Source: an uncultured Gammaproteobacteria bacterium (lineage in GTDB: Bacteria > Patescibacteriota > Patescibacteriia > Patescibacteriales > GWC2-42-12). Taken from it: a DNA stretch of 62,590 nucleotides. Shown in pieces: positions 1 to 62,590 of the stretch (within the stretch, counting starts at the first letter, position 1; every line of letters starts with the position of its first letter). Where the stretch lies: contig CAZHZE010000004.1 in the NCBI GenBank assembly GCA_964537265.1, forward strand, positions 1-62,590. The letters run 5' to 3'. A program made the position numbers and the translations under genes. The notes under the pieces are model-generated. The model saw only the letters and a program-made list of their open reading frames with translations. It was not told where the DNA came from and ran no database searches.

Positions 1-2194
<2,194 letters not shown>

Positions 2195-2307
2195 CCACAC
2201 TTTTGTTTAAAAGTGTTTTTTTATTTTTTCATTATTAATAAATTAATAATTGATGCTCTGTTCTCTAAAATATTATTTCTATCTATTTATTTATTTTTAT
2301 TTGCCTG

Positions 2308-2321
2308 ATTGTTAAAGTTCT
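2308..2321 (-). promoter_or_regulatory. boxA-like antitermination motif in 23S leader
   Basis: Minus strand AGAACTTTAACAAT, about 115 nt upstream of the mature 23S 5' end; resembles the rrn boxA consensus. Confidence 0.5.
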
Positions 2322-2526
2322 AAGTTAATTTTCATAACTTATAATTCGAAATCAAAATTATTCTTCAATTGCGAATTAGAAACTACGAAAATTTTTTAAG
2401 GAAACAAAAAACCGCCTGTCAGCGGTTGAAAAAGGACCAAAAAATGAGCCGTAATTAACCGCTTGTAAGTTTAATGAATAATAAACGATTTATCATATAA
2501 AATAATTGAAGTTTTAACTACTTGAT

Positions 2527-2554
2527 ATTATACAGGATATATAAAATATGTCAA
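2527..2554 (-). promoter_or_regulatory. sigma70-type promoter of the 23S gene
   Basis: Perfect TTGACA-16 nt-TATAAT on minus strand, pointing at the 23S gene. Confidence 0.8.
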
Positions 2555-2694
2555 GCCAAATAACAGCTTTAAAAAATATTTTTTAAAATAGGGCTTATTT
2601 TATTTAATATTAGTAAAATTATTACATTTTATTTTCTATTTAAATAGGCTTAATTAACAGCCAATCCACACTCATATCTTTTTAAATTTACCGA

Positions 2695-2723
2695 TTGACA
2701 AACCATAATCCAAATGATAAATT
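2695..2723 (+). promoter_or_regulatory. sigma70-type promoter for ORF 2795
   Basis: TTGACA-17 nt-TAAATT with extended TG; followed by two leader hairpins and AAGGAGG. Confidence 0.6.
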
Positions 2724-2794
2724 ACAATGTTCGCCTGTATGGGTGAATTACTTATCAAATAACTGATAGGTAAACAAATTTAAGGAGGTGCTGT

Positions 2795-3172
2795 ATGGCA
2801 CAAGACGATAAAAAAAGAAAAGTTTTTAAATTAGTAAAAGCGTCAATTATTAACGGACCCGGCCTGCGAGAAATGGAACTCGCAGTAACCGACCCCTGCC
2901 CCAATGGCAGTAGGCGCAGTATAAAATTTGATTTTGAAGAAAAAGGTTGTGAAATTATTCCGGTTGTTAATGTAACTCTTGACGGAATGACCAGGGTTAA
3001 GGAAGACCCCTATGATCGTTTAAATAACTACCTCTGGAAAATTACCGGAAAAACTAAAATTTCTTTTTGCGGTCATGCCTGGGGTAACTATGATGCAATA
3101 TTTGAAACTTTAGATTATTCGCCAATTTTCAGAAAAGGAAAAATAATCTTTACTGTTTTTGAAAAAGAATAA
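2795..3172 (+). CDS. hypothetical beta-rich protein (stand-alone SD-led cassette)
   Basis: 125-aa ORF with strong SD, own promoter and downstream terminator; no recognisable motif. Confidence 0.75.
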   Translation: MAQDDKKRKVFKLVKASIINGPGLREMELAVTDPCPNGSRRSIKFDFEEKGCEIIPVVNVTLDGMTRVKEDPYDRLNNYLWKITGKTKISFCGHAWGNYDAIFETLDYSPIFRKGKIIFTVFEKE

Positions 3173-3193
3173 TAAAGAATTATAAAAAATTTC

Positions 3194-3225
3194 GCCAGTG
3201 GGTTTAAAACACCACTGGCTTTTTT
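3194..3225 (+). terminator. intrinsic terminator
   Basis: gccagtgg/ccactggc stem plus T-tract. Confidence 0.75.
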
Positions 3226-3283
3226 ATAAATAAAAAACAACCTCTAATTAAGAAGTTGTTTTTTTATATAATTATTTTATCTT

Positions 3284-4339
3284 TTATATTATTCTAAACT
3301 TTTCCAATAACTCCGGATTATTCATATGGATTTGCGCCGCTTCTTTAGAAATAACTTTTGAATCGTATAATCTCTTTAAGTCATGGTCTAAACTTACCAT
3401 CCCTTCTTTTGAACTTGTCTCAATCACGGTTTTAATTTGCGCGATTTTACTTTCTCTAATTAAATTAGATACAGCCGGGGTGTTAGTTAAAATTTCTCTG
3501 GCCGCGATTCTGCCTCCGCCGTTCTTAACTAACAGCCTTTGTGAAATTACCGCAGCTAAAGTCATAGATAACTGCATGCGGACTTGCGTCTGCTGATGAG
3601 GGGGAAAAATATCGATAATACGATCAATAGTCTGAGCCGCGCTGTAAGTATGCAAAGTCGCTAAAACTAAATGCCCGGTTTCAGCTAATGTAATCGTCGT
3701 AGCAATAGTCTCTAGATCTCGCATCTCGCCAACCATAATAACATTAGGGTCTTGTCTTAAGACATGTTTTAAGCCTTTATCAAAAGAAACCATATCATCG
3801 CCTAATTGTCTTTGGGTAATTACACTTTTATCATGCTTAAATCTAAATTCAATCGGATCTTCTAAAGTAACAATAGAACAACTTCTTTGCTGATTAATAT
3901 AATTTATCATGGCCGCCAATGAAGTAGATTTACCGCAACCAGTCGGACCAGTAACTAAAATTAAGCCTTGATTTAAATTTAATAAATCATAAACGACCTT
4001 AGGCATAAGCAAGTCTTCAAGGGTAGGAATTTCATTAGTAATAACTCTAGCCACTAAGCCTAAATTATTTCTTTCATAAAATAAATTAACCCTAAATCTT
4101 GTTTCGTTTTCGTCCTCAAAGCCGAAATCTAATTCTTTTTCGGCAATAAATTTTTTCTTTTGCTCGTCGCTAATAATGGAAAAAATTAATTGTTCAACGT
4201 CTTTTTTATTCAAGATTTTTTTAGCTTCAACCGCGGCTAATTCTCCGTCTATTCTTAATAAAACCGGGGCTCCGACAACCAAATGAATGTCTGACGCGCC
4301 TTGTTTAACCGCTAATTTAAAAATGTCTTGCATGGTCAT
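3284..4339 (-). CDS. pilT: type IV pilus retraction ATPase PilT
   Basis: ASDIHL, GPTGCGKST Walker A, TLEDPIE, LRQDPNVIMVGEMRD, TGHLVLATLH, VSNLIRE. Confidence 0.93.
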   Translation of the reverse strand: MTMQDIFKLAVKQGASDIHLVVGAPVLLRIDGELAAVEAKKILNKKDVEQLIFSIISDEQKKKFIAEKELDFGFEDENETRFRVNLFYERNNLGLVARVITNEIPTLEDLLMPKVVYDLLNLNQGLILVTGPTGCGKSTSLAAMINYINQQRSCSIVTLEDPIEFRFKHDKSVITQRQLGDDMVSFDKGLKHVLRQDPNVIMVGEMRDLETIATTITLAETGHLVLATLHTYSAAQTIDRIIDIFPPHQQTQVRMQLSMTLAAVISQRLLVKNGGGRIAAREILTNTPAVSNLIRESKIAQIKTVIETSSKEGMVSLDHDLKRLYDSKVISKEAAQIHMNNPELLEKFRII

Positions 4340-4459
4340 ATAATTTAAATTATGAATTACAAATTTATTTTTTCAATAATCAAATTAAAAATTTAATGGC
4401 CGTAGTGCTTTATCCGCTCCCCTCACTATCGTTCGGCTGGCGGAAAATTTTTAAAGATT

Positions 4460-5152
4460 TTACCACTTTTTATTTTTTAAACCTTCTTGGGCCGCGGCTA
4501 CTTGAGCTTCTTGTTTAGAAGTGCCTTTACCTTGGGAAATTAACTCATTGTTTAAATAAAGTCCGACAATAAATTCTTTAGCATGATCTGGCCCGGACTC
4601 GCTTAAAACTTTATAATGAGGAGTTATACCAAAAAGTTCTTGAGCTCTTTCCTGAAATTTTGATTTAGGATCAAGATAAAGATGGTTTTTTAAAATATTA
4701 TCCAATTTGGACAAAATAAAATTTTTAACGAATTTTTTGGCCGGCTTAATACCCTGATCTAAATAAATTGCTCCTATAATCGCTTCCATGGCATTAGCTA
4801 AAATAATTTGTCTGGCTTTTGAATTTTTATCTTTAGATTCACCTTTAGATAAATATAAATATTTATCTACGCCTAACTCATTAGCGATAGTAGCTAACAT
4901 GCGATAATTTACTAAACTAGCGCGCCAATTAGTAAGATCGCCTTCTGGAGTATCAGCATATTCATGAAATAAATTTTCAGTGACAATTATTTCTAAAACC
5001 GCGTCGCCTAAAAATTCCAGACGTTCGTTATGATGCAATTCAAAATTAGGGTGTTCATTTAAATAAGAACGGTGCACAACCGCTTGTTTTAAGAGGTCAA
5101 CATTTTTAAATTTAACACCCATTAGTTCTTCTAGCTTGGGAAAGTCTTTCAT
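4460..5152 (-). CDS. rnc: ribonuclease III
   Basis: NERLEFLGDAVL signature and C-terminal dsRBD (GPDHAKEF, SKQEAQVAAA). Confidence 0.97.
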   Translation of the reverse strand: MKDFPKLEELMGVKFKNVDLLKQAVVHRSYLNEHPNFELHHNERLEFLGDAVLEIIVTENLFHEYADTPEGDLTNWRASLVNYRMLATIANELGVDKYLYLSKGESKDKNSKARQIILANAMEAIIGAIYLDQGIKPAKKFVKNFILSKLDNILKNHLYLDPKSKFQERAQELFGITPHYKVLSESGPDHAKEFIVGLYLNNELISQGKGTSKQEAQVAAAQEGLKNKKW

Positions 5153-5238
5153 TGGATAAATGAAAATTTGATATTTGAAATTAGCAATTCTAAATCCGAA
5201 TCGCTAATTACAAATGGCAAATTATTTTAATTATTAAT

Positions 5239-5700
5239 TTACTCTTTTTTTGTTTCTTCTTCTGTCTTTTCTTTCTTTTTTATAGTGGCGCCCACATCTT
5301 TAAAAATAGCACCTAAGACTCCATTAACGAATTTTCCCGATGATTCACCGCCAAAAGCTTTGGCGATTTCAATAGCTTCGTTAATAGCGACTTTCGCCGG
5401 AATATTTTGATCAAAAATTAATTCATAAACTCCGATGCGTAATACATTTCTATCTACGATAGTAATTTGATCCAACGGCCATTCAGTCGCATACTTAGTT
5501 ATATATTGGTCTATTTCTTCTTCGTGATCGATTACGCCGTTAATGATAGCCTTAACAAAACCATGATCATTAAATTTCGGCGCAAACTGCTTAAAATTCT
5601 GTTCGATTAAATCGTTTAAATTTTGCTCCTGTTTACCATTAAAATCCCAAGAAAACAGAGTTTGCATGGCAATAGTTCTGGCGAGATGACGGTTAGACAT
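5239..5700 (-). CDS. nusB: transcription antitermination factor NusB
   Basis: [44 protein letters not shown]. Confidence 0.95.
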
Positions 5701-5783
5701 AAATAAAGTTAAAAGTAGAAAGTTAAAAGTAGAAAGTTAAAATATTTATTATTTACTTTTAACTTTATAAACTTTAGACTATT

Positions 5784-5984
5784 CTATTTTTTTTCTTTTT
5801 TAATTTTGCTTTTTATCTTTAAAACTTCACGGCCTTTATAAGAACCGCAAAAATCACAAGCGCGATGAGGTAAGACAGCTTTACCGCATTTCGGGCATTT
5901 ATTTGTTTTAACTTTTTTTAAAGCTTGGTGTGAACGGCCGCGTCGGGCTTCGCTTCTGCACCTTCGTTTTGCTGGTACTGACAT
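5784..5984 (-). CDS. rpmF: 50S ribosomal protein L32 (Zn-ribbon type)
   Basis: MSVP..RRSH-like N-terminus, CPKC and CDFC; start moved to the ATG at 5984. Confidence 0.92.
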   Translation of the reverse strand: MSVPAKRRCRSEARRGRSHQALKKVKTNKCPKCGKAVLPHRACDFCGSYKGREVLKIKSKIKKEKK

Positions 5985-6109
5985 AAAATAATAAGTCAAA
6001 AATCAAAAGTAAAAAGTCGAAAGACTTTAATTTCTGAATTTTGTATTCTTGTTAATTGTTAAATTTAATTAAATTATAACTTAAAAAACTTGTTTAAGTC
6101 AAGCTAAAA

Positions 6110-7144
6110 TTAAAGAATTAACATAGCATCGCCATAACTAAAAAATCGATATTTCTTCTTAACTGCGGTCTTATAGGCTTTAAAAACTTTATCGCGTCCG
6201 GCAAACGCGCTAACTAACATTATTAAAGTCGATTTAGGTAAATGAAAATTGGTAATCATGCCGTCAACCGCAAGAAATTTATATGGCGGATAAATAAAAA
6301 TATCAGTCCAGGCGGCATAATCTTTTTTTGCTCCCTTTTTAAACGCGCTTTCTAAGGTTCTAGCTGAAGTTGTGCCTACCGCGATTATTCGCCTGCCGTC
6401 GTTCTTAGCTTTTAGAATTCTAGTTAATGTATTTTTATTGATTTCAGCATATTCACTATGCATTTTATGTTTAGTTATATCATTAACCTTAACCGGTGCA
6501 AATGTGCCTAACCCGACTTGTAAGGTTACATATTCAAATTGCACGCCTTTTTTCTTAAGTTCGTTAATTAATTTTTTTGTAAAATGAAAGCCGGCTGTAG
6601 GCGCGGCAACCGAACCAACTTTTTTATCATCCGCGTAAACGGTTTGATAATTTTTCTGATCGCTTTTAACTTTTTGTGCACGTTTAATATAGGGCGGTAA
6701 AGGCGTTAAGCCGATTTTTTCTATCAATTTATTAAAAGCAGAACCTTTTTTATTAAATTTAACTTGCCAAGTTCCGTCTAAATTATTTTTTAAAATTTCT
6801 GCTTTTAAACATCTATCAAATTCGACTTTCAAATTTTCTTTTCTCTTAGGTCCGCCAATTAAACATTGCCAAACACCGGGTTTTATTTTATTTAATAAAA
6901 AAACTTCAACTTTCCCGCCGGTTTCTGCTCGCTTACCAATAAGCCTCGCTGCCATTACTTTAGTATTATTTAAAACTAAAACATCGCCTTTCTTTAAAAA
7001 ATTTATAATATCATAAAAATTCTTATGTTGAATTTCGCCGGTTAATTTTTCCAAAACTAAAAGCCGCGAATGGTCTCGCGGACTAATAGGCTTTTGGGCG
7101 ATTAAATTTTTTGGTAAATTATAATCAAATTTTTTCAGCTTCAT
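6110..7144 (-). CDS. queA: S-adenosylmethionine:tRNA ribosyltransferase-isomerase QueA
   Basis: FDYNLP..LIAQ, PLPPYIKR, YQTVYA, SVAAPTAGFHFT, TNFHLPKST, YRFFSYGDAM; start moved to 7144. Confidence 0.96.
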   Translation of the reverse strand: MKLKKFDYNLPKNLIAQKPISPRDHSRLLVLEKLTGEIQHKNFYDIINFLKKGDVLVLNNTKVMAARLIGKRAETGGKVEVFLLNKIKPGVWQCLIGGPKRKENLKVEFDRCLKAEILKNNLDGTWQVKFNKKGSAFNKLIEKIGLTPLPPYIKRAQKVKSDQKNYQTVYADDKKVGSVAAPTAGFHFTKKLINELKKKGVQFEYVTLQVGLGTFAPVKVNDITKHKMHSEYAEINKNTLTRILKAKNDGRRIIAVGTTSARTLESAFKKGAKKDYAAWTDIFIYPPYKFLAVDGMITNFHLPKSTLIMLVSAFAGRDKVFKAYKTAVKKKYRFFSYGDAMLIL

Positions 7145-7670
7145 GCAATTTTTTATTTTCTTCAACTAGTTTAATTACAATATCCCTAACTTTTTCTGGA
7201 TTAGGAATTTCTTTAAAAACAAATCTCTGCACTTCACCGGCCGTCTGAACATAAACATTGCCGTAATGAAAAATAAATTGCCAAACACCCTTAAGTTCGC
7301 TGGCCACATCTTGAATTTTAGAAATTTTTAATTCAGCGACTGTGCGCGAAAAAAATCCTTCCTGTTTAACATCAATTATTCGCCGATTAGTTATTATCCA
7401 CATATCTAAATAATAATCAATAAAAGTAAAAAAACTAAAAAGCCAAATAAATAAAATATAGCCGCTTATCGCTACGACAATTAAAGGATAAGAAATTTCA
7501 CCTACTAATAAATTGGGATAAAGATTTAAAGCGACAAAACCAACTAAAGCCGGCAAACCTAATAAAACTATAATTAAAACAAAGTGGGAAAACAACACAA
7601 AAATGTCTTTCCTTAAAATTTTTACAATTTTTTCACCTGGTAATTTTTCCAACAATTTAAAAATTAACAT
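7125..7670 (-). CDS. membrane protein with bacterial PH domain
   Basis: Two N-terminal TM helices, then WIITNRRII..Q.GFF.R..AEL..IQDV...YGNVYVQTAG. Confidence 0.75.
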   Translation of the reverse strand: MLIFKLLEKLPGEKIVKILRKDIFVLFSHFVLIIVLLGLPALVGFVALNLYPNLLVGEISYPLIVVAISGYILFIWLFSFFTFIDYYLDMWIITNRRIIDVKQEGFFSRTVAELKISKIQDVASELKGVWQFIFHYGNVYVQTAGEVQRFVFKEIPNPEKVRDIVIKLVEENKKLHEAEKI

Positions 7671-7679
7671 AAAAAATAA

Positions 7680-7940
7680 TTAAAAATTACTAACTCCAAA
7701 CATATTAGTACTACCTTGAAAAATTGTTAAACCGATTTCCCAATCAATTTGGCTTAAATATCCATAAGATAAATATAATATTACTATTGAACCGGCAATA
7801 TAAATAAAGGTAGTAAAAAAAGTTAGAAAGTTAACTTGACCATATTTTATTATATGAAAAAGTGCTATAAAACTAAAAATTATCCAAACAACAACAAACA
7901 ATAAGTATAAAAATAAAACGCTAATTAAAGGAATAGTCAT
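7680..7940 (-). CDS. small two-TM membrane protein
   Basis: Hydrophobic 86-aa ORF packed in an operon. Confidence 0.7.
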   Translation of the reverse strand: MTIPLISVLFLYLLFVVVWIIFSFIALFHIIKYGQVNFLTFFTTFIYIAGSIVILYLSYGYLSQIDWEIGLTIFQGSTNMFGVSNF

Positions 7941-7946
7941 ATGTTT

Positions 7947-8243
7947 TTAATAAGATGTACATTCATATTTAAATTTTATACCACAATTTTTATTTACCCA
8001 TTTTTCGTAGCTAGGGTTGCCGACGTAATTGACCCCCTCATGGGGCATGCAGTCAGTACCTTGAATATATATTTTTGACTCTTCATTATAAATAAGCTTA
8101 GTTAAATCTGGACAAATAAATTCTTCTTTTTCCAAACTTCCTTCTTGTAAATTAAATATAACCCAATAATATAAACTAACAATAAATAATAAAAAAACCA
8201 TTGAGATTATCAATAAATAAATTATTTTTTTCTTTAATGTCAT
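7947..8243 (-). CDS. hypothetical membrane-anchored protein
   Basis: N-terminal TM helix, four Cys; in operon behind ruvB. Confidence 0.65.
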   Translation of the reverse strand: MTLKKKIIYLLIISMVFLLFIVSLYYWVIFNLQEGSLEKEEFICPDLTKLIYNEESKIYIQGTDCMPHEGVNYVGNPSYEKWVNKNCGIKFKYECTSY

Positions 8244-8253
8244 AAAAAATTAA

Positions 8254-9276
8254 TTATATCATTTTATCTTGCTCGGGTTTATTTTTTCCTAAATGTTTAT
8301 AGGCCGTATCAGTAGCCACCCGGCCGCGCGGCGTTCTATCTAAAAATCCTAATTGCATTAAATAAGGTTCATAAACTTCTTCGACGGTCGCGATATCCTC
8401 AGCCGCGGCCGCGGCGATAGCCGATAACCCGACCGGTCCGCCGTTAAATTTATCAATAATTACTTCTATAATTTTTCTATCTACCCAATCAAGGCCTAAA
8501 TCATCAACTTCCAAAAGTTTAAAAGCTTGTTGGCAATAATTTAAGTTAATATCTCCATTACCTTCAACCTGGCAATAATCGCGTACTCTTTTTAATAACC
8601 GATTAGCGACGCGAGGCGTGCGACGCGAACGCTTAGCGATTTCTTCGGCCGAATCATGAGGCAAATCAATGTTTAAAATCTTGGCGCTCCTGTCAATTAT
8701 TTTTTTAATATCTTTAGGTTCATAAAAATCCAAATGATAAGTCATACCGAAACGATCGCGCAAAGGCGAAGACAATAAACTAATTTTCGTAGTCGCGCCG
8801 ATAATCGTAAAACGCGGTAAATCAATACGCAAAGTTTTAGCCGACGGCCCTTTACCGATTATTATATCTAAAGCATAATCTTCCATGGCCGGATAAAGTA
8901 TTTCTTCAATGGTTTTATTAAGCCGATGAATCTCATCAATAAATAAAATATCGCCTTGATTAAGATTAGTTAAAATTGCGGCTAAGTCGCCTGATTTTTC
9001 TATCACCGGTCCAGAAGTTACTCTTATGTTAGCATCCAGCTCATTAGCAATAACATGCGCTAAAGTAGTTTTTCCTAATCCAGGCGAACCATATAATAAA
9101 ACATGCTCAATAGATTCATTTCTGCCTTGAGCCGCTTTAAGAAAAATCCGTAAATTTTCCTTAATCTTATCTTGCCCGACAAATTCGCTTAATTTCTTTG
9201 GGCGTAAAGTTAAATCCAAAGTTTTATCATCAGCCAACTCCTCAGGTTGAGTGACTCGTTCGTTTGTATCTGTCAT
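8254..9276 (-). CDS. ruvB: Holliday junction branch migration helicase RuvB
   Basis: [45 protein letters not shown]. Confidence 0.97.
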
Positions 9277-9324
9277 GCTTATATTTTAACATTTATCTAG
9301 TAATGTTTCAAACTGATTAATATT

Positions 9325-9353
9325 AAAAAACACCGCAATAATAGCGGTGTTTT
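9325..9353. terminator. intrinsic terminator (palindromic, A/T-flanked)
   Basis: aaaacaccgc/gcggtgtttt stem. Confidence 0.7.
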
Positions 9354-9371
9354 AAATTAACTATTTTAATT

Positions 9372-10172
9372 TTATTTCCCCTTCTTCGGCATCTCCCCAT
9401 TCAAAGCTTTTTTAACTATATCTTTTGTTTCTTCGGAAAAATCGGCGCTTAAAATCCAACTTAAAAATCCCGGATCTGTTTCGGCCACGTCGGCGAGCGA
9501 CCTATCTTTATGTTTAGAAAAAGCTAAATAAGCTTCGCCGCCGCGCCAATAAAATTTACGATCCGCGTCAACGAAGCGATCGTCTATAATATGATGAATT
9601 TTATAAATAAAATCCCAGTCTCTAGTTTCTTTATACTTTTCTAATTGCTTAGTTAAAACTTCAGCCGTGGCTTCGACGTCGCCTAAAGCGTTATGCGCTT
9701 CTTCATGATCCTTTTTGCAATAAAATTTATAAGCCGCGGAAAGCGTGCGCGGTTCCATGCAATGATAAATAATTTTAGCGTCAATAATTTTTGAATTAGT
9801 ATAATCAAAATCTTTGCCGGCCCTTAAAAATTCGCGTTTTAGAATAGGCAAATCAAAAGTTAAAACATTAAAACCGCTATAATAGCAACCGTTAAAAATA
9901 TCCCAAAATTCTTCAGCCATATCTTTAAAAGTCGGCTGATTTTTTACATCCTCGTCTGAAATGCCGTGAATAGCGAAAGCTTCGGCCGGAATTTTCATTT
10001 CCGGATTTAAAAATAAATCGCCTTTTAAAATTTCCCCGTCTGGCATAATTTTCATATAAGCGATTTCCACGATTCTATCTAAATTAATAGATAAACCAGT
10101 AGTTTCTAAATCAAAAACCACTAACGGTTTGTCTAAAGAAAGCAGTTCATTTATTTTTTTTGTTTTTGCCAT
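9372..10172 (-). CDS. DEDDh 3'-5' exonuclease (DNA Pol III epsilon-like)
   Basis: VFDLETTG, HGISDEDV, FNVLTFD, HNALGD; start moved to 10172. Confidence 0.88.
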   Translation of the reverse strand: MAKTKKINELLSLDKPLVVFDLETTGLSINLDRIVEIAYMKIMPDGEILKGDLFLNPEMKIPAEAFAIHGISDEDVKNQPTFKDMAEEFWDIFNGCYYSGFNVLTFDLPILKREFLRAGKDFDYTNSKIIDAKIIYHCMEPRTLSAAYKFYCKKDHEEAHNALGDVEATAEVLTKQLEKYKETRDWDFIYKIHHIIDDRFVDADRKFYWRGGEAYLAFSKHKDRSLADVAETDPGFLSWILSADFSEETKDIVKKALNGEMPKKGK

Positions 10173-10252
10173 ATCTTTTATTCTACAACAATTTTTTATA
10201 AATAAAAACACCCCCGATTTCTCAGGAGTGTTTTTTATCTGAAATAATCTTT

Positions 10253-10564
10253 TTACCAATTATTTCCGCCACGGTTGCCACCGCGATTTCCGCCGAAACT
10301 TCTTTTAGGTCTGTCTTCCTGAGGTCTAGCCTCATTAACAGTAACCTGGCGGCCTTCAATCTCTTTGCCGTTAAACATATCAATAGCGGCTTGAGCTTCT
10401 TCTTCGGTTGACATTTCAACAAAACCGAAACCTTTTGATCTTCCAGTCATTTTATCCATGATAACAATGGCTGAAGCAACGGTACCGGCCTGAGAAAAAG
10501 CTTCTTTTAAGCCGTTTTCATTGGTGGAGTATGGTAAACCACCGATGTATAATTTTTTGTTCAT
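10253..10564 (-). CDS. RRM RNA-binding protein
   Basis: RNP2 LYIGGL, RNP1 KGFGFVEM, Gly/Arg-rich tail. Confidence 0.95.
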   Translation of the reverse strand: MNKKLYIGGLPYSTNENGLKEAFSQAGTVASAIVIMDKMTGRSKGFGFVEMSTEEEAQAAIDMFNGKEIEGRQVTVNEARPQEDRPKRSFGGNRGGNRGGNNW

Positions 10565-10710
10565 AACTTTCTTACGCTTTTAGGGATATTCTAAATCCCA
10601 TAATAATTAAATGTAAGTCGACTTTCTTATTTTACCTTTTAATTACGCTAAAGCATAAGAAAAGAAAAATAACTCTTACAAAAGAAGTATAGCCTATATT
10701 AGCTAAAATG

Positions 10711-11049
10711 TCAAGTTAAAAACTCTTTTACTTCATTAATAACCTCTTCTGGCACTGGATTTCTCTTTGGACTAACTCCGGGATAACGCCAGGCGCTAAT
10801 AATTTTATAGCGGCCTTTTATATTTTGATACATGGCCCAAATTTCCGAACTCCAAGTTTTTTTCTTATTATTAACCGAAGATGGCTGCATAACTGCAGTT
10901 GTATTTTCTGCCACACCTTCTTCAACTCTCGCTGGCCGATTAATCACGCGTAAAACTCTCTGCGCCGTTAAGCCATAATATTTCATTTTACCAATGGCAT
11001 GGCTGGTCCAATAATATTTATCCGTGTTTTTAGGAGGTTTAAATTGCAT
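10711..11049 (-). CDS. hypothetical protein, DUF4258-like
   Basis: WTSHA..KM.......V..VI..P pattern. Confidence 0.6.
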   Translation of the reverse strand: MQFKPPKNTDKYYWTSHAIGKMKYYGLTAQRVLRVINRPARVEEGVAENTTAVMQPSSVNNKKKTWSSEIWAMYQNIKGRYKIISAWRYPGVSPKRNPVPEEVINEVKEFLT

Positions 11050-11054
11050 GTTAT

Positions 11055-11522
11055 TTATTTTTTATTCGGCAAAGGCGCATTAACCATTTCCTCTAAAGTC
11101 TGCCTAGAAATTTTATCTAAGCCTATACCCAGCCAATTATACCATCGCCAATGCCAAATTGCCGGTTTATCGCTTAATTGCATATCTAAAGTTTTAGGAT
11201 CTATATTGCCAGAATAAAGATTGCCGTAAGCGTAAACCGAGCCCCTAATCATTTGTTCATCCAGAGAAAGCCTTATTTTTTTCGTATTTAATTCATCACC
11301 AAAAAAACGATAACAAAATTCTCCAAAATTTTTATTTTGATTAAACTCTTGATTATATTCTTTTTCTTGCAAAGCATAAGCATGACTTCTTAATTTCTGA
11401 GATAAAATAAACCCATAATCAGGGTTTGTTTTATAATTAAAAATAATTAGTGAAGTTAAAAAAATAATAAAAATTAAAATTATTAAGAGCAATAACAAAA
11501 AAATTTTAATTTTTTTGGCCAT
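11055..11522 (-). CDS. hypothetical membrane-anchored protein
   Basis: N-terminal hydrophobic helix; operonic spacing. Confidence 0.7.
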   Translation of the reverse strand: MAKKIKIFLLLLLIILIFIIFLTSLIIFNYKTNPDYGFILSQKLRSHAYALQEKEYNQEFNQNKNFGEFCYRFFGDELNTKKIRLSLDEQMIRGSVYAYGNLYSGNIDPKTLDMQLSDKPAIWHWRWYNWLGIGLDKISRQTLEEMVNAPLPNKK

Positions 11523-11525
11523 ATC

Positions 11526-11876
11526 TTATTCGCAGCAATTTATTAATTCCATTATTTCTTCTTGATGATTTTTTATGATATCCTGGGGCCGAAAATTAGA
11601 AGAAAATTCCGCAAGCTTTTCAACCACTTTAATTAAATCCTCTTTAGCTGGATTATTAAAATCGGCTCCAACTTCTTCAAATTTATTTTTTACAAAACTT
11701 TCCATATTCATTTTTCTAATCTGCTCAAACTCCTGATCATTTATTTCCTGATTATATTGCTTCATCATTTCTAATGTTTCCGAATGCGCTAAAATAAAAC
11801 ATCTTAATATAGCATCTCTTACCATAATTGGAGTTAATTTTTGGGAGGTGTCCAAACCATAAATTATTTTACCCAT
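11526..11876 (-). CDS. hypothetical helical protein
   Basis: 116-aa ORF directly downstream of tRNA-Ser. Confidence 0.7.
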   Translation of the reverse strand: MGKIIYGLDTSQKLTPIMVRDAILRCFILAHSETLEMMKQYNQEINDQEFEQIRKMNMESFVKNKFEEVGADFNNPAKEDLIKVVEKLAEFSSNFRPQDIIKNHQEEIMELINCCE

Positions 11877-11957
11877 ATTTTTAGGTTAATTTTTAAAGCG
11901 ATATTATATGCTTATTATTATTTTATAATATTTATTAATTTCGCTGAATGTAAAACT

Positions 11958-12047
11958 TGGCGGAGAGGGCGAGATTTGAACTCGCGAAGGGCGTTAACCC
12001 TTGCCGCTTTTCGAGAGCGGTACCTTCAACCACTCAGTCACCTCTCC
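11958..12047 (-). tRNA. tRNA-Ser(CGA), CCA encoded
   Basis: GGAGAGG acceptor stem, CCGCT-CT CGA AA-AGCGG anticodon arm, long variable arm, TTCAAAT T-loop. Confidence 0.96.
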
Positions 12048-12062
12048 AATCTTGCAACTATT

Positions 12063-12404
12063 TTACTTTAACAGCATTAACTCACCGATGGCAAGTAGTA
12101 ACCAAAAAAATAATCCGGCCGTAGTGTAAAATAAAAGTTTTAAGGCTTGTTTCTTCTTGCCGTCTAAATAATACAAAATCGGCCGGCCTAAAACTAACGA
12201 ACTAGTAATTAGGGCTGACAAAATGAAAATCATTAGCATAGTCATGCCAGCTAACATTTCATTGGTTTGACCAATAAATTTTCCCGCGCTGTTCATAAAC
12301 CAAACCACTAACGCCACATAAATAAAAACTAGCGCCGAGTGGAGAATGGCAAACAAAACTAAGTCTTTTTCTTCGTTGTTGTTTTTGTTGAAAAAAATCT
12401 TCAT
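12063..12404 (-). CDS. small membrane protein (3 TM)
   Basis: Hydrophobic ORF in operon. Confidence 0.75.
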   Translation of the reverse strand: MKIFFNKNNNEEKDLVLFAILHSALVFIYVALVVWFMNSAGKFIGQTNEMLAGMTMLMIFILSALITSSLVLGRPILYYLDGKKKQALKLLFYTTAGLFFWLLLAIGELMLLK

Positions 12405-12408
12405 ATAT

Positions 12409-12741
12409 TTATTCGTCGGCGCTTTCCAAAAAAATTTTTTTATTAAAACCGCCGCGCTTAATTTTTCTTTCTTGTTTTAATTTATTAATCGCTTCTTTAT
12501 CTAAATTATAATAATCAATAATAGCGTCAATCACTTCGTAAATATCCCCGATTTCTTTTTCCATCTCCGAATTATTGCCTTTAGCTTGTATTAATTCTTC
12601 AGATTCTTCTTCTAATTTTTTAAATAGCTCAACGATAAAATCTTCATCATTTAAAATTTTTATTATTGGCTCTTTATTCTCCGCTTTTATAATTTCCGGA
12701 ATATTATCGCGCACTAATTTATTATATATTATTTTCGCCAT
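12409..12741 (-). CDS. MazG-like/PRA-PH-like nucleoside triphosphate pyrophosphohydrolase
   Basis: YNKLVRDNIPEII, KLEEESEE, EIGDIYEVIDA, KRGGF. Confidence 0.85.
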   Translation of the reverse strand: MAKIIYNKLVRDNIPEIIKAENKEPIIKILNDEDFIVELFKKLEEESEELIQAKGNNSEMEKEIGDIYEVIDAIIDYYNLDKEAINKLKQERKIKRGGFNKKIFLESADE

Positions 12742-14152
12742 AATTTTTTTCTAAATTTATCATACTTATCATAGCAACGAACAACCAAAACATAATGGAT
12801 AAATCATTTTTAAAATATGGCACATCAACAATGCCGTGAATTACTATTGCGACCATAGCGCAAATTAGACCGATATTTATATATTTATAATTAACAATTA
12901 GCTGCCGGCAATTTTTAAACCCAATATAAAAATATTTTAAAATTATCCAGATAAAAAGCAATAAACCGGCTAAACCTAATTCGCTCCAAAAATTTAAAAT
13001 TATATTATGGGGGTATAAATATATTTCTAAAGGCTGCCACATTTTTTTTCTATATTCCGCGCTATTGCGTAAATTTTTTAGCCAATCTGGGTCATCATTT
13101 TTTATAAAAAATCCTTCGGCATGATAAGGCGCAACCGCGGTTTTAAAATTAGCCAAACCAGCGCCAGTTATTAAACGATTATCTTTTAGCATTCCCCAGC
13201 TCTCTTCCCAACCTACCATTCTTATCTGGCCGGAAAAAGTTTTAAAAGTTATTGTATCATAAACTAATTTTTTAGACGGTTGATAAGTTACTATGCCAAC
13301 ACCAATTAATATGCAAAAAATAATCGTTACCCATCTTATTTTTTTATTAACTAATAAACCGAAAACCACTAAGCCAACCGCTAAACCTAATAAAGCGCCT
13401 TTTGATTTAGCAAAATAAATTGATAAAACGGACGTTACAATAACTAAAACGATAAATATTTTTTTAAAAGTTTTGGCATTAAAAATTGTTTGAAAATTAG
13501 AAATTGAAAATTGAAAATTTTTTATTGAACCGACTAACCATCCTGTTAAAACTAAAACAATCGGCCCTAAATATAATCCGACCGCGTTAGGATAACCAAA
13601 AAAAGAAACTACTCGCCGCGTTTCCGGCGCCGCCCAAATTGGATTATAAATCAATTGGCCGGTTATTTTTTGATAAATCGCTAAAAATGAAACGGCTAAA
13701 GCGCTTAAAGCCAATGACCATAAAATTTTCTCGCGGCCTTTATCCCCCTTCATAACATTAACTACCACTATAAAAAACATAACTGATTCAAAAAAATAAG
13801 CTTTAAAAATTCCCAACGAGCTTGAGCTAAAACTAGAAACGCCAACAGCAACAAAAGCCACTAATAACAAAAAAATAAGTTCCCAATCAAACGGATAACG
13901 AATTTTAACTTTTTTGTTTTCTTTTTTAAAATTTTCTAAAAAATTATTTTTAATCAGGCTAAAATTTTTAATTAACCAAACTAAAAATACAATCCAAATC
14001 ATTATTTCTAATAAAGTTGCTGGCACCCCAAAAATATTAAATCTAATCAGATAAGACGGTAAAGCTGCAATTAAAAACATAACCGCCCAATCCAAGCGAC
14101 GCCAGGAAAAAATAAAAAATAAAATAGTAAAAATTAAAATTAAATAAATCAT
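12722..14152 (-). CDS. O-antigen ligase (Wzy_C/WaaL) family membrane protein
   Basis: Multi-TM; R..SFFGYPNAVG, SKGA, R...W, YPHNIIL..WSELG..G. Confidence 0.85.
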   Translation of the reverse strand: MIYLILIFTILFFIFSWRRLDWAVMFLIAALPSYLIRFNIFGVPATLLEIMIWIVFLVWLIKNFSLIKNNFLENFKKENKKVKIRYPFDWELIFLLLVAFVAVGVSSFSSSSLGIFKAYFFESVMFFIVVVNVMKGDKGREKILWSLALSALAVSFLAIYQKITGQLIYNPIWAAPETRRVVSFFGYPNAVGLYLGPIVLVLTGWLVGSIKNFQFSISNFQTIFNAKTFKKIFIVLVIVTSVLSIYFAKSKGALLGLAVGLVVFGLLVNKKIRWVTIIFCILIGVGIVTYQPSKKLVYDTITFKTFSGQIRMVGWEESWGMLKDNRLITGAGLANFKTAVAPYHAEGFFIKNDDPDWLKNLRNSAEYRKKMWQPLEIYLYPHNIILNFWSELGLAGLLLFIWIILKYFYIGFKNCRQLIVNYKYINIGLICAMVAIVIHGIVDVPYFKNDLSIMFWLFVAMISMINLEKNYGENNI

Positions 14153-14161
14153 CTTTTTAAT

Positions 14162-15127
14162 TTACACAATAAACAAATATAACCCCAAGCAAACCATAAT
14201 CGTGCCAATTAATTTTTGTAATAATACTCCGCCGCCCAGCTGTTCATTTAGCATTTTAGGAAATTTAGTTGAGATTAATAAAATTATGACAAATAAAAAT
14301 AAATATTGCACACCTTGTAAAGCGTTAACAATAGCTACGTTACCGATGCTAATAGCATAGTTAATCATAATAAAAGCGCCGGCGGCTAAAAGCCTGATGC
14401 TTAAAAAATAAAACATATTTTTCGGAGTGGCTGAACCTTTTTGCTGTTCAAAAATTAAACGCCGCCAGTCAGGCACAAATAGCATCAATATTACACCAAT
14501 GAACGAACCTAGACGCGACCAAACAAAGCTGCCAACAAAAGGCTGATACATATAAATAAATTTCATTAAAACATAATAAACGGCGAAAAAAACCGCAGAG
14601 GCTATCGAATTAACCAACAAGCGGCTAGTCGGCTGAGCGCCGGCCGGCACATTACCAACAATGTCGCCAATAACCTCTCTTATTCTGGCTATAAGTTTTT
14701 GATAAACATAAACTTTTGTATGTTTAATAGAAATTAAAACGCCGCCGCACAATAAAATAAAAAAAGCCAGCATTTGTTGGCGAGTTAAAGTTTCGCCTAA
14801 AAAAACAAAAGATAAAATAAAACTAAAAATAGGCACAAGCGCGCCCACGATCGGCACTACGCGCGAAGCCTCGCTTTGATGTAAAGCTTTATACCAAAAA
14901 ACTAAGGTAATTAAAAATAAAAAACCGGCCAATAAATCCAAAGTCATCTCCCGCATATTTGGCATCCAGGGCCAGAAAAATAATAAAGAAATATTAAAAA
15001 TACTCCAAATGCCAACATAAAAAGCATAAGCGATTGAAGAGTGAATTTTTTTAGATAATAAAAACTTGTCGGCGACATAAACGCCGGCATTTATGAAGTA
15101 AGCCACGATAGAAACCAAAATATACAT
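14162..15127 (-). CDS. EamA/DMT-family transporter
   Basis: About 10 TM helices in two repeats; ASRVVPI..LVPIFSFILS..FLGE. Confidence 0.75.
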   Translation of the reverse strand: MYILVSIVAYFINAGVYVADKFLLSKKIHSSIAYAFYVGIWSIFNISLLFFWPWMPNMREMTLDLLAGFLFLITLVFWYKALHQSEASRVVPIVGALVPIFSFILSFVFLGETLTRQQMLAFFILLCGGVLISIKHTKVYVYQKLIARIREVIGDIVGNVPAGAQPTSRLLVNSIASAVFFAVYYVLMKFIYMYQPFVGSFVWSRLGSFIGVILMLFVPDWRRLIFEQQKGSATPKNMFYFLSIRLLAAGAFIMINYAISIGNVAIVNALQGVQYLFLFVIILLISTKFPKMLNEQLGGGVLLQKLIGTIMVCLGLYLFIV

Positions 15128-15289
15128 AATATCTTATTTTCTAATAATATTTTAACATCTTTTGCCCATTCTTGCGAGCCGGCTTTATAAGAACAAATTT
15201 AATAATTTTTACCCTTGATTTTTTATGTTTTTTGTTGTAACATCATTTTAAAGATAAATGCAAATTAAAAACTTATAAGGGGGTATAGT

Positions 15290-15817
15290 ATGGCAAAAAA
15301 AATAGCGGTTTACGAGGTTATAAAAAAATTAGCGGGTGCGGCAGGATTTAATTTATTACCGCCGACAGGAGATTATATCAATCTTTTTTCCATAAAAAGA
15401 TTGGATTTAGACAATAAACTTCTATCTTTTTTACGACAACAGGGGTATAAAAAACAAATTCTGAACATCGATGGCAAACCCGTCATCTTCCTGGCGGACG
15501 TAAAACTAAATGACCAATCAGAGCTGATAAAAAAACATGGGTGGGGTTTATGCCAAGCTCAAAAGAAGCCCTTCATAAACATGGGCGTTCATTTTAATAT
15601 CAACAGCGGCGCCAGCATAGTCACAACTTTTCCTCGGGTTCATACTATGCATAGTATGCCCGACTTCGACAAGGCGCATCAAATCTTATTTAGCGCGTTA
15701 GCAGACTACGCCCCGGACGCGCTGGCCGAGCAAACAAAAAATTTATTTCAAAGATACGGATATTTTTCTATGTCTTTTGAAGAACTCGGCATTAAAGGGT
15801 CGGTAATAATACCTTAA
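15290..15817 (+). CDS. hypothetical protein (stand-alone SD-led cassette)
   Basis: 175 aa; AAGGGGG SD, TTGATT-17-TAACAT promoter, downstream hairpin. Confidence 0.7.
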   Translation: MAKKIAVYEVIKKLAGAAGFNLLPPTGDYINLFSIKRLDLDNKLLSFLRQQGYKKQILNIDGKPVIFLADVKLNDQSELIKKHGWGLCQAQKKPFINMGVHFNINSGASIVTTFPRVHTMHSMPDFDKAHQILFSALADYAPDALAEQTKNLFQRYGYFSMSFEELGIKGSVIIP

Positions 15818-15900
15818 AATTTTCAAATTACCACAGGCCAATTCATTTTTATGAATTGGCCATTTTTTATAAAAAAACCCATTCAGAATATGAACGGGCG

Positions 15901-16248
15901 CTACTTTTTATAGCTATATTGATGCTTATAAAACCCCTCCGGCGGAGGTATTACTTCTCTTGCGAAGGCCGACTTTGCACCGCAACCTATACGTTTAACA
16001 TACACTTCGGGCAATGGATATTTTTCACATATTCCTATACGCGTCTTATTCGCACCCGGAATTCCGCACCTTAAATCTAAACAAGGCGAAGAGTTTACAG
16101 CAAAAACTTTTTTAAGATGCACAAACATTTTTTGACAGTCTTTCGCGCAACCTTTAAATGCAAATTTATCTACCTTCCAACAGTTTGCACATGGCGAGGC
16201 ATCTTTATTAATAACCCTTGAACTTATCTCGGCTTTAGGTTTTTTCAC
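15901..16248 (-). CDS. Cys-rich hypothetical protein (GTG start, SD-led)
   Basis: AAGGAGG 8 nt before GTG; 8 Cys including CANC and CAKDC; own terminator at ~15871-15900. Confidence 0.6.
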   Translation of the reverse strand: MKKPKAEISSRVINKDASPCANCWKVDKFAFKGCAKDCQKMFVHLKKVFAVNSSPCLDLRCGIPGANKTRIGICEKYPLPEVYVKRIGCGAKSAFAREVIPPPEGFYKHQYSYKK

Positions 16249-16286
16249 TCCTTATTCCTCCTTTTTTATATTTAATTTTTTTATTT

Positions 16287-17390
16287 TTATAAATCTAACA
16301 ATACGGCCGCAATCCAGGGAAAAGCTACGGTAACGTCGCTTTGAATTATTTGGTAATAGCTATTAGTAGATAATTTATCCCAAGTTATTTTTTCTTTACC
16401 GCCAGCGCCGGAATATGAACCGTAAGACATTGGCGATGAACCAATTTCAACAAAACCGGCCCAATCTCTAATTTTGTTATGGAATCTTAAATCATGTTTT
16501 AGCGAAGGCACGACGCAAATCGGAAAATCAGCCGAGATGCCGCCGCCTAATTGCAAAAAGGCAATCGGCGCGTTTTTAGATTCTTTCATATACCAATCAT
16601 ACATAAAATGAAAATATTCTAAACCGGTTTTCATAACTTTAGCATCAATGACCATATCGCCTTTTTTCTTATGAGCGCCTTTATAAGTATAACTGGAAAA
16701 AATATTTCCCATAGTAGAATCTTCAAAGCCAGGAATAACAATCGGAATATTTTTTTTATAAGCCGCGTAAGTCCAGCAGTCGGCCGGATTAGATTGCTTG
16801 TCTGGTGAAATTAAATTTTTAGAAAATAATCGGCGAAAATATTCATGCGGAAAATAACTTTCGCCTTTTTTCTCAGCGTCTTTCCACATTTTTACCAAAT
16901 GCGGCTCCATAATACGCACACTCTCATCTTCCGGCAAAAAGGTATCGGTAATGCGGCGCAACCCGGCATCGCGTAATTCAGCTTCCTGCTCCGGAGTTAA
17001 CTCGGTATAGCGCGGAATATAAGCATAATGCGAATGCGCAACATAGCGGTAATATGATTCTTCATGATTAGCACCAGTAGCAGAAATCAAATGCACTTTA
17101 TTTTTTCTAATTAATTCAGCGAGCATCACTCCGACCTGAAAAGAGCTTAAAGCTCCGGCTAAGGTAACTACTAATTTACCGCCGTGTTTTAAATGATTTT
17201 TTAACCATAAAGCCGCCTGCTCGGTTGAGCCGCCATTACAATGGTTTAAAGTCGCGGACGCGAAAGCTGAAACCGGAGCTTTGGATTTTTTTACATAAGC
17301 GCTTAATTCGCCCATTTTAGATTTATTGCCTTCGGGTATAATTAATTTTTTTAATCCAGGGGAGAGTTTATTAATAGTAGTTTTTTTCAT
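16287..17390 (-). CDS. deoxyhypusine synthase-like protein
   Basis: TLAGALS, LISATGANHEE, PGFEDS.MG, QLGGGI..DFPICVVP, YGSYSGA..EKITWDK with conserved active-site Lys. Confidence 0.85.
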   Translation of the reverse strand: MKKTTINKLSPGLKKLIIPEGNKSKMGELSAYVKKSKAPVSAFASATLNHCNGGSTEQAALWLKNHLKHGGKLVVTLAGALSSFQVGVMLAELIRKNKVHLISATGANHEESYYRYVAHSHYAYIPRYTELTPEQEAELRDAGLRRITDTFLPEDESVRIMEPHLVKMWKDAEKKGESYFPHEYFRRLFSKNLISPDKQSNPADCWTYAAYKKNIPIVIPGFEDSTMGNIFSSYTYKGAHKKKGDMVIDAKVMKTGLEYFHFMYDWYMKESKNAPIAFLQLGGGISADFPICVVPSLKHDLRFHNKIRDWAGFVEIGSSPMSYGSYSGAGGKEKITWDKLSTNSYYQIIQSDVTVAFPWIAAVLLDL

Positions 17391-17394
17391 ATTA

Positions 17395-18246
17395 TTATTT
17401 TATAAATTTATAACTTAACAACTTATAAACTAATTTAGCGACCAAAAAATCCGATGATTTTTCATTTTTATTTGGCGCTAATTCAACAACATCAAAACCT
17501 ACAACATTTTTTTTCTTAATTACCTTTTTTAAAAAATCTAAAACCTGATACCAACCTAACCCGCCTGGCTCAGGCGTGCCGGTCGAAGGTAAAATCGATG
17601 GGTCAAAAACGTCTAAATCAATAGTAATATAAACTTGATCGGTTAACTTAGAAATGGCTTTATCCATCCAATCGGTTTTATTGTAAATATTTTCGGCAAA
17701 AAATACTCGGTCTTTTTTTATAAATGGCTTTTCAATAATATCCATGCTTCTTATACCAACCTGCACAATCGGGCATAATTCGCGGACGCGCGACATCACG
17801 CAGGCATGATTATATTTTGAACCATGGTACTCGGGACGTAAATCAGAATGCGCGTCTAATTGCAAAACTGATAAATTTTTAAATTTTTTAGCATAAGCAT
17901 TAATAACGCCGGCGGACACCGAATGTTCGCCGCCTAACGTCACGACAAATTTTCCCTTTTTTAAAAATTCAGCAGCGGCAGTTTCAACTTTTTTAACCAT
18001 TTTTTCCGGCGCGCCTTTTTCCGTTACCGGCTTGGCTGTAAAAATATTTTTTTTATAAACTTCCGAAGCGGTTTCAATATCATATAATTCCATATTGGCC
18101 GAAGCTTCCAGTATTGCTCCCGGGCCCTTGTCCGCGCCTTTACCCCAGGTCGAAGTACCATCATAAGGCACGGGCAAAATAACCGCCTTGGCGGTTTTTA
18201 AAGTTGAATATTGTTTCGGCAAGTCACAAAAATTTGTTTTATACAT
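17395..18246 (-). CDS. speB: agmatinase (ureohydrolase family)
   Basis: PYDGTSTWGKG, GGEHSVS, DAHSDLR, DLDVFDPS..TGTPEPGG. Confidence 0.9.
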   Translation of the reverse strand: MYKTNFCDLPKQYSTLKTAKAVILPVPYDGTSTWGKGADKGPGAILEASANMELYDIETASEVYKKNIFTAKPVTEKGAPEKMVKKVETAAAEFLKKGKFVVTLGGEHSVSAGVINAYAKKFKNLSVLQLDAHSDLRPEYHGSKYNHACVMSRVRELCPIVQVGIRSMDIIEKPFIKKDRVFFAENIYNKTDWMDKAISKLTDQVYITIDLDVFDPSILPSTGTPEPGGLGWYQVLDFLKKVIKKKNVVGFDVVELAPNKNEKSSDFLVAKLVYKLLSYKFIK

Positions 18247-18284
18247 ATTTATATATCTTGAATTAACTAAATATTTTTAAATAA

Positions 18285-18435
18285 CCCGGGGGTTTGGGGT
18301 GACGAATAAGCGCCATTGCTTACAGTAATAAGGTAAATCAATATGATAGCGCATTGAGGCACCCCAAGACTTTTTGCTTACTTTTTAGTCATAAAAAGTA
18401 AGGCCCGCGGCAGCGTTACTGTGGCGTATGACACA
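18285..18435. repeat. GC-enriched multi-hairpin element (MITE-like or leader RNA)
   Basis: ttggggtg/caccccaa long stem plus cttacttttt/aaaaagtaag hairpin in an otherwise AT-rich spacer. Confidence 0.45.
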
Positions 18436-18496
18436 CAACAATTATAAATCATTTAATAACTATTTTATAAAAATATGTCTAGTGATTTTAATTTTA

Positions 18497-18522
18497 GATT
18501 CCGGCTCGAAGGCCGGAATGAC
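18497..18522. repeat. REP/dRS3-like palindromic unit
   Basis: GATTCCGGC-tcgaag-GCCGGAATGAC. Confidence 0.55.
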
Positions 18523-18530
18523 AAGCTTTT

Positions 18531-19745
18531 TTAATCTACCTCAACCTGATTATTTTTGCAAATTTCACTATAAATTTTAACGCTTGATTGCGGTGTGCGT
18601 TTGAAAGTCTGACGATCTACTTTATATAATCCAAACTTTTGCGTAAAGCCATCCGCCCATTCAAAATTATCAAGTAGCGACCAGTGAGAATAACCTCTAA
18701 CATCAACGCCTTCGGAAATTGCTATATAAACATTTTTTAAAGACTCTTTAATAAACCAAGCGCGATATTTATCCTGACCATCGGAGACGCCATGCTCGGT
18801 TATGTAAATCGGCTTATAATATTTTTTTAAATCTAATAAAACATGATAAATACTTTTAGGATAAATCTCCCAGCCAAAATCGGATACGATTTTATTTTCA
18901 TTTTTATTAAACCCATAATTTATAACATTCCTGCGATAATGATTCAAACCGATAAAATCCTGATAATTTTTTATTTGATTTAAAAAATAAAAATTCCACC
19001 ACCAATCAGCCAACTTTTTTAAAATAACATTTATAAATTTTTCTTCGTAAGCTTCAAAATAAATATTATGTTTAGATATTCCTACTTGCGCGCGCGGCGA
19101 AATGGCTTTAATTTTTTTATAAGCTAATTTATGTACTTTAATTAAACGCTTAAGCACTCTTAAATAAATTAACGGGCTTTTTCTATTAGGTGGAAACTTT
19201 CCGGTTAAATAAGAATAGCCGCTATAAATATCCGGCTCGTTTAAAGTCGTCCAAAAAATTACCTCACTTTTAAACTCATTAACAATTTTTTCAACATAAC
19301 GAAAAAAATATTTTTCGACTTTCCGAGAATTCCAGCCGCCAAAATCTCTTACCCAAATCGGCACGGGATAATGCCAAAGAGTAACGAAAGGTTCAATATT
19401 ATTAGCTTTTAACTTTCTAATAATATTTCTATAATAATCAATCGCTTGATCATTAAATTTTCCGTTAGCCGGCTCAACTCGCGACCAGTCAATAGAAAAT
19501 CGATAAGATGTTACGCCTAATTCTTTTAAACATTTTAAATCTTCGTCAAATATTTCAAAAGAGTTGCAGGCTTTACCTGAAATATAATCATCTGGATTTT
19601 TTTCGCTAACTTTTAATTGCTTAATTCTTGCTTCGGATTTTTCCCACTGACTCCAATCATTATTAAGACCGCCTTCAACTTGATGAGCAGAAGTGGCCAC
19701 GCCCCAAAAAAAACCAACTGGAAATTTTAAAATTTTATTTGGCAT
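18531..19745 (-). CDS. glycoside hydrolase family 1 (beta-glucosidase-like)
   Basis: FFWGVATSAHQVEG, YRFSIDWSR, TLNEP acid/base, ITEHG nucleophile, DNFEW. Confidence 0.92.
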   Translation of the reverse strand: MPNKILKFPVGFFWGVATSAHQVEGGLNNDWSQWEKSEARIKQLKVSEKNPDDYISGKACNSFEIFDEDLKCLKELGVTSYRFSIDWSRVEPANGKFNDQAIDYYRNIIRKLKANNIEPFVTLWHYPVPIWVRDFGGWNSRKVEKYFFRYVEKIVNEFKSEVIFWTTLNEPDIYSGYSYLTGKFPPNRKSPLIYLRVLKRLIKVHKLAYKKIKAISPRAQVGISKHNIYFEAYEEKFINVILKKLADWWWNFYFLNQIKNYQDFIGLNHYRRNVINYGFNKNENKIVSDFGWEIYPKSIYHVLLDLKKYYKPIYITEHGVSDGQDKYRAWFIKESLKNVYIAISEGVDVRGYSHWSLLDNFEWADGFTQKFGLYKVDRQTFKRTPQSSVKIYSEICKNNQVEVD

Positions 19746-19850
19746 ATAGTTTATTATAACATTTTTATCTTTTAGGCGAAAACTGCTGTAATTTAATTGA
19801 CTTTTCGCTAAAATTATTATAAAGTTAAAAAATCAAAATAAATAAAAATC

Positions 19851-21818
19851 ATGAATATAACCGAGTTGGCCAGAATTTTAAAAGTTCCTACCCAAGAGCT
19901 GCGCGATAAATTGCCGCTCATGGGTTTTGATATTGGACAAAAAGCCATTAAAGTTGATAATAAAATTGCTCAGCGCATTCTTAAGGAATGGGCGATTTTA
20001 AATAGACAACTGGAAGCAAAAATGCAAGCTGAAAAAAAATCTGCAACTTCAGAATCTATAATCAACCAAGAAAAAAAAGAAATAAAAATTCCTCCGTTTA
20101 TAACTGTGCGCGATTTTTCTGCAGTCACTAACGTTCCGGTTAATAAAATTTTGGCTGAATTAATGAAAAATAGCATCTTTAGTTCGCTTAATGAAAAAAT
20201 TGATTTTGACACCGCGGCTATTATCGGCGCTGATTTAGGATTAAATATAATTCCAGCCGAAGAACTAGAAAATCAAATTGAAAACGAAGCTAATGTTTTA
20301 AAACAAGTTTTAGGACAAGAAAAACAAGATAACTTAACTTCCCGCCCTCCTATTATTGTAGTCATGGGCCATGTTGACCATGGCAAAACAAAACTATTAG
20401 ACGCTATCAGACAAACCGATGTCGTGGCTGGTGAGGCCGGCGGCATTACTCAGCATATCGGCGCTTACCAGATCGTGCATAAAAATAAACCTATCACTTT
20501 TATAGATACTCCAGGCCATGAAGCTTTTACGGCCATGAGAAATCGCGGCGCGCGCATTGCCGATATTGCTATTTTAGTTGTAGCGGCTGATGATGGCGTA
20601 AAGCCTCAAACCGTTGAAGCTTTCCGCATTATTGAAGCGGCCAAAATTCCTTTTATCGTTGCCATTAATAAAATTGATAAACCAGAAGCTAATATTGATA
20701 TGGCTAAAAGAGAGTTGGGCGAACAATTAAATATTATCCCTGAAGATTGGGGCGGAAAAACTCTCTGTCTGCCGATTTCCGCTAAAAATAAATTGGGTAT
20801 TGACGAACTTTTAGACATGCTACTTTTAACTGCTGATATGGAAGCAAAAAATATTATAGCCAATCCGAACGCCAGCGCCTCAGGTACAATTATTGAATCG
20901 CATATTGATCGCGGACAAGGTCCGGTAGCAACAGTTCTAATCCAAAATGGAACTTTAAAAGTTGGCGATCCCATGATTTTTAACGGATTATTCTACGGTA
21001 AAGTAAGAGCCTTAAAAGATCATAATGGTAAAGATATTAAATTAGCTCTGCCTTCTACTCCGGCAAAAATTATCGGTTTAAAAATGGCGCCAGTCATTGG
21101 CGATATCATGCAAATCGGGCAAGGCGAAAAAATAAAAGCCAGTAAAATTTTCTCGCGTGCGGCCGAACCAGCAAAACAGCAAGAGGAAAAGAAAGCCGCG
21201 GTTGATGTAAAAAATATTAATTTAATTATTAAAAGTGATGTTTTAGGTTCTGGCGAAGCTATCGAAGGATCGCTCGCGAAAATCGACCAGGAAGAAGTTA
21301 AAATAAATATTATCGCTAAAGGCTTAGGCAATATCACCGAAGGAGATATTGCACGAGCCGAAGGCAGCCAAGCAAAAATTTTAGGCTTTAATGTACAAAT
21401 AACTCCACAAGCTCAAAAATTAGCCAGAGAAAAAAACGTTGAAGTTAAAAGTTATAAAGTAATTTACGAATTAATTAACGACCTAAAAACCGAAGTTGAT
21501 AGTTTAATAGAAGCAAAAATGGTTAGAGTAGATTTAGGACGCATGAAAGTATTAGCAATTTTTAGAACTGAAAAATCTAGCCAAATTGTCGGGGGCAGAA
21601 TAATAGACGGAAAAGCTGAAGCTAATTCTTTAATTGAAATTATCCGCGATAAACAAATTTTAGCCGAAGGCAAATTGGCAAAACTGCAAATGGCCAAACA
21701 AGACGTAAGCGTAGTCGAAGCCAACCAGGAATGCGGCATTAATTTTGAAGGTAAGCCGGTTATTCAAGTTGACGATATATTGCAATTTTATAAAATGGAA
21801 AAAGAAAAAAAGAATTAA
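19851..21818 (+). CDS. infB: translation initiation factor IF-2
   Basis: [34 protein letters not shown]. Confidence 0.97.
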
Positions 21819-21904
21819 ATAGTAAAAAGTTTATAAAGTCGAAAGTCATAAAGAATAAAAAATAAAAATATTAACTTTAAAACTTTCAACTTTTGACTAA
21901 TTTT

Positions 21905-22237
21905 ATGCCTCGCCGAATAGAACAACTAAATGAACAATTAAAAGAAGAGATAGCTAATCTAATAGTAAAAGAAGTACCTTTAAACAACGGCTTAATAACC
22001 GTTTGTTTTGTTAATTGCTCGCCGGACTTAAAATATGCTAAAATCGCTATCTCGGTTTTACCGGATAAATTTGGACCGTCAACTTTAAAAAAACTGCAAA
22101 AATTTTCCAGCGTTTTTAGCAATGCCTTAAGGCATAAATTAAAAATCAGGCAAATTCCTAGATTTCATTGGGTATTAGATACAACCGAAAGTAAAGCGAC
22201 GGAAATAGAAGAAGTGATTAAGGATCCTAATTTCTAA
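21905..22237 (+). CDS. rbfA: ribosome-binding factor A
   Basis: RIEQLNEQLKEEIA, SPDLKYAKI, RQIPRFHW.LD; follows infB. Confidence 0.9.
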   Translation: MPRRIEQLNEQLKEEIANLIVKEVPLNNGLITVCFVNCSPDLKYAKIAISVLPDKFGPSTLKKLQKFSSVFSNALRHKLKIRQIPRFHWVLDTTESKATEIEEVIKDPNF

Positions 22238-22241
22238 TTTT

Positions 22242-23195
22242 ATGAATAATTCCCTTTTTACTAAAGCCTACAACTTAATTACACAAGCTAATAATATACT
22301 GGTCGTTACCCATGAACAGCCAGACGGCGACGCTTTAGCTTCAGTATGCTTAATGGCCGAGGTTCTAAAGCTGGCAGAAAAAAAATATAAACTCTATTGT
22401 CATAATCAAGTCAACCATCAATACGCTTTTTTACCACATTTAGACGAATTAAAAAACTCTTATGAAAAATTTGATTTTGATTTAATTGTTGCTCTAGACT
22501 GCGGCAGTATTGCGCGCACGAAATTAGAAAAAGAAATTTTAAAACGCAATAAAAATCAATTAGTAATCGAAATTGATCATCATCCAAAAATAAAAGATTA
22601 TGCCGATCTGGAAATACGCGATTCGGCCGCGGCCGCCACTACGGAAATATTATATTATTTTCTTAAAGCCAATAAAATAAAAATCAATAAAGATTTAGCT
22701 AGTTGTATTTTAACCGGTATTTTAACCGACACGGGTAATTTTCTTTATCCTTCAACCTCTCCGGAAACGGTTAACATCGCTTCTGAAATGTTAATTAGAG
22801 GAGCAAAACTTCCGCAAATTATGGAAAATACCTGGCGCAATAAATCAATCGCTTCTATGAAAACTTGGGGCAAAGCCATGTCCGAATTAAAAATAAATAA
22901 AAAATATAATTTTGGTTTTACGGTTTTAAAAAGCGAGGATGTACCGGCCGAAGTAACCGAAGAAGAACTAGAGGGCATGTCTGGATTTTTAAGTAACTTA
23001 AGTTCGGTTAACGGAGTAATGCTACTTCGCCAAATGCCTGATGGAAAAATAAAAGGCAGTTTGCGCACCTCCAATCCTAAAGTTGATGTTTCTAAATTAG
23101 CGCGAATTTTAGGCGGCGGCGGACATGCTAAAGCCGCCGGCTTCTCGGTTGAAGGAAAATTAGAAAAAACAAAAGAAGGGTGGAAAATTGTTTAA
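22242..23195 (+). CDS. nrnA: DHH/DHHA1 phosphoesterase (NrnA-like)
   Basis: THEQPDGDA, LDC, IDHH, TDTGNF, GGGGHAKAAG. Confidence 0.88.
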   Translation: MNNSLFTKAYNLITQANNILVVTHEQPDGDALASVCLMAEVLKLAEKKYKLYCHNQVNHQYAFLPHLDELKNSYEKFDFDLIVALDCGSIARTKLEKEILKRNKNQLVIEIDHHPKIKDYADLEIRDSAAAATTEILYYFLKANKIKINKDLASCILTGILTDTGNFLYPSTSPETVNIASEMLIRGAKLPQIMENTWRNKSIASMKTWGKAMSELKINKKYNFGFTVLKSEDVPAEVTEEELEGMSGFLSNLSSVNGVMLLRQMPDGKIKGSLRTSNPKVDVSKLARILGGGGHAKAAGFSVEGKLEKTKEGWKIV

Positions 23196-23387
23196 AAATT
23201 TCTAACTTTCAATTTCTAATTTCTAAACAATGAATTAATATTTTAATGTAATAATTAATTAAAAATTAAATCATTGGAAATTGTTTGAAAATTGAAAATT
23301 GAAAATTAATAACATTGACTTTAAAATAAATTAGAACTATTATTAATTATATTTTATTTTTTATATTTAATTCTTAATTGAAATTAT

Positions 23388-23966
23388 ATGCCTTTAATAC
23401 CAACAGTCATTGAAAAATCCGGTCAAATTGAACGGGCTTACGATATTTATTCCCGGCTCTTAAAAGACCGCATTATTTTCTTAGGCGAGCCGATCACTGA
23501 TCACACAGCCAACATTATTATCGCCCAATTTTTATTTTTGGACGCTGAAAGCAAAGGCAAAGACATTAAATTTTACATTAATACTCCGGGCGGATCGGTA
23601 ACGGCCGGCATGGCGATTTACGACACCATGCAATATATTAAATCCGATGTTTCTACTATTTGCGTCGGACTAGCCGCTTCTATGGGCGCGGTTTTACTCG
23701 CGGCCGGAGCCAAAGGTAAAAGATTTGTTCTGCCGAATTCGGAAATTTTAATCCATCAGGTTATGGGCGGATTTGAAGGCCAGGCTTCAGACATTAAAAT
23801 TCACTCTGAACATATTTTGAAAATCAGAGAAAAGCTAAATAAAATTTTAGCTAAAAGCACAGGCCAGCCGATCGGCACAATTGAAAAAGATACTGACCGC
23901 GATCATTTTATGAGCGCGGACGAAGCAGTTAAATATGGGATAGTTGATAAAGTGATTGTAAAATAA
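23388..23966 (+). CDS. clpP: ATP-dependent Clp protease proteolytic subunit
   Basis: [21 protein letters not shown] (Ser), ILIHQ (His), DTDRD. Confidence 0.97.
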
Positions 23967-23976
23967 ATTAAATAAT

Positions 23977-24009
23977 AAAAAACACGCCTCTGAATGAGAC
24001 GTGTTTTTT
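23977..24009. terminator. bidirectional intrinsic terminator
   Basis: aaaaaacacg/cgtgtttttt stem between clpP and a convergent ORF-less unit. Confidence 0.7.
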
Positions 24010-24013
24010 ATTA

Positions 24014-24131
24014 AATAGAAGCGAGGATAATGCTGGGGATCTTTATAGAATTTAAAGGCCTATAAGTTTTAAATGCCTAATTCTATAATAAGAGGTGAGC
24101 CTCCGATCTCAGCATTACTCTCGCTTCTATT
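24014..24131 (-). ncRNA. candidate small RNA forming a long branched hairpin
   Basis: Near-perfect ~28-bp outer stem (aatagaagcgag..taatgctg..gatc with its complement), consensus promoter upstream, terminator downstream, no credible ORF. Confidence 0.5.
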
Positions 24132-24186
24132 GTTTTTAAAGATTTATTAAATTTGACTTTATTAAGCTTTTTAAGCTTAATAAATA

Positions 24187-24215
24187 AATATAGCACATAT
24201 TTTAAATATTGTCAA
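24187..24215 (-). promoter_or_regulatory. sigma70-type promoter for candidate sRNA
   Basis: TTGACA-17-TATATT with extended TG. Confidence 0.65.
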
Positions 24216-24344
24216 GTCTTTTTATAATTATTATTTATTTTTGGCTAATAATAAAGCAAAAATAAACATCACACTACTCTCTTATTAATAAGTAGGTGGA
24301 CAATGTTTACTACTTGCAAAACTATCTAGCTTGTGTTAAGCTAA

Positions 24345-24480
24345 AAAATGTTCACTAGGTCAAATAAGGTTATTTGACCGTGTACGAATATAATTATTAA
24401 TAATCAACAGCAGTCGGATAGCTAGCCCTGTAATTATTTAACGAATATTCAACCGGGCCTACAGATAAAGCAGATTAGAT
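24345..24480 (+). ncRNA. structured rny leader, possibly a 6S-like RNA
   Basis: TTGCAA-17-TAAGCT promoter at 24314-24342; nested stems with bubbles; position upstream of rny. Confidence 0.3.
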
Positions 24481-24614
24481 TAATTTACTTTTTTGTGACA
24501 TTTAGTATTTCTTCTAAAACTAAATCTTTCCCTAAAAATATTTTGTCCAAACTAAATTAAATTTGGTCCTGTTTTATTATAAAAAATTCGCCTCCGACGC
24601 TGGAATATCATTTT

Positions 24615-26132
24615 ATGTATTACGCAATTATTGGAATTCTAGCTTTAATCGGTGGTTTTTTTGTTGGCTATTTAGTAAGAAAAAGCCGCGCCCTGGCTCA
24701 GGTATCAAGCGCTGAGGCTCGTGCGGAAAAAATCTTAGCTGAAACAAAAGCCAAACAAAAAGAACTTCTTCTTGAAGCTCAAGACAAAGCTTTAAAAATC
24801 ATTGAGGAATCTAAGCATGAAGAAGAAAAACGCCGCCAGGAAATAAATAGCCTGCAATCAAGGTTGGAAAAACGCGAAACCGTGTTCTCGCAAAAATTAT
24901 TGGAATTGCAGGATAAACAGCAACTTCTCTACGACAAAGTAAACAAAGTTGAAGAAGTTAAAGAAAAAATTAAAAAAATTCATGAGGAACAGCTGGCTAA
25001 ACTGGAAAAAATCGCCAATCTTTCTAAAGAAGAGGCGAAACAAGTTTTATTTAAAAACGTTGAAAACGATATTAAAGACGACTTAGTTATTAGAATTAAT
25101 AAATTAGAAAAAGAATCTTCTGATGCTTTAGATGAAAAAGCTCGCGATCTAATGGCCAGCTCCATGCAGCGTCTAGCTTCAACTTACGCCACGGAAATTA
25201 CTACTACTACGGTTGACTTGCCCAATGACGAAATGAAAGGACGCATTATCGGTCGCGAAGGCAGAAATATAAAGGTTATTGAACAAATGACCGGCGTAGA
25301 AATTATTGTTGACGACACTCCTAACGCCATCACTATTTCTGGTTTTTCTCCGATTAGGCGCCATATCGCAAAAAAAACTTTAGACCATTTAATAAAAGAC
25401 GGGCGCATTCATCCGACTAAAATTGAAGATGCTATTAAATTAGCTAAAGAAGAATTAGCTATTGATATTAAAAAGGCCGGCGAAGAAGCTATGTACGAAG
25501 TAGGCGTTGCTGGCTTTGATCCTAAATTAGTGCAAATTGTCGGACGCTTAAAATATCGTTCTAGCTACGGACAAAACGCTTTAAAACATTCTGTTGAAGT
25601 TGCACATTTATCGGCTTTAATCGCCGAGGAATTAGGCGCGGACGTTACGCTGGCTAAAAAAGGCGGACTGCTTCATGATATCGGTAAGGCCGTAGATCAT
25701 GAAGTACAGGGAACTCATCCGGAAATCGGCGCCAATATCGGAAAGAAATTTAATTTGGCTCCGGAAATTATCGCACCAATTTTAACCCATCATGAAGATC
25801 GCCCCGACGGTTTAATTTCCGTAATTGTTAAAGTCGCCGACGCTATCTCCGCCGCTAGGCCGGGAGCACGCCGTGATACTTTTGATCAATATATACAACG
25901 ATTAGAAGAATTAGAAAAAATCGCCACTTCTTTTGAGGGCATTGAAAAAGCTTATGCTATTCAGGCCGGACGAGAAGTCAGAGTTTTTGTCACTCCGGAT
26001 AAAATTGATGATTTGGCCGCAATTAATTTAGCTAAAGATATCGCCAAAAAAATTGAGCAAGAATTAAAATATCCTGGCGAAATAAAAGTTAATGTAATTA
26101 GAGAAATGAGAGTGACCGAATACGCACGGTAA
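24615..26132 (+). CDS. rny: ribonuclease Y
   Basis: N-terminal TM, coiled coil, KH (GRIIGREGRNI), HD (LLHDIG), RPGARR. Confidence 0.97.
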   Translation: MYYAIIGILALIGGFFVGYLVRKSRALAQVSSAEARAEKILAETKAKQKELLLEAQDKALKIIEESKHEEEKRRQEINSLQSRLEKRETVFSQKLLELQDKQQLLYDKVNKVEEVKEKIKKIHEEQLAKLEKIANLSKEEAKQVLFKNVENDIKDDLVIRINKLEKESSDALDEKARDLMASSMQRLASTYATEITTTTVDLPNDEMKGRIIGREGRNIKVIEQMTGVEIIVDDTPNAITISGFSPIRRHIAKKTLDHLIKDGRIHPTKIEDAIKLAKEELAIDIKKAGEEAMYEVGVAGFDPKLVQIVGRLKYRSSYGQNALKHSVEVAHLSALIAEELGADVTLAKKGGLLHDIGKAVDHEVQGTHPEIGANIGKKFNLAPEIIAPILTHHEDRPDGLISVIVKVADAISAARPGARRDTFDQYIQRLEELEKIATSFEGIEKAYAIQAGREVRVFVTPDKIDDLAAINLAKDIAKKIEQELKYPGEIKVNVIREMRVTEYAR

Positions 26133-26233
26133 GTTTAAAGTTTAAAAGTTAAAAGTTTTAAAATAAAATGCCAATCAATTCATAATTTATTTAACTTTAT
26201 AACTTTATAACCTTCAACTTTTAACTAACATCT

Positions 26234-27034
26234 ATGCTAAACATTCTCTTCATCGGCGAAGTTAATGGCAAAATCGGACGAAAGACAGTCCAGGAAATTT
26301 TGCCTAAAATAAAAAAAGAATATAATCCCGATTTAGTTATTTTAAACGCCGACAATTTAGCTCATGGCAACGGAGTTTCTGAAAATACTATTAAAGAAAT
26401 GATTAGCGCTGGAGTTGATATTTTTACCGGCGGCGATCATTGTTTCGGTAATATCGGCGGTCTTAATGTATATGAAAGCGACTTGCCGTTGCTTCGCCCT
26501 GCCAATTATTCTAAAAATTCTCCGGGCAAGGGCTTTAAAATTGTTGAGCTTAAAAATGATAAAAAAGTTTTGGTAATAAGCTTGGTCGGGCAAGTTTTTA
26601 TGTCTATGGACCATGACAATCCTTTTCATGAAATTGATCGAATTTTATCTAATCTTGTCAATAATAATCTATCTGCTATAATAGTTGATATACATGCGGA
26701 AGCCACTTCAGAAAAAATTGCTTTAGGGCATTATTTAGACGGGCGAGTAAGCGCAATTTTAGGAACACATACGCATATTATGACGGCTGACGCGCAAATT
26801 TCTAAATCAGGCACGGCTTTAATTACTGACGTGGGTATGACGGGTTTTGCTGATGGAGTTTTGGGTGTAGAAAAAGAAGGCATTATCAAAACTTTTTTAA
26901 ATCAGATTAAAACTCCACATATTATTCCGGAAAACGGACGAGCCTGTTTTAACGCCGTAATAATGGAAATTGATTCTGAAACGAAAAAAGCTAAAAGCAT
27001 TAAACCTATTACAAAGTATATTAATATAAAATAA
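26234..27034 (+). CDS. ymdB: YmdB-like metallophosphoesterase
   Basis: LFIGEV.G, GGDH, LRPANY, VDIHAEATSEK, GTHTH, TDVGMTG; rny-adjacent. Confidence 0.9.
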   Translation: MLNILFIGEVNGKIGRKTVQEILPKIKKEYNPDLVILNADNLAHGNGVSENTIKEMISAGVDIFTGGDHCFGNIGGLNVYESDLPLLRPANYSKNSPGKGFKIVELKNDKKVLVISLVGQVFMSMDHDNPFHEIDRILSNLVNNNLSAIIVDIHAEATSEKIALGHYLDGRVSAILGTHTHIMTADAQISKSGTALITDVGMTGFADGVLGVEKEGIIKTFLNQIKTPHIIPENGRACFNAVIMEIDSETKKAKSIKPITKYINIK

Positions 27035-27051
27035 TAAATAATTTTAAATTT

Positions 27052-27333
27052 ATGAACAAAGCAGGCTTAATAGAAAAAATTGCCGCTGAAGTAGCGGTAA
27101 CAAAAAAACAGGCTGAAGATATGATTGAAGCTTTGGTTAACACAATTATTTCCGAATTAAAAGCCGGCAATGAAGTTACTATCACCGGATTTGGAACTTT
27201 TATGGCTAAATCGCGCCATGCTCGCGGCGGTGTTAATCCGCAAAAACCATCGGAAAGAATTCAAATTCCTCAAGTTACAGTAGCGAAATTCAAAACTGGA
27301 AAAACTTTAAAAGACGCTTTGAAGAGTAAATAA
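27052..27333 (+). CDS. hup: DNA-binding protein HU
   Basis: MNKAGLI, V.ITGFGTF, NPQ, KFK.GK.LKDAL. Confidence 0.93.
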   Translation: MNKAGLIEKIAAEVAVTKKQAEDMIEALVNTIISELKAGNEVTITGFGTFMAKSRHARGGVNPQKPSERIQIPQVTVAKFKTGKTLKDALKSK

Positions 27334-27353
27334 AAATAATATAAAAAAAAATA

Positions 27354-27383
27354 AAAAGAAGGCTAAAGAAGCCTTCTTTTTTT
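27354..27383. terminator. bidirectional terminator between HU and the tRNA cluster
   Basis: aagaaggc/gccttctt stem with A and T tracts. Confidence 0.7.
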
Positions 27384-27384
27384 G

Positions 27385-27457
27385 TGCGCTGTACAGGATT
27401 CGAACCTGTGACCTTATCCTTAAGAGGGATCTGCTCTACCAGCTGAGCTAACAGCGC
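27385..27457 (-). tRNA. tRNA-Lys(CTT)
   Basis: GCGCTGT acceptor stem, CT CTT AA anticodon loop, TTCGAAT T-loop. Confidence 0.93.
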
Positions 27458-27474
27458 AAAATTAATTATTTTAG

Positions 27475-27548
27475 TGGCTGGGGAGAGGCTTGAACTCTCG
27501 ACCTTGGCGTTATGAGTGCCACGCTCTAACCAACTGAGCTACCCAGCC
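27475..27548 (-). tRNA. tRNA with CAT anticodon (elongator Met more likely than Ile2)
   Basis: GGCTGGG acceptor stem, CT CAT AA loop; lacks initiator features. Confidence 0.88.
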
Positions 27549-27561
27549 AAATTTTTATTTG

Positions 27562-27635
27562 TGCCCCGGAGAGGATTTGAACCCCTAACCTTGTGGTCCG
27601 AAGCCACACACTCTATCCAGTTGAGCTACCGGGGC
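27562..27635 (-). tRNA. tRNA-Arg(TCG)
   Basis: GCCCCGG acceptor stem, TGTGG-CT TCG GA-CCACA anticodon arm. Confidence 0.93.
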
Positions 27636-27772
27636 AAAAAACGTGGTAAAAACCCTTAATGATATTATAGCAAAAAACTCCTAAATCAGGAGTTCTATTG
27701 CTATGCTAACATAAGTAAAAATAAAAATCAACAACGGAAAATTTTTTAAATTTATAAATCTATGTTATTTAT

Positions 27773-29152
27773 TTACGGGGCAACATATCTAAGAGTTGGA
27801 TATCTATAGAAAAAATCCCCACTAACAAACGCCGCATAACGATCGCCACCGCTATTATTAATAACTATCTGTAAGGTATTAATTCCCGGTACCAACTGCC
27901 AAGTAATCAGATCATTACGTCTTCCATTATTTGTATTAGAATAAACCATGGCTCCATTTAACCAACAATAAATTGCATCATCTAAAAAATATAATTTTTG
28001 AGTAATGCTAGTTGCAACAGGAGCGTATACTTTCATTTCAAAAAGAGTTGAATATTGAGCGAAATCATTAATAAAAAAATATAATTCTCCATAGCTTGAC
28101 CATACGCTTTGTGAAGATTTTGTAAATATAGATGGATCTGTTCGTTTATCATTTGTTTCATCCATCCATACAATCCATCGTGGATTATCATTAATGTCGT
28201 TAATATACGCCGTTGTCTGTAAAGTACCGTCGGGAAACATAATACCATCTACGCCTGGTGTACCGCCAATAGTTAATTTAGCCGTTGGCGTGGTTGTACC
28301 AACGCCGACGTTACCACCAGTAAATGTAGCAGCATATGATGATGCGCCGCCATTTTCAACAACCAACGCCACAGAAGAAGCCCCATTAGTATGAACCCTA
28401 AGACCTGTCGCTGATGCAGATGTTGTTATTATATTTGCTCCAGCAGTATTTCCTTGAACATCAAGTTTATAAGTAGGGTTTGCTATTCCGATGCCAACAT
28501 TACCGGAAAAATAACTTTTTGGTCCAGCACCATAAAAATCATAATTAGTACCTATACCATAAACACCATAATTACCACCATTACCATAGACACCATAAGA
28601 AGTGCCAACACCTCTAAAACCATAGGCTCCACCGGCGCCATAAACAGCAGTACCACCAGTGCCAACAATACTATAAATACCATAAGAAGAACCTAAGCTA
28701 TAAATAGCGGCTCCGGAAGTCCCCGGTCCTCCTACAGTAAGTTGAGATAAGGGGTCTTTTGTGCCAACGCCTACATTACCGTTATTTTTAATAACAAAAA
28801 TGGATTGATTAGTCGTAGTAGAAACTTTTAATAAATCATCGGAACTATTTATACTATGGATTGATAATTTATAATCCGGCGTCGTCGTTCCAATTCCAAC
28901 CTTGCCAAAAGTAACTAAACCAGTAGAAGCTAAATTATCCATGTTAATAATAAGCGGTCCGCCTTTGGTTTGAGAAAAACTGCCTTTGTTTAATGGTTCG
29001 TCGCAACCAGGATCACCGGTGTTACAGGTCACTGGATCGGCTAAAGGCGCGGTCCAGGCGGCTAGAAGAGATTGAAATGAAATAGATAGGCTTAAAGTTA
29101 AAATAACAGCTCCGATTAATAGTAAAGAGATTTTGAGATTTTTTGAAAACAT
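27773..29152 (-). CDS. exported surface protein with GNVGIGT and YGVYG beta-strand repeats
   Basis: Signal/TM N-terminus with AWTAP; four G.VG[IV]G[TI] repeats; (YGVYG)n tract; distinct C-terminal domain. Confidence 0.75.
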   Translation of the reverse strand: MFSKNLKISLLLIGAVILTLSLSISFQSLLAAWTAPLADPVTCNTGDPGCDEPLNKGSFSQTKGGPLIINMDNLASTGLVTFGKVGIGTTTPDYKLSIHSINSSDDLLKVSTTTNQSIFVIKNNGNVGVGTKDPLSQLTVGGPGTSGAAIYSLGSSYGIYSIVGTGGTAVYGAGGAYGFRGVGTSYGVYGNGGNYGVYGIGTNYDFYGAGPKSYFSGNVGIGIANPTYKLDVQGNTAGANIITTSASATGLRVHTNGASSVALVVENGGASSYAATFTGGNVGVGTTTPTAKLTIGGTPGVDGIMFPDGTLQTTAYINDINDNPRWIVWMDETNDKRTDPSIFTKSSQSVWSSYGELYFFINDFAQYSTLFEMKVYAPVATSITQKLYFLDDAIYCWLNGAMVYSNTNNGRRNDLITWQLVPGINTLQIVINNSGGDRYAAFVSGDFFYRYPTLRYVAP

Positions 29153-29281
29153 ACATTATGAATTAAAAATATGTTTATATTATACCAAAATTAGCTATTT
29201 ATGTAAAAATTATATCCAAAATAAAAACAGCTTAAAAAATATTTAACTGTTTTTAATTATTACTTTGCTAAAACCCTACAC

Positions 29282-29998
29282 TTATTTTAAGTGTGGGGTT
29301 AAAACTAAATAATAATTATGTTTGTCTTTATAAAATTTTTCTATTTTTAAACCAGCGAAAGCTACAATTTTTTTTAATTCTTTTTCAGTAAAAGCATGAT
29401 AATAGCGCTGGCTTATTTTTTCGCCTTTATTATTTTTCCAATCAAATAAAATGTCGCGAAAATCAAATTGAATTAAGCCTAATATTTTTAGTAAAGCGTG
29501 TTTTAAAATTATTCTTCTGTATTTTTCCTTGCTCCAAAAATTCCAAACCGTAATTATAATTTTACCTTGATCATTAATTTTATTTTTTATCTGTCTTAGA
29601 GCTTGTATTCTTAAATCTTCTCCGGGCAAATGATGTAAAACCGCCACACAAAAAATATAATCAAAATTATTTTCTAATAATTTATCTAATTCTAAAGCAT
29701 CCATTTTTAAAAATTGATAATTTTTATTTAGCGATTGAAAATTTCTTTTAGCTGCATCAATTAAGCCCTGGCTTATATCTATGCCAAAATAATTTATTTT
29801 TTTATTTTTAAACGCTCCGGCAAGTCGTCCATTACCGCAACCAACATCCAAAATTTTCTCTCCATTCTTAACCGATTCAGTTAGTTTTATTAATTCGGGC
29901 CATAAAAATTTTTTTCGGGTATTATCAAAATCAGCGGCAATTTCTTCATAATTGCGCCCAACTAGAGTTAATAAATATTGTTGAGTTTGCTTGTCCAT
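29282..29998 (-). CDS. class I SAM methyltransferase, Trm9/ALKBH8-like
   Basis: YEEIAADFDNTR..W, LDVGCGNGR, AVLHHL, ITVW, RYYHAF..EL. Confidence 0.7.
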   Translation of the reverse strand: MDKQTQQYLLTLVGRNYEEIAADFDNTRKKFLWPELIKLTESVKNGEKILDVGCGNGRLAGAFKNKKINYFGIDISQGLIDAAKRNFQSLNKNYQFLKMDALELDKLLENNFDYIFCVAVLHHLPGEDLRIQALRQIKNKINDQGKIIITVWNFWSKEKYRRIILKHALLKILGLIQFDFRDILFDWKNNKGEKISQRYYHAFTEKELKKIVAFAGLKIEKFYKDKHNYYLVLTPHLK

Positions 29999-30134
29999 AC
30001 TTAATTTTTAACATTTATTAAACAAAAAGAAAAGGGCGATTAAAAATTCACGATTTTAAAAACTTAATAAGTATTTTTAAAAATAAAAAAATGGAAGCTT
30101 CAAAACGCTTCCATTTATGGAAAGGGGACGGCAA

Positions 30135-30323
30135 TTATCCGCCAAATTGATTGACTGTTTCGGCGTGAGACACTATTAATGCCGCTGATCCAGGATTTTT
30201 GCGCGAAAACTCATCAAAATCATCGCATTTTACTTTGCCTATTGCGGCCGGGCAAACATTCGAACTAGAGCAAATTCTGGCGACACAGCCACTATCCTTA
30301 AATTCATGTTCACATTTTTCCAT
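30135..30323 (-). CDS. small Cys-rich protein (SD-led cassette)
   Basis: AAAGGAGG 7 nt before ATG; 5 Cys; own terminator at ~30085-30120. Confidence 0.65.
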   Translation of the reverse strand: MEKCEHEFKDSGCVARICSSSNVCPAAIGKVKCDDFDEFSRKNPGSAALIVSHAETVNQFGG

Positions 30324-30485
30324 TATCTATCCTCCTTTATTTAATTTTTGTAAATAATTGCTTTTAGCAATTTATTTTATTGCTAAATCAATTATTTAAC
30401 AACCATATTTTAGCGCATAAAAATAAAAAAATCAATACCCGTTATTTAATAAATTGCTTGAACATTTTTAAATAAACCCATAAAA

Positions 30486-32555
30486 CTATTTTTTGCTTTT
30501 TGTTTTAGCTAAAACTAGCTTTATTTCATGCCAATCATAATTTTCGCCTAATATATCTTTAATAGGCGTTAATTTATCCTTACCAACAGTCTTTATCGCG
30601 GCCATAATTTTTTTCTGCCGCTCCGGCTTTACTAATTTATCAATATTAACGCCCAAACCTTTTTCAATTAAGAAACATAAATGGCTTACAATCGTGTCAA
30701 TCGTTAATTCGCGCGCTTCGGCAATTTTTTCCAAACTCAACCCTTTATTCCATAACTCTAAAGTTTCTAACTGCGTAAGTTTAGTAGATAGGTTTGAAGT
30801 TTTCTTTTTTTGTTTTTCATTAACTTGTACTTTTTCTACTTCACCCATATTTTTTACTAAACAATTATCGCATTTAGCGCATTTATCAGCTTCTAACTCG
30901 CCGAAATAATCTAAAATATATTTTTGGCGGCAGTCAAAATGATAAATATAATTTTCCATTAAATCCAATTTTTTATAAGCATGTTTTAATTTATATTTAA
31001 GCGCAGTAAAATCTAATTTAACTTCATCTCCCTCTACCCGTTTTAAAATTTTTATTTCCGTACCGCGAAACGGCGGGACATATTCAGCTAATTCCAATTC
31101 TTTTAATTTTTTAATTAAACGGGCTAAAGTATCTTTTTTAATTTTTAAAATTTCAGCCATTTCTTCTAAATTAGCATACATACCTTTTTCCAATTCACCG
31201 CCATATCGATTTATTAATTGTTCTAAATTATTACGCTGGCTTTTGCTTTTAAATTTTTGATTCTCAGCTTTCAACTTTTCACTTTTAACTTTTATATACG
31301 CTTGACCGACGCGATCATGCGAACGAGCAATATAACCTTCGCGCTCTAAAACTTTTAAAGCCGTGCCTACGGCCATTTCCGGAACTTTATCTGATAGTAT
31401 TTCAGCAATTTCAGAATAAGTTATTAAAATTGTATCAGTTTCATAATTTTTTAAAATTTCATACATTTCTAAAATCATTTCTGGCGGCGGGTTATCGCCT
31501 TTGATAAAAAATTCTTGTAAATAGCGATCGCGCGGGCTATAAAGTAAAAGACAAAAACTTTGTTTGCCGTCGCGGCCGGCGCGGCCGGCTTCCTGGTAAT
31601 AAGCTTCAATCGTACCGGGCATATCATAATGAATAACAAATCTGATATCCCGCTTATCAATGCCTAAACCAAAAGCATTAGTAGCGACAATAACTTTAGC
31701 TTTGCCTTTCATAAAATTTTCCTGCACCCATTTTCTATCTTCCGCTTCCATGCCGGCATGATAACTTACCGCTTCAATATTATTACCTAATAAAACCTGC
31801 AAAAGTTCGTCGGCGCGCGAACGGGTACCAACATAAATTATGCCGGTGCCGTCTGGCACGCTATTAATAGCGTCTAAAACAAATTGTGGTTTACGGGAAT
31901 CTTGAGTATTAATTACGCCGAACTGCAAGTTCGGCCGGGCAAAACCAGTGACTACCAAGCTAGGATTATTTAAAGCTAATTGTTTGATAATATCTTCTCT
32001 TACTTCTAATGTTGCCGTGGCGGTTAGGGCAACAACCGTGGGATTACCTAATATTTCAATAGCATGTTTCAATTTTATATAGCTCGGCCTAAAATCATGG
32101 CCCCATTGGCTAATACAATGCGCTTCATCAACCGCGAATAAACTTACTTTAATTTCTTTTAATGCGGTAATAAATTCGGCGCTATAAAATCTTTCTGGCG
32201 CAATATATAATAATTTGAATTTGCCGGCCTTAACCGCTTCTAATCTATTAGTAGTTTCGGAGACACTGATGGAAGAATTTATAAATGTCGCCGGAATACC
32301 AATTTTTTGTAAACCATCAACTTGATCTTTCATTAAAGCGATTAAAGGCGAAATTACTAAAGTCACTCCTTCTAAAACCAAAGCTGGCAATTGATAGCAT
32401 AAAGACTTGCCGCCGCCCGTAGGCATAATTACCACGGTTGACTGATCAGCTAAAATATTATCAATAACTTTTTCTTGGCCAGGCCGAAAAGCCTTAAAAC
32501 CATAATGAAGTTTAAGCAATTCTAAAAGTTGTTGTTTTTTATTATTTTCGGGCAT
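30486..32555 (-). CDS. recQ: RecQ-family DNA helicase with split Zn/RQC region and C-terminal HTH
   Basis: [61 protein letters not shown]. Confidence 0.92.
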
Positions 32556-32659
32556 TTGACAATTATTATTTTATAAACTAATTTAAGATTAACACAAGAC
32601 AAAAATTAAGACAAAAAAATAAAATAAATTGATCTTTTGACATTTTGAAAGGAGAAATA

Positions 32660-33619
32660 ATGAAAACTATAATTTTAGGCAACGAAATTTCCAAGGTAGT
32701 AATTTCATCAATTACGGGGCACTCGGGCGGTGAAATGTTTCCATTAACTTTATTTCCCTCTTACAAAAGATTATTAAGAGTCGTAAAAGAGGCTGGAATT
32801 TACAGTTTAACTAAGTCGTCAACTTATGAAAAAAATATCGGTAATTTTATTTTAGCCAATCCTTGGACTTGGAGCTATATTCAAAGGATAGGAGAAGACG
32901 GCTTGCTTAACGCTTACGGGTTAACTAATTATGGTGTAAGGATAAACTCAGAACATATTGCTTTTGCCTGCAAATCAGGCTTCAAGGTAATACCTAATTT
33001 TTATCCGCAATTTGCCAAAGGCCGTGAACTTGCAGCCAAACAAAAAAAATCACCCGAAGCCGGACTTGAAATTGCAATTCAGGAAACACTTAAAGCAATA
33101 AGAAGATATCAAAGCTTGATGGGTAATTATTTTGAGGCAATAGAATTGAATTATTCTTGCCCCAACACCAAAGAAAAAATTAAGGAAAATGCAAACGATG
33201 CTTTGGCTTGTACTCTTGAAGTAAAACGAGCATTTCCGGAATTAATCAAAATCGCTAAAATCAGTTATGTTCATCCGGTTGAATTAGCGAAAGAGCTAAT
33301 TAAGGTTGGAGCGGATGTAATACATGCAATTAATACAATCCCGTATAATGTGGTTTATCCAAATAGCCCAAAATCACCCTTGGCCCATGTTGGAGGAGGC
33401 GGAGTGTCGGGCGCACCAGTAAGCCGCATGGCATTTAAACATAACTGCATGTTGAGAAAAAAAATTCCCGGCGCTTATATGATTATGGGTTGCGGCATTA
33501 CTTGCCTTGACGACGCTAGAAGATATTTTGAAGAAGCTGGCGCCGACATGATTAGTATCTGCACTCTGGCGCGTCTAAATCCAAAAGAAGCAGAAAAAAT
33601 CATTGAATTTTATAGTTAA
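32660..33619 (+). CDS. divergent class 1 dihydroorotate dehydrogenase-like flavoprotein (SD-led)
   Basis: TKSST, LNAYGLTN, ELNYSCPN, AINTI, GGVSG; start at the ATG after GAAAGGAG. Confidence 0.75.
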   Translation: MKTIILGNEISKVVISSITGHSGGEMFPLTLFPSYKRLLRVVKEAGIYSLTKSSTYEKNIGNFILANPWTWSYIQRIGEDGLLNAYGLTNYGVRINSEHIAFACKSGFKVIPNFYPQFAKGRELAAKQKKSPEAGLEIAIQETLKAIRRYQSLMGNYFEAIELNYSCPNTKEKIKENANDALACTLEVKRAFPELIKIAKISYVHPVELAKELIKVGADVIHAINTIPYNVVYPNSPKSPLAHVGGGGVSGAPVSRMAFKHNCMLRKKIPGAYMIMGCGITCLDDARRYFEEAGADMISICTLARLNPKEAEKIIEFYS

Positions 33620-33677
33620 AATTAAGGTATTATAAAAACCCGAGAAGTAAATCTCGGGTTCTTTTTTAAAAAAATAT

Positions 33678-34511
33678 TTATTTTTTGTAAGCCTGAAGCG
33701 TATTTTTAAAAGCCATAGCAATCGTCATTGGCCCAACGCCGCCAGGTACCGGCGTAATATAACCGACTTTATCTTTAACATCTTCAAAATCAACATCGCC
33801 AACAACTTTACCATTAATATCATTAATGCCAATATCTATAATTACCGCGTCTTGTTTAATCATATCTTTTTTTATAAATTTAGGTTTTCCCACGGCCGTA
33901 ATTAAAATATCGGTTTGATTAGTTTTATCGACTAAATCTTTTTCATCGGCTTTGATCATTTCAGTTTTAGCGCCTCGGCATTTTAAAATATAGGCCAAAC
34001 TTTTTCCAAAAATATCTGAGTTAGAGATAATGCAAACTTGTTTATCTTTTAAATCGCAAGTTATACTTTTTAACATTTCTAAAACCGTAGCAAAAACCGG
34101 CGGCATAAAGCCATCAAATTCGCAGCCGCTTAATAATTTTTTTAAATTATCTGGATGAAAACCGTCGATATCTTTAGCCGGATCAAGCGCCATAATAATC
34201 GTATCAGTATCAATATTTTCCGGCAAAGGCAATTGCACTAAAATTGCGTCAATCGTTTTATCATTATTAAAACATTTTATCATTTCTAAAACTTCTTGCT
34301 CGCTAATATTGCTCGGACATTTATAAAGATGGGTATCAATACCGACTTTTTTTGCTTCTCGTTCTTTTAAATTTACATATAATTTTGAATCAGGTCGTTC
34401 ACCAATTAAAATAATAGCTAAATTAGGGCGCTTGCCTTTTAATTTAAAAATTTGTTTAGCAATATCATCTTTTATTTTTTCAGCTAATTGTTTGCCGTCG
34501 ATAATTTGCAT
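33678..34511 (-). CDS. folD: bifunctional methylenetetrahydrofolate dehydrogenase/cyclohydrolase
   Basis: IIDGK, YVNLK, ILVQLPLP, KDIDGFHP, DILITAVG, TPVPGGVGPMT. Confidence 0.95.
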   Translation of the reverse strand: MQIIDGKQLAEKIKDDIAKQIFKLKGKRPNLAIILIGERPDSKLYVNLKEREAKKVGIDTHLYKCPSNISEQEVLEMIKCFNNDKTIDAILVQLPLPENIDTDTIIMALDPAKDIDGFHPDNLKKLLSGCEFDGFMPPVFATVLEMLKSITCDLKDKQVCIISNSDIFGKSLAYILKCRGAKTEMIKADEKDLVDKTNQTDILITAVGKPKFIKKDMIKQDAVIIDIGINDINGKVVGDVDFEDVKDKVGYITPVPGGVGPMTIAMAFKNTLQAYKK

Positions 34512-34513
34512 AA

Positions 34514-35761
34514 TTAAATGCTGGGTATAGGAAATTCCAAACACATTTGTTTAACTTCTTCTTTTATTTTTTCTAAAAGCTCTATTTCTTCTCTTTGTTC
34601 AATCGCATCATTTATCCATTCTACTATTTTTTTAACTTCCGCTTGCTTCATACCGCGCGTGGTTATGGCCGCCGTTCCGAAACGAACGCCAGACGGATTC
34701 ATCGGCGGATTTGGATCATTCGGAATAGTTGAGCGGGAAACTGAAATGCCGCATCGCTCTAAAATAACTTCAACTTCTTTTCCGGAAAGATCTTTAGCTG
34801 TCATATCAACTACCATTAAATGATTATCGGTGCCATCAGAAATTACTTTATAACCTAATTTCATAAATTCTTCAGCCATGGTTTTAGCGTTAATGATCAC
34901 CTGCTTGGCATATTGTTTAAATTCCGGTTTTAAAGCTTCGCCGAAAGCAACGGCTTTGGCCGCATTTATGTGGTCGTGCGGCCCGCCTTGCATGCCCGGA
35001 AAAACTGCTCGATCGATTTGCTTGGCGAATTGTTCTTTACACATTATCATGGCGCCCCTGGGACCGCGCAAAGTTTTATGGGTCGTAGTCGAAACAACAT
35101 CAAAAATCGGCACTGGATTATTTAATTCACCAGCCGCGATTAACCCGGCCGTATGAGCAATGTCGGCGAAAGTAAAAGCGCCGACTTCATCCGCGATGTC
35201 TTTAAATTTTTGCCATTCAATTTCTCGCGAATAAGCGCTATAACCAGCCACAATCATTTTTGGTTTCTCGCGAAGTGCAATTTCTCTGACTTTATCCATA
35301 TTAATCTTACCGGTAACTGAATCAACTTCATATTGCGTAAAATTATATAGCATGCCGGAAAAATTTACCGGATGGCCGTGTGATAAATGTCCGCCATGAT
35401 CAAGCTTTAATCCTAAAACTTTATCGCCCGGTTTTAAAAACGCCATATACACGGCTGCGTTAGCCGGCGAACCGGACAAAGGCTGAACATTAACATGTTC
35501 GGCGGAAAATAATCTTTTTGCTCTTTCTCTAGCAATATTTTCCACTTCATCAATATACTGATTACCGCCATAATAACGATGGCCGGGCGTGCCTTCAGAA
35601 TATTTATTAGTTAAAACAGTGGCCATAGTTTCTAATACGGCTTTTGACGCATAATTTTCGGAAGCAATTAATTCCATTTCTTCTGTTTGCCTAGTCATTT
35701 CTCTTTTAACCGCGGCCATAACTTCTTTATCTTGTTCATTTAAATTTTTATAGCTTAACAT
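34514..35761 (-). CDS. glyA: serine hydroxymethyltransferase
   Basis: LIASENY, NKYSEG.PG.RYYGG, GGHLSHG, STTTHKTLRGPRG. Confidence 0.97.
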   Translation of the reverse strand: MLSYKNLNEQDKEVMAAVKREMTRQTEEMELIASENYASKAVLETMATVLTNKYSEGTPGHRYYGGNQYIDEVENIARERAKRLFSAEHVNVQPLSGSPANAAVYMAFLKPGDKVLGLKLDHGGHLSHGHPVNFSGMLYNFTQYEVDSVTGKINMDKVREIALREKPKMIVAGYSAYSREIEWQKFKDIADEVGAFTFADIAHTAGLIAAGELNNPVPIFDVVSTTTHKTLRGPRGAMIMCKEQFAKQIDRAVFPGMQGGPHDHINAAKAVAFGEALKPEFKQYAKQVIINAKTMAEEFMKLGYKVISDGTDNHLMVVDMTAKDLSGKEVEVILERCGISVSRSTIPNDPNPPMNPSGVRFGTAAITTRGMKQAEVKKIVEWINDAIEQREEIELLEKIKEEVKQMCLEFPIPSI

Positions 35762-35889
35762 ATTTTTAAAAGTTAAAATTAATTAATGAAATTATTAAAA
35801 TTTGGTTGCTTTTTATAACATGTTTTTTGATTCTTAGTTGATAATTTCGTGCTTTAATCGTAATTTAAATATGGTATTTTGTCAAAAAG

Positions 35890-36184
35890 AAAAAGGCAGG
35901 GTTTTTGGACCCTGCCGTAATTAAAGATTGGTTTTTTTGTTAACGCCTTTGAAGTTTAGTTTAGTTATTTTTCCAACGATTGTTTAGTTAGTTAACGCGT
36001 TTATCTTCCATGGCAATAAATAAAATTTATTTGTTAAATTATTCTCCTTTCGTTTTGGCTGGGGTTGAAAATTATGAGCGAAGATTCAACTCAGCTCCTT
36101 CTTGCTAAAATTTTTCCTCCTTTCCTCTATTAAATATAGAGATTAAGATATTTTAATATTATTATAAAAATTAATCCTAGTCAA
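35890..36184 (-). ncRNA. candidate ORF-less transcript with three SD-like motifs
   Basis: TTGACT-17-TAATAT promoter, AAAGGAGG/GAAGGAG/GAAAGGAG, hairpins, terminator at 35890-35916; only ORFs of 7 codons or fewer. Confidence 0.35.
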
Positions 36185-36198
36185 TAATTTTAATTAGT

Positions 36199-36789
36199 TT
36201 AACTATATAATTTTTTATAAGTCATCTTCTTTAAACCTTTCCACCAATCTGTAAATTCAAGTTTTGTCATCTCTTTAAAAATTAATTTGGCTGATTTTGT
36301 TTCTATGGCTTTACCAAGATTATCAATCCAGCCTTGTGCAGATTTATATCCTAAGTCAACATATTCTTTAGCTTGAAAAGCCTGCTCTAGCCAATCAGCG
36401 TCTTTAGCAATTATGCCTTCCTTAGTATTTCTGTTTTCAAATTCATCAAAATATTTCTTCCATTTTTCTCCAACTTTAGCTAATTTTTCCGCCTGGTCAT
36501 TAAAAGCATGGGATTCCGCTTCTTCGCTATTAAAATATCTAGCTGCAACTTTATGATGATCACCGATTCTAATTTCGCCATTATCATGGACTAAAATCAT
36601 AGCTGCTACTTTTTCCGGATTAGCATCTCCTTCCATCACGGCTAAAATATAACCGATTTGCGCCGCCCGCATTACATGCTCGGCAACACTATCCGGATCT
36701 TTTATGCCGCATAATTTAAAACCATTATGCTTTATACGCTTTAATTGATTTAATTCAAAAATAAAATTTGCCGCATTTTTTGGATTCAT
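36199..36789 (-). CDS. HD-domain phosphohydrolase (YfbR-like)
   Basis: LKRIKH.G, DSVAEH, VHDNGE, DADWLE. Confidence 0.85.
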   Translation of the reverse strand: MNPKNAANFIFELNQLKRIKHNGFKLCGIKDPDSVAEHVMRAAQIGYILAVMEGDANPEKVAAMILVHDNGEIRIGDHHKVAARYFNSEEAESHAFNDQAEKLAKVGEKWKKYFDEFENRNTKEGIIAKDADWLEQAFQAKEYVDLGYKSAQGWIDNLGKAIETKSAKLIFKEMTKLEFTDWWKGLKKMTYKKLYS

Positions 36790-36846
36790 ATATTTTTTAA
36801 TTATCAATTTTTAAAATATTAAAAAAGTTTTCAAAGGCTTTTTTTA

Positions 36847-38439
36847 TTATACCAAACTTTTTACCATGTAACTATTTTCTAATTTATAGCCTAACTTTCT
36901 GTAATAGCCGCGCACACCAACGCCAGCAATAACGGCTATTTTTTTATAGCCAATTTCCTCGGCAATTCTTTCCGCTTCCTGCATTAACATTTTTCCTAAA
37001 CCAGCATGCTGAATTTTTTTATTTTTTCCAACCGGCACTAATTCTCCGTAAACATGCAACTCACGAATCATGGCTGGCTTGCTTTTTTCTCCTAATCTTA
37101 ACCGACAAAACCCATATAAAATTTTCCCATCTTTAGATTCAGCGGAAATAAAATATTCTACACCATCAGAAGCTTTATATTTTATAACTTTCGATTTTGA
37201 ATTTTCAACTTTAATTTTTTTTTCACCTGCTTCGCGGCATCTTATGCAGCGACATTTTACTCCGCGATCTTTCATAACCTGCCGTAAATTAGTTATCATA
37301 TTGCCGGCGATAATTGACTCACCCGGAATGTCGCGGATTAACCTTATAATTCTAACATACGGCGGCACAATTTTTTTGCATCCCACAATTAAATTTTGTA
37401 AGACTTTATCTGAATATGGTTTATACTTTCCGACTCGCCACCATTTATATAATAAACTGCCGCGCGTTACTACGGTTGGATAAAATTTTAGCTGATCTGG
37501 TTGAAAACGCTCATCTGAAAATAATTTTTTAAACATGGCCAAATCTTTTTTTGCTGTAGCTCCAGGGAGGCCTGGCATAATATGGTAAGTTACTTTAAAA
37601 CCATAATTTTTTAGCATTTCGGTTGCTTCAGCAATTTCCTTAACGCCGTGTCCGCGCTTATTTAATTTTAAAATTTTATCATCAATCGCTTGCACGCCAA
37701 GTTCTACACGAGTGCAACCTAATTCGCGCATTTCTAATAATTCTTTATCATTAATATAATCTGGACGAGTTTCTAAAGTTATACCGATAATTTTATATTT
37801 TGCATTTTCATTTTTTTTCTGCTCTTTTAGTAATATTTCTTTTAATTTTTCAATTCTAAAATTAACTTTTAACTTTCGATTCTTAATTTTTAACTTTTTT
37901 TCATACTCATTAGCCGCTTTAAAACATTGTGTTATATACCAAAACTTATAATTTACTGGTAAAACTGACCATGTTCCGCCTATTACAATTAACTCAATTT
38001 TTGTTGGCTCATGGCCATTAGCTTCTAGAGCGCGCAAACGCAATTGCACTTGTTTGTAAGGATCATAATTACAGCGAATAGCGCGCATAACCGCTGGTTC
38101 ATTAGATAAATAACTTTGCGGCACGTCTTTTTCCGTCGGGCAATAAGCACATTTTCCAGGACAAGGATATGGTTTAGTTAAAACCGCTACCGGCGCAATA
38201 CCCGACATAGTGCGCACTGATCTTTTTTTTAAAATTCCTTCCAGTTCTGATCTCTTTTTTATTTTTCCACTCTCTAATCTCTTTCTATATTCTTTTAAAA
38301 TTTCCGAGTGCAATAAAATTGCCGAACCATATTTTTTGGCCAGCTTACGTTGAATTGACATTAAATCGGCGCGCGATTTAATGCTGCTATTTAATAATTC
38401 GCTTATTAATTTTATTTTATTCTGCTTTTGGTTTGACAT
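36847..38439 (-). CDS. elp3: Elp3-type radical SAM/KAT tRNA U34 carboxymethyltransferase
   Basis: RTMSGIAPVAV, CPGKCAYCP, ETRPD, RVELGVQ, HIMPGLPG, CRCIRCRE, RELHVYG, QH.GLG..LM, GVRGYYRKLGY. Confidence 0.93.
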   Translation of the reverse strand: MSNQKQNKIKLISELLNSSIKSRADLMSIQRKLAKKYGSAILLHSEILKEYRKRLESGKIKKRSELEGILKKRSVRTMSGIAPVAVLTKPYPCPGKCAYCPTEKDVPQSYLSNEPAVMRAIRCNYDPYKQVQLRLRALEANGHEPTKIELIVIGGTWSVLPVNYKFWYITQCFKAANEYEKKLKIKNRKLKVNFRIEKLKEILLKEQKKNENAKYKIIGITLETRPDYINDKELLEMRELGCTRVELGVQAIDDKILKLNKRGHGVKEIAEATEMLKNYGFKVTYHIMPGLPGATAKKDLAMFKKLFSDERFQPDQLKFYPTVVTRGSLLYKWWRVGKYKPYSDKVLQNLIVGCKKIVPPYVRIIRLIRDIPGESIIAGNMITNLRQVMKDRGVKCRCIRCREAGEKKIKVENSKSKVIKYKASDGVEYFISAESKDGKILYGFCRLRLGEKSKPAMIRELHVYGELVPVGKNKKIQHAGLGKMLMQEAERIAEEIGYKKIAVIAGVGVRGYYRKLGYKLENSYMVKSLV

Positions 38440-38582
38440 GTTATATTTTATTTGATAGTCTTAAAAAAAGCGGCTAAAAAAATTATCGGCTGCTTGTCAT
38501 AACCGGCAACTTACGCAAGTTGCGGGTTTTTTGTATAAATGAACTTTGAAACAAAAAACATTTAGGGAGAGGAGAGCCTGCC

Positions 38583-38888
38583 ATGAATGACAACTATTAT
38601 AAAGAAAGTGATTTAAAGATAGGTGATATGGTTGTGCCTATCGAAGAAGAATTTCGCGAGACCTTCCAGTTTGGCAACACCGCTAAAAAAATGTTGGGCG
38701 CTATAGGAAATACGGGCTGCAAAATTATTGATGTAAAAAATTACCAATGTGGTTGCCAGAAAAAAAACGGTGATCAACATACTTGCGTGCTTAAAAGTAT
38801 GGGTTCAAACCAAAAAATTTGGCTGCTAATTGACGGACAAAAAACATCTTTCTCGGCAAAATTCTTTCGCTTATTAAACCTTTCCTAA
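38583..38888 (+). CDS. hypothetical protein (SD-led cassette)
   Basis: GGAGAGGAG SD, upstream boxA-like motif, terminator at ~38905-38935. Confidence 0.7.
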   Translation: MNDNYYKESDLKIGDMVVPIEEEFRETFQFGNTAKKMLGAIGNTGCKIIDVKNYQCGCQKKNGDQHTCVLKSMGSNQKIWLLIDGQKTSFSAKFFRLLNLS

Positions 38889-39009
38889 AAAACGCGCTTC
38901 GCGCCAACGGCTTGTTTCATACAAGCCGCTTTTTTTGTTAAATTTTAAATTGCCTACCTTGGTTTTAAATGTTAAAATAAACATAGTTAATTTAACCATA
39001 AACATATTC

Positions 39010-39112
39010 ACCCCGTTAAATATTAATTATGAATTTCATTTGTTAAAATGTCAAACTTCATAATAAATTTATAGGGCTAAAAAAATATGAAAAACATAAA
39101 ATTTAATGGGGT
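39010..39112. repeat. 12-bp inverted repeat pair (MITE-like)
   Basis: accccgttaaat at 39010-39021 and atttaatggggt at 39101-39112 (one mismatch). Confidence 0.4.
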
Positions 39113-40238
39113 AAAAAAAACAATATTAATCGCCTGCTTTGTAATGCTAGTTCCTTTTGCCGCTTCGGCCTATAGCGTTAAAAATGGCGATTCTGTTTAC
39201 ATTTCTAAAGACCAAACTATTGAAGGCAACCTTTACGCTGCTGGTTCAAGCTTAGTTATCGATGGCAAAATCACTGGCGATGTTATCTGCGCTGGACAAT
39301 CTATTAATATAAATGGCGACGTGGCTGGTGATGTAATTTGTGCTGGACAATCTATTAATATAAATGGCAAGATTGGTGGCAATTTACGTATTGCCGGCAA
39401 TACTATCAATTTTAATGGACAAGTAGAACGAAATGGTATTATTATAGGCGCTACGGGCATAACTTCGGCTAGTTCTACTATCGGCTGGGACTTATTAATA
39501 CTCGGCAATATTTTTGAATTAAACGGCAATGTTGGACGCGATTTATATGGCAGCGGCGGAAAAATAAATTTAGCTGGGCAAATTGGTAAAAATGTTAATC
39601 TTGATTTTGGCGTAAGTAATACTAACGATAAACCTTTGACAATAACTAACACGGCGAAAATTAATGGCCAATTAAAATATAAATCAGAAAAAGACGCGGC
39701 AATTGATTCTAACGCAGTTATAACCGGGGAAACAATTCATAATTTACCTGACGTAAAAGATAAAAAATCCAAATTAGAAAATTTGAATTGGTGGTGGGGA
39801 AAATTAATTTCCATTTTTTCCGCTTTAGTTATCGGCTTAGTTTTAATTAGTTTTTGGCGCGAACAAATTATTAGAATTACTGATTTAATGAAAGAAGAAA
39901 TGGGCGCATCGCTAGGTTGGGGAATATTGATATTACTATTAACTCCGATTATAGCTATTATTTTATTAATTACTATTATTGGCATACCATTGTCATTTAT
40001 CTCAATAGCTCTTTGGTTAATTGCAATGTATGTTAGTAAAATTTTAGTTGGCATTTTAATCGGACGCAGCTTCTTAAATAGTTATTGGATTAAACAAAAA
40101 GATTCGTTGATTTTAGCCATGATAGTCGGCATTATAATAACCTATATAATTTTGGCCATACCATTTATCGGCTGGACTTTATCGCTTTTAGCTACGCTTT
40201 GGGGTTTGGGCGGAATTGTATTGGCTTTTAAAAAATAA
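39087..40238 (+). CDS. bactofilin-like beta-helix repeat protein with C-terminal TM domain
   Basis: Signal peptide; repeated GDV.CAGQSININGxVxG rungs; four C-terminal TM helices. Confidence 0.75.
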   Translation: MKNIKFNGVKKTILIACFVMLVPFAASAYSVKNGDSVYISKDQTIEGNLYAAGSSLVIDGKITGDVICAGQSININGDVAGDVICAGQSININGKIGGNLRIAGNTINFNGQVERNGIIIGATGITSASSTIGWDLLILGNIFELNGNVGRDLYGSGGKINLAGQIGKNVNLDFGVSNTNDKPLTITNTAKINGQLKYKSEKDAAIDSNAVITGETIHNLPDVKDKKSKLENLNWWWGKLISIFSALVIGLVLISFWREQIIRITDLMKEEMGASLGWGILILLLTPIIAIILLITIIGIPLSFISIALWLIAMYVSKILVGILIGRSFLNSYWIKQKDSLILAMIVGIIITYIILAIPFIGWTLSLLATLWGLGGIVLAFKK

Positions 40239-40255
40239 AATAATTAAAAAGTTTT

Positions 40256-41677
40256 ATGCAAATGAATCCGCACATGTTCCGCGGCTATGATTTGAGAGGC
40301 ATAGCCGGTAAAGATTTAACTCCGAAAATAGTTGAACACTTAGGCAAGGCTCATGGTACTTATTTAAAACGTAATGGCATTACTAAAGCTTTGGTAAGTC
40401 GTGATTCACGCGCTACTAGTGAAGAATATTCAGCTAGCCTAATTAAAGGTTACAATTGGGCGGGTATAGATACAATTGATATTGGCCTAAATTTGGTCGG
40501 CACTTTTTATTGGGCGCAATATTTTTTAAATATAAAAGGCGGGGCTTTTGTGACTGCCTCCCATAACCCAGCCGAATATAACGGTTTTAAATTTGCCATA
40601 GATTTTTCTGAGACTATGGTTTCTGATGGTATTCAAAAATTACGGGAGATGGTTGAGCAAGAAGATTACGAACCTGGCAAAACGCTAGGCAAAAACGAAG
40701 CTAAAGATATTAGACAAGATTATTTTAACGATATTTTAAAACGCTTGCCACTACAAAAAAAATTTAAAATTGTTATTGACGCTAGTTGCGCTACGGCCGG
40801 AGTAATCGCGCCAGACTTACTTAGGCGGGCCGGTTGCGAAGTTATAGAAACTAACTGTGAGCTTGATTCATCTTTTCCTTTGGGCACGCCTGATCCAACG
40901 GAAAATGCAGTCGCAAAAAGATTAAGCCAAAAAATATTAGAAACTGGGGCCGATTTAGGATTCTCTTATGACGCTGACGGCGACCGCATCGGCATAGCAG
41001 ATAATAAAGGCGGCATAATTTGGAATGATGTTTTAGTTGCGCTTTTTGCGGTTGATGTTTTAAACGATCATCCGGGCGCTAAAATTATGTTTAATACTTT
41101 ATGCTCTAAAGTAGTAGAGGACACAATAAAAAAATATAACGGACAACCTTTTATGTGGCGCACTGGCCATTCATTTTTAAAAAAGAAAAATCAGGAAATC
41201 AAAGCCGCTTTTATAGGTGAATTATCCGGTCATTTCTTTTTCTCAGCTGATTTTTATAACCATGATGACGGTTTATATACTACGATGAGACTACTTTCTT
41301 ATTTATCGCGCACTAATCAAACTTTAGCCCAAGCTGTTTCCGACTTGCCAAAATATATTTCCAGCCCAGAAATAAAAGTTGGTTGCGCTGATGAAATCAA
41401 AGTTAGCTTAACGGAAAAATTTGCAAAAATACTACGCGCTGATTTTGTAAACGCTGAAATTATAGATGATGAGCGCGCTGGCGATGGCGTACGTTTAGAT
41501 TCACCTGAGTCAATGTTGGTTATTCGTTATTCGCAAAATGGTCCGTATTTAACTATAAAATTTGAAGCACAAACCAAAAAAAAATATAATGAATTAAAAA
41601 AATATATTAATAATCTTTTACATAGTTCCGAAGAAGTTGATTGGAGTTATGGAGTTAATGTTGAAAGTTTAAATTGA
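40256..41677 (+). CDS. phosphomannomutase/phosphoglucomutase
   Basis: FRGYDLRG, TASHNP, YDADGDR, GELSGH. Confidence 0.93.
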   Translation: MQMNPHMFRGYDLRGIAGKDLTPKIVEHLGKAHGTYLKRNGITKALVSRDSRATSEEYSASLIKGYNWAGIDTIDIGLNLVGTFYWAQYFLNIKGGAFVTASHNPAEYNGFKFAIDFSETMVSDGIQKLREMVEQEDYEPGKTLGKNEAKDIRQDYFNDILKRLPLQKKFKIVIDASCATAGVIAPDLLRRAGCEVIETNCELDSSFPLGTPDPTENAVAKRLSQKILETGADLGFSYDADGDRIGIADNKGGIIWNDVLVALFAVDVLNDHPGAKIMFNTLCSKVVEDTIKKYNGQPFMWRTGHSFLKKKNQEIKAAFIGELSGHFFFSADFYNHDDGLYTTMRLLSYLSRTNQTLAQAVSDLPKYISSPEIKVGCADEIKVSLTEKFAKILRADFVNAEIIDDERAGDGVRLDSPESMLVIRYSQNGPYLTIKFEAQTKKKYNELKKYINNLLHSSEEVDWSYGVNVESLN

Positions 41678-41739
41678 CAAAAAATAAAATTTATAAAAAC
41701 CACCGATTATAGCCAGTGGTTTTTTTATTTAAATTTTTT

Positions 41740-42036
41740 CTATTTTTTAAACAAATTTAATATCTTTTTAATATCTGCTAAATCTTCTTTAGTTAAATTT
41801 AATTTTACTCTGTCACGATGAAGCCTATATCTTTCATTTTCTATAGTAACAGAAGAAATTCCCATGCCGCGATGAATCTCACCAATATGCTTTTTAATTA
41901 TCTCTAAAATTATTTTTCTATTACCTTCATCTAAATTTCTAAAATTATAATTCTCTCTAACTAAACTATTTAATTTTTGTTCAAACCGATCAAAATCTTG
42001 AGTTTTAGCCGAAGCTAAAAGTTCTTGAATATCCAT
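41740..42036 (-). CDS. hypothetical protein downstream of trpS
   Basis: 98-aa ORF, 9 nt after the trpS stop. Confidence 0.7.
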   Translation of the reverse strand: MDIQELLASAKTQDFDRFEQKLNSLVRENYNFRNLDEGNRKIILEIIKKHIGEIHRGMGISSVTIENERYRLHRDRVKLNLTKEDLADIKKILNLFKK

Positions 42037-42045
42037 ATTATAAAT

Positions 42046-43047
42046 TTAAATGCCTAAATTTTTCTTAACTTTTTTTATAGTCTCTTCAGCAATCGGCTTA
42101 ATTTTTTCCGCGCCATCTTTTAAAATTTGCTTAACCTCATCATCCTTAAAACTATTATATTTAATTTGAAATTCAGTTAAAAACTTTTTTACTACTTCGG
42201 CTAAATCTTTTTTAAAATCACCGTAGCCTTTGCCTTGATATTTTTTTTCTAACTCTTTCATACTTACATCAGATAAAAGCGAATAAATTGTCATCAGATT
42301 AGAAATAGCCGGTTTTTTCTTTTGATCAAATTTAATTTCCGAATCAGAATCGGTTACCGCTCGCATAATCTTTTTAGCCGCGACTTCCGGTGCGTCGGTT
42401 AAAGCAATATAATTAGCCGATGAACTAGCGCTTTTACTCATTTTTTTCGTCGGGTCGTCTAAACCCATAATTCGCGCGCCTTGTTTTCTAACCGCCGCTT
42501 CTGGTACTTTAAAAATTTTTCCATAATCGCGATTAAATCTTTGAGCTAAAGTGCGAGTTAATTCTACATGTTGCACTTGATCATCACCAACCGGCACAGC
42601 ATCAGTATTATATAATAAAATATCAGCCGCCATTAAAACCGGATAATCATAAAGACCTACTCCAACCGATTCTTGATTTTTACCAGCTTTATCTTTAAAC
42701 TGGGTCATTTTATTTAAATCTGCCATACGAGCAGTCGCGCAATTTAATATCCAAGCTAATTCCGTATGCTCCGTAATATCTGACTGCTGAAAAATAACCG
42801 ACAGCTCCGGATTTATACCAGCAGCCATATAAGTTTTTACCACGTCTAAAATGCGGCGGGATAATTCTTTAGGATCTTGCTTAACCGTAATGGCGTGATA
42901 ATCAACCACACAAAAAATGCAATTAAATTGCTTTTGCATTTCCACCCATTGCGACAAAGCGCCTAAATAATTTCCTAAATGCAAAACTCCCGAAGGTTGA
43001 ACTCCGGAAAAAATGATTTTTTTGTTATCTTTTGTTTGTGATTTCAT
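42046..43047 (-). CDS. trpS: tryptophan--tRNA ligase
   Basis: SGVQPSG.LHLGNY, YPVLMAADIL, VPVGDDQVQH, KMSKS. Confidence 0.97.
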   Translation of the reverse strand: MKSQTKDNKKIIFSGVQPSGVLHLGNYLGALSQWVEMQKQFNCIFCVVDYHAITVKQDPKELSRRILDVVKTYMAAGINPELSVIFQQSDITEHTELAWILNCATARMADLNKMTQFKDKAGKNQESVGVGLYDYPVLMAADILLYNTDAVPVGDDQVQHVELTRTLAQRFNRDYGKIFKVPEAAVRKQGARIMGLDDPTKKMSKSASSSANYIALTDAPEVAAKKIMRAVTDSDSEIKFDQKKKPAISNLMTIYSLLSDVSMKELEKKYQGKGYGDFKKDLAEVVKKFLTEFQIKYNSFKDDEVKQILKDGAEKIKPIAEETIKKVKKNLGI

Positions 43048-43080
43048 ACTTTAATTGTATATTTAATCAAAATAATTGTA

Positions 43081-43115
43081 AAGAAGCGGGGCAAATGAAT
43101 TTGCCCCGCTATTTT
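43081..43115 (-). terminator. terminator between trpB2 and trpS
   Basis: gcggggcaaa/tttgccccgc stem followed by TTCTT on minus strand. Confidence 0.6.
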
Positions 43116-44408
43116 TTACATTTTTCCGTCTAAATAATTTTCGTACGCCGCCATGTCAAAATGTCCATGCCCAGATAAATTAAATAATATTACCTTACTT
43201 TCTCCGGATAAACGGCATTTTTCTGCTTCATCAAAAACCGCTTTAATGGCATGGGCTGATTCTGGCGCTGGAATAATTCCTTGGCTTCTCGCAAATTTCA
43301 CCGCCGCTTCAAAAATTTCTTTTTGACCATAAGCTACAGCTTCAACTAAACCTTCGTCTTTTAGTAAACTTACTAATGGCGCAGCGCCATGATATCTTAA
43401 ACCACCTGCATGAATAGACGGCGGGACAAATTCATAACCCATAGTATACATTCTTATGAGAGGAGTTAAACCAGCGATATCCCCGAAGTCATATTTATAC
43501 TCACCTTTTGTTAATGATGGACATGATGTTGGTTCAGCCGCTAAAACCCGCAAATTTTTCTTTTTGCCTTTTAACTTGTCACGCAAAAATGGAAAAGCAA
43601 TACCAGCTAAATTACTGCCGCCGCCATGGCAACCAATAATTATATCCGGATAATCGCCGGCGATTTCCATTTGTTTTATAGCTTCTTGCCCGATAATAGT
43701 TTGATGATGCAAAACATGATTTAAGACCGAACCTAAGGCGTATTTAGTATCATCATGTTTAGCCGCGTCTTCAACTGCTTCGGCAATCGCCATACCTAAA
43801 CTCCCGGAAGTCTCTGGCTGCTCGGCTAAAATTTTCTTGCCGGCTTCAGTAAGGTTAGACGGACTTGCAATACATTCAGCTCCATAAGTTCTCATCATTA
43901 TTTTACGATATGGTTTTTGTTCATAGCTAGATTTAACCATATAAACCGTTAAACCTAAACCAAAATAATTACAAGCAAAACCTAAAGCCGAGCCCCATTG
44001 ACCAGCGCCGGTTTCAGTAGTTAATCTTTTTACACCGGCTTGTTTATTATAGTAAGCTTGCGGTAAAGCCGTATTTAATTTATGGCTGCCGACAGGACTA
44101 ACGCCTTCATATTTATAATATATTTTGGCTGGCGTCTTTAATTCTTTTTCTAATCTAGTCGCTCGAATTAACGGACTTGGTCGATATATTGTATAAGCTT
44201 TTCTAACTTCTTCCGGAATTTCTATCATGCTTTCACTCGACATTTCCTGCTTAATTAATTCCATCGGAAACAGCGGCGCTAAATCTTCTGGCTTTAAAGG
44301 CTCTTTTGTGCCCGGATGAAGCGGCGGGTCTAACGGTCGCGGTAAATCCGAAACAATATTATAATAATGTGTTGGCATGTCTTTTTGATCTAAAAATATC
44401 ATTGGCAT
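43116..44408 (-). CDS. trpB2: TrpB-like PLP enzyme TrpB2 (stand-alone, indole-salvage type)
   Basis: [62 protein letters not shown]. Confidence 0.92.
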
Positions 44409-44583
44409 AAAATAAAATTTAATAATTAAATAAAACTAACCCTAGCTAGCTTCGCCAAAATTCTCTACTTTTATTTTTAAAATAAAATTTTTTCATATAA
44501 ATATATTTAAATTAATTAATTTCAGAATTGGCGGAAAACGAAATAAAATATAATTTCGTTTTCCGCGCATAGATTGGCATGGC

Positions 44584-44745
44584 TTATTGCCAGCCAGGTT
44601 TACTCATACCCTTATTAACTTTATTGCTGCTTTTTTTATCTTTTTCTTTTTCACATTCCGGACAAACTAATTTACTTTCGTTGCCCCAACCCAATGCCAT
44701 TTCCTTAACTATCATTTTTACTCCTGAATGTTTACTACATTCCAT
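44584..44745 (-). CDS. 53-aa Zn-ribbon-like protein (not in the ORF track)
   Basis: MECSKHSGVKMIVKEMALGWGNESKLVCPECEKEKDKKSSNKVNKGMSKPGWQ; GGAGGG SD 8 nt upstream; CxxH plus CPEC. Confidence 0.6.
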   Translation of the reverse strand: MECSKHSGVKMIVKEMALGWGNESKLVCPECEKEKDKKSSNKVNKGMSKPGWQ

Positions 44746-44790
44746 AATTTTTTCCCTCCATATTTTTTTATAAAGATCATTTTAACAAAC

Positions 44791-45056
44791 AAAAAAACCT
44801 CCCATCTCTTAGGCATAGCCAAACTATGCTTAAGGGACAGAAGGTTATTCCGTGTTGCCACCCTTATTCCGAAAATAAAAAAACGCTTTCGAGCGTTTTA
44901 TTTTCGCTCATCGACTCCACCTTAATGGCGACATCGATTATCCTATGATTACGGAGGAAGCCGAGTTAACACTAACGCATTAACCACTCTTTAAGTTCAG
45001 ACCCAACCCCGATATAATTACCGGGATCTGAACGAGTTTTACGATTTTTAAGTTCT
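44791..45056 (-). promoter_or_regulatory. T-box riboswitch, probably Trp-specific, transcriptional
   Basis: T-box AAGGGTGGCAACACGG at 44864-44849; antiterminator overlapping a terminator with T7 tract; short stem at 45033-44995 with UGG in a bulge. Confidence 0.8.
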
Positions 45057-45062
45057 AAAACT

Positions 45063-45090
45063 AGTATAGCAAAAACAAAAAATTTGTCAA
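45063..45090 (-). promoter_or_regulatory. promoter of the T-box leader
   Basis: TTGACA-16-TATACT with extended TG. Confidence 0.7.
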
Positions 45091-45092
45091 AT

Positions 45093-46106
45093 TTATTTTA
45101 ACTCTAAATTACTATCAGTTTTTAATTTCTGCCATTGAGTAAATTTTTTCCTCTTAACTCTAAAATAACCAGCCGTAGCGATCATGGCTGCATTATCTGT
45201 ACAATATTTAAATTCTGGAATTATTAATTTAGCGTCATTTAATTTATTTTTTACTGCTTCTCCTAACTGGCTTCTTAATTCAATATTTGCTGCCACGCCA
45301 CCGGAGAGCATTATATTTTTACAATCATATTTTAAGGCCGCTTTAATAGTTTTAAGAACCAAAACTTCGGCTACGGCTTTTTGAAATTCGTAAGCATAAT
45401 CTGGAACTTTCTTTTTCCAATTTTTATCTTTTTGTATTTCATATAATAGCGCCGTTTTTAATCCGGAAAAAGAAAAATCAAAATCACCGGAATCACGCAT
45501 TGGCCGCGGCAATTTAATTTTTAACTTTTCACTTTTATCTTTTAACTTAGCCGCGCTAGCGGCGATTGCTGGTCCACCCGGATAACCAATATTTAAAAGT
45601 TGCGCCGCTTTATCAAAAGCTTCACCGGCTGCATCATCTCGCGTTTCCCCTAATAATTTATATTTTCCATGCCCGGTTATTAAAATTAACATAGTATGAC
45701 CGCCGGATACAGTTAAAATTAACGCGGGAAATTTCGGCTTGTTATCTATGAAATTAGCGTAGATATGCCCTTCAATATGATTAATCGCCACGGCTGGCAT
45801 TTTCCAGGTATAAGCTAAAGTTTTAGCGGTTTCCACTCCAACCAAAAGAGAAGTTACTAGCCCGGGCCCAGTTGTTACTGCAATAGCATCTATTTTTTTT
45901 ATTCCTTTAACTGCTTCATTTACCACCGGTAAAATATTTAAAACATGCTCACGCGCCGCCACCTCAGGCACCACGCCGCCATATTTTTTATGTATTTCAA
46001 TTTGTGAAGAAACTACATTTGATAAAACTTTAACTTTTTCTCCGCTACAGCTAATAACGGCTGCTGCGGTTTCATCGCATGAAGTTTCAATGCCTAATAT
46101 AATCAT
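45093..46106 (-). CDS. tsaD: tRNA N6-adenosine threonylcarbamoyltransferase
   Basis: ILGIETSCDET, HKKYGGVVPEVAAREH, NHIEGH, ETRDDAAGEAFDK, TDNAAMIA. Confidence 0.97.
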   Translation of the reverse strand: MIILGIETSCDETAAAVISCSGEKVKVLSNVVSSQIEIHKKYGGVVPEVAAREHVLNILPVVNEAVKGIKKIDAIAVTTGPGLVTSLLVGVETAKTLAYTWKMPAVAINHIEGHIYANFIDNKPKFPALILTVSGGHTMLILITGHGKYKLLGETRDDAAGEAFDKAAQLLNIGYPGGPAIAASAAKLKDKSEKLKIKLPRPMRDSGDFDFSFSGLKTALLYEIQKDKNWKKKVPDYAYEFQKAVAEVLVLKTIKAALKYDCKNIMLSGGVAANIELRSQLGEAVKNKLNDAKLIIPEFKYCTDNAAMIATAGYFRVKRKKFTQWQKLKTDSNLELK

Positions 46107-46221
46107 AAAATTTATCTTATCTAATAACACTCAAAAAGACAAGATGACTTTACAAAATCCCCTTAAAAGTGCAAAATATAAGGGACTTACAAAATAATTA
46201 ATAACCGGCTATAATGTAATT

Positions 46222-46626
46222 ATGTATAAAAAAATCATTATTCCTACAATTTTATTTATTGCTATTTTTGCTTTTTCATTTTTTGCGCTTTCCGGTGAAG
46301 GCGATAAAAATAAACCGGCGACCGCACAGCCAGCCGAGCAGCAAAATCAAACCGCTATCCAGATTATTCTTTTTTATGGTGACGGCTGCCCGCATTGTAA
46401 AATCGTAGAAGAATATATTGAAAAAAATAACATCAAAGAAAAAATTTCTATAACACAAAAAGAAATTTATTATAATAAGATTAACTCTAACGAACTTGTA
46501 GAAAAGGCGAAAATTTGCGGTTTACCAACCAATTCAATCGGCGTGCCTTTTCTTTTTGACGGGAAAAAATGTTATATTGGCGATCAGGATATTATAAATT
46601 TTTTCAAACAAAAAACTAATGAATAA
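46222..46626 (+). CDS. exported thioredoxin-fold protein with CPHC
   Basis: Signal/TM anchor, FYGDGCPHC, SIGVPFL cis-Pro loop, extra Cys pair. Confidence 0.8.
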   Translation: MYKKIIIPTILFIAIFAFSFFALSGEGDKNKPATAQPAEQQNQTAIQIILFYGDGCPHCKIVEEYIEKNNIKEKISITQKEIYYNKINSNELVEKAKICGLPTNSIGVPFLFDGKKCYIGDQDIINFFKQKTNE

Positions 46627-47140
46627 TAAAAAATTATTAATTTATATTCTTTCTTTTTTAGCGATTAGTTTTTTATTTGCTAAAAAAACTTTAGCGGTTT
46701 GCCCAATTTGTACTATTGCTGTCGGCGCTGGCCTTGGACTTTCCCGTTGGCTAGGGATTAATGACACTATAACTGGTTTATGGATTGGCGGGCTTATAGT
46801 TTCTATGATTGTTTGGGCTGAAAGCTGGCTAGATAAAAAAAATATCCGTTTTAAGGGTCGAGTTTTTATCAACATTTTAGCTTATTATACTCTAACTATT
46901 TTACCACTTTATTACTCCGGTATTATTGGTAATCCTTTAAATACTTTATGCGCTTGCGGTATAGATAAACTTCTTTTCGGTATAGTTGCTGGTAGTATAA
47001 GTTTCTGGTTTGGCGCTAGTTGGTATTTATTTCTTAAAGAAAAAAATAACGGACATGCCTATTTTCCCTTTCAAAAAGTTGTTATGCCGATTACGCCAAT
47101 TATTATTTTAAGCATAATTTATTATTTCCTAACAAAATAA
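46619..47140 (+). CDS. membrane protein with N-terminal CPIC and loop CAC
   Basis: Signal peptide ending TLA, then VCPIC; about 4 TM helices; overlaps the upstream gene. Confidence 0.75.
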   Translation: MNNKKLLIYILSFLAISFLFAKKTLAVCPICTIAVGAGLGLSRWLGINDTITGLWIGGLIVSMIVWAESWLDKKNIRFKGRVFINILAYYTLTILPLYYSGIIGNPLNTLCACGIDKLLFGIVAGSISFWFGASWYLFLKEKNNGHAYFPFQKVVMPITPIIILSIIYYFLTK

Positions 47141-47144
47141 TTAT

Positions 47145-47681
47145 ATGAACAACCAAAATCCAATAAAAAACATCAATGAATTCATCCAGAAAGTCGACAC
47201 AATGAAAAAAGAAAATAAATTAGATCTATCTTCTGATCAAGATTTATCTATCGCCATTATGAATTTAGTTAGTATTGAAGAACATTTCTTTTTTACTGGC
47301 GGAAAATTAGAAAAAACAAGTTATTACGATATGATAAAAGATGTCCGAGAGATGAGAAAAGAACTGATGTTAAAAATAGTTAAAGAGCCGGAAGGCGAAG
47401 TCTGGTGTATTTCAAAACATTTACTCGCCGCTTCTATGCGCTTAATGGAAGTCGGCACTAAACAACTCGGCATAGGCAAAAAAGATGAAGCTTACAATCT
47501 TTTTGATAAAGCTTATAATCTTTATTCTTTATTCTGGGGGCTTAACATGAAACTTTTAAATGTTGGCGATATAAAAAAAATTGATGACGGGGCAATAAAT
47601 AAACATGATACTGGAAAAAAAAGTTTAATGGGAAAACTCGGCGAACTGGTAAAAAAAGCGATTGATTGCTGTATTGAATAA
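47145..47681 (+). CDS. helical hypothetical protein with IEEH/SKH motifs and terminal CC
   Basis: 178 aa, 4 nt after the previous stop. Confidence 0.75.
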   Translation: MNNQNPIKNINEFIQKVDTMKKENKLDLSSDQDLSIAIMNLVSIEEHFFFTGGKLEKTSYYDMIKDVREMRKELMLKIVKEPEGEVWCISKHLLAASMRLMEVGTKQLGIGKKDEAYNLFDKAYNLYSLFWGLNMKLLNVGDIKKIDDGAINKHDTGKKSLMGKLGELVKKAIDCCIE

Positions 47682-47797
47682 AAATATTTATAAAAATAAA
47701 TTTTAAAACTCGGCCATCTGGACCGAGTTTTAAATATATTGACTTCCTAATTAAATAATTGTAAATTAATTACATCTTAAAAAGGAGGTATTAAATT

Positions 47798-47992
47798 ATG
47801 ACGGAGAAATCTAGTATCGGTGGAGGGGGCACGAGAGTGACTGAACATCATAGCAATGGTTCAAGCACTGACAAAGACTATGTCAAAGGAGAGTGCGTAG
47901 CCATTACAGATCATGATGCCAATGGCAAAAGCCACTCCCATGAAGTAGGACACGGATTACTTGGACCTTTTAAAGGAGAAAGGAAAGATTAA
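47798..47992 (+). CDS. small His-rich protein (SD-led cassette)
   Basis: TTGACT-17-TAAATT promoter, AAAAGGAGG, terminator ~48015-48050; internal repeat TEHHSNGSS/TDHDANGKS. Confidence 0.7.
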   Translation: MTEKSSIGGGGTRVTEHHSNGSSTDKDYVKGECVAITDHDANGKSHSHEVGHGLLGPFKGERKD

Positions 47993-48049
47993 ATTTTGAA
48001 ATCTAAATCACTTTAACCGCCCCCGCATTTTATTTATTGCGGGGGATTT

Positions 48050-48547
48050 TTATTCTGCCTCAACGTTTCCTGCGTTAGGATTAGGATCATTTGGATTTGG
48101 ACATTCGCCGTCAAAATTTGCTTGCGCGCTGCAATATGTTCCGTCAACTCTTTTACACATTGGCGTTGCTGTTCCTACACTTTCAACTTGCCCACCGGTA
48201 ATTGCACAATAAATTTCCGCGTCGTTTTCATAACCCGTGATTTTTAGGCCGCCAACTGGACATTTACCGAGTAAAAGCGCCCACTCTTCACATTGACGAT
48301 TATCATCAAAAAGACAAACACCATATTCTCCATTTTTATTTTTTCGCATTTCAATCTTGCCTCCTTTTTCAGCACAATTCGTAGAAGCTGGATTAGCCAT
48401 GCCAACTGGCTTATTAGAAATGGTTTCGTTTTGCTTAACTTCAGAATTATTTACTTCGCTTGTTTTTATAAACGCGTTTTGTTTTTGGCAACCAGATAAA
48501 ACAAATAAAAATAAAATCGCGCCTAAAATTAAAAATAATTTTTTCAT
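48050..48547 (-). CDS. DUF333-like lipoprotein
   Basis: Lipobox LSGC; two ANPAS..C...GG-type modules. Confidence 0.8.
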   Translation of the reverse strand: MKKLFLILGAILFLFVLSGCQKQNAFIKTSEVNNSEVKQNETISNKPVGMANPASTNCAEKGGKIEMRKNKNGEYGVCLFDDNRQCEEWALLLGKCPVGGLKITGYENDAEIYCAITGGQVESVGTATPMCKRVDGTYCSAQANFDGECPNPNDPNPNAGNVEAE

Positions 48548-48641
48548 ATATTTTTATTAATAATTATCTACTCTTATAATAACGCCTAATAAAATAAAAA
48601 TCAATTATAAAAACACCGGGTAAAACGGTGTTTTAAATTTG

Positions 48642-48713
48642 TAGCCCCTAGGAGAATCGAACTCCTGTTACCAGGATGAAAACCTGGTGTCCTAACCACT
48701 AGACGAAGGGGCC
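48642..48713 (-). tRNA. tRNA-Glu(TTC)
   Basis: GGCCCCT acceptor stem, CCAGG-TT TTC AT-CCTGG anticodon arm. Confidence 0.95.
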
Positions 48714-48835
48714 AAATAGAAAAATAAATAGTCCTTTGAAGGACTAAAAAAATTATAATCTACAATTCTTATTTAGTCAATAACAAACATAAAAAATAAA
48801 AACAGAGTTGTTTAACTCTGTTTTTAAAATTACAA

Positions 48836-49027
48836 TTATTTTTTATCTTGCTGATCATTTTTAAACCAATTACAACAATCAGTTCCGCCTCTTTTTTTCA
48901 TCATATAGAACCCAGCTAAAATTAGAATTACCGGCCAGACAACCGACCAGTTAAGCCAAGGCAAAAGATTAAGATTTTCTAAAAGAAAAATCACGCCCAA
49001 AACAATCAATAACCATGGTAAAAACAT
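48836..49027 (-). CDS. small LiaF/DUF5668-like two-TM protein
   Basis: LIVLGVIFLLENL...WPVILILAG. Confidence 0.65.
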   Translation of the reverse strand: MFLPWLLIVLGVIFLLENLNLLPWLNWSVVWPVILILAGFYMMKKRGGTDCCNWFKNDQQDKK

Positions 49028-49050
49028 AAATTTATTATTTAATAATTAAT

Positions 49051-50124
49051 TTATTTTAATTCTTTCTTAAACCAATCAACCCAAGGTATTTTAACCGGAT
49101 TAATATTATTTAGCATAGCTAAATAATAAGTTAACCAACAACCGAATTGCATCATTTTAAGAGCTTGTTCTAATTTAGTGACGCCGGATACTTTATATTC
49201 TAAAAACTTTATCTTATTTTTTTTGACTACCTGCTTAGTTAAAAATCCTCTCTTTTGAATGCGGGGGTGATATAATAAAGAGTCAAAAAATAAAAATATT
49301 AAATTATTTTTATTACTTTTTGGATTAACCAAACTTTCCAAAGCATAATGGTTTAAATCTGGTAGCTCTAAAAAACTAGAAAAATTTTTACTAGTTTCAT
49401 TAAATTGATTACGCAAAATATTTAAATTGCCAGACAAAAATTCGGCGGCAACAATTATTGGCATATGGCCATATAATTTTATAGCTATTTGTTTGGCTTT
49501 ATTTATTTTTACTGATTTGTCCGATCTTAATGCTTGATCAGTTAATTCTAATTTGTTAATAATATTTTTTAACTCTTTCTCTTTTAAACTAATTAAACCA
49601 ACTTTAGAAAATAACATAATTGCACCTAAAATTGCGTAACCTAAACCAAGTCTTGGCTGGTTTGATGGGTTAAATTCAGCTTTAAACATATACCCTGGTA
49701 TATTTTCTTTTTTCATTAAGCTAGCTAATTTATTATTACCCTGCTCACAAATTGCTAAAATTTTTGCACCGCGTTTTTTAATTTCTTTATAAACGCTTAA
49801 AACTTCCTCGGTATTGCCAGAATATGATGAAAGTAAATATAAAGTACTCTTATCAACTGATGCTGGTACTTGATAGCCAGACGTAAGAGTAATCGGCAAT
49901 TTTATCTGATCACTTAAAGCTGCTTTAACTAAACGAAAATTAATAATTGAACCGCCCATACCATTAACAACAACTTGTTTTATGTTTTTATACTCAAGTG
50001 GCACTTTAATTAAACTAACATCTTCTAGAACCTGCTTCATTTGCGCTGGTAGCAACTCAATAGACTTAGCTACTCTGTTTGTGTCTAATTTTTTATAAAC
50101 TTTTTGATTGTCTAAATTATTCAT
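49051..50124 (-). CDS. bifunctional phosphoglucose/phosphomannose isomerase (SIS)
   Basis: GMGGS, SSYSGNTEE, QPRLGLGY, NETSK, PDLNH, NPVKIPWVDWFK. Confidence 0.85.
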   Translation of the reverse strand: MNNLDNQKVYKKLDTNRVAKSIELLPAQMKQVLEDVSLIKVPLEYKNIKQVVVNGMGGSIINFRLVKAALSDQIKLPITLTSGYQVPASVDKSTLYLLSSYSGNTEEVLSVYKEIKKRGAKILAICEQGNNKLASLMKKENIPGYMFKAEFNPSNQPRLGLGYAILGAIMLFSKVGLISLKEKELKNIINKLELTDQALRSDKSVKINKAKQIAIKLYGHMPIIVAAEFLSGNLNILRNQFNETSKNFSSFLELPDLNHYALESLVNPKSNKNNLIFLFFDSLLYHPRIQKRGFLTKQVVKKNKIKFLEYKVSGVTKLEQALKMMQFGCWLTYYLAMLNNINPVKIPWVDWFKKELK

Positions 50125-50303
50125 GATTTTTATATTAAAATAATATTTATAATTTAATTATAGCATACTTTATATTAGACTTTACAGATAAGCTAAATCT
50201 AATTATTTTTATAAAAATTTAACTTGATTTTTACTTTATTTTATGTTAAATTCAACACATCAGCTTAAAGCTGATTTTAAATAATTTTTTAATTTTTGTT
50301 TAT

Positions 50304-51026
50304 ATGTCCGGACACTCAAAATGGGCGACAACTAAACGAGCCAAAGCAATTGTAGACGCTAAAAAAGGAGCAATTTTTACGAAAATCGCTAAATTAATTA
50401 CTATTGCCGCGCGTAAGGGCGGCGATCCGACCGCTAATTTTAGTTTGCGCATAGCGATTGATAAAGCTAAATCAATTAATATGCCGAAAGATAATATTGA
50501 ACGCGCGATTAAGCGCGGCACCGGCGAATCGGATGGCGCGCAAATTGAAGAATTAATTTATGAAGGCATTGGCCCGGCTAAAACACAATTTATTGTGAAA
50601 TGTTTAACCGATAGTAAAAACCGCACGGCGGCGGAAATCCGCCATTTATTTTCTAAGCATGGCGGTTCCTTAGGCACGGTTATGTGGAATTTTGTTCAAC
50701 GGGGCACGATCATGATTGAACAGGCGGAAATAAATGATAAAAAATTAACTGACGAAAATTTTGAATTAGAATTAATTGATGCCGGCGCCGAAGATATTAA
50801 AAAAGAAGATGAGGGTATGACTATTTATACCGCGCCGATTGATTTACAAAAAACCAAACAATTTTTAGAAAGTAAAAATATTAAAACTGAATCGGCCGAA
50901 GTTGAATATGTCGCAAAAGAACAGGCTAATTTAACTGATGATGAAAAAACTCATGTAGAAAAATTTATCGAAGAACTGGATAACAACGAAGATGTTGCCG
51001 ATTACTATACAAACGCTAATCTATAA
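50304..51026 (+). CDS. yebC: YebC/PmpR-family protein
   Basis: MSGHSKWATTK, NMPKDNIERAIKRG, YEGIGP, DVADYYTN. Confidence 0.95.
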   Translation: MSGHSKWATTKRAKAIVDAKKGAIFTKIAKLITIAARKGGDPTANFSLRIAIDKAKSINMPKDNIERAIKRGTGESDGAQIEELIYEGIGPAKTQFIVKCLTDSKNRTAAEIRHLFSKHGGSLGTVMWNFVQRGTIMIEQAEINDKKLTDENFELELIDAGAEDIKKEDEGMTIYTAPIDLQKTKQFLESKNIKTESAEVEYVAKEQANLTDDEKTHVEKFIEELDNNEDVADYYTNANL

Positions 51027-51032
51027 AAATAA

Positions 51033-51509
51033 ATGTCTCAAAAAATAATTTTAGGCATTGATCCAGGTATAGCCGACACGGGTTTCGGCATTATTAATGT
51101 TAATGCTCATAAATTAACCTGCCTTGATTATGGCTCAATAAAAACTTCTTCCAAACTTTCATTAGCCGATCGATTAGAAATAATAAATTTAGAACTAACT
51201 AAGTTAATAAAAAAATATAAACCGGATTTAATTGCTATTGAAGAATTATTTTTTTGCAACAACGCCAAAACCGCTCTGGTTGTCGGACAAGCCCGAGGCG
51301 TGGTTGTATTAACAGCCAAACTCAATAAAATTAAAAGTGTAGAGTTCACCCCCTACCAAATAAAAAAGGCTGTTTCAACTTACGGCCATGCCAAAAAAGA
51401 TCAGGTGCAAAAAATGGTTAAGTTAATTTTAAACCTGAAAGAATTACCTAAACCTGATGATGCAGCCGATGCTTTAGCTTTAGCTATTTGCGCCATGAAC
51501 TGCAATTAA
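51033..51509 (+). CDS. ruvC: crossover junction endodeoxyribonuclease RuvC
   Basis: ILGIDPG, AIEELFF, GQARGV, PDDAADALA. Confidence 0.95.
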   Translation: MSQKIILGIDPGIADTGFGIINVNAHKLTCLDYGSIKTSSKLSLADRLEIINLELTKLIKKYKPDLIAIEELFFCNNAKTALVVGQARGVVVLTAKLNKIKSVEFTPYQIKKAVSTYGHAKKDQVQKMVKLILNLKELPKPDDAADALALAICAMNCN

Positions 51510-51513
51510 TTTT

Positions 51514-52983
51514 ATGTCTAAACAACTAAAAATAGTTTTTATTTGCGCCGAAGTAGATCCATTTTCAAAAACCGGCGGCTTAGCTGACGTGGGTAGAAGT
51601 TTACCTAAGGCTTTAAAAAGACTCGGCCATAAAATAATAATTATAACGCCTTTTTATGGTCAAATTATTGATCCTAAAAAACATGGTTTAAAACTGATAA
51701 AAGAAAATGTCAGTGTTTATTTAAATTCGGCGGATAAAATCCAAGTTAATTTTTGGCGCGGAAATTTAATGGCGGATTTACCGGTATATTTTATTGAAAA
51801 TAAAAAATATTTTTCTGCTAGAAAAAATATTTACGGTTCATCGCATGAAAACGCACGCTTTTTAGCTTTTGATGTCGCCGCGCTAAAATTAATTTCTTTT
51901 CTTAAATTTGAAGCTGACATCGTGCATTGTAATGACTGGCATACCGGCCTTATTCCCTATTATTTAAAAACTGACTTTCAATACTCAAAAACTTTAAGAA
52001 AGGCTAAAACGATTTATACTATTCATAATTTAGCTTTTCAACTCGGCCATGGTTGGTGGGAAATACCTAATGAAAATAAAGATTATGGTCGTAGCCGCCT
52101 ACCTCATCTTGATGATCCTAAAATCGAAAATGTTAATTTTGCTAAACGAGCTATTTTATCGGCCGACATAATTAATACTGTTAGCGAACAATACCGCGAA
52201 GAAATTTTAACAAAAAAATTCGGTCAGGATTTGCATCGTATTTTGGGCAACCGCCAAGACAAGCTTTACGGCATAATTAACGGTATTGATTATAAAACCT
52301 ACAACCCGGATAATGATAAAAATTTATTTAAAAATTATAATTACGAAAAAATTCACCGAAAAAAATTAAATAAAGAATATCTGCAAAAAAAAGTTGGATT
52401 ACCGGTTGATCCAGAAACGCCAATCATCGCCCTAACCTCAAGAGTTACTTTTCAAAAAGGCATGGATTTAATTTTAGAAATAATAGAACCGTTAGTTAAA
52501 TTTGATGTGCAAATTATAATTATGGGCGATGGAGATAAAAATTATATCGCCGAACTTAAAAAATATAATAAAAAATATCCTAAAAAAATAGTCTGGCTAT
52601 CTTTTAAAGAAAACCCAAATCTAGAAACTCTAATTTATGCCGGCGCTGATATCTTTCTTCTGCCATCGCATCATGAACCTTGCGGTATTAACCAATTAAT
52701 CGCCATGCGCTATGGTTGCATTCCAGTAGTTAGAAGAGTTGGCGGTTTATATGATACTGTCACAAATTTTAATCCAAAGACTAACCGCGGCACCGGTTTT
52801 AATTTTACTAACTTTGACAAATATTCTTTATTCGCTACCGTTATTAGAGCCTTAGAAAATTATCAGTATGAAAATACTTGGCGTGAATTAATAATAAGGG
52901 CGATGAAAGAATCAAATAGTTGGGAAATACCAGCTAAAAAATATGTGGCGCTATATAAAAAAGCCATGAAAAACGGTAAATAA
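51514..52983 (+). CDS. glgA: glycogen/starch synthase (GT5), copy 1
   Basis: KTGGLADV, HCNDWHTG, TIHNLAFQ, EPCGINQL.AMRYG.IPVVRRVGGL.DTV. Confidence 0.92.
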   Translation: MSKQLKIVFICAEVDPFSKTGGLADVGRSLPKALKRLGHKIIIITPFYGQIIDPKKHGLKLIKENVSVYLNSADKIQVNFWRGNLMADLPVYFIENKKYFSARKNIYGSSHENARFLAFDVAALKLISFLKFEADIVHCNDWHTGLIPYYLKTDFQYSKTLRKAKTIYTIHNLAFQLGHGWWEIPNENKDYGRSRLPHLDDPKIENVNFAKRAILSADIINTVSEQYREEILTKKFGQDLHRILGNRQDKLYGIINGIDYKTYNPDNDKNLFKNYNYEKIHRKKLNKEYLQKKVGLPVDPETPIIALTSRVTFQKGMDLILEIIEPLVKFDVQIIIMGDGDKNYIAELKKYNKKYPKKIVWLSFKENPNLETLIYAGADIFLLPSHHEPCGINQLIAMRYGCIPVVRRVGGLYDTVTNFNPKTNRGTGFNFTNFDKYSLFATVIRALENYQYENTWRELIIRAMKESNSWEIPAKKYVALYKKAMKNGK

Positions 52984-52984
52984 T

Positions 52985-54166
52985 ATGATAGAACAAAAAA
53001 ATAAAATTATTTGGATTAATTTACTTCATTTTTACCAACCGCCAACTGCAGATAATGAAACCATTGTTGAAGCAACTGAAAAAAGCTATAAAAGAATTAT
53101 TAACGCTTTAAAGCGAAATGGGCGAATTAAATTTACTCTTAATATAACCGGCTGCCTTTTAGAAAGGTGGGAAAATTTAGGTTACGCGGAGTTAATTAAT
53201 GATTTAAAAAAATTAATTTCAAACGGCCAAGTTGAATTAACCGGTTCGGCTGCTTTTCACCCCCTACTCGCCTTACTGCCAGAAAAAGAAATTATTAGAC
53301 AAATTAAAATAAATGAAGAAATTTTAAAAAAATATTTCGGTAAAAAATTTAAACCGAAAGGCTTTTTTATTCCTGAAGCGGCGTACGGAGTTAAAGTAGC
53401 TAAAATAATCAAAAAATTAAATTACCGCTGGATTATGCTTGATGAAATAAGCGCTAATATTAAACAAAATAATCTTGATTTTTCTAATTTATATATTGAT
53501 AAAAATTCTGGATTAAAAATTCTTTTTCGCCAAAGAGAAAATTCAAAAAAATACGCGCCAAAAGTAATTTTTAAACTAATAGAAGAGTTTAAAAATCAAA
53601 CTGTCATCACGGCCACCGACGCCGAACTTTATGGCTTAAGGCATAATGATTTTAGTTCTACCTTTGAAAAATTATTAAAACGGCCGGAAATTAAAACTTT
53701 AACAGTTAACCAATATCTGTCTGGCTTAAAAAAAATTAAAAAAATTACTTTACGCGCTTCATCTTGGGAATCAACCGAGCAACAATTAAAAAATAATTTA
53801 CCCTATTTTCTTTGGCATAATAAAAAAAATAAAATCCAAAATTTACTTTGGCAATTAACTAATATCGCTATTACTAACATAAATAAATATGCTAAAGATC
53901 AAAATCATTTTTGGTCTCGCCGGCATCTAGATAGAGGATTGGCCAGTTGCACTTTCTGGTGGGCTAGCGCTCATGATTTTAAACTTTATGGCCCGATTTC
54001 CTGGAATCCTGATGAAATAGAAAAAGGCGCTAATGAATTAATTAGAAGCATCCGCTCGTTAGCTAACCCGAGAACCAGACAAACTAAAATCAAGGCAGAA
54101 AAATTATACATAAAAATAAAACAATTAATTTGGCATAAACATTGGCGTTATTATTGGGAAAAATAA
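52985..54166 (+). CDS. glycoside hydrolase family 57
   Basis: LHFYQPP, AFHPLL, IPEAAY (nucleophile Glu), TDAELYG (acid/base Asp). Confidence 0.82.
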   Translation: MIEQKNKIIWINLLHFYQPPTADNETIVEATEKSYKRIINALKRNGRIKFTLNITGCLLERWENLGYAELINDLKKLISNGQVELTGSAAFHPLLALLPEKEIIRQIKINEEILKKYFGKKFKPKGFFIPEAAYGVKVAKIIKKLNYRWIMLDEISANIKQNNLDFSNLYIDKNSGLKILFRQRENSKKYAPKVIFKLIEEFKNQTVITATDAELYGLRHNDFSSTFEKLLKRPEIKTLTVNQYLSGLKKIKKITLRASSWESTEQQLKNNLPYFLWHNKKNKIQNLLWQLTNIAITNINKYAKDQNHFWSRRHLDRGLASCTFWWASAHDFKLYGPISWNPDEIEKGANELIRSIRSLANPRTRQTKIKAEKLYIKIKQLIWHKHWRYYWEK

Positions 54167-54167
54167 T

Positions 54168-55190
54168 ATGAATAAAATTTTACATCTTTTAGATCAGCAG
54201 TTTGTTTTAGACTTATTTACTAAAGAAGTCTTACCGCTTTATCCGGAATTTAAAAAAATTGAACAAATTGAAATTAAACCAATTAAAAAAAATATTTGGG
54301 AAACTACTTATCATGTTGTTATAGAATACACGACTAAACTCATAAAAGACGACGGGGAAATTTTGGAATTGCCTATTTATTGTTCGGCTCATTCTAACGA
54401 ACCAAGAAAAAATTCATATAAAGCTTTAAGTTTTCTCTGGCATCAAGGCTTTGCCCACGGTAATCTAACCATGCCTCGTCCATTATTTTTTTCCGACTAT
54501 TTTAACGGCTATTTTTATCGCGGCGTTCAAGGCAATAACCTTTATTATTATATCCGCAATAAAAATTTTGAAGAAATAAAAAATATTATACCAAAAGCCG
54601 CTGCCTGGTTTGCTAAATTACATCAATTGCCAACCGAAGAAGCTAAAAATTTTAACGAGCAAAATAGCCGTGTCAAAACAGTTATCCCCGGCTATGACTT
54701 TATTTATAATAAACTTAAACATAGCTATTCTGATTATTATCCAACTTACAAAGAAGCTTTTGAATTAATTAATAAAAAAGAAACTGAATTTTTAAATGGG
54801 CTAAAAAAACATTGGTTAATTCACGGCGACGCCCATCCGGAAAATATTATTAAAATGAGCGCCGAAACTATCGCTGTAATAGATTTTACCGACATCTGCC
54901 TGGCTGATTTTGCTCGCGATTTAGGCGCATTCATGCAGCAATTTGAATACATGTCGATTAGAAAAATTGAAGACCAAAGCTATGTAAAAAGAATGCAGGA
55001 CTTATTTATAAATAACTATTTAGAACTTACTAAAATAAAAATGGATAATTCGCTTCGTGAAAGAATAAATATTTATTACTGCTGGACAGCTTTAAGAACT
55101 GCTACTATGTTTTTTCTTAAAGAACAGCCGGAACCAGAACGCGCCCATGAACTTTTAAATAAAGTACGCCAAGATTTAAAGCTAAACTAA
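54168..55190 (+). CDS. aminoglycoside/choline-kinase-fold phosphotransferase
   Basis: FAKLH, IHGDAHPENI Brenner motif, IDFTD, DLG. Confidence 0.8.
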   Translation: MNKILHLLDQQFVLDLFTKEVLPLYPEFKKIEQIEIKPIKKNIWETTYHVVIEYTTKLIKDDGEILELPIYCSAHSNEPRKNSYKALSFLWHQGFAHGNLTMPRPLFFSDYFNGYFYRGVQGNNLYYYIRNKNFEEIKNIIPKAAAWFAKLHQLPTEEAKNFNEQNSRVKTVIPGYDFIYNKLKHSYSDYYPTYKEAFELINKKETEFLNGLKKHWLIHGDAHPENIIKMSAETIAVIDFTDICLADFARDLGAFMQQFEYMSIRKIEDQSYVKRMQDLFINNYLELTKIKMDNSLRERINIYYCWTALRTATMFFLKEQPEPERAHELLNKVRQDLKLN

Positions 55191-55191
55191 T

Positions 55192-55779
55192 ATGGCAGTT
55201 GATACAAAAATCTACGACCAAATTTTTTTTAATAACACGTTAAAATTAGAAAGCCCGTCAGCCAAAGCTTTCGTTTCTATTATAATAAAATATTTCCAAC
55301 CAAAATCAGTTATTGATATTGGCTGCGGCATCGGTATTTATCTGGCTGAAATGGAAAAAAACAATATAAAAATATTAGGTTATGACGGTTCGCCGGCAGC
55401 TATTGCCGGATCACTTGTCGGCAAAAAAATAAAATTTTATGATTTATGCCGCCCGCTAAAAATAAAACGAAAATTTGATTTATGCTTATGCTTGGAAGTT
55501 GCTGAACATTTGGAAAAAAAATATACAAAGACACTAATTAAAAATTTAATAAATTTATCTTCAGTTATAATTTTTACCGCCGCTACTCCGGGTCAAGGTC
55601 CAAAGAGTATAGGGCACATAAATGAACAGCCCCATAAATATTGGCAAAAATTATTTGCAGAAAAAAATTTTAAATTAAATAAAAAATTAACCGAAAAAAT
55701 AAGGCAAGAAATGATTAATAAAAAAGTAGTTTGGTGGATTACTAAAAATTTAATGATATTTCAAAAAAATGAAAAATAA
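55192..55779 (+). CDS. class I SAM methyltransferase (glycan-locus type)
   Basis: IDIGCGIG, LEVAEHL, TAATPGQG..GHINEQ..YW. Confidence 0.82.
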   Translation: MAVDTKIYDQIFFNNTLKLESPSAKAFVSIIIKYFQPKSVIDIGCGIGIYLAEMEKNNIKILGYDGSPAAIAGSLVGKKIKFYDLCRPLKIKRKFDLCLCLEVAEHLEKKYTKTLIKNLINLSSVIIFTAATPGQGPKSIGHINEQPHKYWQKLFAEKNFKLNKKLTEKIRQEMINKKVVWWITKNLMIFQKNEK

Positions 55780-57112
55780 TAAACTTAAAATTTTAATCGC
55801 TGCGGCCGAAGTCGCGCCTTTAGCTAAAGTCGGCGGCTTAGGCGATGTTATTGGCGCTTTACCTAAAGCTTTAAATAAACTTAATTTAGATGTGCGAATA
55901 ATTATGCCATTTTATGGCATAATAGATAAAAACAAATACAAAATAAAATTAATAAAACAAAATATAAAAGTCGGCAGCGAATCTACAAATCTTTGGCAAA
56001 CAAATTTGCCAAACGCTAATGTTTCGGTTTATCTTATTAAACATAATTTTTTTAAAGATAAAACAATTTATTCCAACACTTTAGCCGGTAGCAAAAAGGA
56101 TACTGATAAATTTGCTTTTTTTGCAAAAGCTATTTTAGACAATATAAAAGCTATAAATTTTTCCCCGGACATAATACATTTAAATGACTGGCATGTTGCA
56201 AAAGTGGCGAGGCTATTAAAAACTACCTATAAAGACGAACAACATTTTAAAAATACAAAAACCGTTTTTACTATCCATAATTTAGCTAACCAGGGCATAA
56301 CAGAAAATAAAAACTATATGGCTGAAGGCATTTTAAATTCTGATGTTATAACGACTGTCAGCCCAACTTATGCTAAAGAAATTTTGACTAAAGAATATGG
56401 CGCTGGCCTAGATAAAATTTTAACAAAAAGGAAAAATAATCTTTATGGAATTTTAAATGGCATTGATATAGACTTTTTTAACCCGGTAAATGATAATTTT
56501 ATCAACCAAAAATATTCACTGAATAGTTTAAATAAAAAAATTAATAATAAAACATTTTTACAAAGACAGATGGGCTTGCCTGAGAATAAAAATAAAGCTT
56601 TAGTCGGCTTAGTTACTAGATTTGTTGGGCAAAAAGGAGTTGAATTAATAACAGAAAATTTTTCTAAATTAAATTGTCAATTTGTTTTGCTCGGAACTGG
56701 TGAAAAAAAATATGAAGATTATTTATTAAATTTAGCAAAAAAATTTCCTAAACAATTCAGCGCACAAATTAAATTTGACGAAAAATTAGCTCATTTAATT
56801 TACGCCGCTTCAGACATATTTTTAGTGCCATCGCTTTTTGAACCATGCGGCTTAACACAAATGATCGCTATGCGCTACGGTGCTGTGCCGGTAGTGAGGG
56901 AAACTGGCGGGCTAAAAGATACGGTTAATAATAAAGTCGGTTTAACTTTTAAAAATTTTTCTTCCGATGAATTTTACAAAACTTTAGAAAAGGCTTTATC
57001 TATTTATAATAAAAATTCTAAGCTCTGGCATAAGCTACAAGTTAATGGTATGAAAAAAGATTTCTCATGGGATAAATCTGCTCAAGAATATTTGCGTTTA
57101 TATAAAAAATAA
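55769..57112 (+). CDS. glgA: glycogen/starch synthase (GT5), copy 2
   Basis: KVGGLGDV, HLNDWH, TIHNLANQG, FEPCGLTQMIAMRYG. Confidence 0.9.
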   Translation: MKNNKLKILIAAAEVAPLAKVGGLGDVIGALPKALNKLNLDVRIIMPFYGIIDKNKYKIKLIKQNIKVGSESTNLWQTNLPNANVSVYLIKHNFFKDKTIYSNTLAGSKKDTDKFAFFAKAILDNIKAINFSPDIIHLNDWHVAKVARLLKTTYKDEQHFKNTKTVFTIHNLANQGITENKNYMAEGILNSDVITTVSPTYAKEILTKEYGAGLDKILTKRKNNLYGILNGIDIDFFNPVNDNFINQKYSLNSLNKKINNKTFLQRQMGLPENKNKALVGLVTRFVGQKGVELITENFSKLNCQFVLLGTGEKKYEDYLLNLAKKFPKQFSAQIKFDEKLAHLIYAASDIFLVPSLFEPCGLTQMIAMRYGAVPVVRETGGLKDTVNNKVGLTFKNFSSDEFYKTLEKALSIYNKNSKLWHKLQVNGMKKDFSWDKSAQEYLRLYKK

Positions 57113-57228
57113 AATTTTATCTATAAAAGCCAAAATATTTTTATCGGGTTGACAAAATCAAAAATTTTTGCTAAAATTATATTAGATAATACAAAATCAT
57201 ATTATCTATAAAAAACAAAAACAAAAAA

Positions 57229-57477
57229 ATGTCATTAGCAAAAAATCATGCCAATTACTTTAATTTAGGTCATATTGGCTGGAAATATTACAACACAATA
57301 AAAAAGAAAGCAGTGGAGCAGGAGTTCAGTTGGTCTGGACTCTTTATAAGCTTGTCCATTGCTTTTTTTATTATTATGGTTAGCGCTATGATGCTTAATT
57401 TTATTTTTAATTACTTAGACGGGAATCAAAACAATAATTTTTCTAATCAAATTTATTATCTAGAAAAAAATATTTAA
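57229..57477 (+). CDS. small membrane protein
   Basis: One TM helix; TTGACA-17-TAAAAT promoter upstream. Confidence 0.55.
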   Translation: MSLAKNHANYFNLGHIGWKYYNTIKKKAVEQEFSWSGLFISLSIAFFIIMVSAMMLNFIFNYLDGNQNNNFSNQIYYLEKNI

Positions 57478-57540
57478 AATAATTTGATATATTATTTTTT
57501 AATATAATCTGCGGCTAAAACAAAAAAAGCTGCAACTATC

Positions 57541-57757
57541 GATCATTTAAAAAAACAAACAGGAGGATTAAAAACTAAAACATATGAAGAAGCTGTGTTA
57601 ATTTAACAGCTTAGAAAATTAGAAAAAACCAAAAAAAATAGAAATAAAAAAATCAGAAAATCTGCCAAATTAACACAGCTCCCCTTCCTGCTTTATCATC
57701 ACCTGGTAGAGCGAGCATGGGGAAAAACACCGCCGGGACTCTAGGGGCGGTGTTTTT
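57541..57757 (+). ncRNA. candidate structured ORF-less RNA
   Basis: 13-nt perfect long-range complement gctgtgttaattt/aaattaacacagc; SD pairing with ttcctg; strong terminator. Confidence 0.4.
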
Positions 57758-57883
57758 TTATTTTTAATAAATATGATATAATAACTTTAAGCGTAAAAGC
57801 TCTTTAAACAGTTCCAGGGAGGAACTGTTTTTATTACATTTAATAAACGATCTTTTAAATTATAATTATGGAGGTAGTTGAAA

Positions 57884-59293
57884 ATGGCAGAAAAAAATAA
57901 AGGCGAAGATGGTTGGAGTGAGCAAAATAATTTTCCGGAAAAAGTTTATGTAGTTGATACTAGTGCCATCGAACATTCTATCGACGTATTTGAAAATCTT
58001 CGGGAAGGTGGTAAAAATTTAATCGTTATGCCTTTTGTCGTTTGGGAGGAATTAGACGGACATAAATCCGGCAGTGACTTTAAAGGACGAATTGCCAGAA
58101 CGGTTATTAGGCAATTTAGCGAATTGCTAGACAAAAAAGATAAATCAGTAACATTTTTGGGTTATGAAATGCCTCCGGCCAAATCTGGCAAATTAAGAAG
58201 GGACAAAAATGACCACCTGATTATCGCCACCGCCTACTTTGCGCAAAAAAATAAATATAGAGGCAAAACAGTCGTTTTAGTCACCCAAGACAACAACATG
58301 AGGGCCTTGGCTCTGCATTTAGGATTAACCACGGAATTAGTAAAAGATAATGTCAGCAAACAAATAATTACCAAAAATTACGATTTGAGCAAGAAAAAAA
58401 GCAACCCTCGAGTGTTGGCCAGAGAAATAAAAGAAAACGGCGTTTTTCCTTACAGAAAAAAGTACGGCGAAATCCCGCAAAACGGAATTATTATATGCAA
58501 AACAGATTGCGGAGGGGTAAAAAAGGGCTGGGTAAATCAATTTATTGCCATTAGGCAAGGTGATGAATTTCGAATAATAAACCACAACATAAATATTTTC
58601 GGCATCACACCAAAAGCAAACAATGGCGATATTAATTGGGGGCAATTTCATGCCATGGCTGTTCTTAAAGATCAAAGAATCCCTTTGATTACTTTAACGG
58701 GCAAGGCCGGCACAGCCAAGACTTTTTTAGCTATTTTGGCAGGAATCAGCCAAACAAAGGAGTACAAAAAAATTCTTATCAGCCGAGCAACAATTCAACT
58801 TGGTTACCGCGACAGATTGGGTTTTAGCCCTGGTGACATTGAAGATAAAATGAAGCCATGGTTATTGCCAATTTACGACAACATCGAAGTAATAAAAGAC
58901 ATATTGCCGTCAATGAAAGATAAAATAGATGAAATGATTAAAAAAAGAGTTGTGGAAATACTGGATTTAGATAAAATTCGCGGACGTAGCATCCAAAACT
59001 GTTTTATTATTATTGACGAAACCCAGAACTTGCCGCCAGACCAAGTTTTAGCCATCGCTACTCGAGCGGCTGAAGGCAGCAAAATAATTTTCACCGGCGA
59101 TTTTACTTCAAGCCAGATTGATGTGCCTTATTTGGACGAAAAATCTAATGGCTTATCAATCTTGACCGAAGTTATGCGAGGCAGCCAAATGTTCGCCACT
59201 GTGCACCTTGATCAAGCTATACGCTCGCCTTTGGTTCAAGAAATTCTTAACCGTTGGGCAGCTAGAAATGAAGCTTTGTGCACTAAGGATTAA
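57884..59293 (+). CDS. PIN-domain/PhoH-family ATPase (PhoH2/YlaK-like), SD-led
   Basis: VVDTS, EELD, ND, VTQD PIN residues; GKAGTAKT, IRGRS, IIDETQN, TGD..QID. Confidence 0.85.
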   Translation: MAEKNKGEDGWSEQNNFPEKVYVVDTSAIEHSIDVFENLREGGKNLIVMPFVVWEELDGHKSGSDFKGRIARTVIRQFSELLDKKDKSVTFLGYEMPPAKSGKLRRDKNDHLIIATAYFAQKNKYRGKTVVLVTQDNNMRALALHLGLTTELVKDNVSKQIITKNYDLSKKKSNPRVLAREIKENGVFPYRKKYGEIPQNGIIICKTDCGGVKKGWVNQFIAIRQGDEFRIINHNINIFGITPKANNGDINWGQFHAMAVLKDQRIPLITLTGKAGTAKTFLAILAGISQTKEYKKILISRATIQLGYRDRLGFSPGDIEDKMKPWLLPIYDNIEVIKDILPSMKDKIDEMIKKRVVEILDLDKIRGRSIQNCFIIIDETQNLPPDQVLAIATRAAEGSKIIFTGDFTSSQIDVPYLDEKSNGLSILTEVMRGSQMFATVHLDQAIRSPLVQEILNRWAARNEALCTKD

Positions 59294-59401
59294 TTAAATA
59301 AACAACAGGAGCCGGGAACAAATTTCCGACTCCTCTTTTTTTATCTATTGATTTTAATTAAAAATTATAATAATATAAAATAAAAACAGGAGGTTATAAA
59401 A

Positions 59402-59680
59402 ATGTTTATTACATTTATAATTATTTTGACCTTTTTAATAGTAAAAATAAGGAGACTTTTAAAAGAAAAAAGACGTAGATTTAAAAAAGGTCTGATAAAA
59501 GGTGGCGAGGAATTAATACAATATATGAATTCGCAGCAGATAACAGAAATACAGCAATCTATTATAGACTGCCAGGAGGCTCTTAAGGCAGAAAAAACTG
59601 TACTACTCAGCTATTTGACAGGGCTATCTATAATGATTGTTTTAGCAATTATATTCTTATTTACAATAATAAAATTTTAA
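59402..59680 (+). CDS. small two-TM protein (SD-led cassette)
   Basis: TTGATT-17-TAATAT promoter, CAGGAGG, terminator at ~59693-59718. Confidence 0.7.
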   Translation: MFITFIIILTFLIVKIRRLLKEKRRRFKKGLIKGGEELIQYMNSQQITEIQQSIIDCQEALKAEKTVLLSYLTGLSIMIVLAIIFLFTIIKF

Positions 59681-59790
59681 GGCAGCAACCATAGAGGAAT
59701 TATATTCCTCTTTTTTATTTGTTTTAATTATTGTATAATAAAATTATAGAGACGCATTATTATGCGTCTTTACATAATAAATTTTGATTT

Positions 59791-62445
59791 ATGTATTTAG
59801 AAAAACTAGAAATTCAGGGATTTAAATCTTTTGCTAATAAAAATGTTTTAATTTTTCCCGGCATGTTAGGTAAAGACCAGCGCGGCATTACTTCCATCGT
59901 CGGTCCTAACGGCTCTGGCAAATCTAATATTGCCGATGCCGTGCGCTGGGCCCTAGGCGAGCAAAGCATGAAAACTTTACGCGGCAAAAAAAGTGAAGAT
60001 ATAATTTTTTCCGGCACTGATAAAAAAGGCCAATTAAGCATGGCGGAAGTTTCACTTTTCTTAAATAATGAAGACCATAAAGCCTCTATAGATTATTCCC
60101 AAGTTATTTTAACCCGCCGTATTTATCGCAATGGTGAAAGCGAATACTTAATTAATCAAAATCGCGTCCGCTTAACTGATGTACAAATACTTTTAGCCAA
60201 ATCAAATTTTGGACAAAAAACTTATAGCGTCATCGGCCAAGGCATGGTAGAGGGTTTTTTAAATACTACCCTTTCTGAAAGAAAAGAATTTTTTGACGAA
60301 GCTACTGGTGTTAAACAATTTCAAATTAAACGCGACGACTCGCTTAATAAATTAATACATAGCTACGAAAACTTAAATCAAGCTTCGATGCTTTTATCCG
60401 AAATTGAGCCGCGCCTAAAAAGCTTAACTAGGCAAGTTAATAAATTAAAAAAACGCGACGAGATTGAAGCCGAACTAAAAGAACTGCAAAAAAATTACTA
60501 TGGTAAAATCTGGCATGAAATAAATAATAAATTTAGCGATTACAATAAACAATTTTTAAATTTAGAAAAAATAAAATTAGACAAAGAAAAAAAGAATTCT
60601 CTTTTAAATCGGGAATTAGAACAATTAGAAAAACAAAATCAAAATAATGATGAATTTAATAATTGGCAAAAAGAATTAAGCCAATTGCAGAGCCAAAAAG
60701 AAATTTTAACTAAACAACTATCTAAATTAGAGGCTGAGCTAGAGGTAAAGCTAGAAAAAAGCGGTCAGTTTGATTTATCATGGCTAATTAATAAAAATTC
60801 GGAAATTGAAAAAGAGATAAAAAAATTAAACGAAGAAGCGTTAGGTTTGGAAAAAAATATTGAGCAAGAAAAACAAATACTTATTGGCCTGGAAAAAGAT
60901 AAAGAAAATATTAATACTAAAATTAACAAATTAAACGAAGAACTTTTAAAACACGGCTCAAATATAAGCGGCCAAGGAATGGGTAAAATTAATCAAGAAC
61001 TAAAAGCTTTAAAAGCTTTAATGGAAGAAATTGAACAAAGCGAAAATATAGCTAATATTAAAGCAATAATAGCTAAAACTCGGGAAAAAATAAAATTAAT
61101 TTTAAATATTTCCGGGGATATTTTAGAAAAAGAGAATTTAGAACAGGCACAAAAAAATTTAATGTCTTTAACTTATGAAAAAGAAGCCATTATGGCTAAA
61201 ATAAGCGAGAGCAGTTTCCGAATTTCTGCTAGATCAGAAAGAGTAAAATTGATTAGAGAAAGAAAAGACCAGCTAGAAGCAGAACTTAATGATATCACCA
61301 ACAAACTTAAAAATAATAAAGGGGCAATTAATTTAAACGAAAATAAAAAAGAACAAGATAATATAAAGAGTCAGATTGAAGAGTTGGATTTAAATGTTAG
61401 TATTATTAAAGAAAAATTAAACTCATTTAACGCCAAAGAGAATGAACAAAGAGTTAAACTTTTCTCTCTGCAAAAAAATCTGCAGAATATACAAAACGAA
61501 ATTAATGGTTTAAATAGCCAGCTAAACGAATTAAAAATAAATTCTACACGGTATGAAACTAAATTGGAAGATTTAGAAATTGAAATAAGAAATAGTTACG
61601 GAAATCTTAAAGAAATTATGGACACAAAAGTCGAAGGGCCGATTGATATTGAAATGGCTTTAGAAAAAATAAATTTTTTGAAGAGACAAATAGATCAAAT
61701 AGGCGGAATTGACCCGGAAATTGAAAAAGAATACATTGAAACTAAAGAGCGCTTTGATTATCTAGAAAATCAAACCCGTGATTTAAATGAAGCGGTTTCG
61801 TCTCTCGAAAAAATAATTAAAGAGCTTGATATTATAATTAAAGAACGTTTTGATAAAGAATTTAAAAACATTTCTGCTAAATTTGAAGAATATTTTAAAA
61901 TTCTTTTTAACGGCGGTTCGGCTAAAATTGTAAAAGTTTTGACCGAAGAATTGCCAGAAAATAAAAGTGAAGAAAAGAAAGAAAAAGCAGAAGATGGTCA
62001 AACAATTGAGAACGAAACAATCGAGGATAAATTCGCGGCCAATTTAAAAAGAATAAAATATCTGCAAAAATATAATGCCACCGGTTTAGCTGGCATTGAA
62101 ATTATGGCCACACCTCCAGGAAAAAAAATAAAAGCCATTACTATGCTATCTGGCGGCGAGAGAGCTTTAACAGCTATTGGTCTAATTTGCGCTATTATTA
62201 GCTGTAACCCGGCGCCATTTGTTGTTTTAGATGAAGTTGACGCTTCATTAGATGAAGCCAACTCTGAAAGATTAGCAAAAATTTTAGACGACTTATCTCA
62301 TAAAACTCAATTTATAGTTATTACTCATAATCGCGCTTCTATGCGCCGCGCCAATGTTCTTTATGGAGTCACTATGGAAGAAAGTGGCGTGTCAAAACTC
62401 TTAAGCATAAAACTGGACGAAGCTAACGCAGTAATAAAAAATTAA
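59791..62445 (+). CDS. smc: Smc-family ATPase, short, no recognisable hinge
   Basis: GFKSFA, GPNGSGKSN, RWALGEQS, LSGGE, LDEVDASLDE, ITHN; middle is coiled coil only. Confidence 0.88.
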   Translation: MYLEKLEIQGFKSFANKNVLIFPGMLGKDQRGITSIVGPNGSGKSNIADAVRWALGEQSMKTLRGKKSEDIIFSGTDKKGQLSMAEVSLFLNNEDHKASIDYSQVILTRRIYRNGESEYLINQNRVRLTDVQILLAKSNFGQKTYSVIGQGMVEGFLNTTLSERKEFFDEATGVKQFQIKRDDSLNKLIHSYENLNQASMLLSEIEPRLKSLTRQVNKLKKRDEIEAELKELQKNYYGKIWHEINNKFSDYNKQFLNLEKIKLDKEKKNSLLNRELEQLEKQNQNNDEFNNWQKELSQLQSQKEILTKQLSKLEAELEVKLEKSGQFDLSWLINKNSEIEKEIKKLNEEALGLEKNIEQEKQILIGLEKDKENINTKINKLNEELLKHGSNISGQGMGKINQELKALKALMEEIEQSENIANIKAIIAKTREKIKLILNISGDILEKENLEQAQKNLMSLTYEKEAIMAKISESSFRISARSERVKLIRERKDQLEAELNDITNKLKNNKGAINLNENKKEQDNIKSQIEELDLNVSIIKEKLNSFNAKENEQRVKLFSLQKNLQNIQNEINGLNSQLNELKINSTRYETKLEDLEIEIRNSYGNLKEIMDTKVEGPIDIEMALEKINFLKRQIDQIGGIDPEIEKEYIETKERFDYLENQTRDLNEAVSSLEKIIKELDIIIKERFDKEFKNISAKFEEYFKILFNGGSAKIVKVLTEELPENKSEEKKEKAEDGQTIENETIEDKFAANLKRIKYLQKYNATGLAGIEIMATPPGKKIKAITMLSGGERALTAIGLICAIISCNPAPFVVLDEVDASLDEANSERLAKILDDLSHKTQFIVITHNRASMRRANVLYGVTMEESGVSKLLSIKLDEANAVIKN

Positions 62446-62531
62446 AAATAATAAAAAAATAAATAACCGCTTTAGGCGGTTTTTTATTTTAATGATATAA
62501 TAAATTTATTATTTAGTTATTTTTTATTATT

Positions 62532-62590
62532 ATGTCTTCAAAAATTCTTTCTGCCGCGGTGGTTGGGCTCGATGCCGAGCTGGTTGAAGT
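62532..62590 (+). CDS. comM: ComM/YifB Mg-chelatase-like ATPase, N-terminal fragment
   Basis: MSSKILSAAVVGLDAELVE resembles the ComM N-terminus; truncated by window edge. Confidence 0.6.
   Translation, partial: MSSKILSAAVVGLDAELVE

Follow-up and report, generated by a model that had tools for sequence, protein, structure and literature searches.

Among eight boxA-like sites in a window of 62,590 nucleotides, the whole stretch of DNA analysed here, one is a clear boxA, located in the leader of the 23S rRNA gene, two appear to be conserved elements in mRNA leaders, two are possible degenerate members and three are probably chance matches. The DNA comes from the genome of a small uncultured bacterium of the Patescibacteria (CPR) from wastewater or a digester, with a G+C content of about 33%, and the sequence context of the copies is AT-rich. 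BoxA binds NusB-S10 in rrn and lambda nut antitermination, and the original prediction took a 23S-leader motif and seven further copies as one class of sites serving a Nus-dependent antitermination regulon of accessory mRNAs and sRNAs. A check of the window found all eight quoted strings at their coordinates and strands (Table 1), and nusB indeed lies within it (5239-5700, minus strand; Pfam NusB, E = 3e-40). The seven copies do not hold together as one motif class, none of them standing out on the lineage's rRNA boxA profile. We favour the mixed set described above, with NusB-S10 as the presumed ligand of the boxA elements, at a probability of roughly 0.5; with one clear boxA, two conserved mRNA look-alikes and the rest uncertain or due to chance, the Nus 'regulon' is thus small at best, and unproven.

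Table 1. Positions of the boxA-like copies and neighbouring features in the window
Feature	Position	Strand	Remarks
Quoted strings	2308-2321, 24132-24144, 44766-44779	-	present
Quoted strings	32630, 38540, 57541, 57799, 57848	+	present
rRNA boxA GAACTTTAACAAT	2308..2320	-	23S leader, ~114 nt before mature 23S 5' end (2194), downstream of promoter 2527-2554
Intrinsic terminator CAACCGCtgacagGCGGTTTTTTG	2405..2428	-	attenuator regions 2 and 3; between promoter and 23S boxA
uORF last codons and stop AAGCGGTTAA	2455-2464	-	region 1; complementary to terminator 5' arm
13-codon uORF MINRLLFIKLTSG*	2455..2496	-	read from sequence, predicted
Promoter TTGACA-16-TATAAT	2527..2554	-	drives uORF, terminator, boxA and 23S; consensus; kept in relatives
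Putative sRNA, terminator	23977-24009	-	carries 24144 copy
AATCTTTAAAAAC (24144 copy)	24132..24144	-	linker of putative ~210-nt sRNA; not supported as boxA
Putative sRNA, promoter	24187-24215	-	carries 24144 copy
Promoter TTGACA-N12-TAAACT	32556-32579	+	DHODH-family gene
BoxA-like element GATCTTTTGACATT	32631..32644	+	one extra pyrimidine; 5'UTR of DHODH-family gene (ATG 32660)
SD AAGGAG	32649-32654	+	DHODH-family gene; begins 4 nt after 32631 element
Kernel GAACTTTGAAACA	38541..38553	+	8 nt after hairpin with T-run (38506-38533), 12 nt before SD
101-aa ORF	38583-38888	+	behind 38541 kernel
53-aa Cys-rich ORF	44584-44745	-	behind 44778 kernel; upstream of trpB and trpS
Kernel GATCTTTATAAAA	44766..44778	-	12 nt after T-box terminator (44791-44844), 7 nt before SD GGAGGG
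T-box match (RF00230)	44830-45059	-	39.8 bits, local E = 1.5e-7; below Rfam gathering score of 93
GATCATTTAAAAA	57541..57553	+	5' part of conserved structured leader RNA (57509-57759); not supported as boxA
Extended -10 TATGATATAAT	57772-57782	+	before PIN-PhoH leader terminator
Listed site GCTCTTTAAACA	57799-57810	+	abuts, and partly forms, 5' flank of PIN-PhoH leader terminator
Leader terminator hairpin AAACAGTTCC-AGGG-AGGAACTGTTTTT	57806..57832	+	folded; SD-like GGGAGGA in loop and 3' arm
BoxA-like kernel GATCTTTTAAATT	57849..57861	+	16 nt after terminator T-run, 9 nt before SD
PIN-PhoH SD GGAGGT	57870-57875	+	ATG 57884

Comparison with relatives identifies the 23S-leader copy, at the level of sequence, as the lineage's rRNA boxA and the sole clear boxA among the eight copies. 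It lies between a promoter and the mature 5' end, matches the consensus and is conserved: a site G-N-[AC]-C-N-TTAACAAT is found 95-250 nt upstream of the 23S gene in 45 Patescibacteria leaders, with G1, C4 and the 3' half AACAAT as its conserved core. On a profile derived from 43 distinct 23S-leader sites of Patescibacteria, the window copy reaches 19.3 bits and is the top match in the window (the runner-up, at 15.5 bits, lies inside an ORF), and the E. coli rrn boxA itself scores 16.3 bits, so that the reading of the 23S-leader motif as boxA is borne out. Like the E. coli rrn element, which acts with NusB-NusE(S10)-NusA-NusG-SuhB, it contains CTTTAACAAT, sits between promoter and mature rRNA and has nusB nearby. 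In contrast to E. coli, 16S and 23S are not linked in the window genome, the 5' half of the Patescibacteria boxA is variable (G-N-[AC]-C-N rather than the gamma-proteobacterial GYTCT), and what stands before the element is an intrinsic terminator under uORF control, not boxB.

Elements of boxA type on mRNA leaders, as had been proposed, are supported by comparative evidence for two of the seven listed copies, 32631 and 57849, and also for purN-like leaders of relatives, and lack such support at 57799, 57541 and 24144. The copy at 32631 is probably a conserved boxA-like element in the leader of a dihydroorotate-dehydrogenase-family (DHODH-family) gene (Pfam DHO_dh, E = 7e-19). Five orthologous leaders (46-73% protein identity) have it, in every case with an additional pyrimidine and on the pattern G-N-W-C-N-TT-Y-AACAA, with gapped scores of 13.2 bits in L130/L132, 13.2 in L135, 16.7 in L136 and 10.8 in L137; the window copy has 5.5 bits (gapped), and the variant needs a 1-nt insertion to fit the rRNA profile. 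The distance from element to SD is 2-6 nt in four of the five leaders, and in two of the three genomes in which both are known, positions 2-3 equal those of the genome's own rRNA boxA (GAAC/GAAC in MFFY01, GCAC/GCAC in CAZLKB01). The second copy, at 57849, is likely a conserved boxA-type element in the PIN-PhoH leader. Its kernel is kept in four orthologues of 69-92% identity, as GGTCTTTAAAAAT (L001, 11.9 bits), GGTCTTTTAAAAAT (L002/L123, 9.9 bits) and GTCCTTTTAAAAT (L211, 69% identity, 8.0 bits), sites that are few and phylogenetically close. It always stands 14-16 nt after the T-run of the leader terminator, which is itself conserved in L001, L002, L123 and L211, and the flanks change, with the SD distance varying from 9 to ~30 nt.

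In three genomes, the purN-like leaders, found in relatives only, carry a full-consensus, ungapped boxA that scores 13.9-15.2 bits; they share one layout (promoter, hairpin, T-run, boxA), the boxA standing just after a small leader terminator. When 1.3 Mb of non-rRNA loci were scanned with the profile, 7 of 23 matches of at least 14 bits (p = 0.021) and 6 of 13 of at least 15 bits (p = 0.003) were intergenic, against an intergenic background of 12.8%; column-permuted profiles gave a mean of 1.5 intergenic matches at 14 bits, compared with 7 for the real profile. Enrichment of matches after terminators was marginal (8 versus 3.9 expected, p ~0.05). In RNA runs, the only words present were conserved ones of the 23S.

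Enrichment of the loose motif over background is not seen. A degenerate pattern covering all seven copies was observed 62 times in the window against 63.5 +/- 7.5 in dinucleotide shuffles, GA[TA]CTTT alone 28 times against 26.5 expected, and the stricter GA[TA]CTTT.AAA six times against 1.8 expected, with four of the six inside ORFs. Perfect GYTCTTTAANA occurs upstream of no window gene; the only one in the window (55115) is antisense inside an ORF, and none lies 50 nt or less from a start codon. The kernel G[AG][TA]CTTT, chosen post hoc after the data had been seen, is present within 60 nt upstream of 4/10 SD-led starts and 1/54 SD-less starts (Fisher p = 0.0015); the chance of any 7-mer with at least two G/C being common to at least three of ten SD-led upstream regions is 0.013-0.03. 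A position shortly before an SD, as originally described for most copies, applies to 32631, 38541, 44778 and 57849, and not to 57541 and 24144, which have no verified gene behind them. Adjacency to a terminator hairpin holds for 38541, 44778, 57849 and 57799, and not for 32631, which is without a terminator.

The copies at 44778 (3.0 bits) and 38541 (2.0 bits) share the 5' half G..C.TT and a position between terminator and SD, and may be degenerate boxA members. At 44778 the leader AAA[TC]GATCTTTATAAAAAAATATGGAGGGAAAAA is identical in L131/L132, where the small ORFs behind it differ. The region upstream resembles a T-box leader in having the T-box sequence AGGGUGGCAACACG, a terminator and trpB-trpS downstream, and departs from one in its sub-gathering score and in the variable small Cys-rich ORFs between leader and trpB. 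The site at 38541 lies inside a strain-specific cassette (~38440-39086); L131/L132 lack this cassette and have 32 nt between the flanking genes. By contrast with these two, the copies at 57541 and 24144 are unsupported as boxA and look like AT-rich chance matches: the former scores at best 5.2 bits (gapped), and its counterparts in the relatives compared, all of them close, read GAACATTAAAAAA (8.9 bits), and the latter is without the invariant G1, with ~120 window positions scoring equally well.

The geometry of most conserved copies fits either translational control of the suhB type or a loading of Nus factors once attenuation has been decided. In E. coli, translation of suhB is repressed by a boxA positioned 6 nt from the SD (Baniulyte et al. 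2017, PMC5725501). The DHODH-family element is comparably placed, 2-6 nt upstream of the SD in four leaders, and is conserved across orthologous leaders, as is 57849 but not 57799; it differs in not matching GYTCTTTAANA, in its extra pyrimidine and in that the target genes are not Nus factors. As in lambda nut (boxA plus boxB), a short boxA stands next to a hairpin on the nascent transcript, whereas here no N-like protein or boxB equivalent is identified and the hairpins are intrinsic terminators upstream of the boxA-like element. In the model that we propose, NusB-S10 would bind the boxA elements while the nascent transcript is still emerging. At DHODH-family leaders, the bound complex would most likely limit 30S access, as at suhB, and thereby tie expression to free NusB/S10. 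In PIN-PhoH, purN-like and 23S leaders, a boxA 8-16 nt past the terminator would most likely load Nus factors onto polymerases that are already through the attenuator, giving processive downstream transcription.

The 23S leader also shows a conserved order of promoter, 13-codon uORF, antiterminator/terminator, boxA and 23S. Its terminator (CCGC-loop-GCGG-T-run) is conserved in 56 loci, with a helix 91% paired across 47 distinct sequences, and a uORF of 10-16 codons ending 20-36 nt before CCGC is present in 54 of these 56 Patescibacteria loci, versus 3.1 +/- 1.7 in shuffles. The antiterminator helix is 77.9% paired, compared with 26-42% when slid, and has compensatory changes in 6 of 11 pairs and a covariation score that none of 500 shuffles reached. 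In ~22 loci, boxA follows the T-run by 8-17 nt, which leaves no space for another promoter. The leader thus appears to be organised as a leader-peptide attenuator, in that a short ORF of predicted translation overlaps one strand of mutually exclusive helices. Trp and pyrBI are leader-peptide transcription attenuators, and the 23S leader likewise has a short uORF whose end overlaps an antiterminator strand in competition with an intrinsic terminator; in contrast to them, the gene under control encodes an rRNA, a regulatory codon run is not apparent and the conserved AAGCG[GA]TT is read in different frames by subgroup (...SG* or ...KRF*). An unlikely reading is that this attenuator gates 23S in Patescibacteria with unlinked rRNA genes and that its terminator-boxA unit has been copied onto mRNAs. 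A ribosome finishing the uORF would mask the antiterminator strand so that the terminator forms; abundant translating ribosomes would shut down 23S synthesis and scarce ones would open it, with the boxA just behind the terminator arming polymerases that read through. Copies of the terminator-then-boxA unit on a few mRNAs (DHODH-family, purN-like, PIN-PhoH) would then form a small NusB/S10-linked regulon coupling nucleotide-metabolism genes to ribosome production.

With a probability well short of even, only the 23S copy could be a Nus site, the blocks of the DHODH-family and PIN-PhoH leaders being kept for other reasons (for example translation-initiation context, an RNA-binding protein or overlap with the divergent recQ promoter) and their boxA likeness being an A/T-rich by-product. 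The loose motif is, after all, not enriched, and the 3' half AACAAT is degenerate in most mRNA copies. No non-23S copy exceeds 3.2 bits ungapped, and the window mRNA copies, at -0.5 to 5.5 bits, are equalled by hundreds of random positions (160-1500 in the window; orthologous copies have 8-16.7 bits). The DHODH-family leader and recQ do occupy one intergenic region, in which the TTGACA at 32556 directly adjoins the recQ start codon. The rpmF-nusB operon has no conserved boxA upstream, its 11/13 boxA look-alike not being kept in relatives. Against this stand the block beside the SD in five diverged DHODH-family leaders, with 13-17 bits in four, the intergenic enrichment of high-scoring matches over permuted profiles and the ungapped full-consensus boxA of the purN-like leaders. 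It is quite improbable that the kernel (U)CUUU(U) instead acts by weak anti-SD pairing with GGAGG (G.U, A-U), masking the strong SD of the rare SD-led genes in the manner of a fourU-type thermometer or translational attenuator. The U-run pairs with the SD in the minimum-free-energy folds of 6 of 9 motif-bearing leaders, and the change from GATC...GGAGGTA in the window to GGTC...GGAGGTC in L002 keeps or extends pairing in PIN-PhoH, but fold energies of only -2 to -6 kcal/mol do not set these leaders apart from shuffles (z -0.7 to +0.75), L211 retains the kernel ~30 nt from the SD, and the conserved G1, C4 and AACAA half of the DHODH-family leaders are left unexplained.

The full model of seven functional boxA sites, at which NusB-S10 would promote read-through of terminators on accessory mRNAs and sRNAs, is very improbable. 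Its best case is 57799, where GCTCTTTAAAC matches 10/11 positions of GYTCTTTAANA 74 nt from the start, is retained in three close relatives and is the only copy transcribed ahead of a terminator; it is replaced by GCTTTAATAGA in the 69%-identity orthologue L211, and the copy is best regarded as an AT-rich chance match unsupported as boxA. The copies at 57849, 44778, 38541 and the 23S boxA all follow their terminators and 32631 has none, and since most conserved copies lie after a terminator or abut an SD, they cannot antiterminate a neighbouring hairpin. Moreover, the terminator beside 44778 belongs to a probable T-box leader controlled by tRNA, and the one beside the 23S boxA is apparently governed by the uORF attenuator upstream of that boxA. 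The copies at 24144 and 57541 lack support, and no sRNA target of a Nus regulon is supported.

Regulation in CPR/Patescibacteria is almost unexplored, and the organisms cannot be cultured alone. The lineage-specific boxA profile lends itself to annotating rRNA leaders and to searching for further targets. Through the 23S uORF attenuator, if true, ribosomes would feed back on rRNA synthesis in a direct, sequence-encoded way. Should the few mRNA boxA elements of the favoured mixed set be functional, Nus factors would join the few regulators that can be identified in these minimal genomes and would link nucleotide-metabolism genes to ribosome synthesis.

The original prediction held that an rRNA-type boxA-like motif recurs upstream of cassettes led by a Shine-Dalgarno sequence (SD) and marks a Nus-dependent antitermination regulon of mRNAs and small RNAs. 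It stands in part: the 23S leader carries what by conservation is an rRNA boxA and two mRNA leaders (32631 and 57849) carry conserved, apparently boxA-like elements, three copies (57799, 57541 and 24144) are chance matches, two (44778 and 38541) are uncertain as boxA-like elements, and the Nus regulon and antitermination are unproven. Each of the eight quoted strings is present at its position, including 2308-2320 (minus strand) in the 23S leader. As a single motif class, however, the seven non-rRNA copies are no more frequent than chance (covering pattern, 62 observed versus 63.5 expected). GA[TA]CTTT occurs 28 times in the window (26.5 expected) and the strict form GA[TA]CTTT.AAA six times (1.8 expected), four of the six lying inside ORFs. 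No perfect match to GYTCTTTAANA, the boxA consensus of Baniulyte et al. (PMC5725501), was found upstream of genes in the whole window.

Features of the window and boxA-like elements in the leaders of orthologous genes (L numbers, fetched loci of related Patescibacteria; DHODH scores are gapped)
Feature	Position or source	Strand	Sequence	Bits	Setting
Intrinsic terminator	2405-2428	minus			between uORF and 23S boxA
13-codon uORF	2455-2496	minus	MINRLLFIKLTSG, then stop		between promoter and terminator
Consensus promoter	2527-2554	minus			upstream of uORF, terminator, boxA and 23S
nusB	5239-5700				within conserved rpmF-nusB-rnc-pilT-23S neighbourhood
rpmF (ribosomal protein L32)	5784-5984	minus			in apparent gap upstream of nusB
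Putative ~210-nt sRNA	23977-24215	minus			between clpP and rny; no Rfam match
Structured RNA	57484-57759	plus			upstream of PIN-PhoH leader; promoter, 5' hairpin, long-range stem, strong terminator
DHODH-family element	window		GATCTTTTGACATT (also written GAUCUUUUGACAUU)	5.5
DHODH-family element	L130/L132		GATCTTTTAACAAC	13.2
DHODH-family element	L135		GATCTTTCAACAAC	13.2
DHODH-family element	L136		GAACCTTCAACAAT (also written GAACCUUCAACAAU)	16.7
DHODH-family element	L137		GCACATTCAACAAA	10.8
57849 kernel	L001		GGTCTTTAAAAAT	11.9
57849 kernel	L002/L123		GGTCTTTTAAAAAT	9.9
57849 kernel	L211		GTCCTTTTAAAAT	8.0

The window (G+C ~33%) contains five tRNA genes and, on the minus strand, the initial 2194 nt of a 23S rRNA gene that lacks an upstream 16S gene; the gene order rpmF-nusB-rnc-pilT-23S is kept in >20 Patescibacteria loci. 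The DNA runs in which the window sequence occurs are from wastewater and anaerobic digesters, and the relatives of its proteins are Patescibacteria MAGs, several mislabelled 'uncultured Gammaproteobacteria'. Among the fetched loci, L001, L006, L013-L015, L023 and others are titled 'uncultured Gammaproteobacteria bacterium' (binchicken, SRP co-assemblies), their gene content and rRNA leader being clearly those of Patescibacteria. For transcript ends of the window genome, the RNA-seq runs contained only conserved 23S words of other organisms.

An exact 37-nt pattern from the 23S 5' end matched no genome contig; a relaxed pattern led to the fetching of 120 loci. A boxA with the consensus G-N-[AC]-C-N-TTAACAAT precedes the 23S gene by 95-250 nt in 45 Patescibacteria leaders, and a bit-score profile was derived from 43 distinct sites. 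The window's GAACTTTAACAAT is the top match to this profile in the whole window (19.3 bits), and the 23S-leader copy can be taken as the classical element because the E. coli rrn boxA reaches 16.3 bits on the same profile. On score and conservation, the 23S-leader motif is a genuine and ordinary rRNA boxA, as predicted. The seven non-rRNA copies score at most 3.2 bits ungapped, values equalled by 200-2300 window positions, and at most 5.5 bits with one inserted base allowed, except 57799 (8.8). Nus autoregulation through a boxA before rpmF-nusB was considered and rejected: the look-alike in the 5'UTR (TTAAATTTAACAATTAA, 6052-6069, minus strand, 9.3 bits) is not kept in L098, L115, L023 or L116.

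The 23S leader has a conserved order of promoter, 12-13-codon uORF, antiterminator/terminator, boxA and 23S gene (window 2405-2554, minus strand; loci L005-L122). Among the 56 Patescibacteria 23S loci that carry this terminator, 54 have the uORF (shuffles, 3.1 +/- 1.7), 50 of them with 12-13 codons; the peptide ends in SG or KRF, encoded by the same nucleotides, AAGCG[GA]TT, in different reading frames. The final codons and stop of the uORF (AAGCGGTTAA; region 1) complement the terminator's 5' arm (region 2). Across 47 distinct sequences in an anchored alignment, pairing amounts to 77.9% in the antiterminator helix, versus 26-42% after slides of 1-3 columns, and to 91% in the terminator helix; compensatory changes occur in six of the 11 antiterminator pairs (one pair is UA in 34 sequences, CG in 10, AU in two and other in one), with a covariation score equalled in 0 of 500 shuffles. 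The boxA begins 8-17 nt after the T-run in ~22 loci, and 23S transcription must therefore traverse the leader terminator. The arrangement looks like a translation-sensing attenuator of rRNA transcription, in which a ribosome completing the uORF would mask region 1 and let the terminator form, whereas with no ribosome on the uORF the antiterminator would form and the polymerase continue into boxA and the 23S gene. By this logic the terminator beside the rRNA boxA would be accounted for without Nus antitermination. Rfam has no entry matching this attenuator, and a literature search found no paper on it.

A strong SD precedes only ~10 of 64 starts in the window, most genes having none, and these ~10 were taken as the predicted SD-led cassettes. 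A narrower kernel, G[AG][TA]CTTT, occurs in the 60 nt preceding four of 10 SD-led starts (32660, 38583, 44745 and 57884) versus one of 54 SD-less starts, a difference (Fisher p = 0.0015) for a motif chosen post hoc; the chance of any comparable 7-mer being common to three of 10 such regions is 0.013-0.03. Since none of the 100 SD-led ORFs in the 1.16 Mb searched from other Patescibacteria has the kernel-plus-SD pattern upstream, the GATCTTT spelling is clade-specific, whereas boxA-like elements in the leaders of orthologues are not. Two other roles for the kernel were rejected: as part of a second promoter, with a -10 just upstream of GATC, it would bypass the T-box, and L132 has CAAAAC in place of the -10-like hexamer; for pairing with the 16S rRNA 3' tail, the order GAUC...GGAGG is opposite to that needed by the anti-SD (reasoned from the known 16S 3' end).

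The gene behind 32631 encodes an enzyme of the DHO_dh family (dihydroorotate dehydrogenase family, DHODH). Its promoter is retained in five orthologous leaders (46-73% protein identity), as is an SD-adjacent G-N-W-C-N-TT-Y-AACAA, with 2-6 nt between element and SD in four of these leaders. The element reads as a boxA plus one extra pyrimidine. Its positions 2-3 agree with those of the genome's own 23S boxA in two of the three genomes with a known 23S boxA (GAAC/GAAC in MFFY01, GCAC/GCAC in CAZLKB01), an agreement that is anecdotal but suggestive. The PIN-PhoH leader is likewise conserved in L001, L002 and L123 (83-92% identity) and in L211 (69%), and a metagenome scan with PIN-PhoH yielded just one further close relative. 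The kernel at 57849 stays 14-16 nt after the T-run of the leader terminator, its distance to the SD varying from 9 to ~30 nt; the copy at 57799, flanking that terminator, is present in close relatives and lost in L211. The nearest homologues of PIN-PhoH (57884-59293) outside the immediate clade are 51-54% identical, and the few named ones belong to Deltaproteobacteria or Smithellaceae, inhabitants of digesters too, a pattern suggesting that the gene was acquired horizontally from an SD-using donor.

The copy at 57541 has no support as a boxA and sits in the conserved structured RNA upstream of this leader, in which a stem of GCTGTGTTAATTT with AAATTAACACAGC surrounds the mini-ORF ATG AAG AAG CTG TGT TAA and long blocks are invariant across L001, L002 and L123. 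Nor is 24144 supported; it lies in the linker of the putative sRNA, in which a strong promoter (TTGACA-17-TATATT) is followed by a 5' hairpin, an irregular hairpin ~120 nt long and an intrinsic terminator (fold energy -83 kcal/mol over 216 nt). Weak Rfam matches to Thr_leader (23952-24013) and sX4 (over tRNA-Ser) were taken as chance. The copy at 44778 lies 12 nt after a T-box leader terminator, before a 53-aa Cys-rich ORF, trpB and trpS; L131/L132 share the leader and SD unchanged, but with different small ORFs behind them, and the profile gives the copy 3.0 bits. A single 53-aa ORF occupies the stretch from T-box to trpB in the window, compared with two unrelated small ORFs in L131/L132, and a strong conserved hairpin without T-run (GCGGAAAACGAAAT...ATTTCGTTTTCCGC; 44531-44566, minus strand) separates the variable ORFs from trpB; trpB is 97-99% identical to that of L131/L132, the adjacent trpS only 81-91%. 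The copy at 38541 lies within a ~650-bp cassette missing from sister genomes. Small SD-led ORFs, often Cys-rich, are strain-specific at 38440-39086, 44584-44745, 30135-30323 and 47798-47992.

A rival reading is that the conserved mRNA blocks have another purpose and resemble boxA through composition. When the rRNA profile was run over 1.3 Mb of non-rRNA Patescibacteria loci (intergenic background 12.8%), seven of 23 matches of at least 14 bits (p = 0.021) and six of 13 of at least 15 bits (p = 0.003) were intergenic; column-permuted profiles gave a mean of 1.5 intergenic matches at 14 bits. Besides the DHODH-family leaders, the best matches belong to a single module that precedes a purN-like gene (L130, L135 and L137; ~3660-3830, minus strand, in L130), with a promoter, a small hairpin, a T-run and, 8-14 nt on, an ungapped full-consensus boxA of 13.9-15.2 bits. 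Its terminator hairpin contains AAGGAGG in loop and 3' arm; the layout is that of the window's PIN-PhoH leader, whose hairpin likewise holds an SD-like GGGAGGA. The place of the purN-like gene is taken in the window by a 62-aa Cys-rich SD-led ORF. Matches just after terminator-like hairpins are marginally more frequent than expected (8 versus 3.9, p ~0.05). A minor rival has the U-run mask the SD in the manner of a fourU element; the folds allow such masking, yet their energies do not differ significantly from those of shuffles and the kernel-SD spacing is broken in L211.

Sequence identity, position and conservation of the boxA-like elements are directly observed; NusB-S10 would be expected to bind the rRNA boxA, with the mRNA variants bound less strongly. 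The geometry of every conserved copy rules out classical antitermination of the hairpin beside it. Where the element follows a leader terminator (PIN-PhoH, purN-like and 23S), Nus factors would be loaded onto polymerases past the attenuation decision. For the DHODH-family element, which abuts the SD, the closest precedent is suhB, whose translation is repressed when Nus factors bind at a distance of 6 nt from the SD (PMC5725501). Elements of this kind in mRNAs are already described in gamma-proteobacteria, and the two found here would be new members; the most unusual thing found is the apparent uORF attenuator before the 23S gene.

Follow-up and report, generated by a model that had tools for sequence, protein, structure and literature searches.

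Flavobacterium johnsoniae is the model for the initiation of translation without Shine–Dalgarno (SD) pairing in the Bacteroidia (Baez 2019, PMC6847099; Jha 2021, PMC7797042; McNutt 2023, PMC9976891). Genomes of this group are nearly SD-free and keep a canonical anti-SD, which is sequestered by bS21, bS18 and bS6. Around their start codons A is enriched, notably near −6 and −12, and G is scarce, and a very small set of genes, e.g. rpsU or prfB, retains strong SDs. A different departure from the SD paradigm is the loss of the anti-SD in part of the Parcubacteria (Tsurumaki 2022, PMC9297842).

Here we describe a stretch of 62,590 nucleotides (the window) from a bacterium with a tiny genome, a Falkowbacteria-like patescibacterium (CPR). 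The Bacteroidia features of a nearly SD-free genome with its canonical anti-SD kept, A-rich and G-poor starts, and a small gene set retaining strong SDs recur here in another phylum. However, the retained set is ~6% of genes, mostly variable orphans rather than rpsU or prfB, and at the SD-less starts U is strongly preferred at −1 but A is not marked at −3. The conservation of SDs in orthologues suggests that the ribosomes of the window's organism are not blind to them. The lineage shares its superphylum and its initiation off the SD paradigm with Parcubacteria, but every one of the 36 Falkowbacteria-like relatives with a readable 16S has an intact anti-SD. In this clade the change appears to lie in the mRNAs, not in the rRNA.

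Two kinds of translation start

SD strength was calculated as the duplex energy of positions −20 to −3 against ACCUCCUUU. The gene set of the window was selected blind to SD presence and comprises 66 starts, whose duplex energies are bimodally distributed. The ten starts that the first-pass annotation had listed as SD-led do carry strong SDs (dG ≤ −9 kcal/mol), pairing at −9 to −13 kcal/mol with a spacing of 5–9 nt. The remaining ~56 genes are SD-less (dG ≥ −5), including the housekeeping genes infB, clpP, rny, HU, yebC, glgA and smc, as had been claimed. Comparable SDs precede 0.33% of other ATG, GTG and TTG triplets in the window, and among 66 gene starts 0.22 would be expected where ten are observed (binomial p = 3e-14). 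The window contains 13 AGGAGG hexamers, of which five lie 6–9 nt 5′ of SD-led starts. Two of the ten SD-led starts, 32660 and 57884, are ATGs slightly inside TTG-started ORFs of the mechanical ORF list. The context of SD-less starts is G-poor and A/U-rich, with A at −5/−6 and −11/−12 and U at −1, and internal genes share it with operon-first ones; 74–81% of SD-less versus 47% of SD-led genes have U at −1 (p = 1.3e-5).

The same division is seen across the lineage, where SD strength was scanned against conservation in 80 related loci, a comparison that the first-pass annotation had proposed genome-wide, along with a check of the 16S. SD-led ORFs number 45 of 769 (~6%, ORFs ≥80 aa), and locus-specific genes are SD-led more often (32/244, 13%) than those of conserved families (10/489, 2%; odds ratio 7.2, p = 5.5e-9). 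In these 80 loci, none of the conserved families is SD-led with any consistency. The spacing again peaks at 5–9 nt, across 67 lineage SD-led ORFs. The 3′ end of 16S is canonical (GAUCACCUCCUUUCU) in 36 relatives and ends in ...GGATCACCTCCTTTCT; in L030, which is among these 36, it reads GGATTACCTCC, keeping the CCUCC core. Many accessory genes of the relatives are SD-less, e.g. those for a Fer4 protein, a NUDIX protein and IMPDH and an integrase-flanked ars-like island, so not all of the flexible genome is marked by an SD.

Within the window, SD-led genes are unusual in several respects. Searches of Pfam, NCBIfam, PHROGs and PADLOC assign no family to eight of the ten, as had been noted; among the SD-less genes the same holds for 12 of 56 (Fisher p = 6.6e-4). 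Because small SD-less ORFs resemble noise, the latter count is uncertain. Orphans are not SD-led per se, as had been implied, since these 12 SD-less genes are family-less too, with native-looking GC3 and codon usage. The SD-led genes themselves differ in GC3 (0.33 vs 0.28) and in codon adaptation to the core (CAI 0.60 vs 0.68, p = 4e-4), while the lineage-wide compositional shift is weak (gene GC minus locus GC +0.007, p = 0.09). The proposed richness in Cys and His stands for Cys, both in the window (3.4% vs 1.1%, p = 0.002) and across the lineage (2.2% vs 1.2%, p = 1.7e-5), but His-richness is restricted to the gene at 47798.

The ten SD-led genes and their fate in relatives

We call the SD-led genes F1 to F10, and relatives and related loci R, A and L with a number. 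The idea of two initiation regimes is supported, and SD-led genes act as stand-alone units of SD, ORF and terminator. Of the predicted expression signals, the terminator is present as a hairpin and T-run 3′ of nine of the ten genes; at 44745 the hairpin has no T-run. The claimed sigma70 promoters were not confirmed, as such matches are no commoner in the AT-rich window DNA than in its shuffles (87 vs 80, 100 vs 79 and 94 vs 84). Besides the SD, no common upstream motif or repeat was found among the cassettes, and their flanks share no repeats.

F1 (2783–3226, plus strand) has the SD AGGAGG at 2783–2788, a CDS at 2795–3172 for a 125-aa orphan with 3 Cys, and a terminator at ~3193–3226; a promoter-like TTGACA-17-TAAATT (with TG) lies at 2695–2723. 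Its single homologue among 5.8e9 protein clusters (60% identity) is in R, at the same site and in the same SD context. The sole homologue of F2 (15278–15861, plus; SD AGGGGG 15278–15283, CDS 15290–15817, terminator 15836–15861), a 175-aa orphan, is also at the same site in R (83% identity), with the SD AAGGGGGG.

F3 (15877–16262, minus) follows a deoxyhypusine synthase gene by 38 nt and has the SD AGGAGG at 16262–16257, a GTG start, a CDS at 16248–15901 (115 aa, 8 Cys) and a terminator at 15899–15877. R lacks it by a clean indel of ~365 bp. Its family is small (20 representatives in 1.84e9 proteins), with six invariant Cys, and its members in two other genomes, in unrelated contexts, are SD-led while the adjacent rpsL, rpsG, rpsB, rplM and rpoA are SD-less. 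F4 (30089–30336, minus; SD AGGAGG 30336–30331, CDS 30323–30135, terminator 30116–30089) encodes 62 aa with 5 Cys and is a singleton in its 90%-identity cluster. A formyltransferase-like gene occupies its site in A, and in L014 the RecQ and methyltransferase genes are contiguous without it.

F5 (32650–33660, plus; SD AGGAG 32650–32654, CDS 32660–33619, terminator 33637–33660) encodes 319 aa with a dihydroorotate-dehydrogenase-like fold (Pfam DHO_dh 6.8e-19; phrog_14943), scoring far under the NCBIfam equivalog cut-offs. Its orthologue in A is 73% identical and retains the SD; L002, L014 and L045 have no match at the syntenic site. F6 (38566–38928, plus; SD GGGAGAGGAG ~38566–38575, CDS 38583–38888, terminator 38908–38928) is a 101-aa orphan with 4 Cys. 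In L001 and L002 about 32 bp stand in place of the region 38430–39079 (650 bp), and F6 is missing from L004 too; the orthologue in R (81% identity) retains the SD.

F7 (47783–48050, plus; SD AGGAGGT 47783–47789, CDS 47798–47992) encodes a His/Gly-rich protein of 64 aa and ends in a GC-rich hairpin and T-run at ~48017–48050; a promoter-like TTGACT lies at ~47739. It is missing from R and A, where synteny breaks. In another genome (L085–L088) a copy with 90% amino acid identity adjoins a DUF333 gene, its leader retaining AGGAGGT and TTGACT while the remainder has diverged.

F8 (57870–59340, plus; SD GGAGGT 57870–57875, CDS 57884–59293, hairpin and T-run ~59309–59340) encodes 469 aa in which, as in the RNA helicase/RNase PhoH2, a PIN domain (Pfam PIN_4 2.3e-20) is followed at full length by a PhoH ATPase domain (PhoH 2.3e-43; phrog_2765 1.9e-67). 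It differs in scoring far under the NCBIfam PhoH2 equivalog cut-off (142 vs 680 bits) and in having no identified PhoAT-like partner upstream. The downstream ORF is F9 (59388–59711, plus; SD AGGAGGT 59388–59394, CDS 59402–59680, terminator 59693–59711), a membrane-like orphan of 92 aa. Orthologues of both in L102 retain their SDs, F8 at 92% amino acid identity and F9 as AAGGAGGT. Two unrelated SD-led genes (~330 aa) occupy the F8 site in L011.

The strong SD listed for the start at 44745 (F10) held, with its strand corrected to minus: the SD GGAGGG at 44759–44754 precedes the CDS 44745–44584 (53 aa, 3 Cys). The unit (44538–45059) opens with a T-box-like leader (45059–44830) and closes with the hairpin at 44566–44538, upstream of trpB2-trpS. 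Leader, SD, ATG and hairpin are conserved in A, R and L002, which have 415 bp with two SD-led ORFs (64 and 66 aa) instead of the 175-bp F10 coding part; the 64-aa ORF is weakly similar to F10 (E 0.005).

Presence and absence at syntenic sites, another proposed check, likewise sets these genes apart, and they do sit wedged between conserved operons. In two collinear relatives (80–90% nucleotide identity) cassettes are cleanly present, absent or replaced between conserved genes. Of eight testable SD-led genes, five are absent from the syntenic site or replaced there in at least one close relative (F3, F4, F6, F7 and F10 show clean indels or replacements); for SD-less genes the figure is 6 of 44 (p = 0.007). 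The same gaps hold different SD-led genes in relatives. Where genes persist, so do their SDs: seven of the ten (F1, F2, F5, F6, F7, F8 and F9) keep the SD in species-level relatives, in F2, F5 and F7 while the flanking leader diverged. Five of these seven were tested and are under purifying selection; dN/dS is 0.18 for F1, 0.17 for F2, 0.11 for F5 and 0.07 for F6. The SD-led genes are thus more than junk insertions, and 'recent acquisition' would be too strong for the seven of the ten cassettes that persist across species-level relatives.

Origin and use of the SD-led genes

The best reading, with a probability of roughly 60%, is in our view an SD-independent core accompanied by a flexible pool of genes relying on SD pairing. 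Weighing against it are the almost complete lack of homologues of the orphans, the weak compositional shift across the lineage, the SD-less accessory genes of relatives and the persistence of seven cassettes. A native regulon is possible but rather unlikely. Here the anti-SD would normally be unavailable or rarely used, and SD mRNAs would be favoured by a ribosome subpopulation or in a particular state, so that the SD would act as a control layer over PhoH2 and small, stress-type proteins rich in Cys. This would fit an anti-SD kept though ~98% of conserved genes do without it, the SDs conserved under purifying selection, the Cys enrichment common to SD-led genes across the lineage, the SD-led ORF behind a T-box leader and the precedent of bS21-lacking ribosomes and rpsU in Flavobacteria (PMC9976891, PMC13000453). 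But membership shifts among relatives at 80–90% DNA identity, with different genes at the same sites, and gene content this variable is a poor fit to a fixed regulon. Nor is any conserved family consistently SD-led, the SD is the sole shared upstream motif found, and the known sequestration partner, bS21, is reported to be frequently missing in Parcubacteria (PMC9297842).

Less probable still is an origin as phage morons, or as leftovers of mobile elements (prophage-, integron- or MITE-type cassettes), that bring their own expression signals. Like morons and autonomous accessory cassettes, the SD-led genes stand singly among conserved genes with their own signals and, in nine of ten cases, a terminator; they are compositionally atypical and variably present, PhoH and DHODH-like families occur in phages, and an integrase lies close by in R. 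However, the island linked to that integrase is SD-less, no cassette of the window is flanked by phage genes for structure or replication, by an integrase or by attachment repeats, and the flanks have no repeats in common. None of the eight orphans matches PHROGs, and viral and phage searches with F1, F2, F3, F5 and F8 gave nothing closer than 28–33% PhoH matches to F8. The 'moron-like' flavour of the first-pass annotation is therefore unsupported. It is far less likely again that the SD-like motifs are random G-rich sequence, or that small ORFs were believed to be genes merely from a preceding SD. Small SD-less ORFs do look like noise, and orthologues of F4 and F10 are limited to near-identical copies. 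That said, the binomial test and the dN/dS values largely refute this reading, one family has invariant Cys, and the ORFs were picked independently of the SD; spurious ORFs would swell the SD-less orphans, so the association of SDs with orphans is, if anything, conservative.

In the favoured reading of a core and a flexible pool, vertically inherited genes, operon-first and internal alike, would initiate without SD pairing from start regions like those of the Bacteroidia. In the two other genomes carrying F3-family genes this class includes ribosomal-protein genes. A minority would pair with the lineage's canonical anti-SD through AGGAGG, GGAGG or GGGGG 5–9 nt before the start, and the conservation of these SDs suggests that ribosomes do use them. 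The minority is mostly flexible genome and encodes small lineage-restricted Cys-rich proteins along with the PhoH2-like and DHODH-like ones; its genes are placed singly or in pairs between conserved genes, each closed by its own terminator, and gained, lost or replaced among relatives that are 80–90% identical in DNA. Such cassettes were probably acquired horizontally, from a pool of genes whose portable start signal may be the SD, and once resident would retain it under selection. With native mRNAs leaving the anti-SD free, an SD could let these genes recruit ribosomes efficiently and on their own, with no need for the native leader architecture. Since a minority of small, Cys-rich and mostly unknown genes that vary among close relatives all bear a strong SD, the signal would flag a large share of the flexible genome.

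Two classes of translation start

Gene starts in the window fall into two sequence classes, as measured by the hybridisation energy of positions -20 to -3 with ACCUCCUUU. Ten genes have Shine–Dalgarno (SD) sequences of -9 to -13 kcal/mol, with AGGAGG, GGAGG, AGGAG or GGGGG motifs at a spacing of 5–9 nt. We refer to these SD-led genes as F1 to F9 (starts 2795, 15290, 16248, 30323, 32660, 38583, 47798, 57884 and 59402) and F10, a 53-aa ORF on the minus strand (44745..44584) with GGAGGG nine bases upstream. The remaining 56 of the 66 genes have energies of -5 or above, and include every housekeeping gene that the first-pass annotation had set against its ten SD-led cassettes; that division is borne out. 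A comparable SD precedes 0.33% of all other ATG, GTG and TTG triplets in the window. The number expected by chance among 66 starts is 0.22, against the ten observed (p = 3e-14), and five of the 13 AGGAGG hexamers in the window lie directly before SD-led ORFs.

The window has a G+C content of 33%, holds five tRNA genes and begins inside a 23S rRNA gene (1–2194, minus strand) with no 16S gene upstream. The 2194 nt of the 23S gene span just model positions 1–1969, and the surplus of about 225 nt is a possible insertion; a perfect TTGACA-16-TATAAT promoter-like site lies near this unlinked gene, at 2554–2527 on the minus strand. Pfam scans of about 66 ORFs identified pilT, rnc, nusB, rpmF, queA, ruvB, an RRM protein, deoxyhypusine synthase and agmatinase, a GH1 glycosidase, infB, rbfA, nrnA, clpP, rny, ymdB, HU, recQ, folD, glyA, an ELP3-like radical-SAM protein, phosphoglucomutase, trpS, trpB2, tsaD, pgi, yebC, ruvC, two glgA genes, a GH57 enzyme and smc. 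The adjacent deoxyhypusine synthase and agmatinase genes (16287–18246) and the ELP3-like radical-SAM/GNAT protein (36847–38439) are more typical of archaea and eukaryotes, and are conserved in relatives.

The SD-led genes differ from this background in other respects, most of which had been noted at first sight. Eight of the ten are without a match in Pfam, NCBIfam, PHROGs and PADLOC, compared with 12 of the 56 SD-less genes (p = 6.6e-4). The two exceptions encode a dihydroorotate-dehydrogenase-like protein and a PhoH2-like protein with a PIN_4 + PhoH architecture (gene 57884), which scores 142.5 for PhoH2 (NF053827) against an NCBIfam equivalog cut-off of 680. Cysteine is threefold more frequent in SD-led proteins (3.4% vs 1.1%, p = 0.002), and a hairpin with a T-run lies within 60 nt downstream of nine of the ten. 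Most of the genes had also been credited with their own promoters; matches to the sigma-70 consensus are as frequent in shuffled sequence. Terminator-like hairpins also occur just upstream of F6 (38506–38523) and F8 (57550–57575) on the plus strand, and may provide two-sided insulation of the cassettes or act as leader attenuators. A structured start region for which the SD compensates is an unsupported explanation, as the folding energy of -30 to +30 does not differ significantly between SD-led and SD-less genes (p = 0.11).

Evolutionary evidence suggests that many of these ORFs are genes. The dN/dS of orthologue pairs is 0.18 for F1, 0.17 for F2, 0.11 for F5 and 0.07 for F6, within the range of neighbouring housekeeping genes (0.03–0.13) and SD-less orphans (0.12–0.20); for F7, dN is 0.05 and dS is saturated. 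The F3 family has 20 representatives among 1.84 billion proteins and six invariant cysteines. Two of its members in other genomes are also SD-led, and lie beside SD-less rpsL, rpsG, fusA, rpoA, rplQ, rplM, rpsI, rpmE, rpsB and tsf. F1 and F2 have one homologue each among 5.8 billion clusters. F4 and F10 are the least certain genes, because only near-identical copies of them were found. Structure predictions by AlphaFold, with a pLDDT of 60 for the F3 family and 42 for F2, are too poor for fold searches, and PDB sequence searches returned no match.

Anti-SD and start context across the lineage

A TrpS scan, restricted to one genome per species, gave 80 related loci, nearly all labelled Candidatus Falkowbacteria, Parcubacteria or Patescibacteria; two complete Falkowbacteria chromosomes (CP066698.1 and OW818634.1) are among them. 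When clustered at 90% identity, RNase Y also groups with Falkowbacteria proteins. DNA of the window occurs in metagenomes of wastewater and digester, with the organism at about 10x depth in wastewater, and RNA runs have 5–12% of words in common with it, probably via the tRNA genes. Two relatives, genome A (CAYSKV010000005.1; loci L001 and L096) and genome R (a 65-kb ENA contig; loci L092, L089 and L094), are collinear with the window at 80–90% DNA identity.

The 16S gene adjoins trpS in 36 of the 80 loci, with the 3′ end GGATCACCTCCTTTCT. The canonical anti-SD CCUCC is present in all 36, which lie among loci L007–L080, beyond the closest relatives of the window (L001–L006, R and A); in one of them, L030, a C-to-T change falls in GGATCA and spares the CCUCC core. 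The lineage therefore probably keeps a canonical anti-SD. This differs from a subgroup of Parcubacteria for which loss of the anti-SD is reported (Tsurumaki et al., PMC9297842).

The SD-led and SD-less pattern is confirmed and extends to the lineage. SD energies are again bimodal among 1,229 ORFs from the loci and the window, with about 6% at or below -9 and a spacing that peaks at 5–9 nt; among ORFs of at least 80 aa in the 80 loci, 5.9% are SD-led. In this survey, which covers roughly 1 Mb of loci rather than whole genomes, strong SDs are rarer before conserved genes, as the first-pass annotation had anticipated: just 10 of 489 genes of families found in at least five loci are SD-led (2%), against 32 of 244 locus-specific genes (13%; odds ratio 7.2, p = 5.5e-9). 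No family of the related loci is both conserved and consistently SD-led. The cysteine enrichment of SD-led proteins also holds lineage-wide (p = 1.7e-5).

The SD-less genes have a start context of their own. Across 497 conserved SD-less genes from the window and the 80 loci, G is down to 3–10% at -13 to -1, and the frequency of A is about 0.6 at -5/-6 and about 0.5 at -11/-12 (at -3 it is 0.44, which is not notable). U occupies -1 in 78% of these genes (range 74–81%) and in just 47% of SD-led genes (p = 1.3e-5). Such an A/T pattern might be the -10 box of a leaderless mRNA. That said, it is the same in operon-first (n = 295) and internal genes (n = 154), and -10-box-like hexamers before SD-less starts have no peak that would put the start of transcription at the ATG (none ending at -7). 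Leaderless transcription is thus ruled out, and the pattern is a translational context, not a promoter. SD scarcity before starts, in the window and the 80 loci, matches the SD-independent regime of Bacteroidia. There, according to the available text of one study (PMC6847099), adenines at -3, -6, -12 and -13 are positive determinants, of which the adenines at -5/-6 and -11/-12 here are reminiscent; U at -1 (0.78 here) is not mentioned for Bacteroidia in that portion of the study.

Turnover and origin of the SD-led genes

Relatives either lack F3, F4, F6, F7 and F10 at the syntenic site or have something else in their place. For example, F3 (15901–16248) is absent from R, where 21 bp stand in place of window positions 15878–16262. 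Positions 38430–39079, with F6, have a counterpart of just about 32 bp in the loci L001 and L002, the gene being present in R. F4 is missing in A, where a formyltransferase-like gene occupies the site, and in L014, where recQ abuts a methyltransferase gene. F7 sits at a synteny break and recurs beside the same DUF333 gene in another genome; in its leader there, AGGAGGT and a TTGACT box are conserved and the remainder has diverged. Orthologues of F1, F2 and F5, likewise preceded by SDs, occur in R or A. F8 and F9 are retained with their SDs in L102, and in L011 their site is taken by a pair of unrelated SD-led genes, each about 330 aa long. A fragmented set of metagenome contigs shows F4, F5, F7 and F10 in related strains. 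In total, five of eight testable SD-led genes vary, in agreement with the cassette reading, compared with six of 44 SD-less genes (p = 0.007). As two of those six are artefacts of gene calling, the comparison is a conservative one.

The F10 locus (44538–45090, minus strand) consists of a promoter-like TTGACA-16-TATACT, a leader, the SD-led mini-ORF, a hairpin without a T-run, and trpB2-trpS. The leader resembles a T-box without qualifying for RF00230: it has the conserved sequence AAUAAGGGUGGCAACACG, the full model span and a tryptophan operon downstream, and scores 39.8 bits (E 1.5e-7), below the gathering score of 93. In A, R and L002 the coding part of F10 gives way to a 415-bp stretch that carries two different SD-led ORFs. 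These are of 64 and 66 aa, against 53 aa for the mini-ORF of the window, and leader, SD, ATG and downstream hairpin are fixed around them.

Relatives in turn have SD-led genes that are missing from the window. They fill gaps where it has just short spacers: following clpP and ruvB, between glyA and the HD-domain gene, and close to tRNA-Ser. The glyA/HD-domain spacer (35997–36194, 198 bp) has AGGAGG at 36121 on the minus strand with no ORF after it, and A, R and L002 have 1.2–1.6 kb there with two SD-led genes (51–52 and 142–144 aa); the motif may be a relic of a lost cassette. Upstream of rny, about 610 nt of non-coding sequence (24004–24614), 68% identical in A and without an Rfam match, could represent either an extended leader or an RNA not described before; directly ahead of it, A has an insertion of two SD-led mini-ORFs.

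Other accessory genes of relatives are SD-less (a Fer4 protein, NUDIX, IMPDH and an integrase-flanked ars-like island), and the SD therefore marks part, not all, of the flexible genome. In R the island (L094, 1087–5913) has an integrase gene beside ArsR, thioredoxin, ArsP and DsbD-like genes and is absent from the window; its genes have the native, SD-less start context, so some mobile DNA of the clade does without SD use.

Where do the SD-led genes come from? In the window they have a higher GC3 (0.33 vs 0.28, p = 0.004) and are less adapted to core codon usage (CAI 0.60 vs 0.68, p = 4e-4); SD-less orphans look native in composition. When the whole lineage is considered, the shift in GC is slight (p = 0.09). 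The first-pass annotation had suggested moron-like acquired modules. Phage morons have a promoter and a terminator of their own and a composition unlike that of their surroundings; here nine of ten genes have a terminator and GC3 and CAI differ, and promoter-like matches are no commoner than in shuffled sequence. The prophage location is missing: the genes around the cassettes are pilT, rnc, the deoxyhypusine synthase gene, recQ, folD, the ELP3-like gene, tsaD, trpB, glgA and smc. The SD-led orphans have no PHROG matches, F1 and F2 have none in viral contigs, phage searches with F3 and F5 found nothing, and F8 matches viral sequences through PhoH only (29% in viral contigs, 28–33% in phages). 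Integron cassettes and MITE-like elements would share recombination sites or terminal repeats, which are absent here; the cassette flanks have only short low-complexity A/T matches, and the genes are dispersed over 57 kb with no integrase in the window. The phage part of the suggestion is thus unsupported, and the claim that the modules were acquired rests on synteny and composition.

The SD as a possible channel for flexible genes

SD-led genes are enriched among variable, orphan, Cys-rich and terminator-bounded units; they are flexible stand-alone cassettes, and the interpretation of the first-pass annotation is partly supported. The anti-SD is intact in relatives, and orthologues keep the SD at functional spacing. 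This retention argues indirectly against ribosomes that are blind to the SD, with an anti-SD sequestered by bS21, bS18 and bS6, ribosomal proteins for which the window has no genes. The ribosomes of the lineage would then be able to pair with an SD. Core genes would be recruited via their A/U-rich context, perhaps through bS1 as proposed for Bacteroidia, and flexible genes may use the SD as it works without native leader architecture and few mRNAs compete for the anti-SD. A related explanation, the native regulon also raised at first sight, is that the anti-SD is used conditionally; this is possible by analogy with the bS21-free ribosomes of Flavobacterium (PMC9976891, PMC13000453). We put a probability of roughly one in four on a broader proposal: that the vertically inherited genome has given up the SD/anti-SD interaction, which remains as a translation channel, possibly a conditional one, for the mobile and flexible gene pool.

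In the literature searched we found no earlier report that ties strong SDs to the flexible genome in a CPR lineage poor in SDs. To our knowledge, SD-poor genomes with an anti-SD have been well studied in Bacteroidia only. If our proposal is correct, this is a second, unrelated lineage of this kind, with another start signature (U at -1) and another set of SD-bearing genes. A practical consequence concerns the annotation of CPR bins, where gene callers trained on SDs will misplace the starts of core genes. The excess of SD-led starts among locus-specific genes means that a strong SD flags accessory candidates and, if the proposal holds, would allow part of the accessory genome of uncultured Patescibacteria to be recognised from sequence alone.

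Patescibacteria are thought to be symbionts, and a fast-turnover pool of small Cys-rich proteins is plausible in interactions with hosts or competitors. The proposal also offers a testable reason why an anti-SD persists once core genes stop using it: its retention in an SD-poor lineage would be explained by selection from accessory genes.

Follow-up and report, generated by a model that had tools for sequence, protein, structure and literature searches.

Inverted heptamer arrays in operon spacers of a Candidatus Falkowbacteria genome resemble a palindromic, intervening-sequence-like element without its ORF

Introduction

What are the blocks of 7-bp-period repeats, usually followed by their own reverse complement, that occupy operon spacers in the genome of a tiny wastewater bacterium? 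We address this question in a 62,590-nt stretch of DNA (the window) from a Candidatus Falkowbacteria (Patescibacteria) genome, for which an initial annotation had listed seven such blocks and suggested a possible connection with four-helix-bundle (TIGR02436-type) genes in other genomes.

Several known systems share parts of this architecture. [quoted passage not shown] ORF-less IVSs are known in rRNA, and 23S_rRNA_IVP ORFs occur among CPR rRNA insertions (PMC11270868). TAACTGA heptamers of unknown function are found intergenically, in two to six or more copies, in scattered lineages of Beggiatoaceae, Cyanobacteria and Bacteroidetes, where arrays often end 1 to a few nt from a start codon; binding by S1, Csp or CsrA has been proposed, CspB being cited as binding one heptamer per protein, and in BOGUAY only 1 of 170 sets is inverted, the arrays being otherwise direct, with no link to TIGR02436 reported (PMC4679880). 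PF05635/TIGR02436 proteins themselves are structural homologues of Avd, a nucleic-acid binder that works with a reverse transcriptase (PMC10053308).

Results

The window contains 7 segments that match themselves at lag 7 (at least 17 of 21 matches), compared with 0.5 in local Markov shuffles, an approximately 14-fold enrichment, and in the same comparison all lags other than 7 and 14 stay at background level. Similarly, arrays of three AAAGTNN units (at least 13 of 15 matches) occur 11 times against 0.9 expected from shuffles, or about 12-fold. Four spacers (rpmF–nusB, infB–rbfA, nrnA–clpP and rny–ymdB; Table 1) contain clear inverted arrays that give AU-rich stems of 20–40 bp, and the spacer RNA folds are more stable than those of dinucleotide shuffles (z −2.3 to −4.7). 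The blocks described by the initial annotation, usually followed by their reverse complement, are confirmed where it had placed them, and the signal withstood the period-7 scan against shuffles that had been named beforehand as a means of refutation.

Table 1. Heptamer arrays and hairpins of the window, with repeat structure and predicted fold
Feature	Position	Strand	Location	Repeats and arms	Fold, kcal/mol (z)
28-bp hairpin	2307..2393	−	23S rRNA leader (initially placed at 2335–2395)		−18.3 (−2.91)
23-bp hairpin	5153..5238	−	nusB–rnc spacer, directly upstream of RNase III gene	TRF: AAATTTG ×2.7 only	−20.9 (−4.69); 0/200 shuffles equally stable
Inverted AAAGTNN/NNACTTT hairpin	5701..5783	−	rpmF–nusB spacer; best copy	5705–5742, 14-nt double unit AAAGTTAAAAGTAG ×2.7, 100% match, TRF score 76, then inverted TAACTTT units; arms 24–25 nt, 80–83% complementary	−14.7 (−3.06)
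(NNACTTT)n array and short hairpin	5985..6062	−	rpmF 5′ leader	TRF period 7/14; array score 14/15	(−3.36)
AAAGTNN/NNACTTT hairpin	21819..21904	+	infB–rbfA spacer	21825–21898, AAAGTNN array then NNACTTT array	(−2.55)
AATTTCT/TTGAAAA inverted heptamer hairpin	23196..23315	+	After nrnA stop codon, upstream of clpP promoter	23197–23226 (AATTTCT) pairs with 23285–23307 (TTGAAAA); 29-nt arms, 83% complementary	−20 (−3.70)
AAAGTTN/NAACTTT hairpin	26133..26233	+	rny–ymdB spacer	26131–26226, AAAGTNN array then NNACTTT array; TRF periods 7, 8, 15; 21-nt arms, 86% complementary	(−2.34)
Four AAAGTNN heptamers	31265..31292	−	Within recQ	15/15 match	
Five AAGTTAA-type heptamers	45515..45549	−	Within tsaD	TRF period 7 ×5.1, score 51; array 14/15	

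The seven examples first listed are not of equal quality: four are the clear inverted arrays, and the others (5160–5225, 5994–6058 and 2335–2395) are weaker in hairpin or periodicity, the first and last of these being doubtful members of the family. At 5153–5238, upstream of an rnc gene identified by Pfam (RNase III encoded at 4460–5152), membership is uncertain because the unit differs and periodicity at 7 is weak. Membership of the 23S leader hairpin is doubtful since no convincing heptamer array lies at 2335–2395, where TRF finds none of period 7. The block at 5994–6058 is a genuine array whose hairpin is short, with a promoter-like site upstream (6102–6073, TTGACT-18-TATAAT, 11/12 match). 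The nrnA–clpP hairpin is a member of a second unit family and is followed by a promoter-like site for clpP (23315–23343).

The elements are multi-copy, as contig breaks and 3–13-fold depth show. At the rpmF–nusB hairpin, contigs from metagenome runs break, with at least five different flanks and depth 3–7-fold higher; at the nrnA–clpP hairpin, depth over 23210–23370 is 4–13-fold, and a sister strain, that of run X7, lacks one 7-nt unit at 23285. The single metatranscriptome run yielded a few short contigs.

Further arrays were seen beyond the range of the initial annotation and within coding sequence (13490–13521, 31265–31292, 37185–37212, 37863–37883 and 45515–45549). Those in tsaD and recQ have no inverted partner. 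The former encodes a lysine-rich loop, AAKLKDKSEKLKIKL, that in an alignment with T. maritima TsaD falls on a native loop and differs from it by an insertion of just three residues; the residues encoded by the latter fall in a long inter-domain insert.

In the spacers, element arms begin 0–10 nt past a stop codon and finish 5–8 nt short of the next ATG (rpmF, nusB, rbfA and ymdB), the exception being the nrnA–clpP spacer, where they finish before a promoter. No gene is broken by an element, and placement is as initially claimed. The host operons, queA-rpmF-nusB-rnc and infB-rbfA-nrnA-clpP-...-rny-ymdB, comprise translation and RNA-processing genes. Hairpins so placed might punctuate operons as atypical, AU-rich intrinsic terminators or attenuators, a reading that we consider highly improbable. 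U-rich tracts do follow the hairpins, because the 3′ arm, (NNACUUU)n, itself ends in UUUU or AUUU, and the nrnA hairpin lies upstream of an independent clpP promoter. However, the ordinary terminators of this genome, GC-clamped stems with T-runs present at the ends of at least 13 other genes, are distinct from the heptamer hairpins, which combine long, interrupted, AU-rich stems with loops of 10–48 nt; none of the latter passes a terminator scan, and several sit within tight operons whose orthologous spacers measure 0–12 nt in relatives.

We compared the same junctions across 27 loci of Patescibacteria/Falkowbacteria in which the gene order infB-rbfA-nrnA-clpP-rny-ymdB is conserved. In these relatives the spacers are empty (0–12 nt) or hold unrelated palindromes, and some, in L005 and L013, hold similar elements. 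The infB–rbfA spacer is 0–12 nt in 11 relatives, and the remaining ones carry at least six unrelated palindrome types, some of them heptamer arrays with genome-specific units (GGAACTC, AATGACA, AACTCGT, CAGACAG, AGGAATT). The window's infB–rbfA hairpin has an orthologous copy in L005 and is absent, leaving a 2–12-nt spacer, from L004, L007 and others. An element similar to that between nrnA and clpP occurs in L013, and the rny–ymdB site holds AAAGTNN units in L005, a GC-rich palindrome in L001, L007 and L019, and nothing in L017. Strains differ by gains and losses of heptamer units. Identical sites across relatives, which would have spoken against the initial reading, are thus not what we observe: spacers are empty, replaced or variable.

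These comparisons bear on a possible, though on balance unlikely, alternative in which the arrays are host regulatory features that govern how the next cistron is translated or how stable its mRNA is. Here the array would occupy the 5′ leader just before the start, with its partner arm right past the preceding stop, so that a terminating ribosome melts the hairpin and couples translation, or an S1- or cold-shock-type protein binds with one OB fold per heptamer; TIGR02436 genes would be secondary parasites of such hairpins. The 5–8-nt distance of the 3′ arms from four ATGs agrees with this, as do the many direct-only AAAGT arrays abutting start codons in metagenomes and the similar position of TAACTGA heptamers, 1 to a few nt from start codons (PMC4679880). 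The infB–rbfA hairpin is also 88% identical between the window and L005, and its rbfA-proximal 3′ arm 28/28 identical, against 62–69% at third codon positions, a degree of conservation easier to reconcile with a role in the host or with concerted evolution than with selfish DNA evolving neutrally. On the other hand, the empty or replaced junctions of many relatives imply that no specific sequence or hairpin is needed there, and in L016 and L017 the nrnA–clpP hairpin follows the clpP promoter rather than preceding it. The missing Shine–Dalgarno motif is not peculiar to these genes, since only 10 of 66 have one. Neither folding energies nor stem mismatches show a strand-specific sign of selection for RNA structure: the sense and antisense strands fold equally well (61 versus 64 of 125 structured co-directional spacers, p = 0.90), and G·U mismatches (16) are not in excess over A·C (24).

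The suggested link to four-helix-bundle genes holds in other genomes, where copies enclosing a TIGR02436-type gene were found. Complementary flanking arms made of inverted arrays flank 23 of the 28 TIGR02436 loci examined; their period is most often 7, followed by 8 and 9. In L114, four AAAGTNN units directly past a stop codon are followed by a TIGR02436 ORF (118.5 bits, E 1.4e-34), an inverted NNACTTT array and the next gene, and arms with the AAAGT/ACTTT core of the window occur in 8/8 independent loci of this protein's Patescibacteria-type clade. A betaproteobacterial clade has GGGAGnnC arms of period 8 (5/5 loci), and most of 17 IMG/VR loci have heptamer arms of other units. Such filled copies differ in unit number among samples (L151/L153/L155 and L158/L161). 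Most AAAGT arrays enclose no gene: an HMM built from 240 homologues places a TIGR02436 gene beside only 1–3 of 120 array loci, and such a gene was found neither in the window nor in the roughly 370 kb of sequence taken from relatives. It is therefore a common architecture and core motif, rather than a filled copy in the window's lineage, that supports the link.

The same data leave it very unlikely that the arrays are simple repeats prone to slippage in an AT-rich genome, functionless, locally palindromic through, for example, template switching, and unrelated to TIGR02436. Already weakened by an enrichment over composition-matched shuffles that is confined to lags 7 and 14, this reading draws on the 29–37% GC content outside rRNA, the unit-number indels between strains and relatives, the different units of related genomes and the AAAGT-like arrays in lysine-rich coding segments. 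Yet AAAGT arrays span contigs of 21–71% GC, so that base composition is no explanation; polarity is strongly biased (AAAGT to ACTTT versus the reverse, 18:1), one unit is common to several spacers of one genome, and the core recurs in all eight arm sets around one TIGR02436 clade.

Discussion

Taken together, our analysis leads us to favor, as the probable explanation, that the hairpins represent ORF-less versions of a palindromic, IVS-like element of wide distribution, here residing in mRNA spacers, probably as RNase III substrates. In other genomes the full element, which is poorly understood, bears a small gene for a four-helix bundle, like the IVSs of 23S rRNA. Several observations count against this explanation: filled copies have arms of periods 8 and 9 as well as 7, no TIGR02436 gene was found in the window or in the sequence from relatives, no strand-specific sign of selection for RNA structure emerged, and the infB–rbfA hairpin has diverged far less from its L005 copy than third codon positions have.

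As in the 23S rRNA IVSs of Coxiella burnetii and Leptospira with their S23p/TIGR02436 ORF, the stems contain heptamers in variable copy number, and filled relatives of the window elements hold a TIGR02436 protein in the loop. In contrast to those IVSs, the window copies lie in intercistronic mRNA spacers rather than an rRNA helix (the helix-45 IVS is absent from the window's own 23S), lack an ORF in their 10–48-nt loops, and use an AT-rich unit, AAAGTNN, with RNase III cleavage here only proposed. The window's TAACT(TT) resembles the TAACT(GA) unit of Beggiatoaceae, Cyanobacteria and Bacteroidetes, but its arrays are inverted pairs forming hairpins rather than direct arrays; the cyanobacterial STRR heptamers, reportedly described by Mazel et al. 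in 1990, are comparable tandem heptamers.

Short, gene-less, multi-copy intergenic palindromes that are co-transcribed and strain-variable also include the Neisseria Correia elements, whose hairpins are RNase III substrates, ERIC/IRU, and pneumococcal BOX/RUP. The window elements are likewise short, gene-less, multi-copy, intergenic and variably present. However, those families have a conserved 100–150-bp consensus, defined terminal repeats and target duplications, whereas the arms here are tandem, genome-specific 7-nt units, and we identified neither a target-site duplication nor a transposase for the elements; we infer mobility from presence and absence only. The likeness to Avd of diversity-generating retroelements extends only to the protein carried by filled copies, a protein absent from the window, and the TIGR02436 loci examined have neither a reverse transcriptase nor a template or variable repeat next to them.

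We propose that an IVS-like element with arms of inverted short tandem repeats, usually of 7 nt and sometimes of 8–9 nt, would enter tight gene junctions as a DNA palindrome and thereafter be co-transcribed with the host operon. By analogy with the heptamer-containing stem of the Coxiella 23S IVS, its AU-rich stem would then be cut by RNase III, and such excision or segmentation of the RNA would explain why the element is tolerated. ORF-less and ORF-bearing copies would correspond to miniature and full-length elements, and the relation between them may run in either direction, the ORF having been lost from a hairpin or inserted into one.

Results

Heptamer hairpins in intergenic spacers

The inverted heptamer arrays (AAAGTNN/NNACTTT and AATTTCT/TTGAAAA) that the initial annotation had described in this window are present in its spacers as reported, with units that include AAAGTTA, AAAGTAG and AAAGTCG. 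The period-7 signal also stands above shuffled controls, a check that the annotation had proposed: 7 segments with at least 17 of 21 matches occur at lag 7, where local first-order shuffling yields 0.5. Lag 14 gives 3 segments against 0 in the shuffles, every other lag from 4 to 15 is at background, and there are 11 (AAAGTNN)x3 arrays that match 13 or more of the 15 fixed positions, with 0.9 expected. The window is AT-rich, with 29-37% GC outside rRNA, and belongs to a small bacterial genome.

The inverted repeats have arms of 21-29 nt that are 80-86% complementary, forming stems of at least about 20 bp around loops of 10-48 nt, and the folds of the spacers are more stable than those of their dinucleotide shuffles (z -2.3 to -4.7). 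Tandem Repeats Finder, the lag scan and unit-sized indels all identify these arms as short tandem repeats of variable copy number. An arm starts 0-10 nt past the preceding stop codon, and the 3' arm ends 5-8 nt ahead of the ATG of rpmF, nusB, rbfA and ymdB; in the nrnA–clpP spacer it ends ahead of a promoter-like TTGACT-17-TATTAT. Among the seven examples originally listed, four are clear and three are weaker, each lacking strength in either its array or its hairpin (see table).

Features of the window, with positions on the forward strand
Feature	Position	Strand	Observation
23S rRNA gene	1-2194	minus	window begins within the gene
Listed hairpin, weaker	2335-2395		hairpin; convincing array absent
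rnc (RNase III)	4460-5152		Pfam annotation
queA - rpmF - nusB - rnc	7165 down to 4460	minus	Pfam; co-directional string with listed hairpins
Listed hairpin, weaker	5160-5225		strong 23-bp hairpin; period 7 faint
Period-7 array	5705-5742		AAAGTTAAAAGTAG x2.7, 100% match (Tandem Repeats Finder)
Period-7 arrays	5985-6023, 23197-23226, 23285-23307, 26131-26162, 26190-26226		Tandem Repeats Finder
Listed hairpin, weaker	5994-6058		array; hairpin short
Spacer of 284 nt	18247-18530		'TTGTCATTCCGGCC..GGCCGGAATC' hairpin at its start
infB - rbfA - nrnA(DHH) - clpP - ... - rny - ymdB	19851-27034	plus	Pfam; co-directional string with listed hairpins
clpP–rny spacer of 648 nt	23967-24614		extreme structure, -173 kcal/mol, z -12.5
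clpP terminator	23973-24013		
Hairpin of ~118 nt	24014-24131		follows the clpP terminator
Tandem repeat, 27-nt unit x2.6	28529-28598		in unannotated 459-aa ORF 27773-29152
Tandem repeat, 51-nt unit x2.1	39262-39370		in ORF 39087-40238
In-CDS heptamer arrays	31265-31292, 37185-37212, 37863-37883, 45515-45549, 13490-13521		no inverted partner

Heptamer arrays also occur within coding sequence, in recQ, an ELP3-like radical-SAM/GNAT gene, tsaD and a Wzy-like gene, where they encode lysine-rich loops. A 7-nt period is odd in such a setting because successive units fall in different frames, and one to three of these arrays could be due to chance. As insertions of the element they are doubtful: in alignment the tsaD array falls on a native loop, just 3 residues longer than that of the T. 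maritima protein, and those of recQ and the ELP3-like gene sit in lysine-rich linkers. They are the only direct-only arrays of the window; the spacer copies are paired with inverted partners. Slippage alone, as an explanation of the arrays, fits poorly. The RecQ homologue (30486-32555) also carries about 190 additional residues between the end of its helicase C-terminal domain (330) and the start of its zinc-binding domain (523); residues 459-493 of this insert give a weak winged-helix/MarR-like match.

Comparison with known elements

That the hairpins are terminators likewise fits poorly, since a terminator consensus scan calls none of the heptamer hairpins as Rho-independent, and ordinary terminators, in which a T-run comes after a GC stem, stand at no fewer than 13 other gene ends of the same genome. 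Rfam 15 (gathering and E-value thresholds) returns only rRNA and tRNA matches in the window and 7 relatives. Strict 23S rRNA intervening sequences (IVSs) are excluded as well: every copy lies in an mRNA spacer and none in a 23S helix (9, 25 or 45), and alignment of the window's own 23S reveals small expansions only and no helix-45 insert. TIGR-Tas or CRISPR-like arrays were rejected on anatomy, because the repeats lack unique spacers and each array has an inverted partner, and the tandem-heptamer build sets the arms apart from REP/BIME sequences. None of the copies had a transposase in view nearby, and TIGR02436 was the sole cargo found. Filled and empty infB–rbfA junctions display no visible target-site duplication, in spacers too short and divergent for this to be decisive.

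A lack of Shine–Dalgarno (SD) sequences is not a special trait of the downstream genes: an SD-like 4-mer at positions -21 to -4 precedes only 10 of 66 called genes overall, so that translation in this genome seems as a rule to start independently of an SD. The 23S rRNA has three small 5'-domain expansions of about 55, 55 and 30 nt, and no 16S gene lies within 600 nt upstream of it (region 1-2794), so the rRNA genes appear unlinked. The clpP–rny spacer, which has no Rfam match, is a candidate unannotated non-coding RNA or rny leader; the 22-nt arms of its ~118-nt hairpin are kept in two relatives, L005 (11998-12116) and L007 (12313-12433).

Turnover of palindromes at orthologous junctions

Scanning species-representative genomes with the DHH-family protein (22242-23195) identified 27 relatives at 52-84% identity (loci L001-L027), all of them Patescibacteria MAGs, several labelled Candidatus Falkowbacteria; wastewater and anaerobic-digester metagenomes hold DNA near-identical to the window. 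Gene order around nrnA is kept in 27 of 27, and four orthologous spacers were extracted from the window and its relatives. The infB–rbfA junction measures 0-12 nt in eleven genomes, and in the remaining ones it holds a palindrome of 54-219 nt, and these palindromes fall into six or more unrelated kinds: AAAGTNN arrays (window, L005); TACGAAT-type arrays (L013, L026, L027); CAGACAG arrays (L016); the 'CCCCCTTTAACAAAGGGGG' family (L001, L006, L012); a nested 'TGTCATTGCGAG...GAAGCAATCTC' form (L019), with a partly related 'TGTCATTGCGGG' form in L003 and L008; and others (L023, L024). Turnover at the three other junctions is the same. The comparison across relatives suggested in the initial annotation thus reveals sites that differ, being empty or occupied by heptamer or unrelated palindromes.

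Units are often genome-specific, such as GGAACTC (L002), AATGACA (L003), AACTCGT (L006), AGGAATT (L021 and L014) and AATTTTT (L007/L010/L017), and they recur within a genome, AAAGTNN at four junctions of the window and AATGACA on both sides of nrnA in L003. The unrelated palindromes and this genome-wise recurrence lead us to conclude that tight junctions have been invaded repeatedly and independently, and that each genome has a favoured unit while no given sequence is needed at a given junction.

A GC-richer nested palindrome, 'CTGTCATTGCGAG..GACGAAGCAATCTCAC....GAGATTGCTTCG..CTCGCAATGACAG', also occurs at these junctions (L001, L004, L005, L007, L010, L011, L019), the 'TGTCATTGCGGG' form of L003 and L008 is partly related to it, and the hairpin at the start of the window's 284-nt spacer is likewise related. 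ORFs with a DUF559 (Vsr-like endonuclease) domain lie within GC-rich 'CCCCTCTCC...GGAGAGGGG' palindromes in L026 (17510-18010) and in the metagenome locus L114 (2248-2709); these resemble the ORF-less 'CCCCCTTTAACAAAGGGGG' junction hairpins of L001, L006, L011 and L012. DUF559 with GC-rich palindromes may be a second pairing of cargo and hairpin, analogous to TIGR02436 with heptamers.

Inverted arrays around four-helix-bundle genes

A metagenome scan for AAAGTNN x4 (20 fixed bases) found at least 120 loci. Contigs among the matches listed range from 21% to 71% GC, so base composition does not account for the AT-rich AAAGT motif; among the same matches, an AAAGT array is followed within 200 nt by ACTTT repeats in eighteen cases and the reverse order occurs in one. 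At L114, the AAAGT array begins right after a stop codon and ends 6 nt ahead of an ORF for a TIGR02436 (PF05635-type) four-helix-bundle protein (118.5 bits, cutoff 24; E 1.4e-34), and an inverted array, GCTTTAC ACTTTAT ACTTTTA ACTT, stands just ahead of the next gene, obg. Approached from the gene side, with contigs of seven close homologues (63-69% identity) in addition to L114, 8 of 8 independent Patescibacteria-type loci have an AAAGT core upstream and ACTTT repeats downstream of a TIGR02436 gene that is co-directional with both neighbours, and the number of units varies across samples. The AAAGT/ACTTT core around the genes of this clade is that of the window arms.

The bracketing extends to other sequences. 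A betaproteobacterial clade about 30% identical to the first has GGGAGnnC/GnnCTCCC arrays of period 8 at 5 of 5 loci. Searching IMG/VR with the two clades aligned together gave 17 loci, most of which have inverted heptamers of other units (for example GAACGTT, GTTGCCA, GTAGTCT, GTTGGCT and GGCAGAA). Under uniform scoring, complementary arms flank the gene at 23 of 28 TIGR02436 loci, with period 7 dominant, then 8, then 9. The link to four-helix-bundle genes in other genomes, which the initial annotation had proposed, is therefore supported.

Most AAAGT arrays are nonetheless gene-less, as an HMM built from 240 homologues places a TIGR02436 gene beside no more than 1-3 of the 120 loci listed. 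No TIGR02436/PF05635 gene was detected by tblastn or this HMM in the window or in L001-L027, nor did a seed-and-extend scan for inverted repeats find distant arms enclosing a gene within the window; the long orthologous spacers of L022 and L010 contain unrelated genes. With loops of 10-48 nt and no TIGR02436 gene, we file the window hairpins as ORF-less derivatives or relatives of the element and not as full members.

Two arrangements stand somewhat apart. At the metagenome locus L172 (1407-1967), a whole AAAGT/ACTTT hairpin lies on each side of the TIGR02436 gene in place of a single arm, an arrangement suggestive of copies that recombined or became nested. In the betaproteobacterial loci L179 (640-820) and L180 (1020-1200), GGGAG arrays upstream of TIGR02436 directly follow tyrosine-recombinase/integron-integrase-like frames, possibly truncated genes, with segments judged integrase-like by eye ('DFEMRQITIREGKGQ' in L179, 'KHYSLRTEDAYLHWIKR' in L180).

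Unit dynamics and constraint

At two junctions the window and L005 carry orthologous AAAGT hairpins. A unit-sized indel, situated in the 3' arm, distinguishes their infB–rbfA copies, and precisely 7 nt are missing at 23285 from a sister strain (metagenome run X7). Metagenome contigs end at arrays with at least five different flanks, and assembler depth over the arrays is 3-13x that of neighbouring genes, from which we conclude that the arrays are multi-copy in the community, with no count per genome implied.

Strand-specific tests gave null results. Of 125 well-folding spacers between co-directional genes, taken from the window and its relatives, 61 fold better in the sense and 64 in the antisense orientation (Wilcoxon p = 0.90), and in 31 long stems mismatches on the sense strand show no excess of G.U over A.C (16 vs 24). 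The palindromes therefore look DNA-level; a role as RNA is compatible with these tests, which lend it no positive support. One metatranscriptome run contributed a few short contigs that carry no information on transcript ends.

The infB–rbfA hairpin is conserved between the window and L005 beyond the expectation for neutral DNA, with 88% identity overall and 28 of 28 positions in the 3' arm, against 62-69% identity at third codon positions of six flanking genes. The main rival explanation holds the arrays to be host regulatory features of 5' leaders in which the four-helix-bundle genes have merely taken up residence. That the arm next to rbfA is so strongly conserved points to some constraint; the empty junctions and interchangeable palindrome families of the relatives argue against a required host function.

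Discussion

The most economical reading of these data regards the window hairpins as ORF-less copies of a palindromic, IVS-like element, whose stem would consist of short tandem repeats and whose loop would be able to carry a TIGR02436 gene. [quoted passage not shown] By analogy, RNase III would remove or cut the stems of the window after transcription, and we propose that the element is tolerated at tight junctions and in rRNA helices because of this step. The window encodes RNase III and its stems are of substrate length, both compatible with such processing. We class the finding as an IVS architecture that lies outside rRNA and lacks the gene.

PF05635 is functionally uncharacterised and present in rRNA insertions of CPR bacteria (PMC11270868), and it is structurally like Avd of diversity-generating retroelements (PMC10053308). 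Unexplained intergenic TAACTGA heptamers have been described near start codons in Beggiatoaceae, Cyanobacteria and Bacteroidetes (MacGregor 2015, PMC4679880). Like them, the arrays of the window are intergenic tandem heptamers near start codons; the TAACTGA/STRR arrays, however, are direct and have no inverted partner, in contrast to the spacer copies here. Neither a general bracketing of TIGR02436 by inverted short-period arrays nor gene-less versions at operon junctions appear in the literature searched, an absence that is not proof of novelty.

A more ambitious proposal, which we put forward as a speculation of low probability, would unite these strands: the arrays would be recognition sites of the Avd-like protein, the whole would form a mobile or self-maintaining module subject to RNase III removal, and the gene-less copies would be miniatures dependent on it in trans. 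Short-period arrays would then be specifically recognised by an oligomeric Avd-like four-helix-bundle protein, with about 4-5 units per arm, roughly one per subunit of a pentamer, and protein and inverted arrays together would constitute a new module, an 'intervening sequence' of mRNAs and rRNAs alike. If true, this proposal would account for 23S IVSs, for the unexplained heptamers found in cyanobacteria, Beggiatoa and Bacteroidetes, and for what PF05635 does.

On the practical side, the arrays disrupt metagenome assemblies and yield spurious ORFs. Our analysis shows that inverted arrays of period 7-9 generally bracket genes of the TIGR02436 family, and that gene-less versions populate the operon junctions of Patescibacteria beside genes for RNase III, RNase Y, NusB, IF2 and RbfA. 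One phenomenon may underlie three long-standing puzzles: the nature and spread of 23S IVSs, the excess of intergenic tandem heptamers across scattered lineages of bacteria, and the role of the very common PF05635/TIGR02436 proteins.

Follow-up and report, generated by a model that had tools for sequence, protein, structure and literature searches.

Among the described systems closest to the repeats reported here are the Rickettsia palindromic elements (RPE), reportedly described by Ogata and co-workers in 2000 as short, non-autonomous repeats lying between genes and also, in frame, within housekeeping genes. Heptanucleotide tandem repeats offer a second comparison, among them the cyanobacterial STRR repeats that Mazel is said to have described in 1990. 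According to the summary of Mrazek et al. (2007) given in PMC4692102, bacteria contain more heptamer simple sequence repeats (SSRs) than expected, and a replication-slippage bias towards 7-nt units is the hypothesis that this summary attributes to Mrazek; the GGGAATC repeats of Xanthomonas and Nostoc include inverted pairs (PMC4692102). The TAACTGA direct repeats of Beggiatoaceae, Cyanobacteria and Bacteroidetes are located 5' of start codons, with ten sets within open reading frames (ORFs), in reverse orientation only (MacGregor 2015, PMC4679880), and Nostoc heptamers are situated upstream of start codons (bioRxiv 10.1101/2022.06.06.494920). REP/REPIN elements are mobilised by RAYT transposases (PMC3116915).

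The window, the whole stretch of 62,590 nucleotides that was analysed, belongs to a contig of a Falkowbacteria-like member of the Patescibacteria, with a genome of about 33% GC in which lysine codons are abundant. It contains a family of heptanucleotide arrays with RAAARTT units, made up of two sub-families, GAAAATT/AGAAATT and AAAGTTA/G, between which intermediate units form a bridge, for instance GAAAGTT within the arm at 23197-23231. The arrays and the genes containing them are the following:

5704..5769, no strand assigned: AAAGTTA-type hairpin between rpmF and nusB, (AAAGTTA/AAAGTAG)n then (TAACTTT)n
5985..6023, minus strand: degenerate heptamer array with sense NACTTTT units, abutting the start codon (5984) of a small rpmF-like gene
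12722-14152, minus strand: Wzy_C-family (O-antigen-ligase-like) gene
13477..13522, minus strand: single GAAAATT/AATTTTC-element arm lying in frame in the Wzy_C gene
23189..23314, no strand assigned: hairpin between a DHH-family gene and clpP, matching a dispersed Patescibacteria element
26131..26226, no strand assigned: AAAGTTA-type hairpin between rny and ymdB, arms (AAGTTTA/AAAGTTA)n and (TAACTTT)n
30486-32555, minus strand: RecQ gene
31243..31294, minus strand: in-frame AAAGTKA array in RecQ, 17-aa peptide
36847-38439, minus strand: Elp3-like gene
37864-37898, minus strand: Elp3 site 1, in-frame AAAGTTA-type array encoding EKKLKIKNRKLKV
37179-37220, minus strand: Elp3 site 2, in-frame degenerate array 3' of the CIRCRE motif, encoding KKIKVENSKSKVIK
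45093-46130, minus strand: TsaD gene
45513..45550, minus strand: TsaD array of AAAGTTA type, in frame, within the loop bounded by GGP and LPRPM
13490-13519, 23285-23307, 31268-31294, 37862-37898 and 45513-45548: period-7 calls by Tandem Repeats Finder

All five arrays that a preliminary description had placed in frame inside proteins are present there, with their peptides; its count of eight units in recQ was generous, about four being clear (31264-31294) and the remainder degenerate. A unit-agnostic scan finds five period-7 runs with a score of at least 12 in the window, where Markov-1 and Markov-3 simulations give 0.02-0.03 and the other periods from 4 to 11 give 0-1 runs. Arrays of four RAAARTT units number ten, with 0.1-0.26 expected, for a unit picked post hoc from data already inspected. 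The K-rich coding arrays have exact strings of 12-16 nt in common, both with one another and with the AAAGTTA arrays between genes; in A-rich control segments, the 99th percentile of such strings is 12 nt. In 1.09 Mb of Patescibacteria loci, 203 period-7 arrays are found, whereas periods 5, 6 and 8-11 yield 0-18. These arrays resemble heptanucleotide SSRs and STRRs in their tandem 7-nt units, in the strong predominance of period 7 over the periods close to it, in being mostly intergenic and at times inverted pairs, and in positions that are conserved while the units vary by lineage. However, SSRs and STRRs are described as essentially intergenic, whereas 47 of the 203 sampled arrays (23%) lie within long ORFs, those of conserved enzymes, and one family has a conserved non-repeat core across many Patescibacteria lineages.

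The intergenic arrays of the window occur as inverted pairs capable of forming AT-rich hairpins some 65-125 nt in length. In the hairpin between the DHH-family gene and clpP, the left arm (23189-23231) reads (AATTTCT-type)n-AAACAAT, the loop measures about 48 nt and the right arm (23280-23308) reads ATTGTTT-(GAAAATT)3; the inverted pair has arms of 29 nt with 83% complementarity and a fold z of -3.4. The array between rpmF and nusB stops 3-4 nt 5' of the nusB ATG (5700, minus strand), while the hairpin between rny and ymdB is flanked by the rny stop codon at 26132 and the ymdB ATG at 26234. The ATGs at positions 5700, 5984 and 26234 are each preceded by TAACTTT on the sense strand. GC-rich canonical terminators are present apart from the heptamer hairpins. 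Ending a few nucleotides 5' of start codons is a trait shared with the TAACTGA repeats and the Nostoc heptamers; TAACTGA has five of seven positions in common with the window unit, and the cross-phylum distribution of both is unexplained. For the TAACTGA repeats and the window arrays alike, copies within ORFs are in reverse orientation only, because the forward orientation contains stop codons. Unlike the TAACTGA repeats, most intergenic arrays of the window are hairpin arms, and the copies within ORFs occupy orthologous positions of essential genes, with turnover of their units.

The hairpin at 23189..23314 belongs to a GAAAATT-type element that is multi-copy and dispersed in many Patescibacteria lineages. 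Its conserved non-repeat core is (AATTTTC)n-AAACAATTTYYAATG and its full architecture is (AATTTTC)3-4-AAACAATTTYYAATG, a loop and CATTG..ATTGTTT-(RRAAATT)n. A scan with a 22-nt motif yields at least 122 copies at no fewer than 118 loci, several per genome, with at least 44 complete hairpins (median 121 nt) among the listed matches. About 10% of the listed matches are in-frame copies in assorted enzymes, and single arms in long ORFs account for 9-12 of the 122 listed copies. Among the matches listed, nine out of ten clearly internal coding copies use one frame (NFQT..) and their hosts are unrelated enzymes; this fixed frame reads NFQFSIF-NFQTI[SF]ND in enzymes of other Patescibacteria. Elp3 is one such host, its identity confirmed by alignment; others we take, from conserved motifs, to be glycosyltransferase-, MetRS-, MiaB-, pyruvate-kinase- and Fpg-like. 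The dispersed element matches no Rfam family and has no preferred orientation with respect to the genes on either side. As short, intergenic, dispersed hairpin doublets that are non-autonomous and have several copies per genome, the elements are similar to REP/REPINs (PMC3116915) and bacterial MITEs (PMC10969869). Unlike in REP/REPINs and MITEs, the arms are internally periodic, no target-site duplication above chance is found at the copies, and neither a RAYT nor another transposase is present among the 34 annotated ORFs of the window (about half of all its ORFs). A weak Y1_Tnp match is located beside recQ in one relative only.

In the Wzy_C gene, the sense strand of the arm reads (AATTTTC/AATTTCT)4-AAACAATTTTTAATG and encodes KNFQFSISNFQTIFNA, with KNFQFSISNFQT as the peptide from 13483-13519, between predicted membrane segments. 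The loop is 33 nt longer than in orthologue L270 (78% amino acid identity) and 30 nt longer than in L272 (70%), and the insert has a patchy distribution among 120 orthologues. The near-match to the intergenic arm at 23278-23307 exceeds what had been reported, since it runs on into a non-repeat tail, CAAACAATTT[TC][TC]AATG, which the Wzy copy has in common with both intergenic arms; judged by sequence, the Wzy insert is homologous to these arms, tail included. Elp3 site 1 coincides with gains of 12 and 7 residues relative to D. mccartyi Elp3 (PDB entry 5L7J), in a loop whose length varies widely among Elp3 proteins and which AlphaFold2 predicts as coil (residues 178-195, pLDDT 61). Insertion into tolerant loops, as the preliminary description proposed for every coding array, stands for Wzy (+30-33 nt) and Elp3 site 1. 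It does not stand for RecQ, Elp3 site 2 and TsaD, the peptides of which align ungapped to non-periodic orthologues of the same length, the outcome named beforehand as contrary to insertion. The RecQ array is located in a linker joining two winged-helix-like modules of a RecQ-specific insert, without length gain relative to 120 orthologues, and Elp3 site 2 has the same length in nearly all Elp3 representatives. The TsaD peptide, KLKDKSEKLKIK, immediately N-terminal to LPRP, is in a loop that exceeds its counterpart in T. maritima TsaD (PDB entry 6N9A) by four residues and is of equal length in several Parcubacteria orthologues. Mapping onto predicted structures places the TsaD and Elp3 array peptides in coil of reduced AlphaFold2 confidence; TsaD residues 187-210 are coil and form the lowest internal pLDDT block. 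In TsaD of the relative L393, a complete inverted pair is present within the loop, in frame, with G changed to C or T in the right arm, eliminating TGA. Further repeat-derived inserts are present in relatives, within the loops of TsaD and of Wzy.

The analogy with RPEs drawn earlier is apt for how the element works, given the Wzy and Elp3 insertions, the fixed-frame enzyme copies, the inverted pair in L393 TsaD and the location in coil. Both RPEs and the heptamer element are found in unrelated housekeeping genes in a single preferred frame, adding peptide at surface regions, and in neither are a transposase and target-site duplication evident. The analogy does not extend to the coding copies of the window, which are single arms or bare arrays and lack the palindrome; membership of the RPE family was rejected on this ground. 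Compared by description, an RPE is a unique palindrome of 100-150 bp, whereas each arm here consists of heptamers in tandem; several coding arrays here add no length and turn over their units in register, and the host phylum is another.

In codon-level alignments, the arrays in RecQ, Elp3 site 2 and TsaD of relatives agree in register, phase and length but differ in their units, which are often perfect (AAAGTTR, AATTTTC, AATTACG, AACTCGC, AATATCC and AAATGTC), while farther orthologues are of equal length with non-periodic sequence. At Elp3 site 2, where other units also stand in register, the hydrophobic pattern is roughly maintained among alleles. Relatives of 42-46% GC have perfect arrays of 4-4.5 units. 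Peptides at one site across relatives include KVKSEKL, RITNYEL, TRNSQLA, CQMSNVK, YPISNIQ and FSIFNFQ, and a lag-7 amino acid periodicity is present in 24 of 120 TsaD, 17 of 121 RecQ and 10 of 120 Wzy loops (controls, 1-3%). Different units in the same register and phase at one site are unexpected under independent insertions. The array peptides of relatives agree with a putative stepwise series of units, the intermediates being back-translated. Between RecQ and a 99% identical relative, two of five amino acid differences fall inside the 17-residue array (about 0.12 expected), and the array alleles with their flanking residues are polyphyletic, in a mosaic scatter on a rest-of-gene tree that is a crude neighbour-joining one with short internal branches. 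Sharing of units between loci of one genome is suggestive, and confounded by common ancestry. All this variation is among assembled contigs, the sole data, rather than read-level polymorphism.

On balance, these patterns are probably the result of RPE-like seeding, after which the in-frame array would persist as a heptanucleotide microsatellite turning over by conversion and recombination. In a first step, seen at some sites, an arm enters the coding sequence within a length-tolerant loop, or, in relatives, the whole hairpin does. Seven not being a multiple of three, an array is read in three phases and gives a peptide with a period of seven residues (NFQFSIF from AATTTTC, KLKVKSE from AAAGTTR). 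In a second step, of which the pattern is observed, this coding microsatellite would keep frame and register while its units are homogenised or replaced at constant net length, either by out-of-register pairing and conversion within the array or by segment exchange through recombination among arrays or lineages; such turnover would leave orthologous RecQ, Elp3 and TsaD positions with different, often perfect, units. In a third step, seen in the right arm of L393 TsaD and in the imperfection of the AAAGTTA arrays, and perhaps general, selection would act solely as a filter for freedom from stop codons in every phase, a length divisible by three and a coil or linker location. Exclusion of stop codons in all phases accounts for the imperfect AAAGTTA arrays and the G-to-C and G-to-T changes of the purine arm. 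The lysine-rich peptides would be tolerated by-products, not designed modules. Against this explanation, the search for a mobility agent gave neither target-site duplication above chance nor a transposase among the 34 annotated ORFs, the equal lengths at RecQ, Elp3 site 2 and TsaD would fit birth in situ equally well, and within-array conversion is something we infer from patterns. A general mutational bias could also be the source of arrays without any element, since perfect (GAAAATT)3 and (AAAGTTA)3 arrays are present in many other phyla.

It is unlikely that each coding array is a separate insertion of a mobile heptamer element in a tolerant loop, with unit diversity at one site due to repeated independent hits on the few insertion-tolerant sites. 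The added length of Wzy and Elp3 site 1, the in-frame element with its conserved tail in many unrelated enzymes, the full hairpin of L393 TsaD and the other repeat-derived inserts in relatives favour such colonisation, but RecQ, Elp3 site 2 and TsaD lack a length gain, arrays of different units begin at the same codon and share phase and length, and the lack of target-site duplication and of a transposase, within the scope given above, also speaks against it. Somewhat less credible still is birth of the microsatellites purely in situ, by a 7-nt replication-slippage bias acting on A-rich proto-repeats unrelated to the intergenic elements. Arrays in register without length gain, arrays of the same units across many phyla and a period-7 excess not restricted to the AATTTTC family would agree with it; yet each single 7-nt slippage is a frameshift in an essential gene, the Wzy tail recurs in intergenic arms and in more than 100 copies elsewhere, the same few unit families recur over different genes and genomes, and coding and intergenic arrays share the exact strings.

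Quite improbable is a functional nucleic-acid signal for a conserved Patescibacteria factor (a protein-binding, RNA-processing, translation or DNA-uptake-type sequence) that keeps or drives the coding copies. The 22-nt core is conserved over highly divergent Patescibacteria in otherwise fast-evolving intergenic DNA, and inverted pairs with fixed-frame coding copies recall what is generally known of uptake sequences; the arrays adjoining the start codons at 5700, 5984 and 26234 are like the TAACTGA repeats (PMC4679880) and Nostoc heptamers (bioRxiv 10.1101/2022.06.06.494920). However, one coding site holds many units and no single conserved sequence, density is low (few copies per sampled genome; one hairpin and one coding arm in 62 kb), orientation relative to flanking genes is unbiased and canonical terminators exist separately. 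Selection for lysine-rich amphipathic or 7-residue linkers with the DNA period as by-product, or chance AT-rich low complexity, is very improbable despite the GC-poor genome with its plentiful lysine codons and the hydrophobic pattern of Elp3 site 2, as the peptides of a given site bear no chemical relation to each other and the 7-nt DNA period alone is constant, array perfection extends to synonymous positions, and the simulations exclude chance.

GC-rich hairpin mini-inserts of 18-30 nt, absent from the window, are located exactly between heptamer units in relatives. By description, and for relatives only, these nested inserts are like the small dispersed repeats of Nostoc, which Elhai and co-workers reportedly described in 2008 as nested within other repeats.

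The window, a complete contig of 62,590 nt, has a GC content of about 33%, and its sequence is present in wastewater and digester metagenomes (19 runs, Logan contigs). The closest homologues of its TsaD, Wzy_C, RecQ and Elp3 proteins are in metagenome-assembled Patescibacteria, at up to 85–99% amino acid identity, and the genomes concerned include members of the Parcubacteria group and Candidatus Falkowbacteria. The four genes, identified by their Pfam matches, contain in-frame tandem arrays of seven-nucleotide units, one each in Wzy_C, RecQ and TsaD and two in Elp3 (sites 1 and 2). The genes and the arrays in RecQ, Elp3 and TsaD are as follows.

12722–14152, minus strand, Wzy_C gene (O-antigen-ligase-like, hereafter Wzy)
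30486–32555, minus strand, RecQ-family helicase
31243–31294, coding array in RecQ
36847–38439, minus strand, Elp3-type radical-SAM/GNAT protein (best solved relative D. mccartyi Elp3, PDB entry 5L7J, E = 2e-123)
37179–37220, coding array, Elp3 site 2
37864–37898, coding array, Elp3 site 1
45093–46130, minus strand, TsaD
45513–45550, coding array in TsaD

Peptides written by the coding arrays include KNFQFSISNFQT and KLKDKSEKLKIK. All sequences and peptides quoted in the preliminary description were found in the window, and a period of seven was recovered at every place it named by Tandem Repeats Finder. Together with autocorrelation, this shows arrays of at least three head-to-tail units. The array it described in recQ is present, although its count of eight units is generous, about four being clear. 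The resemblance it noted between the Wzy copy and the arm of an array between the DHH and clpP genes is borne out by an alignment covering both arms, which runs on past the array through a tail outside the repeats, CAAACAATTT[TC][TC]AATG. With up to two mismatches, the 16-nt tail alone is not significant inside the window (2 matches versus 1.2 expected); its significance derives from the scan of a multi-genome collection.

Unit-agnostic autocorrelation gave five period-7 runs scoring at least 12, versus 0.02–0.03 in Markov-1 and Markov-3 simulations, and 0–1 runs for the other periods between 4 and 11. Ten arrays of the unit RAAARTT, which was picked post hoc from the data, are present versus 0.1–0.26 expected, and five to six of the roughly ten window arrays are coding. 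The coding arrays have exact strings of 12–16 nt in common with one another and with intergenic arrays, at or above the 99th percentile of A-rich control segments.

The preliminary description proposed that the arrays had been inserted into tolerant protein loops. This holds for Wzy and Elp3 site 1, where length has been added, and fails for RecQ, Elp3 site 2 and TsaD, where there is no net gain. In Wzy, two relatives with 78% and 70% identity (loci L270 and L272) lack 33 and 30 nt exactly here, making the window protein 10–11 residues longer. The corresponding peptide, NFQFSI[SF]NFQTIFN, is patchily distributed among 120 Wzy orthologues, many of them short-looped and others containing different repeat-derived peptides. 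Elp3 site 1 coincides with a 12-residue insertion relative to PDB entry 5L7J, with a second insertion of seven residues nearby; in 60 representatives the length of the region around the site differs greatly. In the AlphaFold2 models (mean pLDDT about 92), Elp3 site 1 is in a coil of residues 178–195 with a pLDDT of 61, and the TsaD array is in a coil of residues 187–210, the internal block of lowest confidence (77). The Wzy and TsaD loops of relatives (P0141, P0151, P0168 and P0139, among others) also contain peptides characteristic of other palindromic repeats, for instance ...EIASLPSVARND..., LRGNDK..VARND, TPSVSEGEKSLKDF, PPTPLYQGGI and KSPFKRGIKGV, so these loops are general sinks for repeat insertions.

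At the other three of the five coding sites, the arrays align without gaps to orthologues lacking the periodicity, the very outcome that the preliminary description had named as refuting its proposal. The RecQ array segment shows zero gaps against 120 orthologues, and in those below about 73% identity it is replaced by a non-periodic segment of equal length, YLKLxxDFxxxLxSLGxRAKxQ. The length of Elp3 site 2 is shared with nearly all representatives and is three residues shorter than in PDB entry 5L7J. The 26-residue TsaD loop (PGGP...LPR) is as long as in several non-periodic Parcubacteria orthologues and merely four residues longer than in T. maritima TsaD.

Codon-level alignments of these three sites show that the arrays of relatives start at the same codon, with equal phase and length, and consist of other units. 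Across genomes, the units are AAAGTKA, AACTCGC, AATTACG, AATATCC and AAATGTC in RecQ; AAAGTTT/G, AATTTTC and AATTACG/AATTACA at Elp3 site 2; and AAAGTTR and AAATTAC in TsaD. In genomes of 42–46% GC the arrays are perfect over 4–4.5 units, so the homogenisation is recent relative to the protein divergence of about 15–20%. Between RecQ proteins that are 99% identical, two of the five differences are in the 17-residue array. Peptides of relatives would fit a unit series that changes step by step, from AAAAGTT through AAAACTC, alternating AAAACTC/GCAACTC and GCAACTC to GCAACCC; the intermediate units are back-translated, and AACTCGC and AACCCGC are the only ones seen directly in DNA. Unit families recur across genes and genomes: RITNYEL is encoded in TsaD, RecQ, Wzy and Elp3, FSIFNFQ in Wzy, TsaD and Elp3, and CQMSNVK in RecQ, TsaD and Elp3. 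Since the peptides found at any one site have no chemical resemblance, what is conserved is the DNA period and not the protein sequence.

On a crude neighbour-joining tree of the rest of the gene, the RecQ array alleles and their flanking residues are polyphyletic, a pattern that indicates mosaic exchange of the array segment among lineages. In the RecQ orthologues P0241–P0314, the segment from the array to the start of the next winged helix behaves as discrete alleles distributed as a mosaic over the tree, which points to recombination among related lineages; P0245, inside the window's clade, has the allele KLKTESAKLVDSASSR...GWYFNFEE. Unit sharing within a genome is no more than suggestive of conversion between loci and was rejected as proof of it, the concordant cases being mostly close relatives of the window and thus confounded by ancestry.

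The data fit a two-step picture. In a seeding step, documented at some sites, an element containing a heptamer array would enter loops that tolerate length change. The segment would then be maintained as an in-frame heptanucleotide microsatellite, with units homogenised and replaced at no net change in length, the pattern seen in RecQ, Elp3 site 2 and TsaD. Turnover may proceed by within-array conversion after out-of-register pairing, by ectopic templating or by recombination among lineages. As 7 shares no factor with 3, three consecutive units or more are read in all phases, and a unit can be perfect inside a gene only if its cyclic reading contains no TAA, TAG or TGA. AATTTTC, AATTACG, AACTCGC and similar units satisfy this and can be perfect in genes; for the same reason, the AAAGTTA arrays of the window are necessarily imperfect. 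A whole inverted pair in frame was seen in just one relative (L393), in its TsaD loop, where (AATTTTC)n and a right arm of (AAAATTC/AAAATTT)n are accompanied by two GC-rich mini-inserts. The G-to-C/T changes of this purine arm follow from the same requirement: the G of GAAAATT is replaced, and the TGA codon is thereby gone. The coding copies in the window are single arms or bare arrays of 30–50 nt with no partner arm.

A broader reading, which we consider rather doubtful, is that a process in Patescibacteria rewrites linker DNA in place as a perfect array of another unit with length, register and frame kept, either through an activity dedicated to it or through a bias to 7-nt conversion and slippage of unusual strength; that cassettes are exchanged among loci and lineages; and that the core hairpin (AATTTTC)n-AAACAATTTYYAATG...ATTGTTT-(RRAAATT)n is a functional cis-element to which a conserved factor responds by recognition.

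GC-rich mini-inserts of 18–30 nt, made up of one or two small hairpins (for instance CCGCCCAAGGCGGACCAGCCTTGGGCTGGC), occur in frame and exactly between heptamer units in several relatives (L267:5590–5640, L269:11280–11320, L393:10540–10680, L151:4230–4272, L162:4900–4941 and L182:5120–5163) and encode, for example, PPKADQPWAG, PALSGAEGP and PLRQGPGGQA. By appearance, they are a second dispersed element that targets the arrays and is nested in them; none is present inside the window's own arrays.

Four intergenic sites in the window also contain heptamer arrays.

5704–5769, rpmF/nusB intergenic array
5985–6023, queA/rpmF intergenic array
23189–23314, DHH/clpP intergenic array
26131–26226, rny/ymdB intergenic array

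At three of them the arrays form inverted pairs, which fold better than shuffled sequence (z = -3.4, -2.1 and -1.8). Forward arrays end a few nucleotides 5' of the start codons of nusB (5704–5745), the rpmF-like gene (5985–6023) and ymdB (26190–26226); the right arm at 23280–23308 is 80 nt upstream of clpP and thus not close to its start codon. The last unit of this arm provides a -35-like hexamer TTGAAA, with TAAAAT 17 nt further on (23299–23343), overlapped by a second match, TTGACT-17-TATTAT. The promoter and terminator scan gave only such weak consensus matches overlapping the unit, which we count as no evidence for function, and the canonical GC-rich terminators are located elsewhere than the heptamer hairpins.

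When one genome per species was scanned with the 22-nt core motif AATTTTCAAACAATTTYYAATG, at least 122 copies were found at at least 118 loci, several genomes having more than one. Almost all named records among the matches listed are Patescibacteria (Parcubacteria group, Moran-, Magasanik-, Falkow-, Kuenen-, Zambryski- and Wolfebacteria and Paceibacterota), while several records bear other taxon labels, and a few listed copies without an upstream array are apparent chance matches. Typically, the upstream gene's stop codon is followed by (AATTTTC)3-4-AAACAATTTTCAATG, then by a loop, by CATTG..ATTGTTT-(AGAAATT/GAAAATT)n and, after a few nucleotides, by the next ATG. The median length of the full hairpin is 121 nt (44 full copies among those listed). 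Rfam contains no family for these hairpins, at gathering thresholds or at E up to 10. The listed copies show no preferred orientation relative to their neighbouring genes (same strand 45, opposite strand 36), and a strand-specific RNA role is therefore not supported. Of the 122 listed, 9–12 copies are located within long ORFs, every one of them a single arm, and nine of ten clearly ORF-internal ones use one reading frame (NFQT..). Elp3, at site 1, was confirmed as a host by alignment; from their conserved motifs, we take other hosts to be GT4-type glycosyltransferase-, MetRS-, MiaB-, pyruvate-kinase- and Fpg-like proteins. Patescibacteria loci totalling 1.09 Mb contain 203 period-7 arrays, 47 of them inside long ORFs, versus 0–18 for periods 5, 6 and 8–11; the sample is skewed to the AATTTTC family, yet more than 100 of the arrays are of other units.

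Perfect AT-rich intergenic hairpins are also present in GC-rich (63–68%) Thermoanaerobaculia MAGs (L088:499–580, L088:1932–2010 and L102:3414–3510), consisting of (GAAAATT)4, a GC-rich variable loop of 20–40 nt and (AATTTTC)4; compared with the Patescibacteria element, the arm order is reversed and the AAACAAT core is lacking.

Several known systems were compared. Heptanucleotide SSR/STRR-type repeats share the tandem units (at least three) and the excess of period 7 over other periods and composition-matched random sequence. Heptamer SSRs are over-represented in bacteria, and inverted pairs of such arrays have been described (PMC4692102). They are essentially intergenic there, whereas here five to six of about ten arrays in the window and 47 of 203 in related loci are coding. 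Arrays of the TAACTGA repeats directly precede start codons and their ORF-internal copies are found solely in the stop-free orientation (PMC4679880); heptamers near start codons have also been discussed for Nostoc (bioRxiv 10.1101/2022.06.06.494920). Forward arrays close to start codons (nusB, the rpmF-like gene and ymdB) are shared with the TAACTGA repeats, but the units here are TAACTTT/NACTTTT and not TAACTGA. Perfect (GAAAATT)3 and (AAAGTTA)3 arrays occur in many phyla.

The preliminary description drew an analogy to Rickettsia palindromic elements (RPE). These are palindromic repeats of about 100–150 bp in Rickettsiales hosts, with the palindrome kept in coding copies; their in-frame insertions lengthen otherwise conserved proteins in surface regions. 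In the window, residues are gained in frame at Wzy (10–11 residues) and Elp3 site 1 (12 and 7) and not at RecQ, Elp3 site 2 and TsaD. The intergenic hairpins are about 121 nt long, the palindrome is not kept in the window's coding copies, and the host belongs to Patescibacteria. REP/REPIN sequences have an associated RAYT (Y1 transposase) gene in the genome. The window has 63 ORFs of 100 residues or more; in the 34 of them scanned with Pfam, no RAYT, transposase or other mobilising enzyme was found. In one relative, a 217-residue gene with a weak Y1_Tnp (IS200/RAYT-type) match is located directly upstream of recQ (L268:9321–9974) and, judged from this match, is a possible candidate mobiliser of the hairpin repeats; another locus has a weak RVT_1 match (L269:15890–16465). 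The label of MITE was rejected: inverted arms are present, yet direct repeats on either side of the 44 full copies do not exceed in length those of shuffled pairings, leaving no target-site duplication beyond chance. DNA uptake sequences (USS/DUS) consist of one conserved motif at about one per kb, and this idea was discarded, with one hairpin and one coding arm bearing the core motif in 62.6 kb and several units in use.

Repeat units with a length not divisible by three are generally regarded as barred from coding sequences, phase-variable genes excepted, and in-frame palindromic repeats are known from Rickettsia. The clade-wide persistence of heptamers in frame in essential enzymes (TsaD, Elp3 and RecQ) extends 'selfish DNA inside proteins' beyond Rickettsia. 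In the literature searched, neither heptamer arrays nor in-frame repeats turned up for Patescibacteria, and we found no account of the core-bearing hairpin shared across their lineages and its in-frame copies in housekeeping enzymes, or of in-register unit turnover at orthologous sites of essential genes. The sites offer a natural system in which a loop sequence changes completely, many codons at once, with length and fold fixed, and in which avoidance of stop codons shapes which repeat units live in genes. The hairpin, conserved in many Patescibacteria lineages and not in Rfam, is a testable candidate cis-element in bacteria whose gene regulation is almost unknown. For annotation, NFQFSIFNFQTISND, KLRITNYELRI and KTRNSQLATRN can be marked as repeat-derived rather than as functional motifs.

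The window RecQ contains an insert of about 170–190 residues (residues 345–520, approximately) between the helicase C domain and the zinc-binding motif, with winged-helix-like segments (Pfam HTH_36 and MarR_2 matches at 459–493) and the heptamer array in a linker within it; the protein ends in an HTH_40 domain. A partial 23S rRNA on the minus strand (1–2194) is cut off by the contig end; its 2194 nt match model positions 1–1969, an excess of roughly 225 nt that may represent an rRNA insertion such as has been reported for these bacteria. Two longer tandem repeats are present, a 51-nt unit in 2.1 copies (39262–39370) in the ORF 39087–40238, the orthologues of which in relatives match Bactofilin/DUF8173, and a 27-nt unit in 2.6 copies (28529–28598) in the ORF 27773–29152, which has no Pfam match. 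On the minus strand, at 16287–18246, a deoxyhypusine-synthase-family gene adjoins an arginase/agmatinase-family gene, and the pairing of these two with the Wzy and EamA genes is kept in relatives.
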